IMG/VR virus record: IMGVR_UViG_3300024346_000004
Length of the DNA: 64,000 bases
Direction: 5' to 3' (one strand)
Origin: a virus
Lineage: Duplodnaviria > Caudoviricetes
Under the pieces are notes generated by a model, which saw only the letters and a program-made list of their open reading frames with translations, did not search any database and was not told the DNA's origin. Numbering within the stretch: the stretch's first letter is position 1; each line of letters begins with the position of its first letter. The translations under genes and the position numbers were made by a program. Positions 1 to 64,000 of this stretch are shown here, piece after piece.

Positions 1-7
1 AGACGAG

Positions 8-238
8 ATGACATGGAATAAAATTTACCATATTGTTGATGAGAAGGTAAAAGAATCCTTAGTATCAGTGGAAAATAAAACAATTAACAATAATGTAGAA
101 TTAACTGTAATCAAGCAGAATATTATCAATGAGATTGTAAGTCAGACAAATATGAGCATGAGTCAGGCTATAAAATCTCTTGAGTCTAAAATTACTACTC
201 AAACAGAAGAAATGTTTAGAAAATTCCTGAGATCATAA
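8..238 (+). CDS. Hypothetical helical protein, probably truncated by the window edge
   Basis: The frame is open back to position 2 (GAC GAG ATG) and the ORF ends 1 nt before the next gene. Confidence 0.55.
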   Translation: MTWNKIYHIVDEKVKESLVSVENKTINNNVELTVIKQNIINEIVSQTNMSMSQAIKSLESKITTQTEEMFRKFLRS

Positions 239-239
239 G

Positions 240-3200
240 ATGCCATTTGATAATATTGATAAATTACCTCCAGTTGAACCGTATACCTGGGTCCCTAATA
301 TCACCCCTACAGGTAATGGTTCTCCTTATGGATTTTACACAACAGAAATAGGTGCTGGTCAATTCAGAAATGATGTTTATGGCACTACTGTTTCTGCTAC
401 ATACAAAGGGTTATTAAAATCTGCAGAAAATAGTATTGATTATCCTTTTGTTAATGCGTTTAGATTTTTAGCCAACCCAAGTTTATTTGCAAAGTATCCA
501 ACAGATTTACCATTTGTAATTCAGGCTATTAGTGGGTACTTAGAATATTCGATTGACTTAAAAGTAACTCGAAGAATTTCAGCTATTAAGCTTGTATACT
601 CTTTATCCATATCTTCAAATGATTCGTCTATCAATAATATTCCATTTACTAGAGAAGATTTAGAAGATATTCGTAAAAATGCTCTTGATCCTAATCATTC
701 CATTTCAGTGGATATGAATAAATATAAAATAGGGCAGGTTTTACTAGATGGAGTTGAATATCCAAAATACACTAATGATGAGATTAAAGAATTAGGATGT
801 ACTGGATTTTATAGTACTAATACTAATATTGGGGAAGCTACAAAAGAAGTTATTATTAGATTTGGTGATGGTAAAAATTCAGGTGATTTCCCTCTTTCTA
901 CTAATATAAAAATCAGATCTAGATATAATGTATTCTCTATGAAATTATCATTACATAAAGTGATGATATATAATGCTGAAAGAGCAAATATAGTAGATGA
1001 ACAATTACCATGCGGGATACTGTCTTATGCATTCCCTGTTAGATTTAATTACAATCCAACTTTATTATCACCATTAATTGTCCCTACTGATACATTAAGA
1101 CCAAATGTACACATTAAAGTATTTAATCCTAATTATAGAACAAACAGTCCAGGCTTTTCTCACTCTATAAACCTAAGATTTTTAGTAATAAATTTTCCTA
1201 TTTTAGCACTTGATCCATTTCAGGTTCTTTCAGGTTTTTCTACAACTTCTATAAATCTTTATTGGGTTGATTTGCTTGGATTAATGCCAGGAAGAAAAAA
1301 TATCAGAGCTAATTTTTTGCCTACTTATTTTTATAATGATGCAAAAGGAGCTGTAATTAACTATTCTTCTTATAAGGCTATAAATAAAAATTCTATCTAT
1401 TTGCAATCACAAACTACTGGATTAGATGAAAATGTTATAGAAGCAAACTGGAGAACTATAGAAGGATCAGAAGTTAGGGTAACTAGATTTGATAAAACAG
1501 TCAGTAATGAAGGACCTTGGATTGATTCTTACACTTATTTAAATGTAAATGATCCGACATACGAGCAAAACACACAACAAATTACAAGATATAGATTTGT
1601 TGAATTAATTGAGACTGGTGGATTAAGCTATTCAGAAGCTTTTATTGGACAATTGTACTCAGAACAGCGTCCATTCAAAATGTCAGATGTAGAATCCTCA
1701 ATATCTGCAGCATCTGGTACAAAAAAAGTTAATAGAAGAGTATATGATTTTAATTCGCAAACTGATTTAGACTTGATAAATCCTTTAGCAGTATTTAGTG
1801 TTCCTTTTGAAGATGCAGTTACAAATCTGTATTCAGGGTTTCGTAATCTGTTTAAAATAGGCAAGGGCATTGTCAAAATAAAATTAAAATCAGCTGTTTA
1901 TGATAAAGCAGGTACACAGCAGTCTCATTTAATTGTAAGAATGTGGTGGGTTCCTAAAGATTTTATTCCTTCAGGAAATGACATACATTTATATAGAAAA
2001 AATAATGAAATTATCTTTACTACAGATGCTGATGGTAATACGTTTACAAGCATCGGAAATCCCAAAGATATTTCTGAACTGTTAGTTAGTTCTCCATTGC
2101 CAGTTGTTTCAAGTGTTAATGATACTTTATATGATATCGAAATACTAAGGTATGTAGAGCATTCAGGTGTTATGAGTACTTATGACAAGATAGCTGTCGG
2201 TATTTATGCTGTATCTAATCTTGATAATAATCTTAATTATGATAGAGAAAATAATTTCTTTACTCCTTCCGCTATCATAGATGTTGAATCTTCTGGATAT
2301 ATTGAAACTCCATATTTAGCTAGTAATTCTAAAAGCATAAATCCACAAAGATCAAGCGATTTTAATTCGGCTAAATATAAAGATTACATAGAACCCATTT
2401 CTATAGTAAATAGATATGTGACAGATATACAAATAAAGCCTGAAGATGAATATTTGAATTACAATAAAAATTTTCAAGTTAACCCTAGCACAGGAAATGC
2501 TTTTACTGGTTTAGTAGGTATGAAAAAGCTTGAAGAAGGCGATTCATTACTAAAGGTAACTATTCCTTATAACGGGATTCCTACCAAAAACGATGGTTCC
2601 AATTTTGTTGTTGCTGATTTTGCTACATTTGATACTCCTATTAATGGAGCTAGAATTAACCCAGGGGAATGGAAGATATATATAAATAAAAAAGATTTTC
2701 TTGAAGAATCTTTTAGTATTATTTACAGTTATGAAATATCTTTGCTTTTAGTCAATTCTTCTGGTGATAATGTGCAGAGAATTTTTAGAACAAAAGTACT
2801 TGAAGCAGAAGCCGCTAAAAGTGAGATAACTATAACAGAGTATATATCATTTCCATATTTAATATCTAATTTCGGATCTCAAATGGTTTTGAGAATATCT
2901 GTCTACCCTAGATCTAAAAATGGTAAAGTAATAAATGAAACACAAATTGCTAATAACCTAAAACCTATCAAGATGGGATTTCACATTAATGAAATTACTA
3001 TTCTTAAGCATACGATGGAAAAGCTTGTTATTGATGCTACTGATAGTTTGTTAGGTAGTCCAGCTTTTTATGAAGATTTAGATCTAGTACCAAATAAAAC
3101 ATTAGATGGTCAAGAATTTTGGTTTTCTTCTACACCTGATATGAGACAGACATTGATTGTTGAACCTGGCAGAGGTGTCGATATCACTGGGTGTTTATAT

Positions 3201-4601
3201 TCTCCATCCTGGTTTACAAATCTACCTAAAGAAATGGAAGTAAAGGCTGGAGCTTTAGGATTTTTAGATAAAAACTTTTATTTTAGAACAGTGAAAGGCA
3301 CAGTAGATCAAATTGAATCATCTATCAGTGTCGGCGAAGATATACAGACAAACAAATTACACATTGTTTATGATGAAGAGTCTAGTGATGCTACAAATGT
3401 TACAACTACTGGCAAGCGTATTAGATATTTACAAACAAGTTATCAAAACTTAAATATATTACGTAATTATCAAGCTTCCGGAGTCAATCTTACTTCCGAG
3501 AAATTTATTGAGGGAAGAAATCCATCTATATATCATCACAATACTGAAGGTCATAAAACTCACCATAATTCTATGTCAATGGTTGTTGAAACATTAGCTG
3601 ATGGTAAGAGCTACACAAATACCTTTTCTAATATGGATGGTGGTCATAAGTTTTCTTGGAATAGGCCTATAGTAGGATCTATAGATAGACAATTTGATAC
3701 TAATCCCAAGATTGCTCAATATATAAAATATCCAGTTGCATGTCAGAATATTAGATTAAATAGATTAGCAGTAGTAGGTTATTGCGAACCAGCAGAGACT
3801 TTAAATGGCGGAGCTTATGTATTAAAAGTAGCCAGCACATTAAATCAGACTAATCTAGGTCAAACATTTGGGGAATATTATTTCATTGATGGAAATAAAG
3901 AAATCCAAATACCTAATTTTCAACTCAAGGGGATGCCCGATAATATTGAACAAGAAATGGATATAGATGGTTTATTATTTACAAATGGAAAAGCTAAACT
4001 AAACTTTATTGGTGCTGCATATGATAATGCTGAAAGAATGTTAATAGGCTATCCGTTACAATCTAAACCAGGAATCATTTATGGTAGATATTTTGATGGT
4101 TCCGGTCTTTCTAAAACATTTAAGATATTAGATTTATCTTTGTCAGGTATAGTAGTGCCGACCGAAGCTGAAATATCTAATATTGCTATCGCCCATTACA
4201 ATAAAGGAAATAATTTCTGTGTTTCATTTATGCTGGGTGGAAGATTATTTATTACCGTTTTTAGTAATCAATTATATTCATCTTTATCATCAGCATCTAA
4301 TAAATCTTATTTGGGTTCTAGGATATATTTAGTGGCAGGTAGTAGAGAGTTCATTACTGAAAATACAAATATAGGGAAATTTCTAAGGCAATTAGAATTG
4401 GCTGGATTTTTAGTCAACAAACAACAAGGCAATTTAGAAGAGAATATTCCCAATCAAAAGCCTGGTTTATTAGTAAGTAATCATAAAAACCATTCTGGCA
4501 ATATTTTAGTATGGTATAGAGACTCTAAAAAAATACTTAAGTCCAGAGCAGTTGAATATGATGGATTTGTTTCTAATTTTTACGTATATAATATTACATA
4601 A
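240..4601 (+). CDS. Large putative virion structural protein (1453 aa)
   Basis: Long ORF rich in S/T/N/Y, TAATG-coupled to the next gene, in a structural context; no specific family recognised. Confidence 0.6.
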   Translation: MPFDNIDKLPPVEPYTWVPNITPTGNGSPYGFYTTEIGAGQFRNDVYGTTVSATYKGLLKSAENSIDYPFVNAFRFLANPSLFAKYPTDLPFVIQAISGYLEYSIDLKVTRRISAIKLVYSLSISSNDSSINNIPFTREDLEDIRKNALDPNHSISVDMNKYKIGQVLLDGVEYPKYTNDEIKELGCTGFYSTNTNIGEATKEVIIRFGDGKNSGDFPLSTNIKIRSRYNVFSMKLSLHKVMIYNAERANIVDEQLPCGILSYAFPVRFNYNPTLLSPLIVPTDTLRPNVHIKVFNPNYRTNSPGFSHSINLRFLVINFPILALDPFQVLSGFSTTSINLYWVDLLGLMPGRKNIRANFLPTYFYNDAKGAVINYSSYKAINKNSIYLQSQTTGLDENVIEANWRTIEGSEVRVTRFDKTVSNEGPWIDSYTYLNVNDPTYEQNTQQITRYRFVELIETGGLSYSEAFIGQLYSEQRPFKMSDVESSISAASGTKKVNRRVYDFNSQTDLDLINPLAVFSVPFEDAVTNLYSGFRNLFKIGKGIVKIKLKSAVYDKAGTQQSHLIVRMWWVPKDFIPSGNDIHLYRKNNEIIFTTDADGNTFTSIGNPKDISELLVSSPLPVVSSVNDTLYDIEILRYVEHSGVMSTYDKIAVGIYAVSNLDNNLNYDRENNFFTPSAIIDVESSGYIETPYLASNSKSINPQRSSDFNSAKYKDYIEPISIVNRYVTDIQIKPEDEYLNYNKNFQVNPSTGNAFTGLVGMKKLEEGDSLLKVTIPYNGIPTKNDGSNFVVADFATFDTPINGARINPGEWKIYINKKDFLEESFSIIYSYEISLLLVNSSGDNVQRIFRTKVLEAEAAKSEITITEYISFPYLISNFGSQMVLRISVYPRSKNGKVINETQIANNLKPIKMGFHINEITILKHTMEKLVIDATDSLLGSPAFYEDLDLVPNKTLDGQEFWFSSTPDMRQTLIVEPGRGVDITGCLYSPSWFTNLPKEMEVKAGALGFLDKNFYFRTVKGTVDQIESSISVGEDIQTNKLHIVYDEESSDATNVTTTGKRIRYLQTSYQNLNILRNYQASGVNLTSEKFIEGRNPSIYHHNTEGHKTHHNSMSMVVETLADGKSYTNTFSNMDGGHKFSWNRPIVGSIDRQFDTNPKIAQYIKYPVACQNIRLNRLAVVGYCEPAETLNGGAYVLKVASTLNQTNLGQTFGEYYFIDGNKEIQIPNFQLKGMPDNIEQEMDIDGLLFTNGKAKLNFIGAAYDNAERMLIGYPLQSKPGIIYGRYFDGSGLSKTFKILDLSLSGIVVPTEAEISNIAIAHYNKGNNFCVSFMLGGRLFITVFSNQLYSSLSSASNKSYLGSRIYLVAGSREFITENTNIGKFLRQLELAGFLVNKQQGNLEENIPNQKPGLLVSNHKNHSGNILVWYRDSKKILKSRAVEYDGFVSNFYVYNIT

Positions 4602-7576
4602 TGTCATTTACTCCCGATAAAAGAGAACTTAAAGTCTCATGCACTGTTTCAGCACTATATTTACCCGATGATGGGTATTTAGGTGGAACTTTTGTATCGT
4701 CAGAATCTAAAACAAATAATGATAGACCTGGCAATTATTATAAGCAGCATGTTTATGGTGGTAAATCAATTACTTTAAAATCAAATACCACAAATTGTAA
4801 TGCTTATTTTTTACCATTAAATCCCAATATAGGAGCTCCACAACAAACATTCGTATATGGAGCTATCGTAAATGAAGCTCACCCTGTATTGAATCTCATT
4901 AAAGGTCCTCCTGAGATGGGAGGGATAAATTTTGCTAGTACAGTACCATTATTCAATCTAAATACTCCTATCTGGAATGTTCTTCAAGGTAGTTTTTCGT
5001 ATTACAAATCAGCTAATCCAAATATTTTATCTAATAAAAATGATTATTTCCCACAATTTGTAAATGCTAATACTACATATAATATTTGGGTATTGGATGT
5101 AACAGGTCAAGAATCAAAAATATCTTATATAAAATATCAAGGATATGATTTCGATAAAACATATACTGGTGCCAAGATTATTCAAGAATATGAGGATGAT
5201 AATACTGCTTCTATTACAGTTCATGCAAATAATCGAGTAGCTAGATTAACACGCTATTACCCTATCGGTCAAGATCTTATGTATGAAGGATGCAGCCTTG
5301 TTTATGATGGTTCTGCTACAAGAATCATAAATGGTGCTGAAGTACAAAATAATTATAGATATTCAGAATCTGTATCAGCTTCAGCAGGATCATATAATAA
5401 TGGATTCTCTTTAAGATTTAAAAACTCAACAGCAAGCGAAGCAACTAACCCAAATATTAAAGCTAATAGAAGTGGGATTATTATATATTTTGGATCTACT
5501 GCTACAGATTCAGTTGCTGGATACCAGATACATTTATATGAAGATACAAAATTTATAAAATATTATAATCCTAGATCTGGAAGTTATGATGAAATGCCTC
5601 TGGGTGATTCCGGCGCTTTATCATCAGGTAGTGTATCAACTGAAGTACATGTTCATTTTACAGGGCCCAATATGATGGTTGGATTCAGCAGTGATCCTTC
5701 AGAGTGGAAAACAATATTTCCAATAAGAAAAACAGAGGCTGGAGATTATTCTTCTTATTACGAACATAAACTATCTGCAAAAGCTAAAATCAGTATAGAA
5801 TTTGTAAATATAACCTCAACCTTCACATATGCACCAATAGCTTTTTTAAATTTTGATTCTTCTAAAATAAACGAACTTACTGATGCCGAATTTACAGCAA
5901 GTAATTTTTCCTATTATGTTGTAAATAATACAAAAGCAAGAGTAAATTTTTCATATAATGTTCCACTCGAAATTGGACAACAGATAAACATTGATGATAT
6001 AAATAGACGTTTTCAATCTAAATTTTATAGTTTTAATCAGTATTGGTCGGCCATAAATACTGCAACATGTTTGGTAGATCATAGAAACCAGAATGCATTG
6101 CAAGCTTATATACCATCAATTCCAGCTACAAGTTCAACTAATCCCAGATCTGTTGTAGTAGATGGTTATGTTCAATACAATACTACAGTGGAATGTCCAG
6201 GATTCTTAAAATTCCTGGATGATGCAAAAAATGTAACTAATTATGCATTACCAACTTATGACATTTTATATCCGATGCCTTGGGGTGATTTAAGTCCATA
6301 TTTATCAAGTGCAATCGTACAATACGATGCTGCCGGTAAGACATTTGGCTCTTTATCAAGTACAGCTACGATTGTATTAAAAAATATTGATTCTACAGAA
6401 CGTGGCACTAGAATATTAGAAGCTTTAGAAAATAACAAGTTAGTATTCACTATTTCTGCTGGATATGATAATTTGCACACTTATTTTCAAGGTGTAGCTT
6501 CTACTGTGAATACAGATAGAAGTCAATCAGGCACTAATGTAACTATTACACTAGTAGATGTTGGTAAAGAAGTCCTAAGTTCAACAAGATTTATCACTAC
6601 AGCAAGATTTGGCGGTATGAATTTTGATGATATTTTAGATTCTATGATGGCAATGTCAGGAGCACAACATAAATATATTGTTCAAAGATCTAGTACTGAT
6701 TCGGCATTCTCCAGTTATCTTGCAAATCTTAACACAAGAATAGGTTACAATGGCTTTGCTGCATTGCAACAACCATTCTTTGAAGTTAATGGTAGAGATA
6801 GAATTTGGGAAAAGATTAGTGAAATTTTAACTTATATGAATAACGCAAAAGGATTACCAGTATTTTTCTGGGATCCTGCTGATAGTGTTTTTAAGTTATC
6901 ATGGAGATATGAACCAGTTAGTTGCGATACTTTAAAATTTGCTGGTTTCAAAAATAGATTTGGTGTAACTGAATATCCTATGAATTTTGAATTCAACAAA
7001 GATTCACCTAATGCATTACACGGTCTTATTGTAGGTAATTACACCGTTACGACAGATTTAGGCAATTTGCATTCAGGAATAGTAATGACTAGCTTGGATC
7101 AGACAGCTACAACATTGTTACGTCAAGAATATTATAATGGGTCAGCTCCTAGAACATGGGAAAATACAGCTTTGACCCTTAGTACTATATCAGTATTACA
7201 AAGCAGTATTGATGGTGAAAATAAAAATGTTCCGCAAGAAAATATTGGGTATGTAGGATATAGGAAATTCTTTTATCATCCAGAATCAGGATTACCGCCA
7301 GATCCTCATATTGGAGACAAAAATTCTCTAAATAAATATTTCAACACCATAAAACCTTTAGTAAGAAAAACATACTCTACCTTGAAATTTAGTGTATATG
7401 TAACTGAACCATTGAGTATTAACGGTACATTTGTTATAAAGACATTTATTGGTGAAAGGGAACCTATTATCACTGATAAGTATATTTATAAGAGTTGCAA
7501 TTATACTATCGATAAAATTAATAACCTTATCACAGCTGAAATTGAAGGCGTGAAAAACGCTAACATATACAATTAG
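4601..7576 (+). CDS. Putative baseplate hub / tail protein (991 aa)
   Basis: The C-terminal half (ATIVLKN...FTISAGYDNLHTYFQGV...VTITLVD) resembles late-control-D / gp27-like hub proteins. Confidence 0.55.
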   Translation: MSFTPDKRELKVSCTVSALYLPDDGYLGGTFVSSESKTNNDRPGNYYKQHVYGGKSITLKSNTTNCNAYFLPLNPNIGAPQQTFVYGAIVNEAHPVLNLIKGPPEMGGINFASTVPLFNLNTPIWNVLQGSFSYYKSANPNILSNKNDYFPQFVNANTTYNIWVLDVTGQESKISYIKYQGYDFDKTYTGAKIIQEYEDDNTASITVHANNRVARLTRYYPIGQDLMYEGCSLVYDGSATRIINGAEVQNNYRYSESVSASAGSYNNGFSLRFKNSTASEATNPNIKANRSGIIIYFGSTATDSVAGYQIHLYEDTKFIKYYNPRSGSYDEMPLGDSGALSSGSVSTEVHVHFTGPNMMVGFSSDPSEWKTIFPIRKTEAGDYSSYYEHKLSAKAKISIEFVNITSTFTYAPIAFLNFDSSKINELTDAEFTASNFSYYVVNNTKARVNFSYNVPLEIGQQINIDDINRRFQSKFYSFNQYWSAINTATCLVDHRNQNALQAYIPSIPATSSTNPRSVVVDGYVQYNTTVECPGFLKFLDDAKNVTNYALPTYDILYPMPWGDLSPYLSSAIVQYDAAGKTFGSLSSTATIVLKNIDSTERGTRILEALENNKLVFTISAGYDNLHTYFQGVASTVNTDRSQSGTNVTITLVDVGKEVLSSTRFITTARFGGMNFDDILDSMMAMSGAQHKYIVQRSSTDSAFSSYLANLNTRIGYNGFAALQQPFFEVNGRDRIWEKISEILTYMNNAKGLPVFFWDPADSVFKLSWRYEPVSCDTLKFAGFKNRFGVTEYPMNFEFNKDSPNALHGLIVGNYTVTTDLGNLHSGIVMTSLDQTATTLLRQEYYNGSAPRTWENTALTLSTISVLQSSIDGENKNVPQENIGYVGYRKFFYHPESGLPPDPHIGDKNSLNKYFNTIKPLVRKTYSTLKFSVYVTEPLSINGTFVIKTFIGEREPIITDKYIYKSCNYTIDKINNLITAEIEGVKNANIYN

Positions 7577-7584
7577 GAATTTAT

Positions 7585-7812
7585 ATGCCAAATTTTTTAT
7601 CTCTTTCTGATGCTATTAAATATCAAATCGATAAACACGATAGTGATACAAAAATAAAAATACCGGCATACTATGACTCTTCAGGATTATTTGGAAAACA
7701 AAATATTCCTATGATGGATGGTGCGCCAGACGAAAATGTAATTAGGTGGGGATATTCAACATGGGGCGATGAAAAAGTCACATTAGAATATAAACCAGAA
7801 GATAAGAAATAA
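7585..7812 (+). CDS. Small hypothetical protein, probably baseplate-associated
   Basis: AGGA RBS, WGYSTWG motif, TAATG overlap with the next gene. Confidence 0.6.
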   Translation: MPNFLSLSDAIKYQIDKHDSDTKIKIPAYYDSSGLFGKQNIPMMDGAPDENVIRWGYSTWGDEKVTLEYKPEDKK

Positions 7813-10800
7813 TGGGAAAGACTTCTATATATAAGCTTGGTTATTTTGAACCAGGCATGAATATCGGTGAAGAATTAGATTTAGACGAATTACGCTTCAC
7901 CGCAATTGATACACAAACGCTTGCCCTATTTTCTATCTTTGGGAATGGGGTTTTAGATGACGACCCTGATAATCCTTCTTGGTATATTAATACCATACCA
8001 CAAGACTATCTAAATGTATCTATCACACCAGGAAAAGGTCATGTTGCTTGGAAATCTGCAGCAACCACAGAAACTAGAACTTTAACATTACCAGTATTGC
8101 CAACAGCTGCAACAACTGCTTTGTTCTGGATATATGCTATTGAAAATGATAATACACCGTCAACAAAGGATGTGGATTTTATTGTTTCTTTGATAGAAAT
8201 AAATGATCCAGATAATTACATTGGGCTAGGAGCTGTTTATTTAGATAAAACAACTAATCCATATACAATCACTGCTTATAATACTAGTGAATATGGTAGA
8301 AAAAATATATCTTTATTTTCAACTTTATCTGATATTGTAAATAAACATAAACATATTGGCGGAAGCAATAACCCTTCTCCTATCAACTTAAGAAGCCATG
8401 TCAGGGGTAAGTTGTCAGGTGATTATTTAGAAAACTTAGATCTATCCACTGTAACCTCTGGTGTATTATCAGCAGACAGATTACCTGTAATAGATCATAA
8501 TAGTTTATCTAATATTGGAACGTTAACACATACTCAAATCGATTCTTTATTAGCTTCATTAATATCTTTACCAGATAACTATAGATTATCAGATGTATCT
8601 TTAGCCAATAGATTAAAAATAATCTTAGCTTTAAAAAGACAAGCTGGTCTTGGAACAATTGACAATACACAAATTAATGCTATATTTTATGTTCCTGGAG
8701 TAACATCAAGCTCTTTTGTAGCTACTGGTGTCCCGGTTTATATTAATCTAGCTAATGTAGATACAGTTAATAAACGAATTGTTGGAACAACTTCATCTTC
8801 AATTAATGCAGATACATTGATTTGGAATACTTATGATGATTTTGATAGAGCATGGCAAGCAGCTCAAATAAGAACTATTGCGAATCAACCACCATCTGAG
8901 AATATTGCAATTATTGGATCTGGGGTAAATGGCTCTTTCACTGTATCTAAATCTGTTGATTATAAGCCAGTAGTAAATACTAGCCTTACAGATACAAAAT
9001 GGAAAGATGGCTATTTATTTATTGACAAAGCTACAAAAGAAACAATAGTTCCTCCACCACCTCCAACTCTTTCTGCTCCAGCATTCTATAATCAGTACTC
9101 GGATAATTTTGATGTGGAACGATATCTTTATTATGAATTCACAGCATCTCAAGATTGGTCTGCTCGTTCTAATATAGGATTTGGATTCGGTATTGCTGCA
9201 GGATCAATACCTGGCAATATTTATGCTTATTTAGTTCTTGAAAGCGGTGGAACTTCAAAAACAATAATGGTAGGCGGAAATGAAACTACCATTAATAGAT
9301 CTGCAACAGCTTTATTATTATCTTCTTCATATTCTGATTCTAAAATTAGATTATTCTTTTCAAAAAATCTTAGCGAGTTTAACATCACTGAATCGCAAAA
9401 GAAAAGAATTAAGGGTGTTGGATTTATATGGAGTACAGAAGAAAATTGGGATGGTAATGAACTTAACTTCTATTTACTATCACCAAATAATGATGAAATA
9501 TCTCCTGTATCTAATCCTAAACCAGATTTGATTGCAGCTAAAACCGCATATCCTGACACAACATCATCTATTTTTATATGGAATGAAACATTATATAATA
9601 GAACAGCCACTCTCGTTTTTAGATTTGATTCTAATAGCTCAAATACATCTTATAATCTTGTTCAATGGGACTCTACAATTCCAGCAGGTACACAAGTTAA
9701 AGTCTATGTAAGATCTGCTGCTAATGAAGCATCTCTAGGTAATTATTTGACAAATGAAGTATCATCACTTAATTATTTAGTACCATCACCAGCATCAACA
9801 GGACGATATTTTGATATTATAGTTGTGCTATCATCAAATAGTTCATATTCCTCAGCGCCAACATTAGATAGACTAATTTTGTCTTATGATGGTGTTGGTA
9901 GTTCCACAAGCAAAATATGGAATAAAACTGAAACAGATCTATCTACCGGGCAAACTGGATGGTATTCTACAGCAAGTAATTATTCTAACATTACTTACGG
10001 ACCAAATGTGATTGATGGTGGTTTGACTAAAAATTATCTTACTATTACAAATACATCCGATGTTGGTAAATGGAAATATTTGAGAGCTAATAATTTATAT
10101 CAAGCTCTTAACGCATCAGATGAAGTGCTTTTGGAAGATGGTGTTGATTCTGGAAACTTAAAAGCTTACCAATCTCCTGTTCAAGTATACAATAACAATT
10201 CCGAATATGGGTTTAATAATCCTAAAAGATATGTAAAGTTGTACGATGAATCATATTTATATGCTGATACCAAAAACGATAGAGTAATAGAAATATCATC
10301 TTCAGGATCAGTAAGCAGAATCTTTCAAGGAAATCTCAGACTTAAACAATACAATAGAGACTTTGTTGCTTTGAATGCTTATTATAATCCAACTGAGGGC
10401 AAATTTTTCATTAACTTCTCTCAGTATGTAACGATAAGCAATACCACTGCTATATACATTATTTCAGGCCAACAATCTATCAAAGCATCTGATATAGGTC
10501 TATCTACTATATTGTTTAGCCCTATAGTGGGACAATCATCTACAATACAAATAACTCTCAACAGTTCATATAAAACAATTGTAAATAGTTGGACAGCACC
10601 AATACAAATTATATTGGATAGTGGTAGTGTGACATCAAATGGTAATGATGGATTAACAATAGATGCGGGAACTACTTCATCTACGGGAACTCAAGCATTA
10701 GACTTTTTAGATATTACAACCTATACTACATTAATTGGTGAAGGTAAAAATATTACAGGGATTAGTACATATACCCCTGTAGTTTTGGATGATGCTGATT

Positions 10801-11387
10801 TTGATAATGATGGAGCTATTACAACAACATTATTAGGACCCAATAATCAATCTGGTCGAGTTACTTTAGGTGTAGTGTCCGGTCCTATTTATATGCTTAA
10901 TATTTTAGAACCAGTAGCCGTCAGTAAGACTAAGTATGATTTGTATTTAATTTCTAATGTTCATACAGACTCTATTATTGCCGTTGATACTACAGGTACT
11001 ACAATATGGTCTGTTCCAAATACGATTGCTTCATTTACATTAGATAAATTAGGTGGTGCTATCGAATTATCTAATGAGAATTTATTAGTAGCTTTACCAA
11101 GTGCTGCTAATGATAATGCTGGTAAAGTTTTATTGATCAATCGTATTTCTTCTAACACAGTATTGAATGATCTTTCTGTAATAGGAGATGCTATTGAAGT
11201 AAGAGAATCACCTTATGCAGATCAGTATTATGTATTGTTATCTGATACGGTTAATAATGGAGCACAATCCAGAGTAATAAGATTATCAAGTAGTGGTAAT
11301 ATTACATGGTCTTGGGGTACTGGAACTTTAATAGCACCTACTGGACTAAATGTGTTAGCAAATAATAATATTTTGGTTAGCGAATAA
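7812..11387 (+). CDS. Tail fibre / baseplate appendage protein with C-terminal beta-propeller (1191 aa)
   Basis: The N-terminal ~230 aa is paralogous to the 2867-aa protein (HxHxG...KL.G...RLP.IDH). NHL-like propeller blades occur later (YADTKNDRVIEI, PTGLNVLANNNILVSE). Confidence 0.65.
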   Translation: MGKTSIYKLGYFEPGMNIGEELDLDELRFTAIDTQTLALFSIFGNGVLDDDPDNPSWYINTIPQDYLNVSITPGKGHVAWKSAATTETRTLTLPVLPTAATTALFWIYAIENDNTPSTKDVDFIVSLIEINDPDNYIGLGAVYLDKTTNPYTITAYNTSEYGRKNISLFSTLSDIVNKHKHIGGSNNPSPINLRSHVRGKLSGDYLENLDLSTVTSGVLSADRLPVIDHNSLSNIGTLTHTQIDSLLASLISLPDNYRLSDVSLANRLKIILALKRQAGLGTIDNTQINAIFYVPGVTSSSFVATGVPVYINLANVDTVNKRIVGTTSSSINADTLIWNTYDDFDRAWQAAQIRTIANQPPSENIAIIGSGVNGSFTVSKSVDYKPVVNTSLTDTKWKDGYLFIDKATKETIVPPPPPTLSAPAFYNQYSDNFDVERYLYYEFTASQDWSARSNIGFGFGIAAGSIPGNIYAYLVLESGGTSKTIMVGGNETTINRSATALLLSSSYSDSKIRLFFSKNLSEFNITESQKKRIKGVGFIWSTEENWDGNELNFYLLSPNNDEISPVSNPKPDLIAAKTAYPDTTSSIFIWNETLYNRTATLVFRFDSNSSNTSYNLVQWDSTIPAGTQVKVYVRSAANEASLGNYLTNEVSSLNYLVPSPASTGRYFDIIVVLSSNSSYSSAPTLDRLILSYDGVGSSTSKIWNKTETDLSTGQTGWYSTASNYSNITYGPNVIDGGLTKNYLTITNTSDVGKWKYLRANNLYQALNASDEVLLEDGVDSGNLKAYQSPVQVYNNNSEYGFNNPKRYVKLYDESYLYADTKNDRVIEISSSGSVSRIFQGNLRLKQYNRDFVALNAYYNPTEGKFFINFSQYVTISNTTAIYIISGQQSIKASDIGLSTILFSPIVGQSSTIQITLNSSYKTIVNSWTAPIQIILDSGSVTSNGNDGLTIDAGTTSSTGTQALDFLDITTYTTLIGEGKNITGISTYTPVVLDDADFDNDGAITTTLLGPNNQSGRVTLGVVSGPIYMLNILEPVAVSKTKYDLYLISNVHTDSIIAVDTTGTTIWSVPNTIASFTLDKLGGAIELSNENLLVALPSAANDNAGKVLLINRISSNTVLNDLSVIGDAIEVRESPYADQYYVLLSDTVNNGAQSRVIRLSSSGNITWSWGTGTLIAPTGLNVLANNNILVSE

Positions 11388-12325
11388 TGTCAAACATATT
11401 TTTTACAAGAACAGAAAATTCAATTACTAATTCATTCAATGATTATAATATTAAATTTTCATTACTTTCCGCCCCAGTAAATTACATTATTCAAGAAGAC
11501 GAAATATCAGTATTTTATTTACGTGATAATTTTCTTGCTGTAGTCAAAAATGAAAATAATTCTTTTTACTACAGTTTGACTAATAACTCAAATATTTCTG
11601 TTACTGCTGGATTAGAAATAAATAATCTAAAAGGCTATTATTCATATTCTTCACAAAGACATGATCTGTATTTTGATGAGTTTAAAGTTGAATTATATTT
11701 AGATGATTGTTCTGCCGAAATTGAAGATTCAGGATTTATGCTATTACGAGCACAAAATGAATCATCAAGATTTTACATAAGATTCATTACACCTGAAATT
11801 CAAAGCTTATCATTTGAAGCAAAAGCATTACAAAATTCTGTTTTTGTAGAAGCTGGAATGAGAGAACCTGAATTTGCGATTGGTGTTTTTGATGATTCTA
11901 ACTTTACTAGACCAAGAGATGTAAGATTAGGTACTCCTGTAATTTCAACAGTACCAACATCAGGAACTACTACGACTACTGGAGAAAAAGACTCTATTGA
12001 ATTAGGTGAAGGTTTTCCAAGTAGAGTCATGCATTTTAAAATTGTATGCGACACTATCATTGAAACTGGTATGACAACAGGGTCTTTATCTGCTCTTAAA
12101 TTAAGTGTTTCAATGCCATCTGGATTAGATACAGTTAAGGAACCTGAATACGCTCCTATATATTTTGTTTCTTATTCTGCTGACAATACAACTTCTGTTT
12201 ATAGAGCATCTTTTGAGTTCTATAAAGAAGATACAATTAAATATGTGGACGGCTATCTTTACTTAGATGTTATTTGTCCTATGATTGTACAAAAGACATT
12301 ACCTATATCATTTGAAATAATCTAA
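11387..12325 (+). CDS. Hypothetical protein (312 aa)
   Basis: ORF is TAATG-coupled to the upstream gene. Confidence 0.7.
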   Translation: MSNIFFTRTENSITNSFNDYNIKFSLLSAPVNYIIQEDEISVFYLRDNFLAVVKNENNSFYYSLTNNSNISVTAGLEINNLKGYYSYSSQRHDLYFDEFKVELYLDDCSAEIEDSGFMLLRAQNESSRFYIRFITPEIQSLSFEAKALQNSVFVEAGMREPEFAIGVFDDSNFTRPRDVRLGTPVISTVPTSGTTTTTGEKDSIELGEGFPSRVMHFKIVCDTIIETGMTTGSLSALKLSVSMPSGLDTVKEPEYAPIYFVSYSADNTTSVYRASFEFYKEDTIKYVDGYLYLDVICPMIVQKTLPISFEII

Positions 12326-12353
12326 GGGTTTAATCATCCTTAAACAGAATAAT
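12325..12353 (+). promoter_or_regulatory. AGG-N18-AGAA promoter-like motif
   Basis: AGG gtttaatcatccttaaac AGAATAAT; the same motif recurs in other intergenic gaps. Confidence 0.6.
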
Positions 12354-12384
12354 TAGGTAATCAAAAATAAAACGGTGTTATTGA

Positions 12385-15300
12385 ATGCCTATAAAAGTTC
12401 AACTATTACTTCCAGACAATCTTAAGAGTTCTTATCTTCGGGCAAACTTTATTGAATCAGGCTCAGTTTATTCAACTAAAAAGCCTTCATTAAATTCAGC
12501 TATTGATAATAATAAACATACATTACAATTCAAATTTGAATTAACAGATAATGTCACAAGAGAACCTGTAGCCTTAAACAAGATTGTAAGTTTAAAAATT
12601 TCAAATGATCCTGAATTTTATTCAGCATCAACTGTTGAGCTTTTAAGCATTCCGTCAGATGGATCTTATTCATCCACTACTAATTATATAGTAAATCTAA
12701 ATCCAAATTACTTTTTTGGAACATCTCAAACATTAGAATCATCAAGATCTACTGCTGCTGGAGATGGTAGATTTATTGTAAATAATTGGCCACTATCTGC
12801 TACTGGCGGTCTGTCAACAGTTTATATGCAAGCTGTGGTTCAATCTGTCAGTGGTGATGAAGGTACTTATCCTGAAGGTTATGCTATTTATGATCAGATA
12901 GCATGGCAGGGTGAATTACCGTCAACTCCAGGAAGAGTATCATTATTATCTAACAATAGTGATTGGGTAGGCTCTCAGACATTAGCTCATTTCAAGCAAT
13001 CCTCTGATGCTTTTTCAGGTATCTCTTCTACTGGAGTTTCAAGCTATATTGGAGACTTTGTAGAATTTTTAGAAACAAACTTAAAATCTACAAGAGTTAC
13101 AACCACTGGCAATTTCAGAACTCTTGGCTCAAAATATGCAGCTACTTTATTATCTTTAACAGCCAATAGAGTAGATTATAATGGAGATAGCCCTACAACA
13201 GGCACTGGTGTTGCTATTGCATCTAATATAACATTAAATGCAGGTTCAGGTAGAGGAGCTTTATTAACTTCAGCTACATCTACTAGAACAACATCTACTC
13301 CGGGATATTTTACTCAAGGATATATTTCATTAGCTCTAAATACTAGTACATCAGAATATAGATACATTGGCAAGTTAATTGCTGGTGCTGAAAATATTAC
13401 AATAAAAATCACATCTGCTAATAATGCAGCTCCAGTGGCAGTACTATCAAGATCAGGTTCGGCTTTTACTCAAACAACTACACTACCTGAACATACAAGA
13501 TCATTATTTCTATTAGGTGGTCTATTTGAGATATTTGTAGCAAAAACAAGTGATTCACAATTAATTTGTTCAGCTTATTTCACAGCCACTGATAATCAAA
13601 GTTATTTGCTATGTGATTCTTTATTACCAGATTTTACAACCGATGTTATTTCATCTGCTTTTGGTGTTTCTATCAATGCAGCAGACGGAACAGCTAGAAT
13701 AGAAGAAATCTCACAAGCTATAGGTAGATCATGGTTGTCAGCTGATTTAGGTGATTGCGAGACAGAAGATTATCATCCTGTCAATTTCCCTGTAGTAAAA
13801 GTGGACAATTGGTTAACATCCGTAAATGTGGATGACGATTGGATTTATTATAACACAAATATATCCGTACCTACTAAAAACCCCGTATACACTTCATATT
13901 TGATTTTCCCCAAATTAGATAGTGGCGAAATTGCTGAATTACAATGTGGAAAACCAACTTTATCTTCTAGATTTAGATTGGATATGTCATTTACACATGC
14001 TAATAATATTTTATATACTTCATTCTCCACACAGCATACCCAGGAGCTAAATTCCGAAAATAATCAAAGACCAATGGTTTCTAGAACGATGCCTGGTTAT
14101 GTACCTTCTACAGAACCATTTGATTGTTCTACAGTAACGGTGTTTTTTGATGCTACTAGAAGAGAAATATATGCAGTAAGCAGATTATTTAATAATACTG
14201 TTAGCACACATGTTTTAGCAAGATATACCCCCGACACCACAGATACATTTTCTATAGAAATATCTGATACTAATCCAGTAGGTTCTGTAGGTATTACAAA
14301 TGATTCAGTAGCAAATGGTACATGGATTATTCTTAGAAAAAATAATTCTTTTGAAGGGTCCGTGCAATTATCTAATAAACTTTTACCACATGATTCTGGA
14401 TTAGGTTATTATTTTTCTATTGGTTGTTTGGCTAACACATTTGGTGATGTTTCTTCCAATACTATTGTTAGAAATTTAGCTGTTTATGGTTTACCTGAAT
14501 TAAACAGAGATGAAATTTTAGATCCAGTCAATACCAGACATTTCTTGAAATCTGATACAGGCACAACAAATGGTAAGCCATGGTTAGGCCAATATTTATT
14601 AGCAGGAGCTACCGATTTTGATAAGTGGGATTATGTAGTACCTGAGGCTAATGGTTATGAAATTCTGGTACAGGTAACTACTACCGGTAATAATATAATC
14701 GATACCGCTACGCCGTCTATAGTTGATGGATATACTGTTAAAGCTGGAGATGTAATTCTTGTTAAAGATCAAACAGAAATATCAGAAAATGGTTTATACT
14801 TGGTCATCAATGCTGGAACTAACGGTACATGGACTAAGCTTTCATATGGTTCTCCTTATCTTACAGGACAGAAAAATCAACCTATAAGTATTGTTAATGG
14901 AACTGTTAATGGTGGAACATTATGGTATTCAGATTATCCAGAAGGCCTTGTTTCTTCGACAAGTTTGATTTTTAAATCTACTGTATTTGCTAAAAGAATA
15001 GATTTTTCTTCTTTATCCGCTTTTTATTCTTCAATTAGCCCTACATTGATGGAGATTAAAGCATTATGGACATCAAGAAACTTACCAGCTGAAGCATTTA
15101 ATATAAAGTTTAGATTTTTTGCAGATAATATAAGTACAATTGGTAGCGCAAAAACAGATTGGTTTGAGCTAGACTTGAATCCTTTGAATACTACTGCTAT
15201 TTCTGGAGCTTATAATGAATTATTGCAGAAGATTTTGGTGTATTCTGATGCACAAACAGTTCCAGGTTTAGTATTTACAGAACCAGTAGAAGACCCTAAC

Positions 15301-18300
15301 GATCAAACAGATACTGGATCTAGACCTCTTACAATTACAAATAATGAAAAAGTTTGGTCTGCTATAAGAATGCCTATGGGATTCAAAATGGCAAGTGCTA
15401 TATCCAAAGAAACTACAGATCCAGAAATTATTGAATCTGGATCATATAGAGGATGGAATTTAGCTCCTAGACTATGGTTTAAGTTATTTGCTAAAGCCAC
15501 CCCTAGAGAAAGAAATAAAACTAATAATGTTATTCAGCAAGCAAGAACAAGAGCTTTTTCTCACGCTTTTGTCTCAGGCTCTGCTAATAATTTATCGTTA
15601 CCAAAAAAAGTAGATATAATAGCTCCAGCAGATACAGACAGTTTACGACCTACTATCTCAACAGTTATTGACCCATCAGTTAGATCTGCTGTACTTTCTA
15701 TCTTAGCAAATGACTCACAATCTGGAAATCTTGCTTTTAGAGTAGGAAAAGAAACAGATTATGGCATTGTTGAATATTCTCCATGGCAATCTTGGTCTCA
15801 GTATAATTTAGGTGGTACTACTAAATATTCTGTTTATTTATATGGCACTTCTAAAAAGAATCTATTAGGTTCCGTAGATGTTAATACTGCAAACTTAAAT
15901 GCTGGTATGATTGGTGCTAGAAAAGTCTGGGTTCAAGTCATAGATAGGGTTGGAAATATATCTGAATCTTATCCTCTAACATTATTTGCCCCAGGACTAT
16001 CTATTGTCGATACTACCGCTCCTTCTGGAACAGCAGAATTTTATAATACTACTACAGAATCAAAAGCAGAATATACTAACAAAACATGGAATTGGCTTAA
16101 GCTCGACACTCAGGATAGAGTTACTACAGTCAAAGATTTCCGTGTTAGAATTATCACAGCAAATGGTCCTGGAGGTTGGTCAAGCTGGAATTACTTAAAA
16201 GAATTCAATCCAGTATCTTTCACAGGATTACAAGAAGGCATTAGACAATTAGAAGTTCAATTTAGAGATTATGGAAATAATATATCTCCAGCACAAGATT
16301 TCTACTCACCATTAGTTAGTCAAGATAACCTTGTATTTGTTTCATCTACTGTGTGGCAAAAAACTTCAACAAATCTTGAATCAGCATATTTTGGCGGTGT
16401 CAAGCAACAAACATTTACTGGTATGAAATTAGTACCAGCAACCGGTTCGCAGTATACATCTCTTACTGCTTTTACATTATTGGATACTGTTACAGGAAGA
16501 ACACTTAATTTAAGAACAGTTGATAATTTGACAATCAATGGTACAGCAGTATCATACGTTATAGATTCTACTTCTGGCTTAATTATATTTGCTAGCGCTA
16601 TATCTAACTACTCTTCTGTTACTGTAAATGTAAGTAGAAATTCTGCTATCTTATATGAATGGGATAATAATACATTTTCACAAATTGCTGATCTTGGCAA
16701 TTATAATGAATTATGTATTACTAGTATGACATCTTATTCAGGTGGTATTGTTATCGGCACTGCTTCTGGAAATATTTATTTATATGATGGCAAGGTTATT
16801 TCTGGTAGTTATTTTACTGCACAAGATGTAATACGCTTACCGATTGCTTCTTTAAAGATCCATAGATTTGAACATGAAACAAATTCATATGTTTATGCAA
16901 GCACTGACAAAAAGCCTAGATTATATAGATGTTTAGTTGATGATTTGAAAACAGGATCATCTTGGGTTAGAGTAGCTTCTTCAGGAGATCTTGATTTATC
17001 TTCTGGTGGTGCTTTGTCAATGGTTTCATCATTCAATAAATTATTTATCGGATGTAGAAATTCAAAAATCTTAAGATATACAAGAACATCAAATAAATAT
17101 GCAACAGAATCTGAAATATTAGAGTCAAGTTTATTAGTATCACAAAATCTAGGGTTAAATGAAAGCACAAACTCTACAGCTATAACATTAAGCGTAGCAC
17201 CAAATTCTGTTATAGCCGGTATTTCTGAAAGACCTGAAATTTGGACATACTCAGAAGAATATGTAAATAATCCTGAATCATCTGATTTATGGACTAAAAT
17301 TAATTTTGATGAAATGTTTGTTCAAGATCCAGCTCCTGCACAATATTATTTCACAGATACAAATTACAAAGGCAATACTACACAAAGAATTTCATCTTAT
17401 ATTGGTCAAATTGGTCTGTATGATGAGTTTATGCCTGGTAAAAAGAAAGATTATTTAAAATTATCAGCTACTTCTTCAGGTATTTCTCTTTATGATTTTA
17501 GCTTAGGTACTGATTGGGAACAAATTATAAATGCAAATCAACCTGCTGTTCTATTAGATATTCCTGTAAAAGTTGCAACAACAATTAATGTAACCTTATC
17601 TGGTTTGCAATCCGTTGACGGTATATCTGTATTGAATAATGATAGAGTATTAGTCAAGAATCAAACTGTTCAATCAGAAAATGGTATATATGTTGCTTCT
17701 TCAGGTATTTGGGTTAGAGATGGCGATTTTAACCAATCATCAGGTTTAGTTTATAGAACAGGTGTATATGTCACATCCGGTTTGATAAATAGTAAATCAA
17801 CATGGATATTAACTTCCCAAGCTCCTTATGTATTTGGTACGACTGCATTTATTTTTGAAAAACCTAAATATACTATCGATATAGAAACACAAAATGTTTC
17901 AGGTACAGGTAAGCAGGGTGTTTCAGTTAGTGATTCATATTGGAATTATAATGTTAAATATTCTACTGCTGGATTAACAATTGATAGCGGTAGTAACAGT
18001 AAAACAGTATCATTCCCAAATATAGATGATTCATATTTTGTTTCTATGTCCGTTACTGACTCACAGCCAAATCCCAATAGTCAGCTAGTCAAAGCATGGA
18101 CATTTGCAAGCATTGGAGGTAATGAGGATACTGGGCCTTATTGGGGAACTGGTTCAACAGGTACATATGATGCTTGGTTTGCTGGTCCGTATGTCGTACC
18201 TGTCACATCTGGAACGATAACAAATACCGCAGGAACAGTTTTATCCGAATCAACATCCTCGGAAGCTTCTTTTACTACTACAAACTATTTTCTTAGAGTG

Positions 18301-19245
18301 TCTACGGATACATCACTTAAAAGTGGTAATCCAAAAGTAGTTTGGCAAAATACTGATATATATTCAAACAATGTAACTAATTTTTCTGTAAATACTACCA
18401 AGAGTATTGTAGTGGATAATATGTGTTATATCGAAATTAGATTAAAGACAGTATATTCATCAACTTTAAACACCAATAATTCCTCTGCTAAAATAAATCT
18501 TTATTATTCTAGCAACTCTGGACAAAATAAAAATTATATTTCTCAACCAATTGCTAACAATGAAGAATATAATACTTATAGGTTTAGACCATCTTGGAAT
18601 GGAATCGTAAATTACATAGCATTTGAATTTGCAGATTTTGATGTTATCCCAGCTAATTTTGATATTGATTATATCAAAATAATTAAAATAAATGGATATG
18701 CTTCAATAACGAGTGCACCTTCAAGAATCAGAATAGGTGTTGATGGGCGAGATTTATCTATTTGGCATGGTAATAACAACGAGCCATTATTCTATCAAAA
18801 GAATTTCTTAGATCTTAAATCTTCTCAAAAATCATTAAAATTTGGTAAATTAGATTCTGAAGATGGAGCTAGTGAATATATTTATGGTGGATTGAAATTT
18901 ACTGTAGGAAATGTTTATTCTCCAACTAAAATTAATATTAGTGATTTTCATATGACATGGAGATTCCCTTCTACTGGTGGTGTCAGACAATTAGTTCATC
19001 ACATGGGCTCTATATATGCTCTCACTGATGGATCTATCACACAAAGAAAATCTGATAACCCAGATGATAGACAAATGAAAACATTTAAATATGATAGCGG
19101 TAGAGAGGTATGGATATCTGAAACCAATTTCCATGCCAGAGAAATTATAAATAATGATCTATTAGGAGTGATTAGACCACTCACTTCTTTAAGTCATAAC
19201 GGCATAATGTTACTTTGTGGGCAGTATGGAAGTATTATTGAGTAA
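12385..19245 (+). CDS. Giant tail / baseplate protein (2286 aa)
   Basis: Two DxxLVKxQ...ENG tail motifs, repeated Ig-like modules (VWVQVIDRVGNIS, VQFRDYGNNIS) and propeller-like segments. Confidence 0.7.
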   Translation: MPIKVQLLLPDNLKSSYLRANFIESGSVYSTKKPSLNSAIDNNKHTLQFKFELTDNVTREPVALNKIVSLKISNDPEFYSASTVELLSIPSDGSYSSTTNYIVNLNPNYFFGTSQTLESSRSTAAGDGRFIVNNWPLSATGGLSTVYMQAVVQSVSGDEGTYPEGYAIYDQIAWQGELPSTPGRVSLLSNNSDWVGSQTLAHFKQSSDAFSGISSTGVSSYIGDFVEFLETNLKSTRVTTTGNFRTLGSKYAATLLSLTANRVDYNGDSPTTGTGVAIASNITLNAGSGRGALLTSATSTRTTSTPGYFTQGYISLALNTSTSEYRYIGKLIAGAENITIKITSANNAAPVAVLSRSGSAFTQTTTLPEHTRSLFLLGGLFEIFVAKTSDSQLICSAYFTATDNQSYLLCDSLLPDFTTDVISSAFGVSINAADGTARIEEISQAIGRSWLSADLGDCETEDYHPVNFPVVKVDNWLTSVNVDDDWIYYNTNISVPTKNPVYTSYLIFPKLDSGEIAELQCGKPTLSSRFRLDMSFTHANNILYTSFSTQHTQELNSENNQRPMVSRTMPGYVPSTEPFDCSTVTVFFDATRREIYAVSRLFNNTVSTHVLARYTPDTTDTFSIEISDTNPVGSVGITNDSVANGTWIILRKNNSFEGSVQLSNKLLPHDSGLGYYFSIGCLANTFGDVSSNTIVRNLAVYGLPELNRDEILDPVNTRHFLKSDTGTTNGKPWLGQYLLAGATDFDKWDYVVPEANGYEILVQVTTTGNNIIDTATPSIVDGYTVKAGDVILVKDQTEISENGLYLVINAGTNGTWTKLSYGSPYLTGQKNQPISIVNGTVNGGTLWYSDYPEGLVSSTSLIFKSTVFAKRIDFSSLSAFYSSISPTLMEIKALWTSRNLPAEAFNIKFRFFADNISTIGSAKTDWFELDLNPLNTTAISGAYNELLQKILVYSDAQTVPGLVFTEPVEDPNDQTDTGSRPLTITNNEKVWSAIRMPMGFKMASAISKETTDPEIIESGSYRGWNLAPRLWFKLFAKATPRERNKTNNVIQQARTRAFSHAFVSGSANNLSLPKKVDIIAPADTDSLRPTISTVIDPSVRSAVLSILANDSQSGNLAFRVGKETDYGIVEYSPWQSWSQYNLGGTTKYSVYLYGTSKKNLLGSVDVNTANLNAGMIGARKVWVQVIDRVGNISESYPLTLFAPGLSIVDTTAPSGTAEFYNTTTESKAEYTNKTWNWLKLDTQDRVTTVKDFRVRIITANGPGGWSSWNYLKEFNPVSFTGLQEGIRQLEVQFRDYGNNISPAQDFYSPLVSQDNLVFVSSTVWQKTSTNLESAYFGGVKQQTFTGMKLVPATGSQYTSLTAFTLLDTVTGRTLNLRTVDNLTINGTAVSYVIDSTSGLIIFASAISNYSSVTVNVSRNSAILYEWDNNTFSQIADLGNYNELCITSMTSYSGGIVIGTASGNIYLYDGKVISGSYFTAQDVIRLPIASLKIHRFEHETNSYVYASTDKKPRLYRCLVDDLKTGSSWVRVASSGDLDLSSGGALSMVSSFNKLFIGCRNSKILRYTRTSNKYATESEILESSLLVSQNLGLNESTNSTAITLSVAPNSVIAGISERPEIWTYSEEYVNNPESSDLWTKINFDEMFVQDPAPAQYYFTDTNYKGNTTQRISSYIGQIGLYDEFMPGKKKDYLKLSATSSGISLYDFSLGTDWEQIINANQPAVLLDIPVKVATTINVTLSGLQSVDGISVLNNDRVLVKNQTVQSENGIYVASSGIWVRDGDFNQSSGLVYRTGVYVTSGLINSKSTWILTSQAPYVFGTTAFIFEKPKYTIDIETQNVSGTGKQGVSVSDSYWNYNVKYSTAGLTIDSGSNSKTVSFPNIDDSYFVSMSVTDSQPNPNSQLVKAWTFASIGGNEDTGPYWGTGSTGTYDAWFAGPYVVPVTSGTITNTAGTVLSESTSSEASFTTTNYFLRVSTDTSLKSGNPKVVWQNTDIYSNNVTNFSVNTTKSIVVDNMCYIEIRLKTVYSSTLNTNNSSAKINLYYSSNSGQNKNYISQPIANNEEYNTYRFRPSWNGIVNYIAFEFADFDVIPANFDIDYIKIIKINGYASITSAPSRIRIGVDGRDLSIWHGNNNEPLFYQKNFLDLKSSQKSLKFGKLDSEDGASEYIYGGLKFTVGNVYSPTKINISDFHMTWRFPSTGGVRQLVHHMGSIYALTDGSITQRKSDNPDDRQMKTFKYDSGREVWISETNFHAREIINNDLLGVIRPLTSLSHNGIMLLCGQYGSIIE

Positions 19246-19247
19246 AA

Positions 19248-22200
19248 ATGGCAAACAATAAATCTAGAAAATCTAAAAAAAATCAGGAAGAAATTGTAAA
19301 AATCTTCAATGTAGATCCTAGCAACTTCTTTGATATTTACTCTTGGATTGATACACTTGGCTCACTTCCAAAAACTACAGTATCACAAAAAAAGTCAAGC
19401 TATTCTACAGCTCAGATTGTTTATGATATTACCGCACCAGAAGGAATTGTTATACTAAATGAAAATAAAGACTCTGGAGGAATTGCTGTCCACCAATTTT
19501 CAGCTTTTGGCTCCTCCACTTCTTCAGATTCTGCTACAACATCAGATAAAGTACTAGAAAAAAGATATGAGGGATTTAGATTCTCAGCTACTGCATCACA
19601 AACAGTAAAGTCCCTCATATTAAGACTTAAAAGATCTGCTAATATAACAAACAATTCTAATTCTATAAAGCTATTACTATATTCAGACAATAACGGCACA
19701 CCTGATCAGTTATTATCATCAAGCAGTAATCAGATATTATTTTCACAACTCGGTACTACTTATGCCGAATTTGAATTTGATATTACTTCAGATATTGTAA
19801 TTTCGAATTCTTACTGGTTTGTATTAGATATTCCTACTTATCCATTAACCAGTGATAATGCTTTTATTTCATTAGCTTATGTTTCAGATTCTTCATTGTA
19901 TTCTACTTCACAAGATTCTTTAACATGGACTAAATCTGCAGGTAGAGCATTTTATAAAATCACTGGAGAAAATACAGATTCTTTATCAGATACAACCGTA
20001 GCAGTAGATTTACTTGATAATCCTGTAAGACCTGCTGTTTCCTTTGGTGGATCTGAAAATGAAAGTTCTTATGAGCTAATTGGCTACGGAAATGTAAATT
20101 ATCTTACAAAATATTTTGAGCTTACTAATGGAGTATATCCTGAGGTATCTTCAATAGTTGTTGGAGCTACAGCATCTAAAGCTAAACAATATTCTATAGA
20201 AATTAAAACATCTCCTACCGATACATGGAAATCTGTTTATCGAACTATAGCTGATGAATATTCTACTGATTTCTTAAAGTACACATTCTCTACACCTATT
20301 AGATTATCAAATATCAGAATGTCATATAGGGGCGATTATTACACTAGTTCTAATACTGGATCATTCACATTAGCTGGTCAAGATTCATTATCCGACATAG
20401 AATCATTTCAAGCTAGTCATTACACTGATTTTAGAGATGCTATAGATTTCCCAAATGCTTCAACAGATGGATGGGTTTCGTTTACAGAAGGTATATCAAC
20501 ATTTAATTGGGATTTTGTAAACGAAAGCAGAGTATGGACCAAGCAAACAAATACATCTACAAGCCCATTAACTGAAGTTATTGCTTATGGATCAAAATTA
20601 ATTATTGCGTCAGGTAATAAGTTCTACAAATATTCTGAAAATCAATTATCTTTAGTACAGTCATTAGCTGGTACTGTAACTATCACATGCATAACTTTAC
20701 ATAAGGGTTCATTGTATGCTGGTACTTCTAATGGTATGGTTTACTATTCATCTTCTGGAGAATCATGGGTTATTATCAATCCACCTATATCTTCTTTAGA
20801 CCTTACACCTGTTCCGTTACAACCTATTAAAAGTCTTGGATCATACAGAGGCTTATTATGGGTAGGAACTAGTAGAACATCCACTCTAGATTCTGCAATA
20901 TATTCTTGGGATGATACTTCATTTTCTAAAGTAAAAACATTTTCTTCTAGGGATATATTATCTTTATCTTCTGGCAATAATAATCTTTATGTCGCTACTG
21001 GTGGAAGATTAGATTATATGGAATCTGCTATTTATAAATATAATGGCAAAGATTGGTCCTTGATATTAGATACTGAAGATGATCGCTTAGACTGCTTATA
21101 TTATTCATCTAATCTATCTTTACTTTTTGCAGCTACAAGTAATGGTAATATTTGGACATACGATAATACTACATTTACTAAAATATTTGAAACTGATAAT
21201 ACCGGATTCTTTGACATTTATGAAGACATATCAGGTACTTATGTTTGGTTTGCTGGTGATAAAACAGTAGTCACATACAAAAAATCTGATAAATCTTTTG
21301 GTTCATTATCTTATCCTTCATCTATACAATCAGGATTAGCGGCCACATACAGATCTTCTGATATTATAAATTACAAATCTTTTGATTATGAAGTTTCTAG
21401 AAATGATAAATTTGAATCTGACTTTAACTTCACCAATTTAGATACATCCAATCCGCTATCTGCTACATCTTATTATAATGTTGTCTATACAGGATATATC
21501 AATCCCGTATCAACCAATGTATATGACATAAAACTATCTACAAATACTGGCGTTAGAGTGTATTTGAACGATGAATTGTTTATTGACTCATGGACTAACA
21601 AAACTGTATCTGCTGACGTTATAGATACCTTTAATTTTACATTGAATTCAAAAGTAAAAATAGAAGTTAGATCTTTCATTGATACAGTTTCAACCCCTGC
21701 TATTTCTTTATTATGGAGAATTTCAGGTGTAGGATCTTATGTAACAATACCATCTTCTGTATTTACTAGACCGGGTGATGTTTATGGAGTGTCAAAATAT
21801 TCCACTTCTTTATATACGGTTAACAAAGACGGTAATGTTTATTTATTAGATGATAGTAATCTTAATACTACTGACAGAAATATTTATGTCAGATTGAAAG
21901 ATAAAGCAGGTAATTATCACGGTAGTCCTGTCTATACTGGTGTCTATAATTTTTATCAAGACTCTGACCATATCAAAGACAATATTAGCATAGGTACTCA
22001 GACTGTAAATGGTACTGCAATTTCTGATGGAAAGATTTATCAGATAGGCGAAGATAAACAAATTAAATCATTATTTGTTGCTAAAACTTCCGAAGCTTTA
22101 TATTCTCCAGATAGAGTTGTAAGAGCAACAGGTACATATGAAGTATTACCTCAATATATTGCAACGCTGACTAGATGGGATACTCTTACTTTATTAACAT

Positions 22201-22820
22201 CTACACCAGCTGGAACTACTCCAATTGAAGGATTAGATTCAGGTACAGAGGTAAAAATATACATACGTTCTGGCAATTCTAGAGATGAATGTTTAGCTGC
22301 TGATTGGGGAGTTCCATTTTCTTATGGAACTATTGGCAATTCTACTAACGCAGGATTGAATACCTCTACGTTTAATATATCTACAGTTCCAGGAAAATGG
22401 ATTCAATATAAAATTGAATTAGTATCCGCAACAAATAATTTATCACCAGAAGTTAGAGCAGTGACAATTTCTTATGTAGCTGCGGATTCTAGTTATTTCT
22501 TTACTAAGGTATTTGATACATCCGCTGAGACTGCTGATGCGATATTACCAGAGTTTAGAAGAGGGTTATTAACATCAAATCAAATCCCTAATGGTGGTAA
22601 TCTTGTTTATGGATATACAATTGATACAGATCCAGCTGTAACATTTGATTTTACAAGATATACAATAATTGAGCCTAATAGGGTATTTGAAATGCCAACC
22701 ACATCTTCAAAAATTAGAATCGGAATCTTGTTTGTATCAGTAGGTGTTAATCCAGCTATTGTAAATGATTTCGCAGTACAATTTGATTTAGGTGAATCTG
22801 ACCTTAAATTAATGGACTAA
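19248..22820 (+). CDS. Virion protein with beta-propeller and PA14 domain (1190 aa)
   Basis: PA14-like segment (YTGYINP...GVRVYLNDELFIDSW...ISLLW) at ~21420-21770; propeller repeats (LYAGTSNG, LWVGTS, LYVATG). Confidence 0.7.
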   Translation: MANNKSRKSKKNQEEIVKIFNVDPSNFFDIYSWIDTLGSLPKTTVSQKKSSYSTAQIVYDITAPEGIVILNENKDSGGIAVHQFSAFGSSTSSDSATTSDKVLEKRYEGFRFSATASQTVKSLILRLKRSANITNNSNSIKLLLYSDNNGTPDQLLSSSSNQILFSQLGTTYAEFEFDITSDIVISNSYWFVLDIPTYPLTSDNAFISLAYVSDSSLYSTSQDSLTWTKSAGRAFYKITGENTDSLSDTTVAVDLLDNPVRPAVSFGGSENESSYELIGYGNVNYLTKYFELTNGVYPEVSSIVVGATASKAKQYSIEIKTSPTDTWKSVYRTIADEYSTDFLKYTFSTPIRLSNIRMSYRGDYYTSSNTGSFTLAGQDSLSDIESFQASHYTDFRDAIDFPNASTDGWVSFTEGISTFNWDFVNESRVWTKQTNTSTSPLTEVIAYGSKLIIASGNKFYKYSENQLSLVQSLAGTVTITCITLHKGSLYAGTSNGMVYYSSSGESWVIINPPISSLDLTPVPLQPIKSLGSYRGLLWVGTSRTSTLDSAIYSWDDTSFSKVKTFSSRDILSLSSGNNNLYVATGGRLDYMESAIYKYNGKDWSLILDTEDDRLDCLYYSSNLSLLFAATSNGNIWTYDNTTFTKIFETDNTGFFDIYEDISGTYVWFAGDKTVVTYKKSDKSFGSLSYPSSIQSGLAATYRSSDIINYKSFDYEVSRNDKFESDFNFTNLDTSNPLSATSYYNVVYTGYINPVSTNVYDIKLSTNTGVRVYLNDELFIDSWTNKTVSADVIDTFNFTLNSKVKIEVRSFIDTVSTPAISLLWRISGVGSYVTIPSSVFTRPGDVYGVSKYSTSLYTVNKDGNVYLLDDSNLNTTDRNIYVRLKDKAGNYHGSPVYTGVYNFYQDSDHIKDNISIGTQTVNGTAISDGKIYQIGEDKQIKSLFVAKTSEALYSPDRVVRATGTYEVLPQYIATLTRWDTLTLLTSTPAGTTPIEGLDSGTEVKIYIRSGNSRDECLAADWGVPFSYGTIGNSTNAGLNTSTFNISTVPGKWIQYKIELVSATNNLSPEVRAVTISYVAADSSYFFTKVFDTSAETADAILPEFRRGLLTSNQIPNGGNLVYGYTIDTDPAVTFDFTRYTIIEPNRVFEMPTTSSKIRIGILFVSVGVNPAIVNDFAVQFDLGESDLKLMD

Positions 22821-22823
22821 TAA

Positions 22824-25800
22824 ATGCCTCTCAGGACTTCTACTTATAAATATTACACTCTTTCTTTAGGCGATAAATGGTATCCAGGTTATGACTATGA
22901 AAATATGTCAACATCTGAAAATCAATTATCTGCTCTATTTAGCTTTGTTGGGCCTGGAGTATTAGAAGGCTGGCTAGTAGAAGCTCTATCTAATTTTAGA
23001 GATGAGCAAATCTCTTTAATAGATGGATATTTGAATAACCCATCTTCTGATTTAGGACAAAGATTTTTATATTTAGGTTTTAGACCAGATTCAACATGTA
23101 AATTAGCCACTACTACAAATATCGCCTCCTTATCTGGGTTATTAACAGTTGATGGAGTTGCATTAGCTGCAGATGACAGAGTATTAGTTAAAAATCAAAG
23201 TACAGCATCTCAGAATGGCATTTATCTAGCAAAATCTGGTGCATGGGTAAGAGCGTCAGAACTAGATAATAGATCTGAATATAATTCTAATTTTATTGTT
23301 TTAGTATTACAGGGAACAAATAATACTAAAACTGTTTGGGTAATGTCAAAACCACCTTTAGCAGGAGTAGTAGTTGGAACTACAAATATATATTTTGCTA
23401 ATGCTTTCAATCAGGTTGTAAAAGTAACTCCAGGATATGGTATTGTTGATTTATATTCAGCAAGAACTTATTACACAAATTATCTTAGAGTTACTACAGA
23501 GAATACTTTTTATGTTTGGGCTGAACCAGGATTGTGTTTGATATCTGATGGCATTTGTTCTATATCATGTCCAGCTGATCCAAATGAATTTTACGATGTA
23601 TCAAATCAGGCCACTTATTTAGCAACACTTAATACCTTAGCTGATCCAACCACTGGTATAACATCTATATCTGAAATCGTATATGAAGATCGTAGAAATG
23701 ATCTCAAATATCTTGCCGGGGCTCTAAAGAACGCATTAAATAAAGCATTCTATAGACATGTTCATACTGGTACTAATTCTACTCCAACAAAGATTTTATT
23801 ATCTACAACTTTGGTTTTAGACTGTTATGCTCCTACATCTAGCACTATTTTCGAAGTTAGAGATAGCACTAATACTTTATTTAAGTGGACTAGTAGTAGT
23901 TATGGCATTCCTGAAGTTCGCATCAATAATATTCCGTTATTATCAAGTGCTTATAGATTAGATAATACTAATGGGAAACTTTACTTAAAAAATTCTGTTG
24001 AGAGCGGAAATCTTGTTCAAATTATTCTTCCATTATCTCCACAAAGTAAATTATTTACAAATACAGATGCTACTACAGCTTTTACTGGAACAATTTATCT
24101 CACTGACGGCACAAAATATACAGATTCAAACAATAATACAGTATATAAAACATTTTCATGGTCTGATACAAAATATTTACCAGCTACAGTATATTTGAAT
24201 GATATTTTAGTTAACCCAGAATATTATGAAGTAGATCCTAATCAAGGTTCTATTCTTTTTTCAACTAATCTACCAAACTATTCTTCATACACTTTGAGTA
24301 GTGTTGGGGTAGTAGTAGAATCTGTAGGAAGAGAAATTGAAGATAAACTAACTGGCAAAAGAATTGAAGACATTAATGCTGCATCTTTCACCAGAGGAAC
24401 AGTAGACGCTAAAAGATTACCAGCAATAGATCACCTTGGACAGTATAGATATAAGAATAGTACATATTTATCACCATCCAATAATCTAATATCATACGGA
24501 GATTCTTTTACATATTATCCACAAGTAAATTCAGATCTACAATTTGATTCATTTATTACCAAAATATATCCCTCACAAAATATTGGTAATTTGATTTCTT
24601 CTAAAAATGGTTTATGTGTTACCAAAGATTATATTACTAATAATTTTACCAATACTTGGAATGTTGATAACGGTTATATCAAGGATGTAATGGATGAAAT
24701 ATTACAAACTGATTCTTTTGATAATCATTTTGTAAGAACATGGGCTCTGACTTCTACAGGCCGATTATATTCCACTCAAAATAAAGGCTTAACTTGGTCA
24801 ATCACTAAACAGCCTACTCAAGCAAATAATATTATATTAGCTAATGCTTTTTATGCTTCTACTATGAAAGAAGAAGTAGAACAGAATAGTATTATTAAAA
24901 CTGTTTATTCTACAAATCTATATCAAGGTACTAATTCTGGGTTTTATAGTGCTCACATTCAAGATGGGTTTACCGAGAATGAATGGTCCTGGTCAAAACT
25001 AACTCGAATTAAAGATGAAAACAATGCAGTTACATCTTTCAACGTTGTATATGCTGTTCTTGAAATAACAACATTAAGGCAAGTAACAGATGCTCAAACT
25101 GGTGATGTTAAAAAAACATACGACACAGCTATTTATCTTGGGACTGATAACGGTTTCTTTGTCGGTTCTGCATATGAAGTTAAAAGAATATATTCAGATA
25201 TTGTCAAGGGCTTTTATTGGATTCAATCAGGTACATCAAATCAAAACCTAAATGATATACTTTGGCATACTGACACTGAAGCATTTATTACACATACAGC
25301 TATTTATCAAGATGATGGACAAGGTAATACTTCTTGGATTCCACCTCTTTCAAATACTGACTTTTTTGGAGATTGTAGATTAGCCACTACAACAAACATA
25401 AATGTTACTCCTGGAAGTTGCCCATATTCAATAGATGGAATTAATTTACAGTCTGGTAATAGAGTTTTAGTTAAGAATCAAACAGATGCTAGACAAAATG
25501 GTATTTATTATGTTGTTACTTTGGGATCTAGCAATGATGGTACATGGTTAAGAACTGCTGATGTATTTACAGCTGGAAAACAAGTAAGAGTGACAGCTGG
25601 TAACACAAATGCTAATTCTTCTTGGGTATTAAAGTACTCTCCAAATTATGTATTCGGTTCAGCATATATTAATTGGGGCTTAGGAAAATATAGAGTATAT
25701 ACAAGTGCTAATACTATAAAGGGAATTACGCAAAGAAAATCTACTAGCCAATACTTAGTCTATCATACTGGTGGATTAAATATCGTAACAGATTCTTTTG

Positions 25801-28800
25801 ATCCTAACATCAATCCATCAACATCTTCTTTATCATGGAATTTAGAAGGCGGAGTGATTAATCATATTTATTCCATTACTGATTCTTCTACAGATTATGG
25901 GATTTTATATGCTGGTACTAATAAAGGTTTACTTAAGTCTACTGATGCTTTATTTGATTCCACATCTTTATTGAATCCTTGGACTAGAACTCAAAAATAT
26001 CTGTATGAATCAGATGAATTGACATTGTTTAATTCATACACTAATATTGAAGATCTATCTACATTTTCAGTGTTAGAAGACTATCAAGCTGTTAAATTCG
26101 ATAATGCCAAAAATAGTTGGGATATTTTTACATATGAAAGAGAATATGTAAATTTTTACACAGATCCATGGAATTCAGAAAATGCAGATGTTATTGTTTA
26201 TGTTAATGATATTGTCAGTAACATTCCTTACACAACAAATGCTAGTGAGGGTAAAATCTCATTCTTATCATCTTTATTAAAATCTGATAAAAATGACGTT
26301 ACAGTAACTATTATTCGTAAAGGCGCATATATATCTAATACTGGTGAAAATCCACATGCTGAAGTATTGAGATATTTAGTCACCGAAGAACAAAGTGTAA
26401 CAAAATTATCCACTGATTTACTACCCACAGATTTAGTAATGTATGTTGATAATCCTTCAGCAATACCTACATCTACAAAAATTTTAGAAATTAGATTCGA
26501 TACTATTGTTGAAAAAGTTACAGTTGATGTAAATCCTGTAACCAGAAAAGTTACATTACCATTTGCTAGAACAAGTACAATCACATTTCCAGCTTCATCC
26601 ACTATTCATTTAGTTGTATATAAGAATGTTTTAGGTATTGAAGATCTTCTTTACAAAAAACAAAATAACCTTACTTACCACTTGACATCGGTAGATAATG
26701 CTAATACATTACAACTAGCTTTAGCATCTAAATCTAATTATGCCAATTTATTCTCATTTTCAGAATCACCAGCGATTGGAAATGATGAAAGAGGTTTAAT
26801 TAAAACTCTATTGGTTGATAGTACTAATTTATCAACCATATATGATAAAAAAGCCTCAAATTCAAGCACATACTCAGGCTTATTACCTTCTTTGACTGAT
26901 AAACCATTTAACCCAGTTAGTATATATGCTGTTTATAATGCATCTAAGACGGGTGCAAATATGAAAGTTGCTACTGATTCTGGATTATGGAATTACAATG
27001 GTACAGCTTGGGTAAAAGAATCTGATTTAGGTGGTAGTAGTAGATCGTACTATATTAAGAATATAGATGGATTGATATCTACAGGTTCTGATACTGGATT
27101 ATGGCAAAAAAATGTTTCTTGGTCACAGAATGCAGTATATCCTCAAACTCAATTTGCTTATTTATCAGGATCATGGTTTACAGGTACATTCCAAGCATAT
27201 GGTAAAGAAGATGGTTTAGCTTTTGTTAATGTAGCTTCTGGATCATCTACTTTTACTTCTGACCATTTTGATTTAGTAGATGGAAAAAATGTCTACGGTT
27301 TATACAAAGATCAATTTATTAGAATAACTACAGATTCACAAGGCAATTCACAGCAAACAAAAGTAGATGCTTTATATTTATGTGCAGAAGATGGATTGTA
27401 TGCTGTAACTAATGGAAGTAGATCAGGTTCTTTTGCATCTATCTTAAACGGTCGTGAAATGCTTGATAACGCATATAAGACCACTAAATTTTATGATATT
27501 TTTAGAGCATTAGCAACCCCACCATCTACTACTGCTCCTGTACCGATGTTTATATTGACATCTAATGGGATATTAAAAGTACGCAACTGGAGATGGTGTG
27601 ACCCTACTGAAAATGATTTAGCATTTACTGTAGAAAATACATTCTTATCAGGTATCAGTTGTTATTGCTATGCTTTATCCACAGAAGTAGGTCCTCCAGG
27701 CAAAAGTAAAATATTTATAGGCACAAATGATGGTGTTTATAGATCATTTAATGAGGGTAATACTTTTGAAAAATGTGAGAGAATTCTTGGTGGTGCTGTT
27801 ACAGTATATGCTTTAAATATATTTTCAAGCACATATACAGAAAATTCTATCTCTGTTACAAAGAATGTTCTGCTTGCTTCTACTGAAAAAGGCATGTGGT
27901 ATAGTGCAGACGATGGAGATACATGGTATTTATCTGGAAAACCTACAGCAGAAAATTCTTATCCTGTTACATTTAACTCCACTATCAATTCAAATCTTAG
28001 TTTAGGTTCTACAGATACTACTGGTGGTTGGGTCGCACAAACATTTAAACCACAATCAGGTCAGTCGCAAGTATTTAAAATATCCGCTTATTTTGATTTA
28101 AAACAATTACAAACAGATCCAGCATATAGCTTATCTTTAGGTAATCAAATACAAGCTTATATATATTCTACTGATGTAAACGGAGTACCATTAACACAAA
28201 TAGCAGCAAGTGGATCTGGTACTATTGCTACTTTAATCTCACAAGGATATTTACCATCTGGATTTACCTCGGATTCACTTACTGCTAATTCAATCAAATA
28301 TCCAGGCTTCTTATCAATCTATCTACCTGTGACGTTGCCTAATTCTACTAGTACTTATGCATTAGTTATCAGAGAAGTAGTACAGGTAGGTGGCATATCT
28401 TTAGTACAATGGAAAAAATCTACTCTTGCAAACCCTTATTCTGATGGTAGATCTTATTCTAGTACAAACGGAACATCTTGGGCAGCTTTAAATACAGCAG
28501 ATGATTTATTCTTCCAAGTTTATTTTACTGGACAATCACAATATTCAGAAACAAATGAAATTGTAGGTTATAAATCAACATCCTCAATAAATGGATGGGC
28601 AGATGGTGAATTTAATGGATTGATTGTTAATGATTCTGGTGCTTTAACTACAGACTTTAAATTCGCTACATCTTTCTTGATAGATGATACAACATCTATG
28701 GGATTTGCTTTTGATAATATAAGCAACTATGAAAATGAATTAAGCGGTCTTGTTGATAGAATCTGGAATAGAACAACTATTTCCTCATTACCATTAAGTT

Positions 28801-31427
28801 ATGCGGATGTTTGGGTATATGGTAACTCTATACTTCAAAAAACACTCACTGGTTTTATTAATGATTCTGTTATTATTAAATCTTATATTTCAGCTTTAAA
28901 ACAAAAGGGCAATCAATCTACACAAAATGAAGCAATTGATATAGCAATAACAACATTAAGTCCTCAAGGTATTGCTGAATCTATACTAAAATCTAATGAT
29001 ATTGTTGGCAATTTATCTAGAACAAATACTATTATAAATTATCTAACATCTATATCTTCACTTAGATTTAATGAATTAAAATCTTGGTATTCAATAAGTT
29101 CTAATGCACAAGTCAATCTAGTCCCATTATCATCAGCTAATATTACACAACCTAACATTGGATTATCTAAAGATGGAATAACTTTATATAAATGGATAGA
29201 ATCTTCTTATTTATATATTGAAGTTAGTGTTAATAATGTTGTGGTTAATAGCGGATATACAATTAATCCTAATAATGGACAGATAACATTTAGCCCCGCA
29301 TTATCCTTGGGAGATTCTGTTTCTGTAGTGCTGAGACAAGACTGGGATGGTACACAAGCTAATATTGCCTCTTCAAATATATTATCAACAGAATTAATAA
29401 GAAGATGGTCGGAATCATATTTACCATTATCATTTGTATTTACAGATGGAAAAAATATATCTGTCAATACGGCTCTAGAAATTATTGAGAATTCAGCTAC
29501 AGCCTGGAATGATGCGGGTGTAAATATAAATGCGTTCTTATTAGGAAAGAACACAACTCATTCAGACCTTCTCAAGATTGGTCAGAGTGGTAAATTCTTT
29601 CACATAGGTACTGATGCTAATTCATCTGATTTTGATAATGCTTTTGATTCTTTGATGCATGGAAATCTAAACACAATCTTTGCTGGCAGTTGGACTAAAA
29701 CAATTGATTACAATGAGCCAAAATACATAACATCAGTATTTACAAATTATTCTGCACCTACTTCTACTGTTAATAGTAGTTGTATTGTGAAATTTAGATG
29801 GACTTCAAATCGTACAAATTATTCTTCATGGATTACTTTGACATCTAATACCGCTTTTGTATTAAACAAAGATGTATTAGCTATTCAATATAGTGTTGAA
29901 ATGAAAGACGGATGGAATGGCACCACAAGAGTAAGACCTGCTATTACTGAGCTTTATCATACTATTATTAATCCAGCTATTGAATATCATATTACTAATT
30001 CAAATACAATTGATGGCAGTTTATTTGAATACATCCATTCTCATGATAAAGGTAATCTAGCAGCTAAATTTGAGTGGGGGATTTGTAGAGGAGATTCTAC
30101 AGACTGGTCAGATTTCTATACTATCAAATCTGGTAGAAATGGTGTTATGCCTAATAGACAATCTTCTATTCTATACACTGACCCACTAAGCAGATCAGAC
30201 CTAAAAACTACTACTACAGATTATTTTATATATCAGGTTTATGAATCTTCTGGTAGTACAGCTTCTTGGACTGACACTGATGACGTTACTATTTATATTA
30301 ATGGTTTAGGAGTTGGCAAAAATTCAAATTACTATTCTTTGGATTCTGCTAATGGATTGATTTATTTCACATCAGAAAAACCTGTCACTGCTATTATTAC
30401 AGTAGATATAGTAACACCTGAGTCAGCTGTTAACTATAATGGTGAAACAACGTCTACTATAGATAATAGAACATATTACCTAGCAAATGGTAGATGGCCT
30501 AGTGATAGCAGTGTAGTAGTTCTAGTTAATGGTTCTATAGTAAGAGGCGGATATTTTACTAATAGAGAAATGGGTACTGTTACATTTACTAAAGAATTAA
30601 ACTTTACAGATATTGTCACTGTATTTGTTCTTCCGTCAAATAAATTTAGAGTTGGCGTAAAAATTTCTAAATACACTAACTCTACTGTAGATTATCAAAA
30701 GTTTGGTTTGACATATACTAGTGTAGCGAATAAAGAAGTTGAATTGGATTTCTTATCCTCACCGTCTCCTACAATATATCCTGACTCATTGTCACTATTG
30801 CCATCTCCTGCTATTTCAACAGAGAGAATATATATAGATTATGATTTTGTTTCTGAAGAAAACAATAAGGAATTAAATAGTAGAACAGAATGGTATAGAA
30901 GAAGAGGCGGCGGATCTTTCTTAAGAGTCAATGCTTCTAACTCCTTACCGAATTATGATAATAGAACAGTTGAAAAATTATCAGATATTAATAGCTTGTT
31001 TATTGAGAATGATCAGGTTAAAGTTATTGTGTATCCATCTGACGGTTTAACAGAAGGTGTATCTTATGAATCTTTACCTGTTACAATCGGTGGTAATAAA
31101 AAACCTTATGTCAAATCCTTAACTATTACTGGTGCTGGTAAAGTAATTACTAGTGGTGTAAATTATATTTCACCAAATGTAGAACTAAAAGCAAAATATA
31201 TTTTCAATGATGGCGAAACAGGTAGTAGCGATATTACTATAGAGGGTATAGATTCTACATCTATTATCAATTGGTATGTAAATGATTCTAAAACATCTAT
31301 TTACACTGGTTCTATATTACCATCTAAGTATGTCAGCTCTGGCATTGTTATCTCTTACAGAATTACTCCATATGACGGAACACTTTATGGCACGTTGGTT
31401 CAGTCTGAAGATATTACTGTTTATTAA
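22824..31427 (+). CDS. Giant tail fibre / adhesin with Asp-box propellers and a split vWA domain (2867 aa)
   Basis: Two RVLVKNQ motifs; Asp-box-like repeats (STQNKGLTW, SFNEGNTF, SADDGDTW); vWA-type motifs LIDDTTSM and FTDG. Confidence 0.7.
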   Translation: MPLRTSTYKYYTLSLGDKWYPGYDYENMSTSENQLSALFSFVGPGVLEGWLVEALSNFRDEQISLIDGYLNNPSSDLGQRFLYLGFRPDSTCKLATTTNIASLSGLLTVDGVALAADDRVLVKNQSTASQNGIYLAKSGAWVRASELDNRSEYNSNFIVLVLQGTNNTKTVWVMSKPPLAGVVVGTTNIYFANAFNQVVKVTPGYGIVDLYSARTYYTNYLRVTTENTFYVWAEPGLCLISDGICSISCPADPNEFYDVSNQATYLATLNTLADPTTGITSISEIVYEDRRNDLKYLAGALKNALNKAFYRHVHTGTNSTPTKILLSTTLVLDCYAPTSSTIFEVRDSTNTLFKWTSSSYGIPEVRINNIPLLSSAYRLDNTNGKLYLKNSVESGNLVQIILPLSPQSKLFTNTDATTAFTGTIYLTDGTKYTDSNNNTVYKTFSWSDTKYLPATVYLNDILVNPEYYEVDPNQGSILFSTNLPNYSSYTLSSVGVVVESVGREIEDKLTGKRIEDINAASFTRGTVDAKRLPAIDHLGQYRYKNSTYLSPSNNLISYGDSFTYYPQVNSDLQFDSFITKIYPSQNIGNLISSKNGLCVTKDYITNNFTNTWNVDNGYIKDVMDEILQTDSFDNHFVRTWALTSTGRLYSTQNKGLTWSITKQPTQANNIILANAFYASTMKEEVEQNSIIKTVYSTNLYQGTNSGFYSAHIQDGFTENEWSWSKLTRIKDENNAVTSFNVVYAVLEITTLRQVTDAQTGDVKKTYDTAIYLGTDNGFFVGSAYEVKRIYSDIVKGFYWIQSGTSNQNLNDILWHTDTEAFITHTAIYQDDGQGNTSWIPPLSNTDFFGDCRLATTTNINVTPGSCPYSIDGINLQSGNRVLVKNQTDARQNGIYYVVTLGSSNDGTWLRTADVFTAGKQVRVTAGNTNANSSWVLKYSPNYVFGSAYINWGLGKYRVYTSANTIKGITQRKSTSQYLVYHTGGLNIVTDSFDPNINPSTSSLSWNLEGGVINHIYSITDSSTDYGILYAGTNKGLLKSTDALFDSTSLLNPWTRTQKYLYESDELTLFNSYTNIEDLSTFSVLEDYQAVKFDNAKNSWDIFTYEREYVNFYTDPWNSENADVIVYVNDIVSNIPYTTNASEGKISFLSSLLKSDKNDVTVTIIRKGAYISNTGENPHAEVLRYLVTEEQSVTKLSTDLLPTDLVMYVDNPSAIPTSTKILEIRFDTIVEKVTVDVNPVTRKVTLPFARTSTITFPASSTIHLVVYKNVLGIEDLLYKKQNNLTYHLTSVDNANTLQLALASKSNYANLFSFSESPAIGNDERGLIKTLLVDSTNLSTIYDKKASNSSTYSGLLPSLTDKPFNPVSIYAVYNASKTGANMKVATDSGLWNYNGTAWVKESDLGGSSRSYYIKNIDGLISTGSDTGLWQKNVSWSQNAVYPQTQFAYLSGSWFTGTFQAYGKEDGLAFVNVASGSSTFTSDHFDLVDGKNVYGLYKDQFIRITTDSQGNSQQTKVDALYLCAEDGLYAVTNGSRSGSFASILNGREMLDNAYKTTKFYDIFRALATPPSTTAPVPMFILTSNGILKVRNWRWCDPTENDLAFTVENTFLSGISCYCYALSTEVGPPGKSKIFIGTNDGVYRSFNEGNTFEKCERILGGAVTVYALNIFSSTYTENSISVTKNVLLASTEKGMWYSADDGDTWYLSGKPTAENSYPVTFNSTINSNLSLGSTDTTGGWVAQTFKPQSGQSQVFKISAYFDLKQLQTDPAYSLSLGNQIQAYIYSTDVNGVPLTQIAASGSGTIATLISQGYLPSGFTSDSLTANSIKYPGFLSIYLPVTLPNSTSTYALVIREVVQVGGISLVQWKKSTLANPYSDGRSYSSTNGTSWAALNTADDLFFQVYFTGQSQYSETNEIVGYKSTSSINGWADGEFNGLIVNDSGALTTDFKFATSFLIDDTTSMGFAFDNISNYENELSGLVDRIWNRTTISSLPLSYADVWVYGNSILQKTLTGFINDSVIIKSYISALKQKGNQSTQNEAIDIAITTLSPQGIAESILKSNDIVGNLSRTNTIINYLTSISSLRFNELKSWYSISSNAQVNLVPLSSANITQPNIGLSKDGITLYKWIESSYLYIEVSVNNVVVNSGYTINPNNGQITFSPALSLGDSVSVVLRQDWDGTQANIASSNILSTELIRRWSESYLPLSFVFTDGKNISVNTALEIIENSATAWNDAGVNINAFLLGKNTTHSDLLKIGQSGKFFHIGTDANSSDFDNAFDSLMHGNLNTIFAGSWTKTIDYNEPKYITSVFTNYSAPTSTVNSSCIVKFRWTSNRTNYSSWITLTSNTAFVLNKDVLAIQYSVEMKDGWNGTTRVRPAITELYHTIINPAIEYHITNSNTIDGSLFEYIHSHDKGNLAAKFEWGICRGDSTDWSDFYTIKSGRNGVMPNRQSSILYTDPLSRSDLKTTTTDYFIYQVYESSGSTASWTDTDDVTIYINGLGVGKNSNYYSLDSANGLIYFTSEKPVTAIITVDIVTPESAVNYNGETTSTIDNRTYYLANGRWPSDSSVVVLVNGSIVRGGYFTNREMGTVTFTKELNFTDIVTVFVLPSNKFRVGVKISKYTNSTVDYQKFGLTYTSVANKEVELDFLSSPSPTIYPDSLSLLPSPAISTERIYIDYDFVSEENNKELNSRTEWYRRRGGGSFLRVNASNSLPNYDNRTVEKLSDINSLFIENDQVKVIVYPSDGLTEGVSYESLPVTIGGNKKPYVKSLTITGAGKVITSGVNYISPNVELKAKYIFNDGETGSSDITIEGIDSTSIINWYVNDSKTSIYTGSILPSKYVSSGIVISYRITPYDGTLYGTLVQSEDITVY

Positions 31428-31455
31428 AGGAACTTAGTATATAAACTAAGGAAAT
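31428..31455 (+). promoter_or_regulatory. AGG-N19-GGAAAT promoter-like motif with an internal inverted repeat
   Basis: CTTAGT-atataa-ACTAAG lies in the spacer; an AAGGAG RBS follows downstream. Confidence 0.45.
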
Positions 31456-31480
31456 TTTATAGTAGTACAAGGAGAATAAA

Positions 31481-32401
31481 ATGGAAGACAATATCAAGTT
31501 CATTCCTGATGAAGAATTAGTTCCGATTCATGTAATGCAATCTTTTTCACAAGTTGTTGACTGGGGTTTGATGCAAAGCTCAATTCCTGAAGCATGGAAA
31601 TATACCATGGGTGAAGGTATTAACGTAGCTATTCTTGACACTGGTATTGCAGATCATCCTGACATGGAAGGTGCTCTTTTGCCACCTTTGAATTTTTCGG
31701 GAGAAAATGACCATCTTGATAGAAACGGTCACGGTACCCATTGTGCATCAATTGTTGCTGCAAGAAACAATGAATTGGGCATGGTTGGCGTTGCTCCAGG
31801 CTGTAATATTATATCTGTAAAGGTTCTCGGCAATAATGGCTCCGGCTCTTATGATGGAATTATTGCGGGTATTCAAGGCGCTATGGATGCTGGTGCCGAT
31901 ATTATTAGTATGTCCCTTGGTTCTCCTACAGAAGCCCCAATAGCTCTACATGAAAAAATAAAAGAAGCTACAAATAGAGGCATTATTGTTTTAGCAGCAG
32001 CCGGAAATGATGCCGGGAGAACAAATTATCCTGCTAGATATGATGAAGTTATTGCTGTCGCTGCTTTGGATAGAACTGGTAATTTGGCTCATTTTTCCAG
32101 TAGATCTGATGAAGTAGATGCTGTAGCTCCTGGGGTTGATATTTATGCATGTCACTTAAACAAAGGATATGCAAAGTTAAATGGCACTAGTCAAGCATGC
32201 CCGTTTATGGCTGGTGTTTGTGCTTTATTATTAGCATGGTCAAGAAAAACACCCGATGTTCCATTGATCAAGAATTACCAAGATATGTTGCAAAGATTAG
32301 ATGATGTTTGCGACAAAGATAGTAATAATGTTTCTCTTGGAAGATCTGGTGAATGGGGATTTGGTATTCCATCTTTTGCTAATAATAAATTTAGACCGTA
32401 A
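31481..32401 (+). CDS. S8 subtilisin-family serine protease, intracellular type
   Basis: Catalytic motifs ILDTG, HGTH, AAAGN and GTSQACP; no signal peptide; strong RBS. Confidence 0.95.
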   Translation: MEDNIKFIPDEELVPIHVMQSFSQVVDWGLMQSSIPEAWKYTMGEGINVAILDTGIADHPDMEGALLPPLNFSGENDHLDRNGHGTHCASIVAARNNELGMVGVAPGCNIISVKVLGNNGSGSYDGIIAGIQGAMDAGADIISMSLGSPTEAPIALHEKIKEATNRGIIVLAAAGNDAGRTNYPARYDEVIAVAALDRTGNLAHFSSRSDEVDAVAPGVDIYACHLNKGYAKLNGTSQACPFMAGVCALLLAWSRKTPDVPLIKNYQDMLQRLDDVCDKDSNNVSLGRSGEWGFGIPSFANNKFRP

Positions 32402-32439
32402 CTGAGGAAGAGCAAGTCTCAAAATAAAAATGTACTCAG

Positions 32440-32476
32440 CTCTTCTCCAATGTAACTCATAAAAACTGGAGAAGAG
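32440..32476 (+). promoter_or_regulatory. Anti-Shine-Dalgarno hairpin
   Basis: CTCTTCTCCA (32440-32449) is the perfect reverse complement of TGGAGAAGAG (32467-32476), which contains the RBS of the gene at 32480. Confidence 0.6.
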
Positions 32477-32479
32477 AAT

Positions 32480-32938
32480 ATGAAATTGAAATATAGTTTA
32501 ATAATTATATTTTTAGCTATTTCTGTGTATTTATTGGCTTATAGGCCGTTTAGAGTAGTAATGGTTATTGGAGAATCAATGACACCTACTCTAAAACCAT
32601 TTCAATTAGTTTTAGCTTATAAAACAGATAAACTAAAAACAGGCGATGTGGTTATTATCGATAGTATTGAAGCAGAAACATTAATAAAAAGAATAAAATA
32701 TGCGTCTGGTGATAAATACTCTTATTATATGGATTATTCTGGCATGATTTTGATGCCAGATAATAAAAAAGATCTTTATAATTTCTTACAAAATCATCAT
32801 AATTACAATAGAGTTATGACTTTTCAAATAAAAAAAGATTATTATTTTGTTTTGGGTGATAATCTAGAAAATTCTGATGATAGTAGAAGATTTGGCCCAG
32901 TAGCTAAATCTTACATAAAATATAAGGTTATTATGTAA
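32480..32938 (+). CDS. lepB: Signal peptidase I (S26)
   Basis: N-terminal TM segment, GESMTPTL (Ser), IKRI (Lys) and GDN...SDDSRRFG. Confidence 0.92.
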   Translation: MKLKYSLIIIFLAISVYLLAYRPFRVVMVIGESMTPTLKPFQLVLAYKTDKLKTGDVVIIDSIEAETLIKRIKYASGDKYSYYMDYSGMILMPDNKKDLYNFLQNHHNYNRVMTFQIKKDYYFVLGDNLENSDDSRRFGPVAKSYIKYKVIM

Positions 32939-33615
32939 TGTCATTTAAGTTAAGTGTTGATTTAATCGAGTGGAATATGAAAGCTGCCCAAAAGGTCAGT
33001 GATCCCATTAAAGAAGTAATCCAGGATGCAATCAAAGCCAGTTGTACTATTTACGTTAAAACAGGTAAAGAACAATGGACAGGTAGTGGTTTTCATTTAG
33101 GTAATGGATATATTGCTACTGCTGGTCATGTTGCTCCAGAAGATCTAAAATCAATGGGAGCTCAGATTATAATCACATTTGACGGACAATCATTATATGA
33201 AGCTAGTGTAGTTTTAAGCAGTGATGAATATGACAGCGCTGTATTGTATTGCCAAGATATTGCTAGAATCGTACCTTCAGTTAATTTAGCAGATTCTGAT
33301 ACAGTGGAAATAGGCGATATAATTGCTGTCATTGGTGCTCCAGAGGGCTGGCAAGACACAGCAACGGTTGGCAGAGTAAGTAATATTCACCAATCTGTTC
33401 CTGGTGATGCTGGCCCTTCTTGGCAAGATATTATTTTTATTGATGCTGATATTCTGCAAGGAGTATCAGGCGGAATGGTTATTGGTACTGACGGTCTCGT
33501 AATAGGACATGTTATAGGTGTAACTGGGCAACACGCAGATGTAGGTGTGGGCGAAAATTCTGTATGCCCTATCAACAAGCTAAAATTATTACTTAATTCA
33601 ATTTCTAGCGTATAA
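32938..33615 (+). CDS. Trypsin-like (S1, HtrA-like) serine protease without PDZ
   Basis: GSGF, TAGHV (His), DSAVL (Asp) and GVSGG (Ser). Confidence 0.92.
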
Positions 33616-33622
33616 TATATGT
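33611..33622 (+). promoter_or_regulatory. Leaderless-type -10 element of dnaJ
   Basis: TATAAT followed by 6 nt and then the GTG start; no SD. Confidence 0.55.
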
Positions 33623-34624
33623 GTGGACTACTATTCAATTTTAGGCGTAGATAAAAACGCATCTCAAGACGATATCAAAGCTTCATATCGCAAATTAGCA
33701 AGACAATTTCACCCAGACGTAAATAAAGAATCTGGTGCTGAAGAAAAGTTTAAGCAATTGGGTGAAGCATATTCTGTATTATCTGACCCAAATAAAAGAC
33801 AACAGTACGATAATCCTCAGCAGTTTAGACCTCAACAATCTGGGTTTGATCCATTCGGTTTTGATCCATTCTCAAATCCATTTCAAAGACAGCCACAACA
33901 AAATAATAGAAATATGCCTGTGTCAGTAAACATAGGACTATCATTAAAAGAAATTTATAATTCTGTTGAAAAAACAATTAATTATTCTAGAAATGTATGT
34001 TGCCATGATTGTTCTGGAAAAGGTGGATCTGGGTCTAAAAATATATGTCAACAATGCCAAGGTAGGGGCAGAAACATACAACAGATTCATGAGGGTATGT
34101 ATGTTCATGTAGTTGATTCTGGACCTTGTCAAGTTTGTAATGGTAATGGAATGATGTATTCATCTCCATGTTTAAAATGTAATGGAGCGGGATTCAAAAA
34201 TGAGAATTCATCCGTTACAGTTACTACAAAACATGGTATTTTATTTGATAATATTATTTTATCTGGTAAAGGTAATCATGTAGATCCAAACCAACAACCT
34301 GCTCCATTAATTATAGAATTTTATTTGGCTGATAATTCATTCCAATTTGATCAACAAGGTAATGGGATTAAGGAATATTTTATTAATCCAATTGAAGCTT
34401 TATTGGGCGACGAAATGGAAGTTGTTATGCCCGATGAAACACAATCTAAAATGAGAATACCTGCACACACCGCAAATAATCATATGTTTAGATTTGCAAA
34501 TAAAGGGTTACCAAGACCTAATGGATTTGGTGATTTCTTCGTCAAAATTTTGTATAAAAACCCTGATAGTATAACCGATAAGCAGAAAGAAATATTACAA
34601 AGTTATCTTGAGACTTTGAAGTGA
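33623..34624 (+). CDS. dnaJ: Class A DnaJ chaperone
   Basis: J domain with HPD, an F/Q-rich linker, four CxxCxGxG motifs and a C-terminal domain; GTG start. Confidence 0.96.
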
Positions 34625-34634
34625 GGATAAAATT

Positions 34635-34850
34635 ATGTCAATGATTAAGCGAGCTACTGGATCTATTCAGTCTTTTACATCTGAAGAGGGCGTAGAAGAA
34701 GAGATTAAGGTTGTAGAATCTGATGAAACACAGCCAGCTCCACAATCTATTATTGTTAAAGATGTATTGGACATTCCATTAGTAACATCTATGGATTTAG
34801 ATATCAATGCTACTGATGAAAGTGATGATGTAGTAGCTAAGGACTGCTAA
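34635..34850 (+). CDS. Small acidic hypothetical protein
   Basis: GAGGA RBS; abuts the next gene. Confidence 0.7.
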   Translation: MSMIKRATGSIQSFTSEEGVEEEIKVVESDETQPAPQSIIVKDVLDIPLVTSMDLDINATDESDDVVAKDC

Positions 34851-35321
34851 ATGGATATACTTCAGCGAGCAGGTGTTCTTGATAAAATTATGAACACCTT
34901 ATATCATGTTGGTAAAGATCATATTATTTTAGTAATCAGCTTTATTTTAGCTGTTTTACTTCTTCCATTTATTGCAAAAAGATTTAAAACAGAATCTGAT
35001 TACGTATACAAAGTGTTATTGTTAGTCAAAAGTGTATTGGGTTCAAAACTTGGTACTAAAGGTCAAGTAATTTTAGATGCTTGGGCTGAAGGTATCAAAC
35101 GAGCTTCTGATGGTACATTTGATGGTGCTGACAAAGTTGATCAACTAATTAGATTTCTCAAAATCGTTGCATCTCAAAATAATATTGAATTATCAGAGAC
35201 AGATGTAGCTATTATTACTGAATTAGCGGAAACATCTCTTAGTATGCTTCAAGGCCAGAAAAAGATTGATATTGCAGTGGGTGTGGATAAATTTCAATCA
35301 ATGTCTCATGTAATTGCATAA
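34851..35321 (+). CDS. Membrane protein, holin LL-H-like
   Basis: One N-terminal TM segment; GADK...LK...IELSETDV..I.E resembles the LL-H holin pattern. Confidence 0.45.
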   Translation: MDILQRAGVLDKIMNTLYHVGKDHIILVISFILAVLLLPFIAKRFKTESDYVYKVLLLVKSVLGSKLGTKGQVILDAWAEGIKRASDGTFDGADKVDQLIRFLKIVASQNNIELSETDVAIITELAETSLSMLQGQKKIDIAVGVDKFQSMSHVIA

Positions 35322-35345
35322 ATCGCATGAGCATGATATTATTAT
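35314..35345 (+). promoter_or_regulatory. Sigma70-type promoter of the helicase gene
   Basis: TTGCAT (35314)-17 nt-TATTAT (35337) with a TGn extension; ATG is 9 nt downstream. Confidence 0.55.
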
Positions 35346-35351
35346 TGTGAA

Positions 35352-37163
35352 ATGGTTGAAATTCACGTAAACAATCACGCATGCTTTATTGTAGGGTCAT
35401 TTTCGGATGACCCTTTTTATTCTAATTCTGTACATAATGAAATCAAAAAAGCATTATCTTACAAAGTACCGAATCATGAATGGTCTGAAAAATATAAGCA
35501 AGGCATTTGGGATGGTACGATTTCAATTTATAATCGTAAGCTAAGTCAATTTCCAACAGGATTGCTTTATAGGGTTATTGGATTATTAGATGAGCTCAAT
35601 GTTGAGCATAAAATTATAGATAATCGTAAAAGACCTAAAAAGGTTTACCCTTTAACATTAGATTTAGGTAATCGTACATTAAGAGATTACCAAAAACTCT
35701 CAGCAGAAAAATTTGCAGAAACTGGCACTGGTATTCTTGCTTTAGCTACTGGTGCTGGTAAAACATTAACTTCTTGCTACTTGTTTACCCAAATACAAAC
35801 TTACCCTGTTGTATTTATTGTTCCAGCCTTAGAATTGCTTAATCAAACTCAAAAAGAATTTGAAAAGTATTTAAGATTAGATGGTAAACCAGTTAAGGTA
35901 GGGAAAATTGGTGGTGGTGTAGTTGATATCAATATGGAAGGTATCAATGTCTGCACTTATCAAACTATTCTTACAGCATACAATAAAAAATATAATGAAA
36001 AGCAATATAAGATTGTTGAATCTAAAGATGGCGATGGTCCTAAATCTACCGAACAACTTCAAAAAGAATTTGATTTAGCTACAAAAAAGTGGAAGATTTC
36101 AGAAAATAATGCAAAAAGAGATTTATCTACATTATCATTAAGTATAGAGAATACTCAAAAGCAGATAGAAATAGAACAAGATCCCAAAAAGAAGAAAACA
36201 TTAACTACTTCATTAGCTAATCTTGAAAAACAATATAATAAAGATTTCGCTTCTAAAGTTAAAGTTGATTTAGCAGCATATAAAAAAGCTCAAACTGCAT
36301 GGGATAATAGACAAAAGATATTATATGAAAAATCACAAGTAAGAGATCTTATTTCTTCATGTAAAGGCTTTATTGTAGATGAAGCGCATTTGGCTGCAGT
36401 AGTTGTAGAAGAATTAAGATCTTTTGCACAAGAAGCTTTTTATTGTGGCGGAATGTCAGCAACTCCATATCGAACAGACAATCAAGAAATTCGTATAGAA
36501 GGTGCTTTAGGCGGGAAAATATACGAAGTAAGTAATAGTGATTTAATCGATAGGAAGTTCTTAGTACCTCCCAAAATCTTTATGGTTGAGATAGAAGAAT
36601 TTTCAACACCTCAAACATATGCTGACGCTTATGAGCAAAATATTGTAAATTCTTGGGAAAGAAACTATAGAATTAAACAATTTGCCGAATCTTTCAAAGA
36701 GGCTGGTTTACCTGTATTAATTTTAGTTGAAAGAAGAGAACATGGATTTATATTAGAATCTATGATTGAAGATGCAGTATTTGTTCCTGGTGGTGATAAG
36801 GGTGAAATAGACCCAACAGATGAAGAAAAGAATTACCGCAGAAGAATGCTTAATTCTGTGGAAAATAATGAAATAGTATTGATAGCTACACAATGGGCCA
36901 ATACAGGTGTAGATGCCCCTAAAATAGCCACTTTAATCATAGCTGGATCTTGCGCTTCTCCAGTTACAACATATCAGCAAGTAGGTAGAGTTCTAAGATG
37001 TGTAGGGCGAGATGCTAATGAATCTACACTAAACGGTAAACCATATGCTGTAGTGATAGATTTTTATGATCAACACAAGAATCTTAAAACCCATTCTAAT
37101 ATGAGGAAAAGGGTTTATAGATACGAAAGATCATGGGATTTTAAAATGATAAAGGCTACATAG
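35352..37163 (+). CDS. SF2 DExH helicase (UvsW / Rad25-like)
   Basis: ATGAGKT, DEAH, SATP and QQVGRVLR motifs. Confidence 0.93.
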   Translation: MVEIHVNNHACFIVGSFSDDPFYSNSVHNEIKKALSYKVPNHEWSEKYKQGIWDGTISIYNRKLSQFPTGLLYRVIGLLDELNVEHKIIDNRKRPKKVYPLTLDLGNRTLRDYQKLSAEKFAETGTGILALATGAGKTLTSCYLFTQIQTYPVVFIVPALELLNQTQKEFEKYLRLDGKPVKVGKIGGGVVDINMEGINVCTYQTILTAYNKKYNEKQYKIVESKDGDGPKSTEQLQKEFDLATKKWKISENNAKRDLSTLSLSIENTQKQIEIEQDPKKKKTLTTSLANLEKQYNKDFASKVKVDLAAYKKAQTAWDNRQKILYEKSQVRDLISSCKGFIVDEAHLAAVVVEELRSFAQEAFYCGGMSATPYRTDNQEIRIEGALGGKIYEVSNSDLIDRKFLVPPKIFMVEIEEFSTPQTYADAYEQNIVNSWERNYRIKQFAESFKEAGLPVLILVERREHGFILESMIEDAVFVPGGDKGEIDPTDEEKNYRRRMLNSVENNEIVLIATQWANTGVDAPKIATLIIAGSCASPVTTYQQVGRVLRCVGRDANESTLNGKPYAVVIDFYDQHKNLKTHSNMRKRVYRYERSWDFKMIKAT

Positions 37164-37175
37164 AGTAGCCTTTAT
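37149..37175. terminator. Bidirectional hairpin terminator
   Basis: ATAAAGGCTAC-ataga-GTAGCCTTTAT, an 11-bp perfect stem spanning the helicase stop codon. Confidence 0.75.
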
Positions 37176-37177
37176 TG

Positions 37178-37252
37178 TTAGTCAACCTTGAAATTGAATA
37201 CAGCACTATATACTGCTTCAAGCAATTCTTCAAATTCTTTTAAGAATCTCAA
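37178..37252 (-). CDS. Putative 24-aa small protein MRFLKEFEELLEAVYSAVFNFKVD
   Basis: AAGGAG + 7 nt + TTG start, upstream TATAAT (37326-37321), terminator directly after the stop; an in-frame ATG at 37282 would give 34 aa. Confidence 0.5.
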   Translation of the reverse strand: MRFLKEFEELLEAVYSAVFNFKVD

Positions 37253-37351
37253 TGTCTTTCTCCTTCTTATATTATTTCCCATCAACGGAATATAAGATTC
37301 GACATTGAAACTTACATATGATTATACTGTACTGAATAGCATAACACCTAG

Positions 37352-37381
37352 AGGAAGCTATCTATTTTCTTAAAGAATATT
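37352..37381 (+). promoter_or_regulatory. AGG-N19-AGAAT promoter-like motif
   Basis: AGG aagctatctattttcttaa AGAATATT upstream of 37411. Confidence 0.5.
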
Positions 37382-37410
37382 ACTCTTATCAACAAAAAAA
37401 GGCATATATC

Positions 37411-37761
37411 ATGAGAACACAGACTATTGTTGGAAAACCTAAATCATGCTTAAACCGTAATTGTCATTCTCCATTTTATAAAGAGTCCCATTTAGGCTGG
37501 CTTCCGAAATCAGAAGTGGAAGCTTATGCAATTATGAGATGTCCGAAATGTAAGGATACTTTTGCTGTTGTCCAATTAATGTCCATGGTATATGAATATA
37601 AAAATTCATTACCTAAAGACCCTAATAATGAGTTTAATCCTTCTTCTATATCATCAACAGAAATCAATAATTTCAGAAAGAAATTAGATGATTCTGATGC
37701 TTTAAAGAAAATATTTGAAGGCTTATATCCTGGTGGTAGCCTTTTTGATCCTGAAGAATAG
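37411..37761 (+). CDS. Zn-ribbon protein
   Basis: CLNRNC and CPKC cysteine pairs. Confidence 0.7.
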   Translation: MRTQTIVGKPKSCLNRNCHSPFYKESHLGWLPKSEVEAYAIMRCPKCKDTFAVVQLMSMVYEYKNSLPKDPNNEFNPSSISSTEINNFRKKLDDSDALKKIFEGLYPGGSLFDPEE

Positions 37762-37791
37762 CTTGTATAATTGCCATAGAGGGTAATTATT

Positions 37792-39516
37792 ATGGCAGTA
37801 GTAGGCATTGATTTAGGAACAACAAATTCATTAATTTCTTATATTAACAAGAATGGCATCCCTGAAGTAATCCCAAATTCAATTGGTTTTCGCACTACCC
37901 CATCTATTATCAGCTTTACTCCTGAGGGCGAAATATTTGTCGGTAGGGAAGCTGTAGATAACGAAACTTATTATCCAGAAACTACTTTTAGATCTGTTAA
38001 AAGATTCATGGGTACTAATCATAGATTTAATGTCTATGAAAAGATATATTCCCCCGAAGAATTATCTGCAGAAATACTAAAGAAATTAAAACAAGACGCA
38101 GAAACATTTTTAGGCGAATCTATTGAAGGAGCTGTCATAACGGTACCAGCTTATTTTAACAATGATCAACGACAATCTACAAAAATAGCTGGTGAATTAG
38201 CGGGTTTAAAGGTTATGAGAATTATTAATGAACCTACAGCTGCTTCTTTATCTTATGGATTAGATAAAAGTATAAATCAAACTGTTTTAGTATATGATCT
38301 TGGCGGTGGTACTTTTGATGTAACTATTCTCAAGATTTCTGATGGTATGGATTTTCATGTATTATCAACTTCAGGAGATACAAATTTAGGTGGAGATGAT
38401 TTTGATATCGCAATTATTGAAATGATTGCTGATAAATGTAATATCAATAGTTCTGACCTAAACACTGAACAATATGTAAGAATTAGAGATGCAGCAGAAA
38501 AAGCTAAAAAAGATCTTACATTCAAGGACAGTACGAGAATCAATCTTCATTATTTTCATTTTGTAGATGACCGCCCACAAGATATTAGATGTATTATTAC
38601 TAGAGAAGAATTTAATGAAAAAATTGCACCATTTGTAGATAAAACAAAAAAATGTGTGTCTTCTGCAATTTTTGATGCGGGATTGAAATTTGCAGATATT
38701 AATGAAGTGGTATTTGTCGGAGGATCAACTAGAGTTCCCTTTATTACAGAAGAAATTAAAAAGCTTACTGGCAAAAATCCTAATAAAACAATTAATCCCG
38801 ATGAAGCTGTTTCTGTAGGAGCCTGTATTCAAGCTGATGTTCTTACTGGTAAATCCGATAAGATGGTATTTCTTTTAGACGTAACTCCATTATCTTTAGG
38901 CGTAGAAATACAGGGCGGATTAATGAATAAGATGATTAGTAGAAATACATCTATTCCAGCCAAGTATACAGAAGTATTTACTACAGCATACGATAATCAA
39001 GAAGAAGTAGATGTCAAAGTGTTTCAAGGAGAAAGACCTAGAACAGAAGACAATATTCTTTTAGGTGAATTCAAGTTAGACAATTTAAAGAAACAACCTA
39101 GAGGCGTTACTAAAATTGAAGTGACATTTGAATTAGATTCGGATGGTATTTTATCTGTCAAAGCCCAAGATGAAACTACAGGGAATCAAAAGGATATTGT
39201 ATTAACTGGACAATCTTCATTATCGTCAGACCAAATTAAAAAACTGTTAGAAGATTCAGAAAAATTCAAAGCAGAAGATGAAGAATTTATTTATCATAAA
39301 AATCTTGAATACACAATTAATGATTTGATTATGCAAGTGGAAGAATTAATTAGAGTTCAAAAAAATAATGATGAATTAAAAGATATTTTGAAATCCTTAC
39401 AAGAAGTATCTGATTTTAAGAATAAAGAATTTATTAACGGATTGATAGAATCTGTAAAGGAGGATATATTAGAGATAAGCGATTTAATTTACAAGAAAGC
39501 AAAATCTTTAGTATGA
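37792..39516 (+). CDS. dnaK: Hsp70 chaperone DnaK with a short C-terminus
   Basis: GIDLGTTNS, TVPAYF, RIINEPTAA, YDLGGGTFD, VGGSTRVP and LLDVTPLSLG; upstream TATAAT at 37766 and a GAGGG RBS. Confidence 0.97.
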   Translation: MAVVGIDLGTTNSLISYINKNGIPEVIPNSIGFRTTPSIISFTPEGEIFVGREAVDNETYYPETTFRSVKRFMGTNHRFNVYEKIYSPEELSAEILKKLKQDAETFLGESIEGAVITVPAYFNNDQRQSTKIAGELAGLKVMRIINEPTAASLSYGLDKSINQTVLVYDLGGGTFDVTILKISDGMDFHVLSTSGDTNLGGDDFDIAIIEMIADKCNINSSDLNTEQYVRIRDAAEKAKKDLTFKDSTRINLHYFHFVDDRPQDIRCIITREEFNEKIAPFVDKTKKCVSSAIFDAGLKFADINEVVFVGGSTRVPFITEEIKKLTGKNPNKTINPDEAVSVGACIQADVLTGKSDKMVFLLDVTPLSLGVEIQGGLMNKMISRNTSIPAKYTEVFTTAYDNQEEVDVKVFQGERPRTEDNILLGEFKLDNLKKQPRGVTKIEVTFELDSDGILSVKAQDETTGNQKDIVLTGQSSLSSDQIKKLLEDSEKFKAEDEEFIYHKNLEYTINDLIMQVEELIRVQKNNDELKDILKSLQEVSDFKNKEFINGLIESVKEDILEISDLIYKKAKSLV

Positions 39517-40097
39517 CCTCTTATGAATATGATAACAATTTAAGAACACAATATGGACCTTTAGTATGTGGCACTGATGAATGTGGTAGAGGTTCTTGGG
39601 TTTATTCTATTGTTGCAGCTAGTGTTGTAATGAAACCTGATTATTACAATGCTAAAATAAAAGATTCAAAGTTACTCTCGGAAAAATTGAGATCTCAATT
39701 ATATCAGGAAATTATTGATAATAGCCTATATTATAAAATAGTAGAAGCAGATAATCATTATATTGATAAATGGGGCATAAATAAAGCAAATATATATGTT
39801 ATGGAAGAATCTGCAAAAGAATCTAAAGCAAATATTTATGTAGTAGATCAATCACCGGCTTTTAGTTTAAATCCTTATCTTATGATGCCTAAAGCTGACA
39901 GTATTAGTTTTACTGTTTCATGTGCAAGTATTTTAGCTAAACATTATCATGACAGTAATTTAATAGAAATTGCAAAATCATATCCAGAATATAACTGGCA
40001 TAAAAATAAGGGTTATATTACAAAAGATCATAAAGAAGCTGTGATAAAATATGGTTTGTCCGATTTACATAGAAAGTCATATAAACTAAAATCATGA
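39513..40097 (+). CDS. rnhB: Ribonuclease HII
   Basis: GTDECGRG, KDSKLLS, ASILAK, NKGY and HRKSY motifs. Confidence 0.93.
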   Translation: MTSYEYDNNLRTQYGPLVCGTDECGRGSWVYSIVAASVVMKPDYYNAKIKDSKLLSEKLRSQLYQEIIDNSLYYKIVEADNHYIDKWGINKANIYVMEESAKESKANIYVVDQSPAFSLNPYLMMPKADSISFTVSCASILAKHYHDSNLIEIAKSYPEYNWHKNKGYITKDHKEAVIKYGLSDLHRKSYKLKS

Positions 40098-40498
40098 AGT
40101 TGTTTAATAATATTGGCATAGTATCTTCTTTTATTTGTGCAGTTCATTGTGCTATTACACCTTTACTATTAACTTTTTTACCGTTGTGGGGATTATCATT
40201 ATTAGCAGATAAAACATTTGAAGTTATTATGTTATGTTTATCTGGAATATTTGGAATACTTAATCTCTGTTTTGGTATTAAAAAACATAAATCATATAAA
40301 GCTTTAAGTTTATTTTCAATTGGATTCGGTCTGTCTGCAATTGGAAATATGTTTCACAGTCATATAGAAAATCATAAACATCACGAAATATTTGAACCAT
40401 ATATTCTTTTTCTAGTATTAGGCGGGATATTGATATGTATTTCTTATATTGTTAATTCTAAGCTTTGTAATTCTTGCAAGGTCTGTCATGTCAGATAA
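40094..40498 (+). CDS. MerC-family membrane protein
   Basis: S.ICAVHC..P motif, four TM segments and a His-rich loop. Confidence 0.8.
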   Translation: MKLFNNIGIVSSFICAVHCAITPLLLTFLPLWGLSLLADKTFEVIMLCLSGIFGILNLCFGIKKHKSYKALSLFSIGFGLSAIGNMFHSHIENHKHHEIFEPYILFLVLGGILICISYIVNSKLCNSCKVCHVR

Positions 40499-40994
40499 TA
40501 TTCCATCTAAATCTTTTAAAGAAAAAACCAACTCAGTAAATGAACTTGAGTTGGTTGATATAAGATTAGAAAAAATATTAATAGGTCCTAATGATAAGGC
40601 ATATGTGTTAATTGGTGATACTGAAAAAACAGTATGCTTTGAATTAAATTCTTTTGAAGGCAGTATGTTGTCTTTTGTTTATAAAGGCTTGCATACTAAT
40701 TCACATATACAAACAATACATCAGTTGTATATTAGATATTTGAAAGATCAGGGAACTAATCTTGAAAGGGTGGTAATTGAATCTAGAGCGGGAGATATTA
40801 CTTATGCTAGCTTAAGATTCGTTGATATCAAGCATAGAAGATATTATGCCATTTGTTCTTTAGGAGATGCTTTGATTCTTTCTTATTTAACAAAGTGCTC
40901 ACTCTCAGCAGTCAAAAAACCGTGGCTTACCTACGATCCTTATGATGACACCAATTATGAGCACTTTATTATAGATTTGTCCCCTGAAGACTAG
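40488..40994 (+). CDS. Bifunctional nuclease (DUF151) family protein
   Basis: THQL-like segment followed by LERVVI...TYASLRF...SLGDALIL; the ATG at 40488 is more plausible than the TTG at 40449. Confidence 0.7.
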   Translation: MSDNIPSKSFKEKTNSVNELELVDIRLEKILIGPNDKAYVLIGDTEKTVCFELNSFEGSMLSFVYKGLHTNSHIQTIHQLYIRYLKDQGTNLERVVIESRAGDITYASLRFVDIKHRRYYAICSLGDALILSYLTKCSLSAVKKPWLTYDPYDDTNYEHFIIDLSPED

Positions 40995-41001
40995 CGCTAA
41001 A

Positions 41002-42018
41002 TTAAGAAGTAGCGATCCAGCAGTAGAAGTCGAAGTCAACGGTTAATAACTGGTTAGTAACGTTGAATGCAGACTTTGTAACAACAGACTTGGAAAGGTT
41101 AACTGATGGAAGAAGGTTGGTCCATGTATTGTTCGAAGCATTATAGATTTCGAAGGTAAATGGAACGTTTTCTGAAACAGCAGCACCAGGAGTCTGAAGA
41201 GTAAGGTCTCCAGCAGTTGGTTCGTTAGTACCATAGGAAAGGTTGACAGATTCGTCAATACCTGCACCGTACTGGCTGAAGTAGTAGTCTCCGCCTCTGT
41301 CTTCAAGAAGAACAGCAGCTTTACCGGAACCTGAGATTTCTACACCAGTAATACCAAGGAATGGGAACTGAGCACCGAAGCGATAGGTCTTATTAGTACC
41401 TGGAACTTGGATTAATTCACCCTGTCCATCAGATGGCATACCATCGTCAGTTGCAGCAGCCTTAGGAATCAAGAAGAATGTTTCTTGAGTCTTTGACTGA
41501 ACCTTGAGGTTAGCTTCCATGATAAAGAATGTTCTACCACCAATGCTAACACGGAAGTCATAGAATCTTGCAACTCTTGTAGGACCACCAGCACTCAATG
41601 GGTTTAATTCATTGATTGGTAGGTTGGTTACCTGGAAGTAGTTAGCAAGAGTGGAGTCTGTAGAACCGTCCGATTTAAGGGTAAGGTCCACAGTAGCACC
41701 GGATTCTGAAACCTGGAAGTTTGCAGATTCAAGAATTGGTAATGTCGCAGTGGCTGGGGATAAGATTTCTGCAATCTTTGTGTTTGCGAGAGCTCTTCCG
41801 TCTTTGCCAGCTGCGCCACCAACAAGAATAGGAGCCTTAACTGTAATACTTTCAGATACACCACCAATGTCAAGAATTCTTGAAAGTGGAGTACCCTGAA
41901 TGAAGTTTTTGGCTTCTACTTGCATCGATCTATTTCTGTTTGCAGATTCTGCTACGTACTGCGAACCAGAAATCAAGAGCGACTTATAAACACCATATAG
42001 GTTGTTATTTAGAGGCAT
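41002..42018 (-). CDS. Highly expressed structural protein, probably the major tail tube
   Basis: Strong TTC/AAC/ACC/TAC codon bias unlike its neighbours; AGGAG RBS; own promoter motif; beta-rich two-half pattern. Confidence 0.55.
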   Translation of the reverse strand: MPLNNNLYGVYKSLLISGSQYVAESANRNRSMQVEAKNFIQGTPLSRILDIGGVSESITVKAPILVGGAAGKDGRALANTKIAEILSPATATLPILESANFQVSESGATVDLTLKSDGSTDSTLANYFQVTNLPINELNPLSAGGPTRVARFYDFRVSIGGRTFFIMEANLKVQSKTQETFFLIPKAAATDDGMPSDGQGELIQVPGTNKTYRFGAQFPFLGITGVEISGSGKAAVLLEDRGGDYYFSQYGAGIDESVNLSYGTNEPTAGDLTLQTPGAAVSENVPFTFEIYNASNNTWTNLLPSVNLSKSVVTKSAFNVTNQLLTVDFDFYCWIATS

Positions 42019-42040
42019 AATACTATCTCCTGATTTATTT

Positions 42041-42060
42041 CATTGTAATCATTTACAACG
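42041..42060 (-). promoter_or_regulatory. 5' UTR hairpin
   Basis: CGUUGUAA-AUGA-UUACAAUG forms 8 bp with one G:U pair on the minus-strand RNA. Confidence 0.4.
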
Positions 42061-42070
42061 TCTTATTTTT

Positions 42071-42099
42071 ATTTTTCTTCGAATATGTTTTTTTACCCT
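42071..42099 (-). promoter_or_regulatory. AGG-N18-AGAA promoter-like motif
   Basis: AGG gtaaaaaaacatattcga AGAAAAAT. Confidence 0.6.
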
Positions 42100-42119
42100 T
42101 TGTCGGTACTTTCATATTC

Positions 42120-43073
42120 TCAAATAGTGAATAAATTTCCTTGCATTAATGGAGCCCAAGGTGTTGTCATAGCGGTCCATTTTGTTTTTCTCATCAAAGT
42201 TTTTGCAGAAAGTGGAACTTCTGCTATATTAAACAATGGAGTGTTAAATCTAACCGATAGTGGACCTATATTAAAAATCATGTTTTCATTCACAATCCAT
42301 CCACCATGAATATGAGCATGTTGTTCCATTCCAACTCTCATTATTTCTTGTATATTCCCGCCCCACTTGACTGATTTTACACCTATCAAACCAATTTGAT
42401 CATTTCTAGTAGCAACAGTAGTAGTAATTGGCATTAAAAATGTTGGTGTGTCAATTTCATTTTCAATAGTCAATTCAAATGAGTTTAAAGTACGCATTTC
42501 TGATTGGAATCTATTAGCGTCAGTATCAACCCAACTTATAGCTCTTCCTAATAAAGTGTTTGAAGCTGGTGCAATATAATTCAAAGCACTTCTAACATCT
42601 ATCATTCCAATAAAAGAAATATTTAATTTTATATCTGTATTATCTGATGATCCTGATATTGTTAAACTTTTAATAACACAACTATCCAAAGATAATAATT
42701 CGTTATTGTTAGATCCACCATCTTCGCCTGTTGTAGAAAAGTGAGAAATAATATGATTAGTATCTATTCTCAAAGCAGTAGTAGGTTTTTCAGCATGTCT
42801 AAGTAGCTCAATCATTGCTGGCTCTAAAGCATTATTTCTATCTACTCGAATAGGGCATGTGATATTACCCTCAAATTTCTTAGCTCCTATATTAGCTATT
42901 GCACTCCCAGGACCACTTTGTATATATTGATGAGAAACATCTATATCCTGTGTTTGATTAATATTACATTCTTCTACAAAAAGATAATAATTATTTATAT
43001 TTAAGCTTCTTAGTAATAAACCTGTTGCAACTTCTAATCTATTTAAATTACCAGGATATGGCATATTTACCAC
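42120..43073 (-). CDS. Tail-tube-like protein, paralog of 41002-42018
   Basis: YIQSGPGSAIANIGAKKFEGNITCPIRV aligns with FIQGTPLSRILDIGGVSESITVKAPILV. Confidence 0.55.
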   Translation of the reverse strand: MVNMPYPGNLNRLEVATGLLLRSLNINNYYLFVEECNINQTQDIDVSHQYIQSGPGSAIANIGAKKFEGNITCPIRVDRNNALEPAMIELLRHAEKPTTALRIDTNHIISHFSTTGEDGGSNNNELLSLDSCVIKSLTISGSSDNTDIKLNISFIGMIDVRSALNYIAPASNTLLGRAISWVDTDANRFQSEMRTLNSFELTIENEIDTPTFLMPITTTVATRNDQIGLIGVKSVKWGGNIQEIMRVGMEQHAHIHGGWIVNENMIFNIGPLSVRFNTPLFNIAEVPLSAKTLMRKTKWTAMTTPWAPLMQGNLFTI

Positions 43074-43366
43074 CTAGAATTTTCAGCTTCGAAAATACCC
43101 TTCTGTGAGATAGCTATATCGCCGTAAGATTCCCATGTATATTTATATTTTCCAGTTTTATCAGCAAACCATTCAACATAAAAAATACCAGTAGCGCCAT
43201 TATTATGCTTTAATTCAGCATTTGTACCCCACGTATACTGTGTCAAAATTCCATCCGGGTCTGTCATAAAAAATCTTATGCCAATAGGATCAACTAATTC
43301 ACCAGTACGAAGTCTAATTTGTGCTTCAATTCTTACTGTTGAATTTGTATATATTTTTTGATTCAT
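43067..43366 (-). CDS. Small Ig-like structural protein (BppU-N-like)
   Basis: LVDP...TDPDG...TGIFY.....GKYKYTW pattern; GGAGG RBS. Confidence 0.65.
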   Translation of the reverse strand: MNQKIYTNSTVRIEAQIRLRTGELVDPIGIRFFMTDPDGILTQYTWGTNAELKHNNGATGIFYVEWFADKTGKYKYTWESYGDIAISQKGIFEAENSRW

Positions 43367-43386
43367 TCTTTGCTACCTCCATTCTT

Positions 43387-43415
43387 ATATTTCTAGAGAT
43401 TTAAGCTTATGTCCT
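43387..43415 (-). promoter_or_regulatory. AGG-N18-AGAA promoter-like motif
   Basis: AGG acataagcttaaatctct AGAAATAT, immediately after a terminator. Confidence 0.6.
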
Positions 43416-43445
43416 AAAAAGAAAAAACCCATCCTAAGATGGGTT
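43416..43445 (-). terminator. Rho-independent terminator
   Basis: AACCCATC-ttag-GATGGGTT followed by TTTTCTTTTT on the minus strand. Confidence 0.85.
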
Positions 43446-43466
43446 ATAATAATGAAAGATTATTTA

Positions 43467-43721
43467 TTATGACCAACCAGCTTTTTCTTCAGATTCAATT
43501 GATCCTGTAGACATTGATTGAACTGGTGATTGCATGTTCTTGATTACTTCTAATTCTTCAGGAGTAATACCACCAATTTTTCTTACTACTTCCTGCTCAA
43601 TTAGTCTCTTCTTTACTTCACCCGCAACTTCATCTAGTTCTGCTGTAGCTGTTTCTACCGCTACTTGTTTTTCAAACCAGAGAGCTTGCAAATCTTCAAA
43701 TGATAATGCTGAATAATCCAT
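43467..43721 (-). CDS. Small acidic coiled-coil protein, possible fibre assembly chaperone
   Basis: AAGGA RBS; helical heptad pattern; function inferred from context only. Confidence 0.6.
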   Translation of the reverse strand: MDYSALSFEDLQALWFEKQVAVETATAELDEVAGEVKKRLIEQEVVRKIGGITPEELEVIKNMQSPVQSMSTGSIESEEKAGWS

Positions 43722-43722
43722 G

Positions 43723-44487
43723 TTAATTGTCCTTAAAAATAATATTCTGAAGTTTTTCTAATGCTTCCTCTTCGTCAAATAAATCAAATTCTATCATAAT
43801 TCTGTGAAGTAAATCTTCTTTAATATCTGACACTCTACTGCCTGGAGGATCTTTTGTATGAATGGCCCATAATTCTAAATTTTCAATACGATTATCAGAT
43901 CTAATACCGTTCTTATGATGAACTCTTTCTTCTTTGTGTAATGGTCTTCCTAAAGATTGTTCTATCATATACCTATGTTCTAATCGCCATTTACTATCTA
44001 CTTTTAAATAAATGTAACCTTGTGGGTGTGTTTTTTTATCACCATTTTGATATTTACTATATTTTATCTGATATGATTTAGATGAACATGATCTAGAGCA
44101 ATATTTAGTACCTGGTTTCTTATCTAGCAAAGATTTTTCACAGGCAAGGCATTTTACATCTTTTTCTCTGTTTCTCATCCTTACATATTTATAACCGCAC
44201 TCTGCCCCGCATGTAAGAGTATTCCCATGGTATGTTTTTTCGCATACTGGACAAATTTTAGATTCCTTACCATGTTCTTTATAGAATTCATACCAACATT
44301 CAGAAGAACAAAGCTCTCCAGTTGTATTGGATTTGATAGGAAAATCTTTTCCACATTGTTTACATGCAGAAGTTCCCAATCTATTCAGTTTACATTCTGG
44401 AGAGCAATATTTTTGACGATAATTAATTGTTGTAAATGCTTTGTCACATATAGCACAACTTTTTTCAATAGATTTTTGTGTAAACAT
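43723..44487 (-). mobile_element. Free-standing HNH homing endonuclease with four Zn-finger repeats (254 aa)
   Basis: Four CxxC...(Y/L/T)CxxxC repeats and EHR...VHHKNGIRSDNRIENLEL; start revised to the ATG at 44487. Confidence 0.88.
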
Positions 44488-44499
44488 GTTAGTATTATA
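44488..44499 (-). promoter_or_regulatory. Leaderless-type -10 element of the HNH gene
   Basis: TATAAT-actaac-ATG with no SD. Confidence 0.6.
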
Positions 44500-44551
44500 C
44501 CGCAAAATATGCCTAATGAAAACAATATATGACTTCAAGTAATGGTTCAGC

Positions 44552-44956
44552 TTAAAGCTTGAACACCTTCGAGGCTCCTGTATCCCACTGTACAGTAATG
44601 TCACCGCCGTTTGGTTGAATCGGCAAGTTTGTTGCAGTATCGAAATAAGCAATAAGTTGGGAGGTAGATTCTGTACCTGTATCCCTATAAATAACGAATT
44701 GAGTAATTTGTGATCCAGAAACAGCAGTCATTGTAATATTGGATGCATTTGCTACACCAGCTCCAGGAGTGGATGTTGTTAATGCTGCAGATGTTGATAC
44801 TCTAGCACCAGCTGAAATATCTGATAAATATTGATGAGTAGAAAGGTTTACAGAATAAGCGCTAGAAAGTAAAACAACTTTAAATGTGTTACTTGCCCAG
44901 TTAATCTGTCCTAATAAGAATGCGTTTCTGCCAGTGTCGTAAAGAGCATTAGCCAT
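44552..44956 (-). CDS. Small virion structural protein (134 aa)
   Basis: MANALYD.GR..FL...LIAY.DTAT.LP..PNGGDI.V.WD, a pattern I recognise from phage tail-associated proteins; GGAG RBS. Confidence 0.7.
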   Translation of the reverse strand: MANALYDTGRNAFLLGQINWASNTFKVVLLSSAYSVNLSTHQYLSDISAGARVSTSAALTTSTPGAGVANASNITMTAVSGSQITQFVIYRDTGTESTSQLIAYFDTATNLPIQPNGGDITVQWDTGASKVFKL

Positions 44957-45021
44957 TATAAATCTCCAAAGAAGTGATTATTATATTATTTAGGTAATCA
45001 AATACCTTTATACCTTCTTTT

Positions 45022-48000
45022 TTATATGTTCGGTGGTGTTTTCCCGCTTGTATCTAATTTGATAGTCATTATATATTTATTATCTACTACTGTTCTTATG
45101 TAGTCAATAGTAGTAATTTCTGTATCTATCTTTCTCAATAATGTTACATCTAATCCTATTTCGCCAAGATCTCCTGTTAATGTATCGATAGATCCGAGTG
45201 TTAATACAAATACTCTTAGTAGACCGAATCTTTGTACGAATATAAACTTAGGAGTGCCAACAACAGTTACTTCGCCTAATGTTGGAACGTTTACATAATT
45301 AACATTACGTAGTCTATGAGATCCTAAAGCTTCAGCAGATAAGATAGTTTGTGGTGATGTATTTATATTTAGATAGAAATTAACATTACCAATAGATTCA
45401 GCCGTAGGAATAGAAGTAGGTCTAGTTTTATTTTCGTTATATAATCTATTAGCATTGGATAGAGCTTCAAGACTTTCCACAGTATTAGGATTGATAAATA
45501 TTGGTCCAGGAACTACTGTATGAGAACCTAATAAATGAGGCACTACAAACGTATCTGGATATATTCTTACTACTCCAGGCTGTAATTTCTGATTACCAAA
45601 TATATTTACATTATTCAACGACTGATGTGAAATATTTACTGCACCTGGTTTTAATATATGTGTTCCTAATATATTTTGATTATTTAATGAAGCATGGAAT
45701 ATTGTTGCTATACCAGGTTTGATAATATGTAAACCAAATCTAGTAAGTGATCTAAATGTTTCTGGGAATAATCTTACTTCTCCAGGGCTTAATCTAGGTG
45801 TTCCATGAGCATTAGCATCAATGAATGTGCTAGGACTAATATTTACTCTTCCAGGTTGTATGAACTGAGATGTTAATATTTCAGAAGATAATATTGATAC
45901 AGGTAAGAATTTATTACCTTCAGGCTTAATAAAATGAATACCCAAAGCTTCTAATGTTGAAATATTAGAAGGATATAATCTTACAGGACCAGGGTCTAAT
46001 TTATGTATTCCTAAAGTTTCTGCTGTTTGAATAGTAGTAATATTAGTGATTCTGTTATCGATAATATTAGTAAAGTTATCAAATAAGGAATTGGAATATG
46101 AAGTCAATCCCATATAGCCAGAAGTATATGTATTATCTGTAGTTGTTAATGTTGCTATTAACTCTCCAGTTTGTTGATATAATTTAGCTATTATTACTCC
46201 ATTTGTATTCCATGAAGTAGTGATTCTATACCACTTATCAGCTTGTAATGCTAATCCAGATATATAAGATAATGGCACAGTGTTATTTATGCCATTTCTA
46301 AGCTGGAATGAAGCTGTATCTGGGGTTGAACCATTTCTTACATCTATAACAGCATAGTATCCATTATATATATTATTAGGCTGTATAGCTATTCCAATTC
46401 CAGATAAGCCGGTGGTGGTATAGTCGAAATATGTTTTGACGAATCCTGACCAGAAGAATGTGGGTGATCTCTTATATACCGCTTTATATACTAGAACTTT
46501 ATTACTACTACCACCCTCTATTCTCTTCATACCAAAGCCAAATAAACCAGTGTATTTGACATATGGTTTAAGTAGAGGCCCCATAGTAAACCAATATAAA
46601 CCAAATCCAGTAGCTCCAGCATTAATTCCTGGGGGTAGATTATAATTTGCTATACCATATATTTCAGATGTTGTTTCTGATTTAGTATAATCTACTACAT
46701 CTCCAAAGTCTAATGAGCTAGCCGTTTCAAATTCTTCATAGAACAGGTTAGTGAATTCATGTGTAGTGGTTAATAATTCTGAAGAAATAATACCAGTAGG
46801 GAAAGTAGTGTTAAGATTCTTTAAGGTATGTTTAGGAAGAATATAAGATCTTCCATATCTTTGAACATCTGCTTCATAGTTTTGTTTTACTTGTGCGGGT
46901 AATAAAGCAGCTGAATATAATCTAACCTGTGAAATTCTACCAAAGAATCTGTATGATCCTGGTAAATATGCACCTATATGAAGAGTACTCGTGCTATTAT
47001 CTGGAGAAGGTCCACCATTAACTAAATATTCTGCATCTAATTCTCCGTCTAAGTATATCCTTACATATTGTCCACTATATGTTGCTACACAGTGATGCCA
47101 TGTGTTAGCTTTGACGGTTGTTACACCATTATAAGCTTGCCATCCTGTAGCTCCCAATCTTGTGGAAACTGTAGATGTAAATACTTCAGATACTAGTAAT
47201 CTATACAAACCTTCTTTATTATATGGAATACCTGAGAATGGTACTGTTGGGAATTTTAACCACATTTCTAAGGTAAAGTATTGTGGATTTAATGATGGGT
47301 TACTAGTTATAGCTCCTTCATATGTACCATTGAATACAAAAGTACCACCGCCATCTGTTGGATCATATATGGTAGTATATGATCCAAAGGATAGGTTATT
47401 ATTATTACCTGATATATCGTTCCAAGCATTACCTGAACCACTATATGATGTTGTTTTACCAGCATCTAAATAAAGATTTAGATTAGTTTTGACAATGGAT
47501 TTTTCTGTTACATTAGAGATAAATACAGGGCCAGGCTTTACGACATGAAGACCTAATGATTCTAAAGATGTAATATTACCAACATTATTAATTCTTAGTG
47601 ATTGGAAGTTAGTAAAATTATCGAAAGAGCTGTTAGAATAAGATACTAAACCACAATAACCAGAGCTATATAAATAACTTGTTGAAGATATAGTTGCTAA
47701 TTCTGCGCCATAAGAATCATATAATACTGCAGTTACTAAACCAGCAGTAGTCCAATACATGTTAATTCTGTACCATGTATCTACAGTTATATTAAGTCCA
47801 GTGGCAGAAGCGATAGGAGCATTATATATACCTGCTTTTAATTGGAAAGAAGCTGCTGCCCCAGAACCATTATTTACATCTATAATCGCAAAGTAACCAG
47901 AATATTTATCTGATGGTTGTATTCCTATCCCAATACCTGAGTGACCAGTAGTAATATAATTAGGATTTGTTTTTACCCAACCAGACCAGAAGAAATTAGA

Positions 48001-51000
48001 TCCTGGAACATACGCAGCAGGATACGCAGCTACTTTATAATCATATCCTGGTACTCTTGATAGTCCTAACCCAGATACACCAGCTTGAACAACAGAAGTA
48101 GCCAAAGCAGGAGGCATGAATAATTGAGTAATACCAAAACCTGGGCCATATTCTGACATTGGAAGATAATAATCTGCATCTCCGAATGTAAAGAAATCTC
48201 CATTATTAATCTGATCATAGAATTGATTGAATAATGAGCTGTTGTTATACCTTTCTCTTAGTGCATCATAGTTCTGTTTTATTTCCGTAGAAGATAAAGC
48301 TCTATTGAAAGCATGAATATGAGCTATTTTGCCACTTAAGAATTCACTCGTTCCGTTATTACTACCAATTATGAAATTGTTAATTGGCTCATAATTACTA
48401 CTATCATTAACAGAAGCTACAAGATCTCCATCAACATAGACAGATTTTGTATTAGCACCATTTACAACAGATATTTGGTACCATGTATTAAATTTAAAGC
48501 TAAATGAGAATGGCAGGTTATAAGAGGATACATTTTTGTACCAGAACTGTCCACCACCACTATTCATTAGCATTCCAGAATATTGGCTATCGAATAAATC
48601 TTGGTATCTATTATTTGGTTGGACATGTAACATAAACCAAGCAGAAATGGTATATCTTGTACTTAGGATATCTTTTCCTAATGTTACAAAATCATTTACT
48701 CCATCAAATACAATAGCCCCATAGTTTGACGTTGTGTATGTTGGATTATTTGTTAAAGTACCATTATTTGCGCTAGCTGATAAATCTGTCCATATTGTTG
48801 ATCCGCTATAATTTGCTCCATCTAATCTTAATATTTCTCCAGTAGTGATTAGGGATGTAGTGTATGATGGTGGATATATTTTTACTTCGCCCGGTTGTAT
48901 ATAATTTAGATTACTTAAAGATTCTCCAGATGCAATATTTCCAGCATTAGTAGTAAACTGTGCTGCTAAGTTTGATAAGTTGTCGAATGAACTTAATGAG
49001 AAGCTAGTGATACCTAAATAGCCTGTAGTATAGGAAGTATCAGTAACAGTAATTGTAGACAGTAATGGACCAACACCATCGTACAATTTAGCGGTAATTA
49101 ATCCAGCTGAGGACCATGTTATTGTTATTCTATACCATCTATCGGTTTGTATTGTAATTGCTGTATCTGTGGCTATAGGTACTGTATTATTGATATCTTT
49201 TCTTAATTGGAATGCAGCAGTTTCTCCCGTTCCATTTCTAACATCAATAACAGCAAAATAACCTAATTTTACATCACCTTGAAGACCAAAGCCTATACCT
49301 GTCAAGCCTGTTGTTTCGTAGTATAAGTTAGTTTTTAAGTAACCTGAATAGAAGAATGTAGTACCTCTTGGATAAAGAACATTATAAGCTATTACTTTAT
49401 TACCTGGAGTACTTGGAGCTCTATATATACCATTTCTTTCAAAGCTAGCTGTATTTGTTATTGGCGCACCTGGATAATCTAAGAAAGAGTTTAATCCAAT
49501 GTTGAAAGAATATTTTGCACCTGGGTCACTGTTAAAGCCTATAGGATAAATCCAAGAGTTGAACATACCAAATTGTTGAATTCCATAATCTGATGCGAAT
49601 TCATAGAAATTTGTATCTCCAATTGTTAAGTTTAATCCATAATCGAATTTGTCATAGAACATATTATTAAATGTATGTGATGGCAAATTCTCTGCGGATA
49701 TAATAGATACTGGTAATGGGGTATTTAAATTTCTTAGGCCTGTTGTTCCTAATAAGAATCCCACCCCTTGTTTACCGAATTTAGTTGCATATGCTGTGTA
49801 ATTTTCTTGTATTTCAGAGAAGGATAAGGCTCTGTTGTATACTTGGATGTTTGATAATGAAAAATTACCAAATGCTCTATTACCTATAAATAAATTTGTA
49901 TTATCAAAATTATTTGTGTTATTGTTAATAAATGTTATAAGTGGTGTTCTTAAAATTCCATCAATATATAGAGATACTTCTAATCCAGATTGGCTTTTAT
50001 CTAGTATACATACCCAATGATGCCAATCTAAATCATTCACTAATGTTTTAGAAAATGTAGCAAAATTATAACCTGCATTGCCTTTTATAGCTAATGTAAT
50101 AGGATATACACCACCAAAACTTACGGCAGAATCGTCTCCGTAAGATATGTTAAACCCGCCTGAAGTGTTATTGTAGTTACTGCTAAATTCTATAATACAA
50201 TTACTATTACCAACAACTTGTCTATAATTTTCTATTTTAGCCCAAAAAGATACAGTTACAATATTAGTCGATGATAAATTTATAGTATCCGTAGATATAT
50301 AATCATTCGTACCATCGAAAGTTAAAATACCTTCGTAATTAGAAGTAAAAGCTACACCATTTACAAGAGTCCCGTTTCTTGTGTTTCCTGATATGTCTAA
50401 GATAGATGTACCAGAACCAGAGTATGAATTATTATTACCAGCATCAAGATATAATTGTTGACCAGATTTTATTTGTGTGTTATATCTATCATAAAGAGCT
50501 AGATAATTTTGTCTTATATCTCTAGCTGATAATATTGTAGTGTAAATTTTAATATTACCTAGATTGATAGAAGAAAAAGAATTGTAATATGCTGGGTTAG
50601 AAGGTGTATAGTAATGACCAATTCTTATATTATTTATGTCTGTATTATAGTTGATTGCTCTTTTAGTTGAATTATTCCACCATGTAGTATTCTTTTGTAT
50701 ACCATCTATGTAAAATATAACTGTAGGATTATTTGTATTTATATTTAATGCTGTCACTACTATATGATGAAAATTATTATCAGTTATAGAATTAGTATCT
50801 GATGAATAAATATTCCATGCAAAAGCTTCAACACCAAATTGCAGCATTATGCTTTTTCCATTAATTCCATATGCTGCATCTCTATACCAACCAAATGTAA
50901 AGCCTTTAGTCGCAGAAGTAATATCTAGTGTATTAATGAAAGACTGAAATAAATTATTTACTAAATCATTAATCCTAACCCATGCAGAAATAGTAAAACT

Positions 51001-52863
51001 GTTTCCAAGATTTAAAAGATCTGCATTTGGGATACTTACATAGTCGTTAGTTCCGTCAAAAACTAATTGGCCCTTATTCTTCGCTAAATACCCTACACCG
51101 TTATTAAGAGTGCCAGTGTAATTGTTAACTAAAGAATTGATAGTTGTCCCGGATCCAATGTAAGATTTATAATATCCAGGGTCAATATTTAAAAGTAATC
51201 CAGTTTGAACAATATCTGGATACATTTCTTTAGCTGGTAGATAGTTTACATTATTTAAAGCTTGTACTTGGAATCTTGGAGACAAAGCATCATAATTGAA
51301 TTTTCTTTCTCCTTCAGTTAATACTCTTGAATAGAATCTTAAGTTGCTTATTTGACCGTTAAGAGTAAAGCTACCTTGTCTATATCTGCCTAATAATAAA
51401 GTTAAACTGGAAGGTATGAAAGTATGATTTGCAGTTCCAGCAGATACATTGTTAACATAATAATTAATAGAACCATTGCTATATGTGACAGAAAGAAAAT
51501 ACCAAACATTAGATTGTAAAGTTACAGTAGAAAATGTAAATTGCTGAGAAGGGAAAACCTGCAAAATCATTTTAGATTGGTATATTTCTATATGATATCC
51601 TCTCTCAGGGCTTTGTCCATAATTATTTGTATTGAAAATTACTTGTTCTAAAGCTATATTGTTAGATTTAAACCAACATTCGAAAGTAAAGTTATCAGCA
51701 TTATTTACTGCACTATTATAAGGAAATTCGATATAGTCATTCGCTCCATCAAAATTCCAAACACCGCCAAAGTTTGTAGAGAACCCAACTCCATTATATA
51801 ATACACCTTCAACATCTCCACCAATATAATTTGTTGAGAGACCTAGAGGCATAATCATAGATCTTAGAATAGAAGGATTATCATTTGGCTTAGGTGATAT
51901 TACTTTAGTTCCAGAGCTAGGGTATGAATAAAGATTTCCAGCATCAATATCTAATACTAAATCTTGTGTTATTTTTTCTGGAGCACTTGGGTTTGTAAAG
52001 AATGGATAAAAGATCTTTGTTGACCAGATATAATTTTGTGTAACTTCTGCTTGGGCTAATTCTTTGTTGTAGATTCTTAAATAGCATACACGGACATTAG
52101 CATTATAATCGTTCCAAAATAATAAAGATGCACCTATTGTGAAAGAACCATTATTGAAAACAGCATTAGTATTATTATATGGACTTATTCTGTTTGATAA
52201 AGTTTGAAGATTGCCATTGATATACATTTTGCAATTTTCAACTTGATTACGTTTAAATACAAATGTAAAATGATTATATTCATTTTCATATGGTGCAGAT
52301 GTAACACCGTAAATATCATCTGCAACTGTATTAAAACCTACAAATCCATTCTTACAATAAATGCCATAACTATAACCATTAAAAACAAATGGAACAGTAT
52401 ATCCGGCTAAATCTCCAAAAAGTAAAATTTCAACAGTAACAGTATCTCCAGCAGTTGTGTCATTTATAGCAACAGTTCCAGTGGCATAATCTGTAGTACC
52501 AGAAAAATCAAAAGAATATGGAGATTTGACAGGACTGTTAAATAAAGTTATATTTGCATTATTTCCCGAAAGATCATACCAAGTGTTTCCTGTTCCTGGG
52601 TAAGAATCTTTTGAGAATGCATTTACATATAATTTTAATCCATCAGTAGTATATGTGTAAAATGGATTAGCGGATTTAGGTGAAAATGATTGAGCTACTG
52701 AGTATATTAATTCATTGTCAGATATGCTGTAAGTTAAGGCTGTTTGTACATAAGGGGTAGACGAAGTTAAGCTTACATTCCCGTTAAAATTTAGAGAAGT
52801 TGATGTTTGACTTGATGTGCTCGTGTAAATCGAAAATGAGCCATCTGAAATTATATCAGCTAT
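45022..52863 (-). CDS. Giant multi-LamG (concanavalin-like) adhesin / fibre, ~2613 aa, probable ATA start
   Basis: The frame stays open 212 codons upstream of the listed ATG and encodes the first half of a LamG domain. GAGGA + 7 nt + ATA at 52863. Six LamG domains, three second-type modules and C-terminal repeats. Confidence 0.8.
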   Translation of the reverse strand: MADIISDGSFSIYTSTSSQTSTSLNFNGNVSLTSSTPYVQTALTYSISDNELIYSVAQSFSPKSANPFYTYTTDGLKLYVNAFSKDSYPGTGNTWYDLSGNNANITLFNSPVKSPYSFDFSGTTDYATGTVAINDTTAGDTVTVEILLFGDLAGYTVPFVFNGYSYGIYCKNGFVGFNTVADDIYGVTSAPYENEYNHFTFVFKRNQVENCKMYINGNLQTLSNRISPYNNTNAVFNNGSFTIGASLLFWNDYNANVRVCYLRIYNKELAQAEVTQNYIWSTKIFYPFFTNPSAPEKITQDLVLDIDAGNLYSYPSSGTKVISPKPNDNPSILRSMIMPLGLSTNYIGGDVEGVLYNGVGFSTNFGGVWNFDGANDYIEFPYNSAVNNADNFTFECWFKSNNIALEQVIFNTNNYGQSPERGYHIEIYQSKMILQVFPSQQFTFSTVTLQSNVWYFLSVTYSNGSINYYVNNVSAGTANHTFIPSSLTLLLGRYRQGSFTLNGQISNLRFYSRVLTEGERKFNYDALSPRFQVQALNNVNYLPAKEMYPDIVQTGLLLNIDPGYYKSYIGSGTTINSLVNNYTGTLNNGVGYLAKNKGQLVFDGTNDYVSIPNADLLNLGNSFTISAWVRINDLVNNLFQSFINTLDITSATKGFTFGWYRDAAYGINGKSIMLQFGVEAFAWNIYSSDTNSITDNNFHHIVVTALNINTNNPTVIFYIDGIQKNTTWWNNSTKRAINYNTDINNIRIGHYYTPSNPAYYNSFSSINLGNIKIYTTILSARDIRQNYLALYDRYNTQIKSGQQLYLDAGNNNSYSGSGTSILDISGNTRNGTLVNGVAFTSNYEGILTFDGTNDYISTDTINLSSTNIVTVSFWAKIENYRQVVGNSNCIIEFSSNYNNTSGGFNISYGDDSAVSFGGVYPITLAIKGNAGYNFATFSKTLVNDLDWHHWVCILDKSQSGLEVSLYIDGILRTPLITFINNNTNNFDNTNLFIGNRAFGNFSLSNIQVYNRALSFSEIQENYTAYATKFGKQGVGFLLGTTGLRNLNTPLPVSIISAENLPSHTFNNMFYDKFDYGLNLTIGDTNFYEFASDYGIQQFGMFNSWIYPIGFNSDPGAKYSFNIGLNSFLDYPGAPITNTASFERNGIYRAPSTPGNKVIAYNVLYPRGTTFFYSGYLKTNLYYETTGLTGIGFGLQGDVKLGYFAVIDVRNGTGETAAFQLRKDINNTVPIATDTAITIQTDRWYRITITWSSAGLITAKLYDGVGPLLSTITVTDTSYTTGYLGITSFSLSSFDNLSNLAAQFTTNAGNIASGESLSNLNYIQPGEVKIYPPSYTTSLITTGEILRLDGANYSGSTIWTDLSASANNGTLTNNPTYTTSNYGAIVFDGVNDFVTLGKDILSTRYTISAWFMLHVQPNNRYQDLFDSQYSGMLMNSGGGQFWYKNVSSYNLPFSFSFKFNTWYQISVVNGANTKSVYVDGDLVASVNDSSNYEPINNFIIGSNNGTSEFLSGKIAHIHAFNRALSSTEIKQNYDALRERYNNSSLFNQFYDQINNGDFFTFGDADYYLPMSEYGPGFGITQLFMPPALATSVVQAGVSGLGLSRVPGYDYKVAAYPAAYVPGSNFFWSGWVKTNPNYITTGHSGIGIGIQPSDKYSGYFAIIDVNNGSGAAASFQLKAGIYNAPIASATGLNITVDTWYRINMYWTTAGLVTAVLYDSYGAELATISSTSYLYSSGYCGLVSYSNSSFDNFTNFQSLRINNVGNITSLESLGLHVVKPGPVFISNVTEKSIVKTNLNLYLDAGKTTSYSGSGNAWNDISGNNNNLSFGSYTTIYDPTDGGGTFVFNGTYEGAITSNPSLNPQYFTLEMWLKFPTVPFSGIPYNKEGLYRLLVSEVFTSTVSTRLGATGWQAYNGVTTVKANTWHHCVATYSGQYVRIYLDGELDAEYLVNGGPSPDNSTSTLHIGAYLPGSYRFFGRISQVRLYSAALLPAQVKQNYEADVQRYGRSYILPKHTLKNLNTTFPTGIISSELLTTTHEFTNLFYEEFETASSLDFGDVVDYTKSETTSEIYGIANYNLPPGINAGATGFGLYWFTMGPLLKPYVKYTGLFGFGMKRIEGGSSNKVLVYKAVYKRSPTFFWSGFVKTYFDYTTTGLSGIGIAIQPNNIYNGYYAVIDVRNGSTPDTASFQLRNGINNTVPLSYISGLALQADKWYRITTSWNTNGVIIAKLYQQTGELIATLTTTDNTYTSGYMGLTSYSNSLFDNFTNIIDNRITNITTIQTAETLGIHKLDPGPVRLYPSNISTLEALGIHFIKPEGNKFLPVSILSSEILTSQFIQPGRVNISPSTFIDANAHGTPRLSPGEVRLFPETFRSLTRFGLHIIKPGIATIFHASLNNQNILGTHILKPGAVNISHQSLNNVNIFGNQKLQPGVVRIYPDTFVVPHLLGSHTVVPGPIFINPNTVESLEALSNANRLYNENKTRPTSIPTAESIGNVNFYLNINTSPQTILSAEALGSHRLRNVNYVNVPTLGEVTVVGTPKFIFVQRFGLLRVFVLTLGSIDTLTGDLGEIGLDVTLLRKIDTEITTIDYIRTVVDNKYIMTIKLDTSGKTPPNI
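45250..46060 (-). repeat. About 12-13 degenerate ~21-aa repeats (P.SI.S.E.LG.H.L.PG.V.I)
   Basis: Directly visible in the C-terminal translation. Confidence 0.75.
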
Positions 52864-52873
52864 TTTCTTATCC

Positions 52874-55279
52874 TCAGACTAAAGTAATTTTAGCATATAC
52901 ATCAGTACTTGGTAAATAATGAGAAGCTGTAAATCTTCTTTTAGCACCTAACATATTAGGCCCGACACCATTTATCCAAGATGATCCATTCCAATATTGA
53001 AAAGAACCATTTATATTTTCTGTGCTGTATGCTGTAAATACTTCTTCATCTGATTCTGATAGGTAATATGTTATCTTTAAATTACCCAAAGTATTTAGTA
53101 CACTTGTTTGTTCAAATCCTATAATTGATGATGAAGAATTAGAATCATATAAATTCCATTCAAAACCAGTTGGCAAATCATCATCTACAAAATAAGATAT
53201 TGATAATCCATATATTCTATTAGGCACGGATGCTTTACCTAATACTCTAAATTCAAACATGAATTGTATATTATCTTTAGGCATTATAAATGACATGTCA
53301 AAGCTATCATTTAACAGACTCCAATCACCAGTATCATCAGATATACCTTCTGTTCTAAAGTATACTCTAAAAGGTTCTGGCATAGATCCTAAATCATGAC
53401 TACCTAATATTTCTGGATGATGCACTAATAATTTATTGAATTTAGTTATATGACTTGTATCAATAGAATGAGTAATAATTCTGGCATTATTTCTCGAAGC
53501 AAATCTCCAATCAGCTTCTCCTGGGAATACGCCTAATTTATATTGATTTGCTACATAATACCAAAGGCCATCTGATATATTGAAGTTTAAACTTTCTCTA
53601 AGATGCGAAACAGTATCTTTTGATGGCATTCTATAATCTGAATTTTCACCATTAATTTCTCCAAATTCAGTATAGTAATAGGGGTAATTTGTGTCATATG
53701 GCAATACCGCATTTGTAGATCCAGAAAATAACATTTGTTCTAGGTTTGGTATATATCTTGCATTAGATGGCCCTACATTATTATAGCCTCTATAAGCATT
53801 CCCTAGAGACCTTACATAACCATGATCTTGGCCAAATAAATCAGCATCTTGTTTTAAATCATTTAAATCTATTCTTTGTAATACTGTAGCACTTCCACTT
53901 CTAAAATAAATATTATGTTTATTTCTTCCTGGACCAGTTGGTAAGCAAAACATTCTTAAAGTATCAGCTCCATTGATGCAGTCATAACTTTTAGTTATAA
54001 ATTTAAAAGCACTAGTTGATTCTCCAGCTGTAAGAGTAAGAGGAGCTTCAGCATCAAAACAAGCAATTCTGATTGTGTTACCTTGGTCTATTAAAACATA
54101 AAATATATGTTCATCATTAGATGTCTTTGGTAATGCAGCTAATGACCAACCATTTATTATAAGATTAGTTCCTGGATTTATTATTCTGTAAGTGGCTCTA
54201 ATTCTATCAACAGTAGTAGCAAATGGAACAGTATTATTGTGTTTCATGAATGTAAAATTCATGCCTTTTGTTATATAAACTCCACCTAAATTATAAGGGC
54301 TTGTATTCCAATAATTTGCGCTTATCATACTTACTTCTTCAATAATGTATGGTGAATTTTGAGGATATGTTTTACTCAATGTTTCAGTAAGTGTTAATGA
54401 TGTATCTGAAATAATAGATGCTACTTCATACCATTCTGTAATAGTTTCCGGATTAGTAGATCCAAACCCAATTCTACTTCCTATGCTAAATTTTAAAGAA
54501 CTAAATTTAGTATTTGTACCTGTTACAGTATTACCCGAAACTGTAACATATCCATCAGATGAGGAATCTACAAATATATTAGCATCATATATATACATAT
54601 TATTAGAGACTCTAAAAAATATATTTACTACTCCGCCTTGATAGAATTTATTTTCTTTACGATTATAGATCATATATAGTATATTTTGAGTACTGGATAC
54701 ATTTGTCATAAATATATAATCTAAATTTTTTGTGTATCTTATAACTTTAAACATAAAATTAAATGCATTGTTATAATAGTTTGCTGCATTAAAAATATGT
54801 TCTAATCTTAATGGTGATACATAATTATCATATTTATTTGCACCTGAATATCTATTCATAAGATATCCAAGATTTACATAAGATGAATCATAACCTGTAG
54901 AATTATAACCTTGATGAGTGATAGAAGTGGGTGCTGTACCAATATCGTCATAATGAAAATGATCGTATATATTAGCTAAAAATACATAAGATCCATTCAC
55001 TAATTTATATAGTTTATAATAATTAGTTAGTTCAGATTGATTCCAAAATATTCTGACATAATTGGATGAAGATAAGGATGAATTTGAATTATATGTAATA
55101 ATTTCATCAGATAAATCAGATTCACCATCATTTGTTACGATTGATAATTTATAACTATATGATGTATTACCAGGTGTTCCAATATTATCATATCTACTAA
55201 ATACAGGAGCTTTTACAGGAATATAATTTCTATAATTTAAGCTTGAATCAAATGTAAAATCTATACTTTCAATAGCCAT
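52874..55279 (-). CDS. Fibre / receptor-binding paralog, minimal form (801 aa)
   Basis: Shares GES, YDDIG, GSRIGFGS, PFATTVD, DDTG.W and KRRF blocks with its upstream neighbours. Confidence 0.7.
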   Translation of the reverse strand: MAIESIDFTFDSSLNYRNYIPVKAPVFSRYDNIGTPGNTSYSYKLSIVTNDGESDLSDEIITYNSNSSLSSSNYVRIFWNQSELTNYYKLYKLVNGSYVFLANIYDHFHYDDIGTAPTSITHQGYNSTGYDSSYVNLGYLMNRYSGANKYDNYVSPLRLEHIFNAANYYNNAFNFMFKVIRYTKNLDYIFMTNVSSTQNILYMIYNRKENKFYQGGVVNIFFRVSNNMYIYDANIFVDSSSDGYVTVSGNTVTGTNTKFSSLKFSIGSRIGFGSTNPETITEWYEVASIISDTSLTLTETLSKTYPQNSPYIIEEVSMISANYWNTSPYNLGGVYITKGMNFTFMKHNNTVPFATTVDRIRATYRIINPGTNLIINGWSLAALPKTSNDEHIFYVLIDQGNTIRIACFDAEAPLTLTAGESTSAFKFITKSYDCINGADTLRMFCLPTGPGRNKHNIYFRSGSATVLQRIDLNDLKQDADLFGQDHGYVRSLGNAYRGYNNVGPSNARYIPNLEQMLFSGSTNAVLPYDTNYPYYYTEFGEINGENSDYRMPSKDTVSHLRESLNFNISDGLWYYVANQYKLGVFPGEADWRFASRNNARIITHSIDTSHITKFNKLLVHHPEILGSHDLGSMPEPFRVYFRTEGISDDTGDWSLLNDSFDMSFIMPKDNIQFMFEFRVLGKASVPNRIYGLSISYFVDDDLPTGFEWNLYDSNSSSSIIGFEQTSVLNTLGNLKITYYLSESDEEVFTAYSTENINGSFQYWNGSSWINGVGPNMLGAKRRFTASHYLPSTDVYAKITLV

Positions 55280-58200
55280 TATATTCCCCTGTAAATTTTG
55301 ATATTATATGAAGTAACAGGCATAGATGAGGTTACTACAAATCTTCTTCTAGTTCCGATAATATTAGCTCCTATACCGTTGACCCAGCCATTATTATAAT
55401 ATTGGAAATAACCATATGTTGATTCTGTACTTAATTGCTTAAATATTAAATAATCATTTTGTTTGTCATATATTTCTATAGCTAAATAATTTAATGATTC
55501 AAATAAAAATTTCTGTTTGAATCCTATAATATTGTTATTTAAATCAGTGTCTTGTAAACTAAAAGTTAGTTCTTTTGGTAAATATTCATCTGTTTCATAT
55601 GATAATGACAATGAATATAATCTAGCAAAAACCATGATTTTTTTCATGATTTTAAATTCGAACATGAACTGAATATTATCAGCTGGTTGAATAGCGGACA
55701 TATCATTATTTTCTATAAGAGTCCATTTACCAGAATCATCATCGATACCCATAGTTCTTACATATATTTTATATGGGTCTGGTCTAATGCCATATGCTTC
55801 ATCATATAAATTTAATGAATTCTGGACATACACTTTTTTATATAAAGTGGCATTCATAGTAGAAAGCTTAGGTAATACTAATCTATTTTTTGTGAGCTCT
55901 GCAATACACGCCTCTGCATATTGGGGCCATATTAATACACTGTTTTTACGACCTTGTAGATGAACGTTAAAATAATGTAAACCTTCGTCAGAATTTTGAT
56001 ATATAGGTAAATTCCAAACGTAATTGTAATCACCGTTTAAAGGGAACTTATAAATAGGTGATTCATGTGAGCTTCCAGCTATATTTGAAGAATATTTATC
56101 TGTAATACCTATATTTATAAGACCTTCAAATCTATATAAAAAAGATTGTCTATTGACAGTAGCAAAATATAAATCTAAATTATTATCATAGCAGTTTTGG
56201 TCAGGTGTTGTTCTAGATTCCAATATAGCATAGTTTTCTCCACCTTGTCGCATAAATTTCATTTTATCTAAATAAATATCAGTGGCATTATTTTTAATCT
56301 TATCTACATCAACTATATAATTCCATGAGTTATCTACAGTGATCATAATATTTCTATTAGCATAAGGTCCAGATTTAGGTGTATGCACTCTTGATAAGAA
56401 ATATGTTTGACTATTTTGAGCAAAGACATTAGCTGTCATTGCTAAAGCTGCTATTGTAGACGTTCCTGCGACAAGATCAGTGAGAGAAGCTCTTACATTA
56501 AATTTATAAAATCTATTTGTACGACTGGCTATGTAATTATTTCCATAAACAAAATGAGTAGTATTTGTATACTTTTCATCTGTTCCTATATACATATCAT
56601 TAGGCGGTGTAGTAGGATGGGTCAACCTATAAACAGCTCTTTGGTTATCTACAGTAGTTGCCATAGGAATCGAATTTCCTAAATTAATTCTAAATAACCC
56701 AAAATGTAATCCTTTAGCAACGTATAATCCAGCTTGATTAAATGGAGATACTGTCTGTCTAGAGGATGCCATAATCCTTAGTTCCTCAATGACATAAGGT
56801 GTATTTGAATTAATAGTACCAGCTGAGGCATTTATTGTTATCGAGGTGTTAGAATTTATAGCTGTGATATCATACCAAGTTGTAATAAATCTTGCTTCTG
56901 TAGAGCCAAACCCTATTCTAGCTCCTACAGCTATTCTGTCTGACACCCAAGAAGTATTGACACCTGTTACTGATGTTCCAGATACGGAAACAGTACCATT
57001 ATTATGATAATATAATTCTGCTAATGGACCACCATAAACAGTCATATTAGATGTAGGACTTAAATTTAAATCTAATCTACCAACATATAAGAATTCATCT
57101 ATCTTTTTAAAATGTTTGAATAAATATAATTGTCTTATTTGTCCAGCAGAAGAAGAATAATATACCAGTACATAATTGAAGTCATCATTATATTCAAATA
57201 CTCTAATTAAATCTGTCCAGTTCCCAACATAATCTAATGGAATATGATATACTTTTTTAGGTCCAACAAAATTATCATAATGTTTTTCGCCCGTGTATTT
57301 CTTGATTAATGGACCTAAATTAAGTTTGTTTGGGTTGTATCCTGATGTATTTATTGAGGGAAATAATGTTGTTGGAGTAGCAGAGCCAATATCATCATAA
57401 TAATTTGTATTAGTAACACTAGCTAATAATCTTTCGTTATCTTTTGTTCTTCCGTATATTTTATATCCAGTAACATTTCTTAATGATTTCCATGTTATTC
57501 TGTTAAAATTAGACGAATTTAAAGTGCTATTTCCATTATTGATGATTATTTGATTTGATGTAGATTCACCAAAGCTATCGTATGCTGTAACTCTGTATGA
57601 ATATGTCGTAGATCCTGAAGTACCAAATACTGTCACTGATGATATAGGATTATCTAATGATTTATAATTTGCAAATTGTGTTTCTTTGTTAAAATCATAT
57701 TCTATAATTTTTGATTTTTTATTAGATAGCTTTAGAACATTATTCTTTTTGATATTTATATTTTGTGGAACTGTTGGAGCTTGTATTGAATTTAAATAAA
57801 ATCTAATAGGCCCATTCAGATAATTATTTCCAAAAGATTCTCCCGTGCTAATTGCTGGAGCTCCCAATGTTCTGTAATTAGTAACAGGCAAGCTATAAGA
57901 AATAGGTTCAGCATATACAGATTTCGGATTATCATATAAGCTCTGTATTTCATCGATATTTAAAGCTCTATCAAATATTAAAAAATCTCTTACCGTACCG
58001 TTAAAATATTCTCCGCCGTATCCATAGCCTACTCTTAAGGGATAATTTCTATATCCTCCGGGCCAAATTCCAGTATTATTTCCTTGAGCTTGAAGTTTTC
58101 CGTTGACATATAATCTAACTACAGAACCATTCCATGTGCCAACTAAATGATACCAAGTATTTCCTAAAAGCCCTGTATTATATATTGGATTTGTTTGTCC

Positions 58201-58605
58201 AGCTGTAGTACCTACACCAAAATACAGCCTTTCAGATCCTCCACCTTGCGAAAGATAAACAGAAATATTATGGCCAGCATCACCAATAACAAAAATCTTT
58301 TTATATGTGGCTTCAAATGCTACAGTTTTATATACCCAAATAGAAAATGTAAGAGAATTAAATGGAATAAAAATTCTTGTATTTTCACTATAGTCATTAC
58401 TTCCATCAAAAGTAAGCCCTCCTCCATTAGAGGCAGACCATGTAGGACCATTAATTAAAGTTAAATTTCTTTGTGAAACTAAATCGTGAGCAATATTACC
58501 CATTTGATCATTAAAAGGATAACAAGCAATTAATCCATGCGTAACTGGGTTATTGTAATTGATTGTAGATCCAATGGGCGGTCTATATGATGGGTATGTG
58601 CTCAT
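55279..58605 (-). CDS. Fibre / receptor-binding paralog with N-terminal LamG (1108 aa)
   Basis: LamG domain (WYHLVGTWNGSVVRLYVNG...FNGTVRDFLIFDRAL) plus the shared core. Confidence 0.75.
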   Translation of the reverse strand: MSTYPSYRPPIGSTINYNNPVTHGLIACYPFNDQMGNIAHDLVSQRNLTLINGPTWSASNGGGLTFDGSNDYSENTRIFIPFNSLTFSIWVYKTVAFEATYKKIFVIGDAGHNISVYLSQGGGSERLYFGVGTTAGQTNPIYNTGLLGNTWYHLVGTWNGSVVRLYVNGKLQAQGNNTGIWPGGYRNYPLRVGYGYGGEYFNGTVRDFLIFDRALNIDEIQSLYDNPKSVYAEPISYSLPVTNYRTLGAPAISTGESFGNNYLNGPIRFYLNSIQAPTVPQNINIKKNNVLKLSNKKSKIIEYDFNKETQFANYKSLDNPISSVTVFGTSGSTTYSYRVTAYDSFGESTSNQIIINNGNSTLNSSNFNRITWKSLRNVTGYKIYGRTKDNERLLASVTNTNYYDDIGSATPTTLFPSINTSGYNPNKLNLGPLIKKYTGEKHYDNFVGPKKVYHIPLDYVGNWTDLIRVFEYNDDFNYVLVYYSSSAGQIRQLYLFKHFKKIDEFLYVGRLDLNLSPTSNMTVYGGPLAELYYHNNGTVSVSGTSVTGVNTSWVSDRIAVGARIGFGSTEARFITTWYDITAINSNTSITINASAGTINSNTPYVIEELRIMASSRQTVSPFNQAGLYVAKGLHFGLFRINLGNSIPMATTVDNQRAVYRLTHPTTPPNDMYIGTDEKYTNTTHFVYGNNYIASRTNRFYKFNVRASLTDLVAGTSTIAALAMTANVFAQNSQTYFLSRVHTPKSGPYANRNIMITVDNSWNYIVDVDKIKNNATDIYLDKMKFMRQGGENYAILESRTTPDQNCYDNNLDLYFATVNRQSFLYRFEGLINIGITDKYSSNIAGSSHESPIYKFPLNGDYNYVWNLPIYQNSDEGLHYFNVHLQGRKNSVLIWPQYAEACIAELTKNRLVLPKLSTMNATLYKKVYVQNSLNLYDEAYGIRPDPYKIYVRTMGIDDDSGKWTLIENNDMSAIQPADNIQFMFEFKIMKKIMVFARLYSLSLSYETDEYLPKELTFSLQDTDLNNNIIGFKQKFLFESLNYLAIEIYDKQNDYLIFKQLSTESTYGYFQYYNNGWVNGIGANIIGTRRRFVVTSSMPVTSYNIKIYRGI

Positions 58606-61600
58606 CTTATTTTAATTTTTACTTTCCCTAAAGAATCTAAAACTCCTGTATTAAATACAAATCTTCTCTTTACACCAGTATAATTCGTTTCATCCTTAAA
58701 ATCTAAATGTAATACACAATATTTACTATAAGAATTATTTCTGAAATTATTCCATTGTGTGTATATTTTTGTATCTAGTAAATAAATATCAGTCACACCT
58801 ATTGCTTGAGATGTGTAAATATAATTAGATACATCATTAAATCCATTAATAGCTAAGATACAATATCCAGGACCAGGACTGTTACCCGTAAGTATTCTGA
58901 ACGGATGATAACCAGCTGTAGCATAATATGTTGCAACTACTGGTGTACTAGAGGCTGATGCAAAATATATTAAAGAGTTTGCTGCTGAATAATTTTCTTC
59001 TAATGCAGCAGATCCGACATATAATCTACCTTCATCATCATTAGCTAAAGAAATAGAAACTGTTTGATCAGTAGTAACATATAAATATCCGAAAAATTCA
59101 TAACTTGTATATTCTGGTACAGCACTATTATTCATATTAGTTACAACAGTAGTTGCAGTAGGTGCATTCGTTTTGAAATATGATAAATTACCACCCCAAT
59201 AGCTTCCAAATGTTTTTCTTGTAAATCCAACAAGACTACTTCCATCCGGAGCTGAAGTTGCTGTTTGTATTGAATTTAATGCATATCCTTTTAAAATAAA
59301 TAAATTATCTAGATATCCTTTCATATAAGAATTTACATTTGAAATATTTCCACATCCAATATTTAATGTATTAGTAGTGTTATTAAATATTGTAGTATTT
59401 GTAACTTTATTTTTTCTTGTCCCATTTAAAAAGGTACATATTTCTCCATTTTTTCTAAAAACAGAAATCCTATTCCAATCATTTAATAATTCTGATAAAT
59501 TGCAGATTTCAATAAATGTATTAGCACTACTATTCCCAATATAAAATACTAACTTATCTACACTAGAATTTGTTTCTTTCCCAATTTCCCAACCACTATC
59601 TCTACCTGCTCCCCCAAAACTCAAAATTCTAAAAGATGATCCGCCAAAATCAGATAATGAGAATGGTTTATAGAAAAATTCAATATGAAAATCTGTGTCA
59701 AAATTATAATCCCTAGAATTACCAGTTGATATATAACTGTTATTGAAATAAACTGAATTTGCACTGTTTTTCTTTTGTGATGAAATAAATGTATTATTAG
59801 AATTAATTATTTTTTTACTACTTGACTTGTCTGAAATTTGTCCAGTAGTCCATAAGTTCATGTATGTTTCTAATTTTCCATACGTAACATTTTCAGAAGA
59901 TTGACTAGCATAAAGAGTATCATTGTTGTAAATATCAATAGTATATGGTAATCCTGTATTTAGCATATGATTTTGGTTTAAATAAATTGTATTACTATTA
60001 CTAATTGTGTTTTTAGTATCAAAATCAAAATCAATAGCTGTGTCACGATTATAAATAACGGTCAGGCTATGAATTCTTGCATAAATTCCTGATCCTCCAA
60101 TAGTTTTGAACATGATCTTGAATTGAATTTTATCAGTTGCAGTAAAAGATGATAAATTCTTTGCATCAGATATTAATGTCCAAGATCCTGAATCATCGAC
60201 CATACCAGTGTTTCTAGCATATATTTTAAAAGTATCAGCTGTTATTCCTTGTTCCAAATCTCCAAGATAATCATCATATTCTATAAATAATTTATCAAAT
60301 CCAATATTATCTGGGCATGAAATTATCGGAGTTATTGCAAAACATTTAAATTTATCCGCTAAGGTATAATCTGCACAATAGATTTCAGGATAAATAGCAT
60401 TATTGTCTGTTCTATAGTATATGCCTTCAACACATACACCATATTGTCTAACTTGGTTTCTTAATGTTGAGTATGAGTTTGGGCGAATAGTGTTATCCAT
60501 TGAGTCTCTATAAAGACCATACCCACCTCCGAAACCTATAAATCCATCTGAAGGTCTATTTGTAACACTGAATTCTAATATTTCACATTTATTGCCCTGC
60601 CTATAAGAAAGATATCTACCCATCCCAAATTTATCAGTGAACGGGTCATAGGACATATCCATATAGGAAGTTAGACCAATAGACTCGTCATTCATATTAG
60701 TAACGACATTTGCTCTTTCATAAATGTAACTTTTCCCATTCTCGATCGAATATTCTGGGACTCTAAATAAATAACGATAATCATAATGATAATAAAGTGA
60801 ATTTACGCCTTTGCCTGTACTGTGATTGACATTAGCAAAACATCCTACTCTACTATCTCTACCCATGACATTTAAGGGACTATGATCCACTTCTAATGTT
60901 TTGAATAAATAAGCAGATGTTGATCTTCCTGATGATAAACCTGTGAGAGGCGCTCTAATATTAAATTTGTAAATAGAGCCACGTAAGTTACTTGATATGT
61001 TTGATATCATAGTATACATATATTGTGTCTGATTATCAATTTTTGGGCCTAAAAATGCGAAAGCAGAATTATACATAGTAGATGTCATAGCATCTGATAA
61101 TATGTATGTAGCTCTTTGGTTATCTACAGTAGTAGCCATTGGTACTGTAAAGTTATTTAAATCAAAGAAATTGTAATTAATTCCTTTAGTTATAAAAATA
61201 CCGTTGTTAGCAGCAACGTAATTTGTTTGAACAAGATTTTGAATAAATCTGATTTCTTCAATTACGTAAGGTGTATTAGCTGGTACATTATTTTGTAAAG
61301 CTTCTGTTATAGTAATATTTGTATTTGAATTAATTGCAGTAATTTGATACCATGTTTTAATCAAACTAGCATCTTTAGAACCAAAACCAATTCTAGCCCC
61401 TACTGCAATTTGATCAGTCACCCAAAGAGTGTTAGTTCCTGTTACAGTAGATCCAGTGGCAGATATCGTTCCAATGTTATGTCTGTCTACAGTCACTTTG
61501 AAAAAATCATCAAAATAGTTGTTTGGTCTCGGTAAATAGATTCTTCCTTTATAATACTTGTCATCTGTTTTTGTATTATGTTCATATAAACCTATTGTAT

Positions 61601-63086
61601 TGTAGTTGCTATTTGTGTTTTGATTTGTAAACAACCAAGTTATGTCATTACTATACTTAAAAGCATCAATCATCCAAGAACCAACTGCAGAATAGTAATA
61701 AGCACTATATAAAGCTTGATTACTCATTGTGGATAGATAATTTTTTGATCTACTTGTTTTATCAGTATAGAGTTTAATATATTTGCCTAAATTGAGTTTA
61801 TTAGGGTGATATCCTGTTGAGTTAAAACTTTTAGGTTCTTCGTTTAATGTTGTTTGTCCTATATCGTCAAAATGATTAGCATCTCTCAATACATATAGTA
61901 ACTGATATTTATTGTCTACATATTTATAAATTTTGTAATATGTTGCAAAATCATACATATCCCATGTCAATCTAACAAAATTACTAGATGATAAGGTTAT
62001 ATTTCCATTAGAAACAGTTATTGTATTTGATGGTAAAGATTCTCCATCATCATTACAGGAAGATATTTTATATAAATATTGAGTACTGCCTGTTGTGCCA
62101 AAGACTTCACTTGTAATATTACTAGGTGATAGTATTGGAATATAATTAGTTGTCTTGATATTCGCATCAAAATCAATTCTAGAAGATAGTTTTGGTTCTA
62201 ATAAATTATTTAAATTCAGTTTACTATTACCAAAATTTTCTGCTGATGAAATTGAAGGTGAAGAAATAGTAATTCTACCGGGAAAAATATGGCTTCCTAA
62301 TGATTCAGCTGATGTGATACTTGGAACTTTTATTTGATTTCTTAAGGATACATAATATTTATAAGCTGGAGGAGATTCGATTAATTGGTAAGGATTTTCA
62401 TGTAAGGATTTAATTTCAGAATCAGTTAATACTTTATTAAAAATCATTACATAATCAATATAACCTTTAAAAGTTCTTGAACTAGGATCAGAGTTGTACC
62501 ATCTCTTACCTATAGTTAACGGATATGCATTAGGCGTGACATTAAATTGAAAATTTCCACTTTGCCATAATGTTCTTAAATTGCCATCATAAGCCATTCG
62601 CATTATAGCACTAGATGATGTTTTTTGGTATGTATTAGTAAATGTGTACCATATATTATTGTAATAGTTAATGTTAGTAGCAGCATATGGATAACCAACA
62701 TCAAACCATGACTGTGTGTTTATATACCAGAATGCTAATTCTTCATCTGTATCACTAACACCCTTGCCTAAAACATCATTCCACCTAGATTGAATGTCTA
62801 ATGAGTTTACTCTTACAAACATAGATACAGCATTTGGTGAGCTTAGGGTATTAGAATCAGGGACTTCAACATAATCATTAACTCCATCTAAGAATAATGC
62901 ATTATTAAGGAATGAAGCACCATTTTTGAGAACTCCATGATTCCCATTTCCACTCAAATCATAGGCAACATTTCCTCCTTGTTCATTAAATAGATAACAA
63001 GCCATTACATGTGTAGCTAATGGGTGATTTAAATTTAAAGTGGAGCCTAATGGTGGCTTATAATTATATTGTGAGTAATCTAACAT
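58602..63086 (-). CDS. Fibre / receptor-binding paralog with N-terminal LamG and a C-terminal LamG + PA14 insert (1494 aa)
   Basis: LamG domain and shared core, plus a PA14/GLEYA-like segment (FFGYLY...NDDEGRLYVG...YHPFRI). Confidence 0.75.
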   Translation of the reverse strand: MLDYSQYNYKPPLGSTLNLNHPLATHVMACYLFNEQGGNVAYDLSGNGNHGVLKNGASFLNNALFLDGVNDYVEVPDSNTLSSPNAVSMFVRVNSLDIQSRWNDVLGKGVSDTDEELAFWYINTQSWFDVGYPYAATNINYYNNIWYTFTNTYQKTSSSAIMRMAYDGNLRTLWQSGNFQFNVTPNAYPLTIGKRWYNSDPSSRTFKGYIDYVMIFNKVLTDSEIKSLHENPYQLIESPPAYKYYVSLRNQIKVPSITSAESLGSHIFPGRITISSPSISSAENFGNSKLNLNNLLEPKLSSRIDFDANIKTTNYIPILSPSNITSEVFGTTGSTQYLYKISSCNDDGESLPSNTITVSNGNITLSSSNFVRLTWDMYDFATYYKIYKYVDNKYQLLYVLRDANHFDDIGQTTLNEEPKSFNSTGYHPNKLNLGKYIKLYTDKTSRSKNYLSTMSNQALYSAYYYSAVGSWMIDAFKYSNDITWLFTNQNTNSNYNTIGLYEHNTKTDDKYYKGRIYLPRPNNYFDDFFKVTVDRHNIGTISATGSTVTGTNTLWVTDQIAVGARIGFGSKDASLIKTWYQITAINSNTNITITEALQNNVPANTPYVIEEIRFIQNLVQTNYVAANNGIFITKGINYNFFDLNNFTVPMATTVDNQRATYILSDAMTSTMYNSAFAFLGPKIDNQTQYMYTMISNISSNLRGSIYKFNIRAPLTGLSSGRSTSAYLFKTLEVDHSPLNVMGRDSRVGCFANVNHSTGKGVNSLYYHYDYRYLFRVPEYSIENGKSYIYERANVVTNMNDESIGLTSYMDMSYDPFTDKFGMGRYLSYRQGNKCEILEFSVTNRPSDGFIGFGGGYGLYRDSMDNTIRPNSYSTLRNQVRQYGVCVEGIYYRTDNNAIYPEIYCADYTLADKFKCFAITPIISCPDNIGFDKLFIEYDDYLGDLEQGITADTFKIYARNTGMVDDSGSWTLISDAKNLSSFTATDKIQFKIMFKTIGGSGIYARIHSLTVIYNRDTAIDFDFDTKNTISNSNTIYLNQNHMLNTGLPYTIDIYNNDTLYASQSSENVTYGKLETYMNLWTTGQISDKSSSKKIINSNNTFISSQKKNSANSVYFNNSYISTGNSRDYNFDTDFHIEFFYKPFSLSDFGGSSFRILSFGGAGRDSGWEIGKETNSSVDKLVFYIGNSSANTFIEICNLSELLNDWNRISVFRKNGEICTFLNGTRKNKVTNTTIFNNTTNTLNIGCGNISNVNSYMKGYLDNLFILKGYALNSIQTATSAPDGSSLVGFTRKTFGSYWGGNLSYFKTNAPTATTVVTNMNNSAVPEYTSYEFFGYLYVTTDQTVSISLANDDEGRLYVGSAALEENYSAANSLIYFASASSTPVVATYYATAGYHPFRILTGNSPGPGYCILAINGFNDVSNYIYTSQAIGVTDIYLLDTKIYTQWNNFRNNSYSKYCVLHLDFKDETNYTGVKRRFVFNTGVLDSLGKVKIKIR

Positions 63087-63511
63087 TATAGGTGAATAAC
63101 TAGTCTCTTAGTTCCTGAAGTAGTGAATAAAATATCGCCTAAAATCTGCCCTAAACCAGCATCAGTCCATGTAGCCCCACCGTCTACAGATCTTTCTAAA
63201 TATAAAATTACATTACCATTAGAAGATACTGGTGCTGTTACTGTTAACTCAACTTCAGCTCCGATATATGCATTAGCTAAATTATCAATAATGTTAGAAT
63301 ATAAATACCCAAGATTTCCCACTGATGTTGCTCCACCTAAAGGAACAAATGAAAGGTTTAATATTGTTGAGAAAGATGAATCAAAAATTATTTCACCCGC
63401 ACTACTAATCTTCCATGGTCTGATTCTAAGTACTACCCCACCCGCAGTACTAATTGTTTGACCAGTTCTATTTTCTACTGCAAATCTATATGTAGGTCCT
63501 AAAATACTCAT
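63086..63511 (-). CDS. Small beta-rich structural protein (141 aa)
   Basis: TAATG-coupled on both sides within the fibre array. Confidence 0.65.
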   Translation of the reverse strand: MSILGPTYRFAVENRTGQTISTAGGVVLRIRPWKISSAGEIIFDSSFSTILNLSFVPLGGATSVGNLGYLYSNIIDNLANAYIGAEVELTVTAPVSSNGNVILYLERSVDGGATWTDAGLGQILGDILFTTSGTKRLVIHL

Positions 63512-63999
63512 TATTTAACCTCTAGCTCAACGTCATATTCTATATTTTTTTGTAAAGAAGTTGAAGGTACAAATCTTCTTCTTAATCCAATTTGGTTTGG
63601 ACCATAACCTTTTTGCCATCCCGCTGAGTAATATTCAAAATCTCCAGTAGAAGATCTATCTGAATTTTGTATTAAATACAATTTATTATTATTCTTATTG
63701 TAGTATTTAATAGTAAAAGAAGGAATGGTTTTATATAATTCATTTTGTACAAATCCTACAATTGCAGAAGATGTATTACTGTCAGATAAGTTCCATGAGA
63801 ATCCTTTGGAAATAGTTTCCTTATTATCATATTCTATACTAAATCCATAAATCTTTTTTGTTTTACAATAGTGCAAAAATAAAGATGATTCAATTCTTAC
63901 TTGTAATTTCCCATTATTTTGAATTCCACTTATATTTCCTAAAGAATCTATCAACGTCCATTTGCCTGAATCATCTTCAATTCCATTATTTCTTACATA
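63511..63999 (-). CDS. C-terminal part of a fourth fibre paralog, running off the window
   Basis: The frame is open to the edge (YVRNNGIEDDSGKWTLI...GYGPNQIGLRRRFVP) and matches the C-terminal module of the other three. Confidence 0.8.
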   Translation of the reverse strand, partial: YVRNNGIEDDSGKWTLIDSLGNISGIQNNGKLQVRIESSLFLHYCKTKKIYGFSIEYDNKETISKGFSWNLSDSNTSSAIVGFVQNELYKTIPSFTIKYYNKNNNKLYLIQNSDRSSTGDFEYYSAGWQKGYGPNQIGLRRRFVPSTSLQKNIEYDVELEVK

Positions 64000-64000
64000 T

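Follow-up and report, generated by a model that had tools for sequence, protein, structure and literature searches.

Phage sigma cascades acting on the host RNA polymerase are known from SPO1 (gp28 with gp33/34), from the SP10 homologues, and from T4 (gp55). The promoters of SPO1 and T4 have consensus sequences unrelated to the SigH-type motif described here. In these cascades, a phage sigma factor made earlier redirects the core enzyme of the host to a class of phage promoters belonging to later genes, and sigma-70/SigA-type promoters stay on the early genes. PMC9429907, which mentions both SPO1 and SP10, discusses SigF/G-like genes of Bacillus phages SP10, Goe3, and others as auxiliary genes with an effect on host dormancy; g120 of SP10 is dispensable (PMC9429907). 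Phage G is listed with a “sporulation-specific sigma factor” (PMC12484599). For cellular SigH, forty C. difficile promoters with mapped starts are given in Table 3 of PMC7438776; they follow AAAGG-N17/18-AGAA(T/A), two low-scoring ones being excluded from that paper's consensus.

Here, a recurring two-box motif was analyzed in an uncultured freshwater giant (jumbo) phage, and it is confirmed as a real promoter class. The system proposed below resembles the SPO1, SP10, and T4 cascades both in its retargeting of the host core and in the host-type promoters left on early genes. It differs in that its sigma factor is of the cellular SigH family and its promoters look like cellular SigH promoters. 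As in the Bacillus phages with sporulation sigma factors, the phage genes concerned resemble developmental sigma factors of Bacillota. Unlike in those phages, the matching promoter class precedes the structural and assembly genes of the phage itself, which suggests a core role for the sigma factor in phage transcription. Phage G has neither this sigma factor nor motif enrichment.

Six sites in the window and the genes behind them

The window, a stretch of 64,000 nt, contains 12 upstream regions with a total of 1016 nt. The first-pass annotation had placed six copies of the motif in it, all of which are present when the sequence is re-read: AGG-N18-AGAA at 12325 (+), 42099 (−), and 43415 (−), AGG-N19-RGAA at 31428 (+) and 37352 (+), and the variant AGG-N18-ATATAAT at 45007 (−). 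All six face the next gene, as had been claimed. The second box ends 35, 27, 33, 56, 24, and 23 nt before the start codon, so that the earlier figure of ~20-55 nt holds.

On the plus strand, the promoter-like site P12325 (12320..12353; sequence read, and 14.7 bits with a matrix trained on the relative G1) consists of an AGG core (-35) at 12325-12327, an 18-nt spacer, and the -10-like box AGAATAAT at 12346-12353. Its AGG overlaps the TAA stop of the gene upstream, and transcription is predicted to start at ~12358-12360, 25-27 nt 5' of the ATG at 12385. Behind it lies a unit of three giant fibre-like genes without internal gaps (12385..31427, +), encoding 2286, 1190 (with a PA14 domain), and 2867 aa. 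P31428 (31423..31457, +; sequence read, 13.5 bits with the same matrix) has its AGG at 31428-31430, immediately 3' of the TAA stop at 31425-31427, followed by a 19-nt spacer and GGAAATTT at 31450-31457. Its predicted start, ~31462-31464, is just 5' of AAGGAGA, the ribosome site for the S8 protease. The unit behind it (31481..37163, +) encodes this protease, an S26/S24-like peptidase, a trypsin-like protease, a DnaJ-like protein, two small genes, and a helicase. These two sites begin at the stop codon of the gene before them, no terminator intervening, and would therefore give extra transcripts within long co-directional gene runs. P37352 (37347..37381, +), identified from the sequence read and positional orthology, is weaker, with AGG at 37352-37354, a 19-nt spacer, and AGAATATT at 37374-37381. 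With G at -1 and a spacer of 19 nt it fails the G1 matrix, whose best match in the region (5.5 bits) lies elsewhere. It precedes genes for a Zn-ribbon protein, an Hsp70-like protein, RNase HII, a MerC-like protein, and a 168-aa product (37411..40994, +). As the first-pass annotation had it, such sites precede both the protease genes and the Zn-ribbon gene, and they are kept in relatives. A sigma-70-like TCGACA-18-TATACT is also located at 37299-37328, just upstream of P37352.

On the minus strand, three units occupy 41002..44956. The variant site P45007 (44977..45012; sequence read, 11.2 bits with the G1-trained matrix) has its AGG at 45007-45005, then 18 nt and ATATAATAAT at 44986-44977; the matrix reads it with a spacer of 20 and ATAATAAT. 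It heads a 134-aa gene, an HNH gene, and an 84-aa gene (44956-43467). This unit is ended by an intrinsic-terminator-like hairpin at 43426..43445 (8 pairs, 4 of them G-C, then the T run TTTTTCTTTTT), directly before P43415. The latter (43387..43420; sequence read, 12.4 bits) is composed of AGG at 43415-43413, an 18-nt spacer, and AGAAATAT at 43394-43387, with a start predicted near 43382-43380, and precedes 99-aa and 314-aa genes (43366-42120). P42099 (42071..42104; sequence read, 11.8 bits) comprises AGG at 42099-42097, an 18-nt spacer, and AGAAAAAT at 42078-42071. Its start is predicted at ~42066-42064, leaving a leader of 46-48 nt before a 338-aa gene whose ATG is at 42018, in the unit 42018-41002. 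By megablast, 14 kb of window sequence had no match among GenBank phages, and an exact 34-mer from the window was absent from IMG/VR.

Placement, conservation, and likeness to SigH promoters

The bare pattern is not rare in the window. AGG-N18-AGAA matched 15 times against 8.5 ± 2.9 in shuffled sequence, where 3 of 100 shuffles reached 15; AGG-N19-RGAA matched 14 times against 13.5, and a matrix scan of the whole window gave 44 matches against 34.7 ± 5.8. The pattern is low in information, and equally good intragenic matches occur at chance frequency; for this reason the high-scoring intragenic matches at 22229 (+), 11174 (−), and 13872 (−) were rejected as promoters. It is the placement of the sites, not the number of matches, that exceeds chance. 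With the matrix trained on G1 (358 kb) only and a threshold of at least 11 bits, 5 of the 12 upstream regions carried a sense match and 0 of 12 an antisense match, compared with a mean of 0.26 and a maximum of 2 regions in 200 shuffles. The enrichment upstream of genes over shuffled DNA that the first-pass annotation called for is found. Sigma-70-like sites across 31000-45200 displayed no enrichment (78 versus 72).

The motif was recovered independently in G1, where an unbiased screen of ~147,000 3-mer/spacer/4-mer dyads in the upstream regions ranked AGG-18-AGAA first, with 15 regions versus 2.4 expected and 3 antisense. The refined consensus is AAAGG-N18(19)-AGAA(T/A)A. Among the 53 refined sites, the -35 core is conserved as A in 51, G in 44, and G in 49, with A at -1 and -2 in 32-33. 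The -10 box follows as A in 38, G in 43, A in 49, and A in 51, then A/T in 25/24 and A in 45. The AGG-to-AGAA spacer is 18 nt in 41/53 sites, 19 nt in 5/53, 20 nt in 4/53, and 17 nt in 3/53. In the relative G2 (40.6% GC), the matrix test gave only a small excess (13 sense, 6 antisense, 3.1 shuffled), and the strongest upstream dyads there arise from another, repeated element. The structural region of the AT-rich phage G, used as a negative control, displayed no motif enrichment (2 versus 1.1).

Three orthologous gaps were aligned across seven lineages with a protein identity of 30-65%. Four bases do not vary, namely the A and the second G of AGG and the two final A's of xGAA, and the gaps keep AGG or AAG at -35; the GAA columns are 0.9-1.0 identical, compared with 0.3-0.6 for flanks and spacer, with an identity of 40-50% in the flanks. 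In the orthologues of P31428, AGG is located 51-56 nt from the ATG in 7/7 lineages, with xGAA 18-19 nt downstream in 6/7 and ATAA in L006. In six relatives, an A[AG]G-N18-[AG]GAA site stands at the position corresponding to P37352, 51-60 nt from the ATG, and the base after GAA is T in five and C in L007. The orthologues of P42099 carry AGG-N18-xGAA 81-90 nt from the ATG in 7/7 lineages. Furthermore, in L007 the orthologue of the P43415-driven gene has AGG-N18-AGAA upstream, and that of the P45007-driven gene has AGG-N18-AGAATACA.

The resemblance to sigma-H promoters noted at first pass agrees well with the mapped C. difficile SigH promoters (PMC7438776), which the phage consensus AAAGG-N18(19)-AGAA(T/A)A matches; the comparison was made by reading. 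Both elements of a SigH-type promoter were found, namely an AGG-core -35 in an A-rich context and a -10 of the form xGAA(T/A). The two sets share the AGG core after A's, an xGAA(T/A) that is mostly AGAAT, and an AT-rich, unconserved spacer. C. difficile SigH starts lie 12-14 nt after the first -10 base, and the phage relatives put an ATG there in 21 cases. The modal spacer is 18 nt in the phage (41/53) and mostly 17 nt, with many of 18, in C. difficile; the ranges overlap but are shifted. The cargo also differs, since the phage sites head virion, lysis, chaperone, and protease genes, whereas cellular SigH serves sporulation and transition-phase genes. In addition, the likely phage reader is only ~32% identical to a cellular SigH.

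The candidate reader and its alternatives

G1 and G2, both near-complete, each encode a sigma factor of 227-230 aa. Its best NCBIfam matches are SigH models (E 1e-30 to 1e-32, 105-112 bits, residues ~10-207), and the next-best family is a generic sigma-70/ECF model (E 1e-14). The scores of 102-112 bits are below the SigH equivalog cut-offs of 208-295 (TIGR02859, NF006145-NF006148). Judged by family models, these proteins are SigH-like and not SigH equivalogs, and as they score far below the cut-offs, the specificity of bacterial SigH is not simply transferable to them. The JGI cluster name is “sporulation-specific sigma factor”. Conservation is 70-100% across >200 metagenome proteins, the region 2 and 4.2 helices being nearly invariant, and the gene is also present on a third contig, of 337 kb. 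Its location in relatives is a replication cluster (dnaX, sigH-like, purA, further genes, second sigma), and a 188-aa sigma adjoins it. By synteny with G1, a sigma gene in the window phage would be expected ~240 kb from the Hsp70-like gene, probably beyond the contig end. A look-up by sequence recovered the sigma from other genomes only. Of the 80 loci from a metagenome scan with the sigma alignment, several stem from samples that are sisters to those containing this phage, and none could be linked to the window's own genome. No homologue was found in cultured phage records, phage G included. RNA polymerase beta and beta-prime domains were not detected in G1 and G2; a search of both for a T7-type polymerase gave no match, and its control gave none either. 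The phage-encoded reader suggested earlier is plausible, with a SigH-like sigma in both near-complete relatives and no RNA polymerase catalytic domain detected there.

Both the sigma factor that reads the sites and their start positions are what we infer from these observations. The motif probably represents bipartite alternative-sigma promoters, served by the host core with a phage SigH-family sigma and switching non-early genes. The elements would be a -35 of (A/T)AAAGG and a -10 of AGAA(T/A)A(A/T), with 18, sometimes 19, unconserved bases from AGG to AGAA. The most likely reader would be host core RNA polymerase carrying the phage-encoded SigH-family sigma seen in relatives. Its gene, in the replication cluster, is presumably expressed by the early program, and the SigH-type class would then turn on non-early genes. 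In the window, the targets would be the giant fibre-like genes, the protease/chaperone cluster, the Zn-ribbon/Hsp70-like unit, and the three small minus-strand units.

It is unlikely that the host's own SigH reads the sites, alone or with a phage factor, which would tie late phage transcription to the transition or stationary state of the host. The boxes are nearly identical to those of cellular SigH promoters, the strong GGAGG-type ribosome sites fit a host able to own SigH, and the phage sigma gene was seen in relatives, not in the window's genome. However, G1, G2, and the 337-kb contig each have a well-conserved SigH-like sigma gene within the replication cluster, which would be redundant if host SigH were enough, and the phage sites prefer an 18-nt spacer, not 17. 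Another phage sigma might instead be the reader, with four sigma-like genes in G1 and three in G2 and the motif assigned to a sigma by analogy with cellular families only; candidates are an ECF-like protein of 191 aa, a SigB/F/G- or FliA-like one of 189 aa, and the 188-aa neighbour. ECF promoters have AAC / CGT, and FliA promoters TAAA / GCCGATAA. SigF/G promoters have GYATA / GGnnAnAHTR (quoted in PMC11599450). None of these resembles AAAGG / AGAAT, as the SigH consensus does, and such a reader is quite improbable.

A different oriented signal, for example an activator or repressor site or a 5'-leader RNA element, has a very low probability. Two short boxes at a fixed 18 nt with a free spacer, always 5' of the ribosome site, correspond to sigma-70-family anatomy, and in relatives 21 ATGs stand 13-14 nt beyond the second box, at the SigH start position. 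A role in coupling or processing is conceivable at the two sites that abut stop codons, but an Rfam search of the whole window matched no family. Finally, a chance pattern in AT-rich intergenic DNA, chosen post hoc, is near refuted. The motif was defined by eye and its bare pattern is at chance level window-wide, but the independent matrix test, the top dyad rank in another genome, the invariant boxes in orthologous gaps, and the lack of enrichment in AT-rich phage G all contradict it. The promoters served by host core and a phage SigH-family sigma remain the preferred reading.

Promoter classes, leaderless genes, and the transcription map of the clade

Among 238 upstream regions of G1, 49 carry SigH-type sites, 22 sigma-70-like sites (5 in shuffles), and 0 both. 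The sigma-70-like regions cluster at 120-200 kb, and the head module at 40-60 kb (capsid, portal genes) has 5 SigH-type sites and 0 sigma-70-like. PHROGs names few G1 genes downstream of the motif; those annotated include endolysin, fibre, virion, tail, and head-protease-like proteins. SigH-type and host-type sites thus form separate classes, and it is the former that precede the virion genes, the later timing of which we infer. Expression of the motif-headed genes would accordingly be “late”; it should be noted that helicase, RNase HII, and chaperone genes are also located behind SigH-type sites, and that helicase and RNase HII are not typical late functions.

In relatives, start codons spike at +13/+14 from the second box (21 ATGs). 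It is possible, but doubtful, that a sizeable SigH-type subset in the clade initiates at the start-codon A, producing leaderless mRNAs without a ribosome-binding site, many of them for MWY(K/R) proteins; the arrangement occurs in 0/6 window sites. If so, the promoter class would be coupled to translation mode, and the conserved ATGTGGTA start may partly be a nucleotide-level leaderless signal, not only a protein “capsid-targeting tag”.

Our results provide a working map of transcription in these freshwater jumbo phages, a widespread clade without cultured members. On this map, host-type promoters would serve the early block and SigH-type promoters the virion, lysis, and assembly genes, the conserved phage sigma being the likely switch. 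As the related phages carry a SigH-like factor of their own, this would be a new case in which a phage sigma diverts the RNA polymerase of the host. The reading of “sporulation sigma” genes in large phages also changes, since at least in this case the gene looks like part of the phage's own program and not a means of altering host dormancy. In genomes of the clade, the promoter matrix lends itself to predicting operons, timing classes, and probable leaderless genes. Moreover, the SigH family hints at a bacterial host with a core polymerase able to take up a sigma of this kind.

Source phage and promoter-like sites in the window

The window has 32% GC and is coding nearly throughout. Its two arms are formed by giant genes with LamG and PA14 domains, and the block between them carries an S8 protease, an S26/S24-like peptidase, a trypsin-like protease, DnaJ- and Hsp70-like proteins, a helicase, RNase HII and an HNH gene. 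IMG/VR yielded eight syntenic relatives, including two near-complete contigs, termed G1 (358 kb, 33.7% GC) and G2 (379 kb, 40.6% GC). The G1 major capsid protein shares 49% identity with its Bacillus phage G counterpart, and the window is therefore assigned to an uncultured jumbo phage that is a distant relative of phage G.

The first-pass annotation had placed six sites at 12325 (+), 31428 (+), 37352 (+), 42099 (-), 43415 (-) and 45007 (-), each aimed at the next gene, and reading of the sequence confirmed all six. The bare AGG/RGAA pattern is nevertheless a weak signal: AGG-N18-AGAA matched 15 times in the window, against 8.5 +/- 2.9 in shuffles, and AGG-N19-RGAA 14 times against 13.5, while the annotated pattern sites make up only 5 of the 31 matches counted, the variant at 45007 being left out of that count. 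With a matrix trained on G1, sense matches of at least 11 bits were obtained in 5 of the 12 upstream regions of the window (12325, 31428, 42099, 43415 and 45007) and antisense matches in none; shuffling of these regions gave a mean of 0.26 and a maximum of 2 in 200. Over the entire window the matrix matched 44 times against 34.7 under a Markov model, which is no excess, and the signal therefore lies in position and orientation, as expected of a low-information promoter. The top score in the window, 15.3 bits, belongs to a match at 22229 (+), within the gene for a 1190-aa protein and 595 nt ahead of the start of the 2867-aa gene. Because such matches occur at chance number it was not counted as a site, though an internal promoter there might still be envisaged. 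An apparent gap of 646 nt precedes the 2401-aa gene (52228-52873), in which the matrix detected no SigH-type site, the best score being 5.6 bits.

With transcription starts set by C. difficile SigH geometry, the predicted leaders are 14-48 nt long, with a Shine-Dalgarno site in each. The sites at 12325 and 31428 overlap or adjoin the stop codon of the gene before them, no terminator intervenes, and they would provide extra transcripts within long co-directional gene runs. A clean terminator (43445-43426) precedes the site at 43415. The left arm (240-12325) is free of internal gaps, and the promoter for it has to be outside the window, on the upstream side.

Motif discovery and conservation among relatives

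Every dyad of a 3-mer and a 4-mer separated by 14-22 nt was counted in 223 upstream regions of G1. AGG-18-AGAA came out on top, occurring in 15 regions against 2.4 expected, and in 3 on the antisense strand. Refinement of a two-block matrix on upstream regions yielded (A/T)AAAGG(A/T)(A/T), a free spacer and AGAA(A/T)A(A/T), the spacer being 18 nt at 41 of 53 refined sites. The motif was not enriched in the structural region of phage G (30% GC, 36 upstream regions; 2 against 1.1), and the result is thus not general to AT-rich intergenic DNA of phages. In G2 the strongest upstream dyads belong to another repeated element, TCCC followed after ~17-22 nt by ATCGGATATA, present in 20-36 regions against ~1-3 expected and in part a palindrome (ATCCG...CGGAT); it may represent a repeat family, a terminator or a further class of promoter.

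Orthologous gaps ahead of the protease gene, the 338-aa gene and the Zn-ribbon gene were compared in seven lineages with protein identities of 30-65%. In all three gaps and seven lineages, AGG or AAG is followed 18-19 nt on by a second box, at an approximately constant distance from the ATG. This box is xGAA throughout, except in the protease gap of one relative (L006), where it reads ATAA. With the sequences lined up by their boxes, no variation is seen at the A and second G of AGG or at the AA of xGAA, and identity is 0.84-0.90 at the two middle Gs; adjoining columns are mostly 0.3-0.6 identical, with two A-rich columns at ~0.8. A G at -1 and a spacer of 19 nt put the site at 37352 below the matrix threshold. 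Relatives have A[AG]G-N18-[AG]GAA at the orthologous position, with T as the next base in five and C in L007. A sigma-70-like TCGACA-18-TATACT stands directly upstream of the 37352 site, which was kept as promoter-like, but a weaker candidate.

Two further elements were observed around the helicase gene. Ahead of its orthologue, at ~7500-7600 of L001-L006 and L008, stands a perfect hairpin, AACCATTTTGTTG...CAACAAAATGGTT, accompanied by a T run; next comes an extended -10 of either the TGGTATACT or the TGTTATAAT kind. Together they form a predicted terminator plus host-type promoter. The window lacks this pair, since its gap at 35322-35351 measures only 30 nt. In the helicase/Zn-ribbon gap, at approximately 37178-37252 (-), lies a conserved antisense micro-ORF of ~24 codons, with a TTG start behind AAGGAGA and the product MRFLKEFEELLEAVYSAVFNFKVD; its counterpart in relatives encodes a similar peptide, MRIFEQLEEMMNQV..., behind AAGGAGG, and the JGI annotation has a 34-aa gene here.

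Comparison with C. difficile SigH promoters

Forty C. difficile promoters have been assigned to SigH by transcriptome analysis and 5'-end mapping, two low-scoring ones being excluded from the consensus (PMC7438776, Table 3). They read AAAGG(A), 17-18 nt, (A/C/G/T)GAA(T/A) (PMC7438776). The same two boxes occur in the phage sites, whereas the modal spacer is about one base shorter in C. difficile. The Table 3 sequences terminate at the mapped start, and their final bases for spoIIAA, spo0A and sigA2 are consistent with Table 2; starts lie 12-14 nt past the first base of the -10 box (PMC7438776).

ATG offsets were counted for matrix matches of at least 11 bits and frames of at least 60 codons in G1, G2 and two other relatives' sequences, L001 and L065. 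Counted from the first base of the AGAA box, the ATG lies at 13 nt in 9 cases and at 14 nt in 12, 21 in all, against ~2 at each other offset from 5 to 59 nt; examples are G1 289849 (-), 61590 (+) and 137894 (+), and sites on the minus strands of G2 and L065. This offset coincides with the mapped C. difficile SigH start position, and the genes concerned would be leaderless, with no space for a ribosome site. Of these 21 genes, five encode proteins starting MWY(K/R/S). The window contains no such site.

Promoter classes and the candidate sigma factor

Among 238 upstream regions of G1, 49 carry SigH-type sites and 22 good sigma-70-like sites (5 in shuffles). No region has both, against ~4.5 expected by chance. 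The sigma-70-like sites cluster at 120-200 kb, and the SigH-type sites are distributed over the remainder; five sites of the SigH type were counted in the head module at 40-60 kb, which includes the capsid and portal genes, and none of the sigma-70-like type. Genes named by PHROGs behind the motif include endolysin, fibre, virion protein, a head-protease-like protein, tail protein, PhoH and HNH. A SigH-type class serving non-early, mostly virion genes would fit this distribution. A strictly late regulon, as proposed at first pass, is putative, and in the window chaperones, the helicase and RNase HII also lie behind the motif.

Four sigma-like genes were found in G1 and three in G2. For one of them per genome (227 or 230 aa) the best NCBIfam matches are to SigH models (E 1e-30 to 1e-32, 105-112 bits), at scores far under the equivalog cut-offs of 208-295 bits, and the next-best family reaches E 1e-14. 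This SigH-like sigma has over 200 metagenome counterparts at 70-100% identity, the G2 protein still being ~53-56% identical, and regions 2 and 4.2 are almost invariant. On a 337-kb contig the gene sits amid replication genes, in a cluster, adjoining ribonucleotide reductase and dUTPase genes, of dnaX, the sigH-like gene, purA, further genes and a second sigma. No homologue was found in cultured phage records, including phage G; the only phage-record matches are ~32% identical, from short Listeria-phage and faecal phage records.

Searches of G1 and G2 detected neither a beta nor a beta-prime RNA polymerase domain, although very divergent phiKZ-type enzymes could escape the models; a T7-type polymerase search also gave no match, but with its control silent too it is uninformative. 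The window phage's own sigma gene, judging from G1 synteny, would lie ~240 kb from the Hsp70-like gene, probably past the assembled end. By analogy with cellular sigma families, the best-supported candidate for the factor that would read these promoters is a SigH-like sigma encoded by the phage itself, known so far from relatives alone, and the simplest reading is that this sigma would act on the host core enzyme.

Follow-up and report, generated by a model that had tools for sequence, protein, structure and literature searches.

Five genes of an uncultured, giant freshwater phage, a relative of Bacillus phage G, encode three unrelated serine proteases (an S8 subtilase, a type I signal peptidase of family S26 and an S1 HtrA-like protease), a class-A DnaJ and a DnaK. 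We propose, with a probability of roughly 0.55, that this block is part of the conserved core of a large clade of phage-G-like freshwater jumbo phages, and that it provides phage-owned, general folding and proteolysis capacity in several compartments. The balance of evidence leans slightly toward the parts of the block acting in different compartments and not as one machine. Phage DnaK and DnaJ have already been published; a protease-DnaJ operon was not found in the literature searched.

Gene content and synteny of the block

The stretch of DNA analyzed (the window) is 64,000 nucleotides long, and the five families lie at positions 31481 to 39516 (Table 1). Pfam matches and sequence motifs bear out the gene order given in an initial annotation, namely S8, S26, S1, dnaJ and, about 3 kb further on, dnaK, and the catalytic residues of all three proteases are intact when the motifs are read from the translations. 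The S26 and S1 genes share 1 nt, a gap of 7 nt separates S1 from dnaJ, and 3.2 kb lie between the end of dnaJ and the start of dnaK. The "island" of that annotation is, however, not contiguous: between dnaJ and dnaK lie four ORFs, for a 71-aa product, a membrane protein of 156 aa, a UvsW-like helicase and a zinc-ribbon protein of 116 aa (p116). The same tight array continues 3′ of dnaK with genes for RNase HII and a MerC-like protein.

Table 1. Features of the protease-chaperone block and the adjoining array in the window.
Feature	Position	Strand	Family match or note
Promoter-like two-box site AGGAA-N-AAGGAA, 26 nt upstream of S8 start	31428..31455	+	
S8 subtilase, intracellular-subtilisin (ISP) type, 306 aa	31481..32401	+	Pfam PF00082 Peptidase_S8, 1.6e-50
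S26 type I signal peptidase, 152 aa, N-terminal membrane anchor	32480..32938	+	Pfam PF10502 Peptidase_S26, 4e-19
S1 (S1C/HtrA-like) protease, PDZ-less, 225 aa	32938..33615	+	Pfam PF13365 Trypsin_2, 3.9e-17
Class-A (type I) DnaJ, 333 aa, GTG start	33623..34624	+	Pfam DnaJ, DnaJ_CXXCXGXG, DnaJ_C
71-aa acidic ORF in dnaJ-p156 gap, putative gene	34635..34850	+	
156-aa single-pass membrane protein (p156)	34851..35321	+	Pfam Phage_holin_6_1, 0.0084 (weak, below cut-off)
UvsW-like SF2 DNA helicase, 603 aa	35352..37163	+	Pfam ResIII, Helicase_C, UvsW_N; phrog_16 DNA helicase, 6.5e-75
Promoter-like AGG-N18-AAGAA site, 34 nt upstream of p116	37352..37377	+	
116-aa zinc-ribbon protein (p116)	37411..37761	+	Four invariant Cys
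DnaK/Hsp70, 574 aa, short lid, no C-terminal tail	37792..39516	+	Pfam HSP70, 1.2e-174
RNase HII, 4-nt overlap with dnaK	39513..40097	+	Pfam PF01351, 2.7e-26
MerC-like multi-pass membrane protein, 134 aa	40094..40498	+	Pfam PF03203, 5.7e-19
181-aa conserved protein, last gene of + strand array	40449..40994	+	Syntenic in all relatives

Without exception, the 14 related IMG/VR loci examined showed the order S8-S26-S1-dnaJ...dnaK, a strict synteny that extends across a deep clade. The catalytic motifs were invariant in 15 to 16 unique orthologues with an identity of only 33 to 60%, which indicates purifying selection. The contigs of these relatives reach 379 kb, and the proteins found on them include a portal, a protease for head maturation and a major capsid protein of the phage G kind, which in one relative is 46.5% identical to phage G gp27. 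The contig is thus of phage and not cellular origin. Giant structural genes flank the block, as had been noted: PA14 and LamG domains occur in these ORFs of 991 to 2867 aa, whose domain-level PHROG matches are to tail-fibre proteins and structural proteins of the virion. The block starts directly after the largest of them, the 2867-aa gene, and in all relatives it likewise follows the homologue of this gene.

The three proteases

The S8 protein has the D-H-S triad of the ISPs of Bacillus and its relatives (PDB 7y6m and 7xr8, aligned from residues 6 and 13, respectively) and of the ISP-like S8 enzymes annotated in large Bacillus phages such as FADO ("intracellular serine protease"), Goe3 and SP-15. 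Among the best 25 phage-database matches listed, identity was 37 to 42%. Like ISPs, the phage S8 lacks a signal peptide (the prediction was negative) and a long prodomain, and it has a short N-terminal extension with a conserved [FL]-[IL]-P motif; in Bacillus ISPs, an extension of this kind is self-inhibitory. Both this motif and the triad (D53/H84/S237) were invariant across 16 orthologues. However, the fourth residue of the motif is D, E, I or V in the phage enzymes but Y or F in ISPs, and the phage gene, unlike those of ISPs, is the first of an operon that continues with the signal peptidase, HtrA-like protease and dnaJ genes.

The S26 protein scored above the NCBIfam TIGR02227 cut-off (80.4 versus 47 bits), and its closest solved structures are SpsB and SipA. 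Bacterial type I signal peptidases of the SpsB/SipS type have the same Ser/Lys dyad, conserved boxes and lone N-terminal anchor; the present enzyme differs in being phage encoded and unusually small. The dyad (S33/K70) and the GDN..SxDS box were invariant across orthologues, and hydropathy placed the transmembrane segment at residues 1 to 20. In a collection of 50,697 phage records, only twelve gave matches to it, mostly short contigs labelled as Staphylococcus, Enterococcus or Listeria phages; these look like bacterial DNA. Given the known topology of the family, the catalytic domain is predicted to face outward, so cleavage would be possible only for Sec-exported preproteins. A signal-peptide-like N-terminus is absent from all of the window's giant proteins. 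We suggest that S26 acts on the few phage proteins that are exported or supports secretion by the host.

The S1 protein gave its best PDB and NCBIfam matches to HtrA/DegP, matching the HtrA protease domain in PDB, and retains the H-D-S triad (H64/D99/S177, invariant in 16 orthologues). In contrast to HtrA/DegP, which exceed 350 aa, it has neither a PDZ domain nor a signal peptide (again by negative prediction) and scores far below the family cut-offs. It belongs to a large phage-specific subfamily: the best 120 of 504 homologues were all 219 to 255 aa long and all without a PDZ domain. It is further set apart from HtrA/DegP by a leader of 18 residues that closes with [KR]-x-[AS]-Q, with K15, A17 and Q18 invariant in the 16 orthologues. 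S1 and S8 would both act in the cytoplasm, in quality control or limited processing.

The invariance of this tetrapeptide at residues 15 to 18 of S1 (16/16 orthologues) raises the alternative that S1, or S8, removes [KR]-x-A-Q-ending leaders from tagged proteins of the lineage, or that S1 is itself leader-tagged capsid cargo. HtrA-type enzymes favor small aliphatic P1 residues, and of the seven RIAQ tetrapeptides encoded by the complete relative G001, five lie no further than residue 45 of their proteins, the S1 protease being one of these. Nonetheless, the resemblance of the S1 leader to the long tag is confined to the last helix of that tag, and a separate, canonical head-maturation protease domain adjoins the G001 portal. 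This domain is the simpler candidate for such cleavage, and S8 and S1 are not needed as the prohead protease. We regard a leader-processing role as improbable.

DnaK, DnaJ and the cellular heat-shock operon

The DnaJ sequence reads as a complete class-A protein, with HPD at residues 30 to 32, a G/F region and four CxxCxGxG repeats. HPD and the six of eight zinc-finger cysteines that were checked (repeats 2 to 4) were invariant across orthologues. In DnaK, the ATPase motifs were likewise invariant, as were R143, N146 and T149, which we take to correspond to the J-domain interface of E. coli DnaK. Both proteins fell below the NCBIfam equivalog cut-offs, DnaK with 639 versus 648 bits and DnaJ with 256 versus 377 bits (DnaJ_bact), and it is possible on this basis that their function is altered. 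We propose that the phage DnaJ passes on unfolded proteins, those of the phage and perhaps also of the host, to the phage DnaK. Because no GrpE gene was found beside dnaK or elsewhere in the relatives, the exchange factor is assumed to be borrowed from the host.

In a phylogeny built under LG+C20 PMSF, the clade DnaK was monophyletic with a support of 100 and stood apart from every cellular or other huge-phage DnaK by 1.5 substitutions per site, forming its own long-branched viral lineage outside every sampled bacterial phylum. Its monophyly, its distance and its size (>120 clusters at 90% identity) together imply that the gene has long been kept in the virus lineage. Full-length Hsp70 and J-proteins are also encoded by other uncultured jumbo or huge phages, namely the moraphages (freshwater jumbo phages with DnaK, DnaJ and HSP20) and, as DnaK/DnaJ pairs, Lak phages and LR7565xx huge phages. 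However, three LR7565xx DnaKs nested in Bacteroidota/FCB in the same tree, and seven of eight moraphage DnaKs nest inside Flavobacteriaceae (PMC12619734, in which no mention of GrpE was found); both placements point to recent host capture, unlike the separate lineage described here.

These data agree with the view that the block is not a captured cellular heat-shock operon. It shares dnaK and a class-A dnaJ with the hrcA-grpE-dnaK-dnaJ operon but lacks grpE and CIRCE and has a different gene order and different neighbors. GrpE was not found in two near-complete relatives (GroES, like GrpE, was not found in the 100%-complete G001), and no CIRCE element was detected in the window at up to 3 mismatches, in keeping with the lack of grpE and CIRCE first reported. 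The S8-S26-S1-dnaJ...dnaK order was not seen beside the DnaK of five other huge phages, where no protease genes lie nearby; an operon of dnaJ with three proteases is thus lacking at those loci. Relatives carry GroEL and a second J-protein elsewhere, tens of kilobases away, and G002 also carries ClpP and Hsp20. The proteostasis genes thus form a dispersed set and not a single module.

Promoter-like sites and interleaved genes

Sites of the class AGG-N17/18-DAGAA precede S8, p116, p338 and the 99-aa ORF/tube genes, and are putative promoters. At the position of the S8 site, four relatives (L001, L002, L005 and L008) have an AGGAAT...ATAAAGAAT version. Since a site of the tube/p338 class precedes S8 in the window and in these four relatives, the protease-dnaJ operon is probably transcribed together with the structural genes, in which case the kit would add capacity at a stage when the multidomain products of tens of kilobases of giant virion genes have to fold. 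The AGG-N18-AAGAA site was not conserved upstream of p116 and dnaK in relatives, which have a hairpin followed by TATAAT upstream of p116.

The initial annotation had gone further and proposed a dedicated line for the folding, processing and quality control of giant virion appendages, in which DnaJ and DnaK fold these proteins and S8, S1 and S26 trim them. The shared promoter-like class before S8 and the tail genes is consistent with this, as is the multidomain (PA14, LamG) nature of the giant proteins, a client type that needs Hsp70. The start of the block right after the largest structural gene, in the window and in all relatives, is likewise compatible with a link specific to that protein. 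However, the block is tied to the fibre genes by adjacency only, and core phage genes normally keep their order. Moreover, an exofacial S26 does not match giant proteins that lack a signal-peptide-like N-terminus, replication and membrane genes (helicase, RNase HII, MerC-like) are interleaved, and further chaperone genes are scattered tens of kilobases away in relatives. We therefore consider a dedicated line unlikely and favor general capacity.

The other reading offered in the initial annotation, a toolkit for remodelling the host proteome, is possible on these data. Host takeover or counter-defence is comparably unlikely to a dedicated line. In such a scenario, the phage DnaJ and DnaK would commandeer the host Hsp70 network or stand in for it, for instance by stabilizing or titrating the heat-shock sigma factor or by blunting DnaJ-dependent defence sensors, and the proteases, which are of broad-specificity ISP and HtrA types, would degrade host proteins. 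Precedents include the phage RB43 J-protein, which acts on host DnaK and sigma-32 (PMC3486835, as cited in PMC12619734), and the defence protein bNACHT25, which reportedly needs DnaJ (PMC12169576); such roles for phage heat-shock proteins were also proposed in the moraphage paper (PMC12619734). However, a full class-A DnaJ and a full DnaK resemble a working folding machine and not a decoy, and the structural-gene-class site before S8 would argue for late, not early, expression.

The tightly packed, co-oriented array of dnaJ, helicase, dnaK and RNase HII could point to a role for DnaK and DnaJ in replication. The dnaK, dnaJ and grpE genes were originally identified because lambda needs these host genes to replicate its DNA, and a comparable remodeling of replication or recombination complexes by the phage proteins would explain their placement with the UvsW-like helicase and RNase HII. 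RNase HII, however, is accessory, being present in loci L007 and L023 but absent from the others. A replication role also leaves no place for three proteases translationally coupled to dnaJ, and a class-A DnaJ is a general folding co-chaperone. We judge this role very unlikely and retain general folding and proteolysis capacity as the best explanation.

The remaining genes of the array are less readily classified. The 71-aa ORF had no match in family searches, and the 181-aa protein had a sub-threshold BFN_dom match as its sole family match. p116 was always immediately upstream of dnaK (orthologue identity, 57 to 64%) and was found only in the phage's own clade; it had no match in Pfam, PHROG, Atlas families or PDB folds, and its AF2 model had a mean pLDDT of 68. 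By hydropathy, p156 has a transmembrane segment near residues 19 to 45 and the MerC-like protein has three; p156 is syntenic in all relatives, and the MerC-like protein is syntenic in relatives as well.

Gene order and phage identity

Nearly all of the window is coding, at 31% G+C, and a plus-strand array of genes spans positions 240 to 40994. Its first seven ORFs are large, encoding proteins of up to 2867 aa; the giant proteins flanking the protease-chaperone block carry PA14 and LamG domains, with domain-level PHROG matches to tail-fibre and virion proteins. As the initial annotation had described, genes for S8, S26, and S1 serine proteases lie back to back and are followed by dnaJ and dnaK (see the table below), and Pfam searches, direct reading, and invariant catalytic residues all bear this out. 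Its description of the block as an island holds for one part: S8, S26, S1, and dnaJ are closely packed (a 78-nt gap, a 1-nt overlap, and a 7-nt gap, in that order), but four unrelated genes lie between dnaJ and dnaK, and nucleic-acid and membrane genes follow. Further downstream, p116 (a 116-aa zinc-ribbon ORF) ends 30 nt before dnaK, and 4-nt overlaps join dnaK to the RNase HII gene and the latter to the MerC-like gene. The sole sizeable non-coding stretch, of 247 nt, lies upstream of p116. The 71-aa ORF has the N-terminus MSMIKRAT, which loosely matches the leader-end motif of the lineage.

Genes of the protease-chaperone block and its downstream neighbors in the window
Feature	Position	Strand	Basis or remark
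S8 subtilase	31481-32401	+	Pfam, direct reading
S26 signal peptidase	32480-32938	+	Pfam, direct reading
S1 Trypsin_2 protease	32938-33615	+	Pfam, direct reading
DnaJ (J, Zn-finger, and C-terminal domains)	33623-34624	+	Pfam, direct reading
71-aa acidic ORF	34635-34850	+	Fills the dnaJ-p156 gap exactly
156-aa membrane protein (p156)	between 71-aa ORF and helicase	+	
UvsW-like helicase	35352-37163	+	
116-aa zinc-ribbon protein (p116)	37411-37761	+	
DnaK	37792-39516	+	
RNase HII	39513-40097	+	Wedged between dnaK and MerC-like gene
MerC-like membrane protein	after RNase HII	+	
181-aa protein (p181)	last in plus-strand array, ending at 40994	+	

Megablast against deposited phages returned no match to the window. 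Relatives were instead found by back-translated searches of IMG/VR with DnaK, p116, and S1, on contigs of up to 358 and 379 kb. As far as each stretch reached, all 14 related loci examined shared the order giant gene-S8-S26-S1-dnaJ-p156-helicase-p116-dnaK-MerC-p181, so the synteny called for by the initial annotation is present; two minus-strand tail-region genes come after p181 in the related loci, and protein identities range from 33 to 66%. Because the RNase HII gene is patchy, occurring only in the window and two related stretches (L007 and L023) and missing from the remaining relatives, we regard it as an accessory insertion. Between the tail-region genes of the window lies a minus-strand HNH endonuclease ORF (43723-44652), probably encoding a mobile homing endonuclease, for which the related loci have no counterpart. 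The helicase orthologue of one relative (L007:6393-9479) is 1028 aa long versus the usual ~600, with just 244 residues aligning (66% identity), which could reflect a large insertion, for example an intein or endonuclease.

That relative, G001, is 378,848 bp long and 100% complete according to CheckV, and a second, G002, is 89% complete. G001 encodes a portal, a protein with a head-maturation-protease domain, and a major head protein 46.5% identical to Bacillus phage G gp27. The relatives' portal, major head protein, and head-protease genes, together with CheckV completeness, led us to reject an origin of the contig from a CPR or other low-GC cell. Homologues in metagenomes comprise more than 120 DnaK clusters and 504 S1 proteins on contigs of up to 421 kb, and this freshwater clade is very abundant in metagenomes. 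Pattern-based scans for remoter viral loci with p116 or S1 recovered the same clade only.

Candidate expression signals were found at a few positions. One is a two-box site, AGG-N17/18-DAGAA, which seldom occurs within genes and precedes p116 (by 34 nt), p338, and the tube operon; S8 has a close variant of it upstream, both in the window and in four relatives. In the relatives, p116 is preceded by a hairpin and a TATAAT box in place of the two-box site, which leaves the timing of dnaK expression uncertain. The T4-like late promoter TATATAAA was not enriched (25 sites versus 22 expected), and generic sigma-70 and terminator scans gave no more matches than shuffled sequence.

The three block proteases and the head-maturation protease

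Residue invariance in the block proteins was judged on 15 to 16 non-identical orthologues. The S8 triad D53/H84/S237, in subtilisin order, is invariant across 16 of these (Pfam PF00082, 1.6e-50), although NCBIfam scores fall far under the family cut-offs. A heuristic predictor found no signal-peptide-like N-terminus, and intracellular subtilisins in the PDB align from residues 6 to 13. The short N-terminal extension has an invariant [FL]-[IL]-P followed by D, E, I, or V; unlike the LIPY/F motif of ISP, its fourth residue is never Y or F. Many large Bacillus phages have annotated ISP-like S8 genes that resemble the one in the window.

In S26, S33, K70, and the GDN..SxDS box are invariant across orthologues, and the protein scores 80.4 bits on TIGR02227, above the curated signal-peptidase-I cut-off of 47. 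A single hydrophobic anchor (residues 1 to 20) precedes the catalytic Ser box, the same layout as in SpsB. Enzymes of the signal peptidase I family hold their catalytic domain at the outer membrane face, and by analogy the phage enzyme would act there. When a crude signal-peptide predictor was applied to G001, 7 of 426 ORFs were flagged, including the S26 orthologue, and about three of the seven read as classical signal peptides; none of the giant proteins of the window had a signal-peptide-like N-terminus by prediction. Other signal peptidase I genes of this kind in the phage collection amounted to only twelve doubtful records.

The S1 protein has an invariant H64/D99/S177 triad and, among PDB structures, most closely matches HtrA protease domains. 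Canonical HtrA/DegP proteins have one or two C-terminal PDZ domains and are exported to the periplasm or envelope; in contrast, the phage protein ends with the protease domain at 225 aa and has neither a PDZ domain in Pfam nor a signal peptide. It scored at most 73 bits among the ten NCBIfam models listed, versus cut-offs of 250 to 800. S1 thus appears to work like an HtrA protease domain, yet it is not a canonical HtrA. Its N-terminus is variable except at residues 15 to 18, which read [KR]-x-[AS]-Q in 16 of 16 orthologues. N-terminal leaders of the lineage in G001 end similarly (...KRIAQ, MWY[KR]xAQ), and of seven RIAQ occurrences in the G001 proteome, five are within the first 45 residues, with one in the S1 protease. 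Judging from this motif, S1 and the tagged proteins probably have a processing site in common.

Phages normally have their capsid-maturation protease gene alongside those for portal, scaffold, and MCP, and in G001 a canonical head protease is encoded outside the block. We located it by PHROG, adjoining the portal: the G001 gene directly after portal (L152:88-4368; G001 133087-137367) encodes a 1426-aa protein in which residues 54 to 243 match head-maturation-protease PHROGs (phrog_18299, 9.8e-17), so that a protease domain is joined to a very long C-terminal part. This domain lies ~80 kb from the S8 and S1 genes. The S78 and S49 prohead-protease families of Pfam were absent, and neither S8 nor S1 matched a prohead protease family in Pfam or PHROG. 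Because the canonical head protease exists, a role for S1 as a substrate, possibly a packaged one, is likelier than one as the processing enzyme.

DnaJ, DnaK, and their partners

All three Pfam domains of DnaJ score above their cut-offs, and the HPD motif, G/F region, and four CxxCxGxG repeats are present in the sequence; HPD is invariant across the orthologues checked, as are six of eight Zn-finger cysteines (those in repeats 2 to 4). At 256 bits on TIGR02349, DnaJ is under the equivalog cut-off of 377, and its sequence is that of a divergent class-A member. DnaK matches Pfam HSP70 at 1.2e-174 over most of the profile, and D7, K70, the DLGGGT and GGS motifs, and linker residues D363/V364/P366 are invariant. 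So are R143/N146/T149, which we take to correspond to the J-domain interface of Escherichia coli DnaK. The lid is short, the C-terminal tail is missing, and both NCBIfam scores are under cut-off (639.4 bits versus 648 for NF001413; 619 versus 822 for TIGR02350). The block proteins look functional but divergent at the level of sequence.

The initial annotation had raised the prospect that these genes nest within a single bacterial clade. The best bacterial matches to DnaK are 41 to 50% identical and come from many phyla. A FastTree analysis placed the clade beside Bacteroidota/Ignavibacteriota (support 97), a link that was gone under the site-heterogeneous LG+C20 PMSF model and that we rejected as a long-branch effect. 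In the LG+C20 PMSF tree, the phage DnaK clade is monophyletic (support 100), joins no phylum, and stands 0.64+0.86 substitutions per site from all cellular rows. DnaKs of three other huge phages, unlike that of the window clade, nest in Bacteroidota/FCB (support 96 to 97), a placement that matches the one published for moraphage DnaKs (PMC12619734). Phage DnaK and DnaJ have already been published (PMC12619734; PMC7824862). In contrast to the block, no protease genes are near dnaK in five other huge phages, of which three have dnaJ at the locus as well.

GrpE (PF01025, E ≤ 1) had no match in G001 (100% complete) or G002 (89%), with the control matching in 14 of 14 genomes, and CIRCE was absent within the window, in line with what had been noted from the sequence. 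GroES was likewise not found in G001 or G002, where its controls were detected. In both relatives, genes for GroEL and for another J-protein lie tens of kb from the block. In G002, a cellular-type ClpP gene (3.9e-68) adjoins Hsp20 (L128, 204892-208425) ~9 kb from GroEL; G001 lacks both. The second J-domain protein of the relatives (L131, L132; ~330 to 340 aa) is absent from the window, and its gene adjoins one whose product starts MAKHIYI[IV]DTCVLLHDP and appears PIN/PhoH-like.

p116 has four invariant Cys in a zinc ribbon with helices, is 57 to 64% identical across the clade, always lies ~30 nt before dnaK, and was found only in this clade. It had no match in Pfam, PHROG, Atlas families, or PDB folds at E ≤ 0.001, and its AF2 model was of moderate confidence (mean pLDDT 68). 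p116 could be a DnaK partner or regulator. We considered an autonomous, anciently viral Hsp70 system, in which DnaK and two J-proteins would work with p116 as a non-GrpE exchange factor or client adaptor, alongside a leader-tagged, PDZ-less HtrA protease that either enters the capsid as cargo or depends on the head protease for its activation. Such a system would tie the chaperone-protease operon to the [KR]-x-A-Q leader code, but we judge it improbable.

Role of the block

The observation behind the initial annotation is confirmed, and its interpretation is supported in part. What found no support is a dedicated folding and processing system for the giant appendages: the proteases differ in predicted compartment, and the giant proteins lack a predicted signal peptide. 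Since S26 is predicted at the outer membrane face and S8 and S1 have no predicted signal peptide, the three proteases cannot form one processing line, nor can S26 process fibres without signal peptides. Most likely, the block is a phage-owned, general proteostasis kit, probably expressed late, with parts that would act at the membrane as well as in the cytoplasm and an Hsp70 system that would borrow GrpE from the host.

Phage Hsp70 systems have hitherto been reported as sporadic, recent host captures; in this clade of freshwater jumbo phages, the genes for DnaK, DnaJ, and the three serine proteases have been retained, their order unchanged, over a divergence greater than that between bacterial phyla in the same DnaK tree. 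This suggests that, above some genome and virion size, a phage's own capacity for protein care is under lasting selection. The literature searched held no description of an S8-S26-S1-dnaJ operon or of a phage signal peptidase I. The block has so far revealed no new mechanism; the signal peptidase I, the leader-bearing HtrA-like protease, and the GrpE-less Hsp70 offer experimental handles on giant-virion building and on phage dependence on host co-chaperones.

Two tandem ORFs directly after the phage GroEL gene (L009:3161-4036; G001 292303-294017) begin with the prepilin-type N-terminal methylation motif MKKAFTLIELLVVIAIIAILAAILFPVF, typical of Planctomycetota/Verrucomicrobiota-like hosts, and the motif is a possible host clue.
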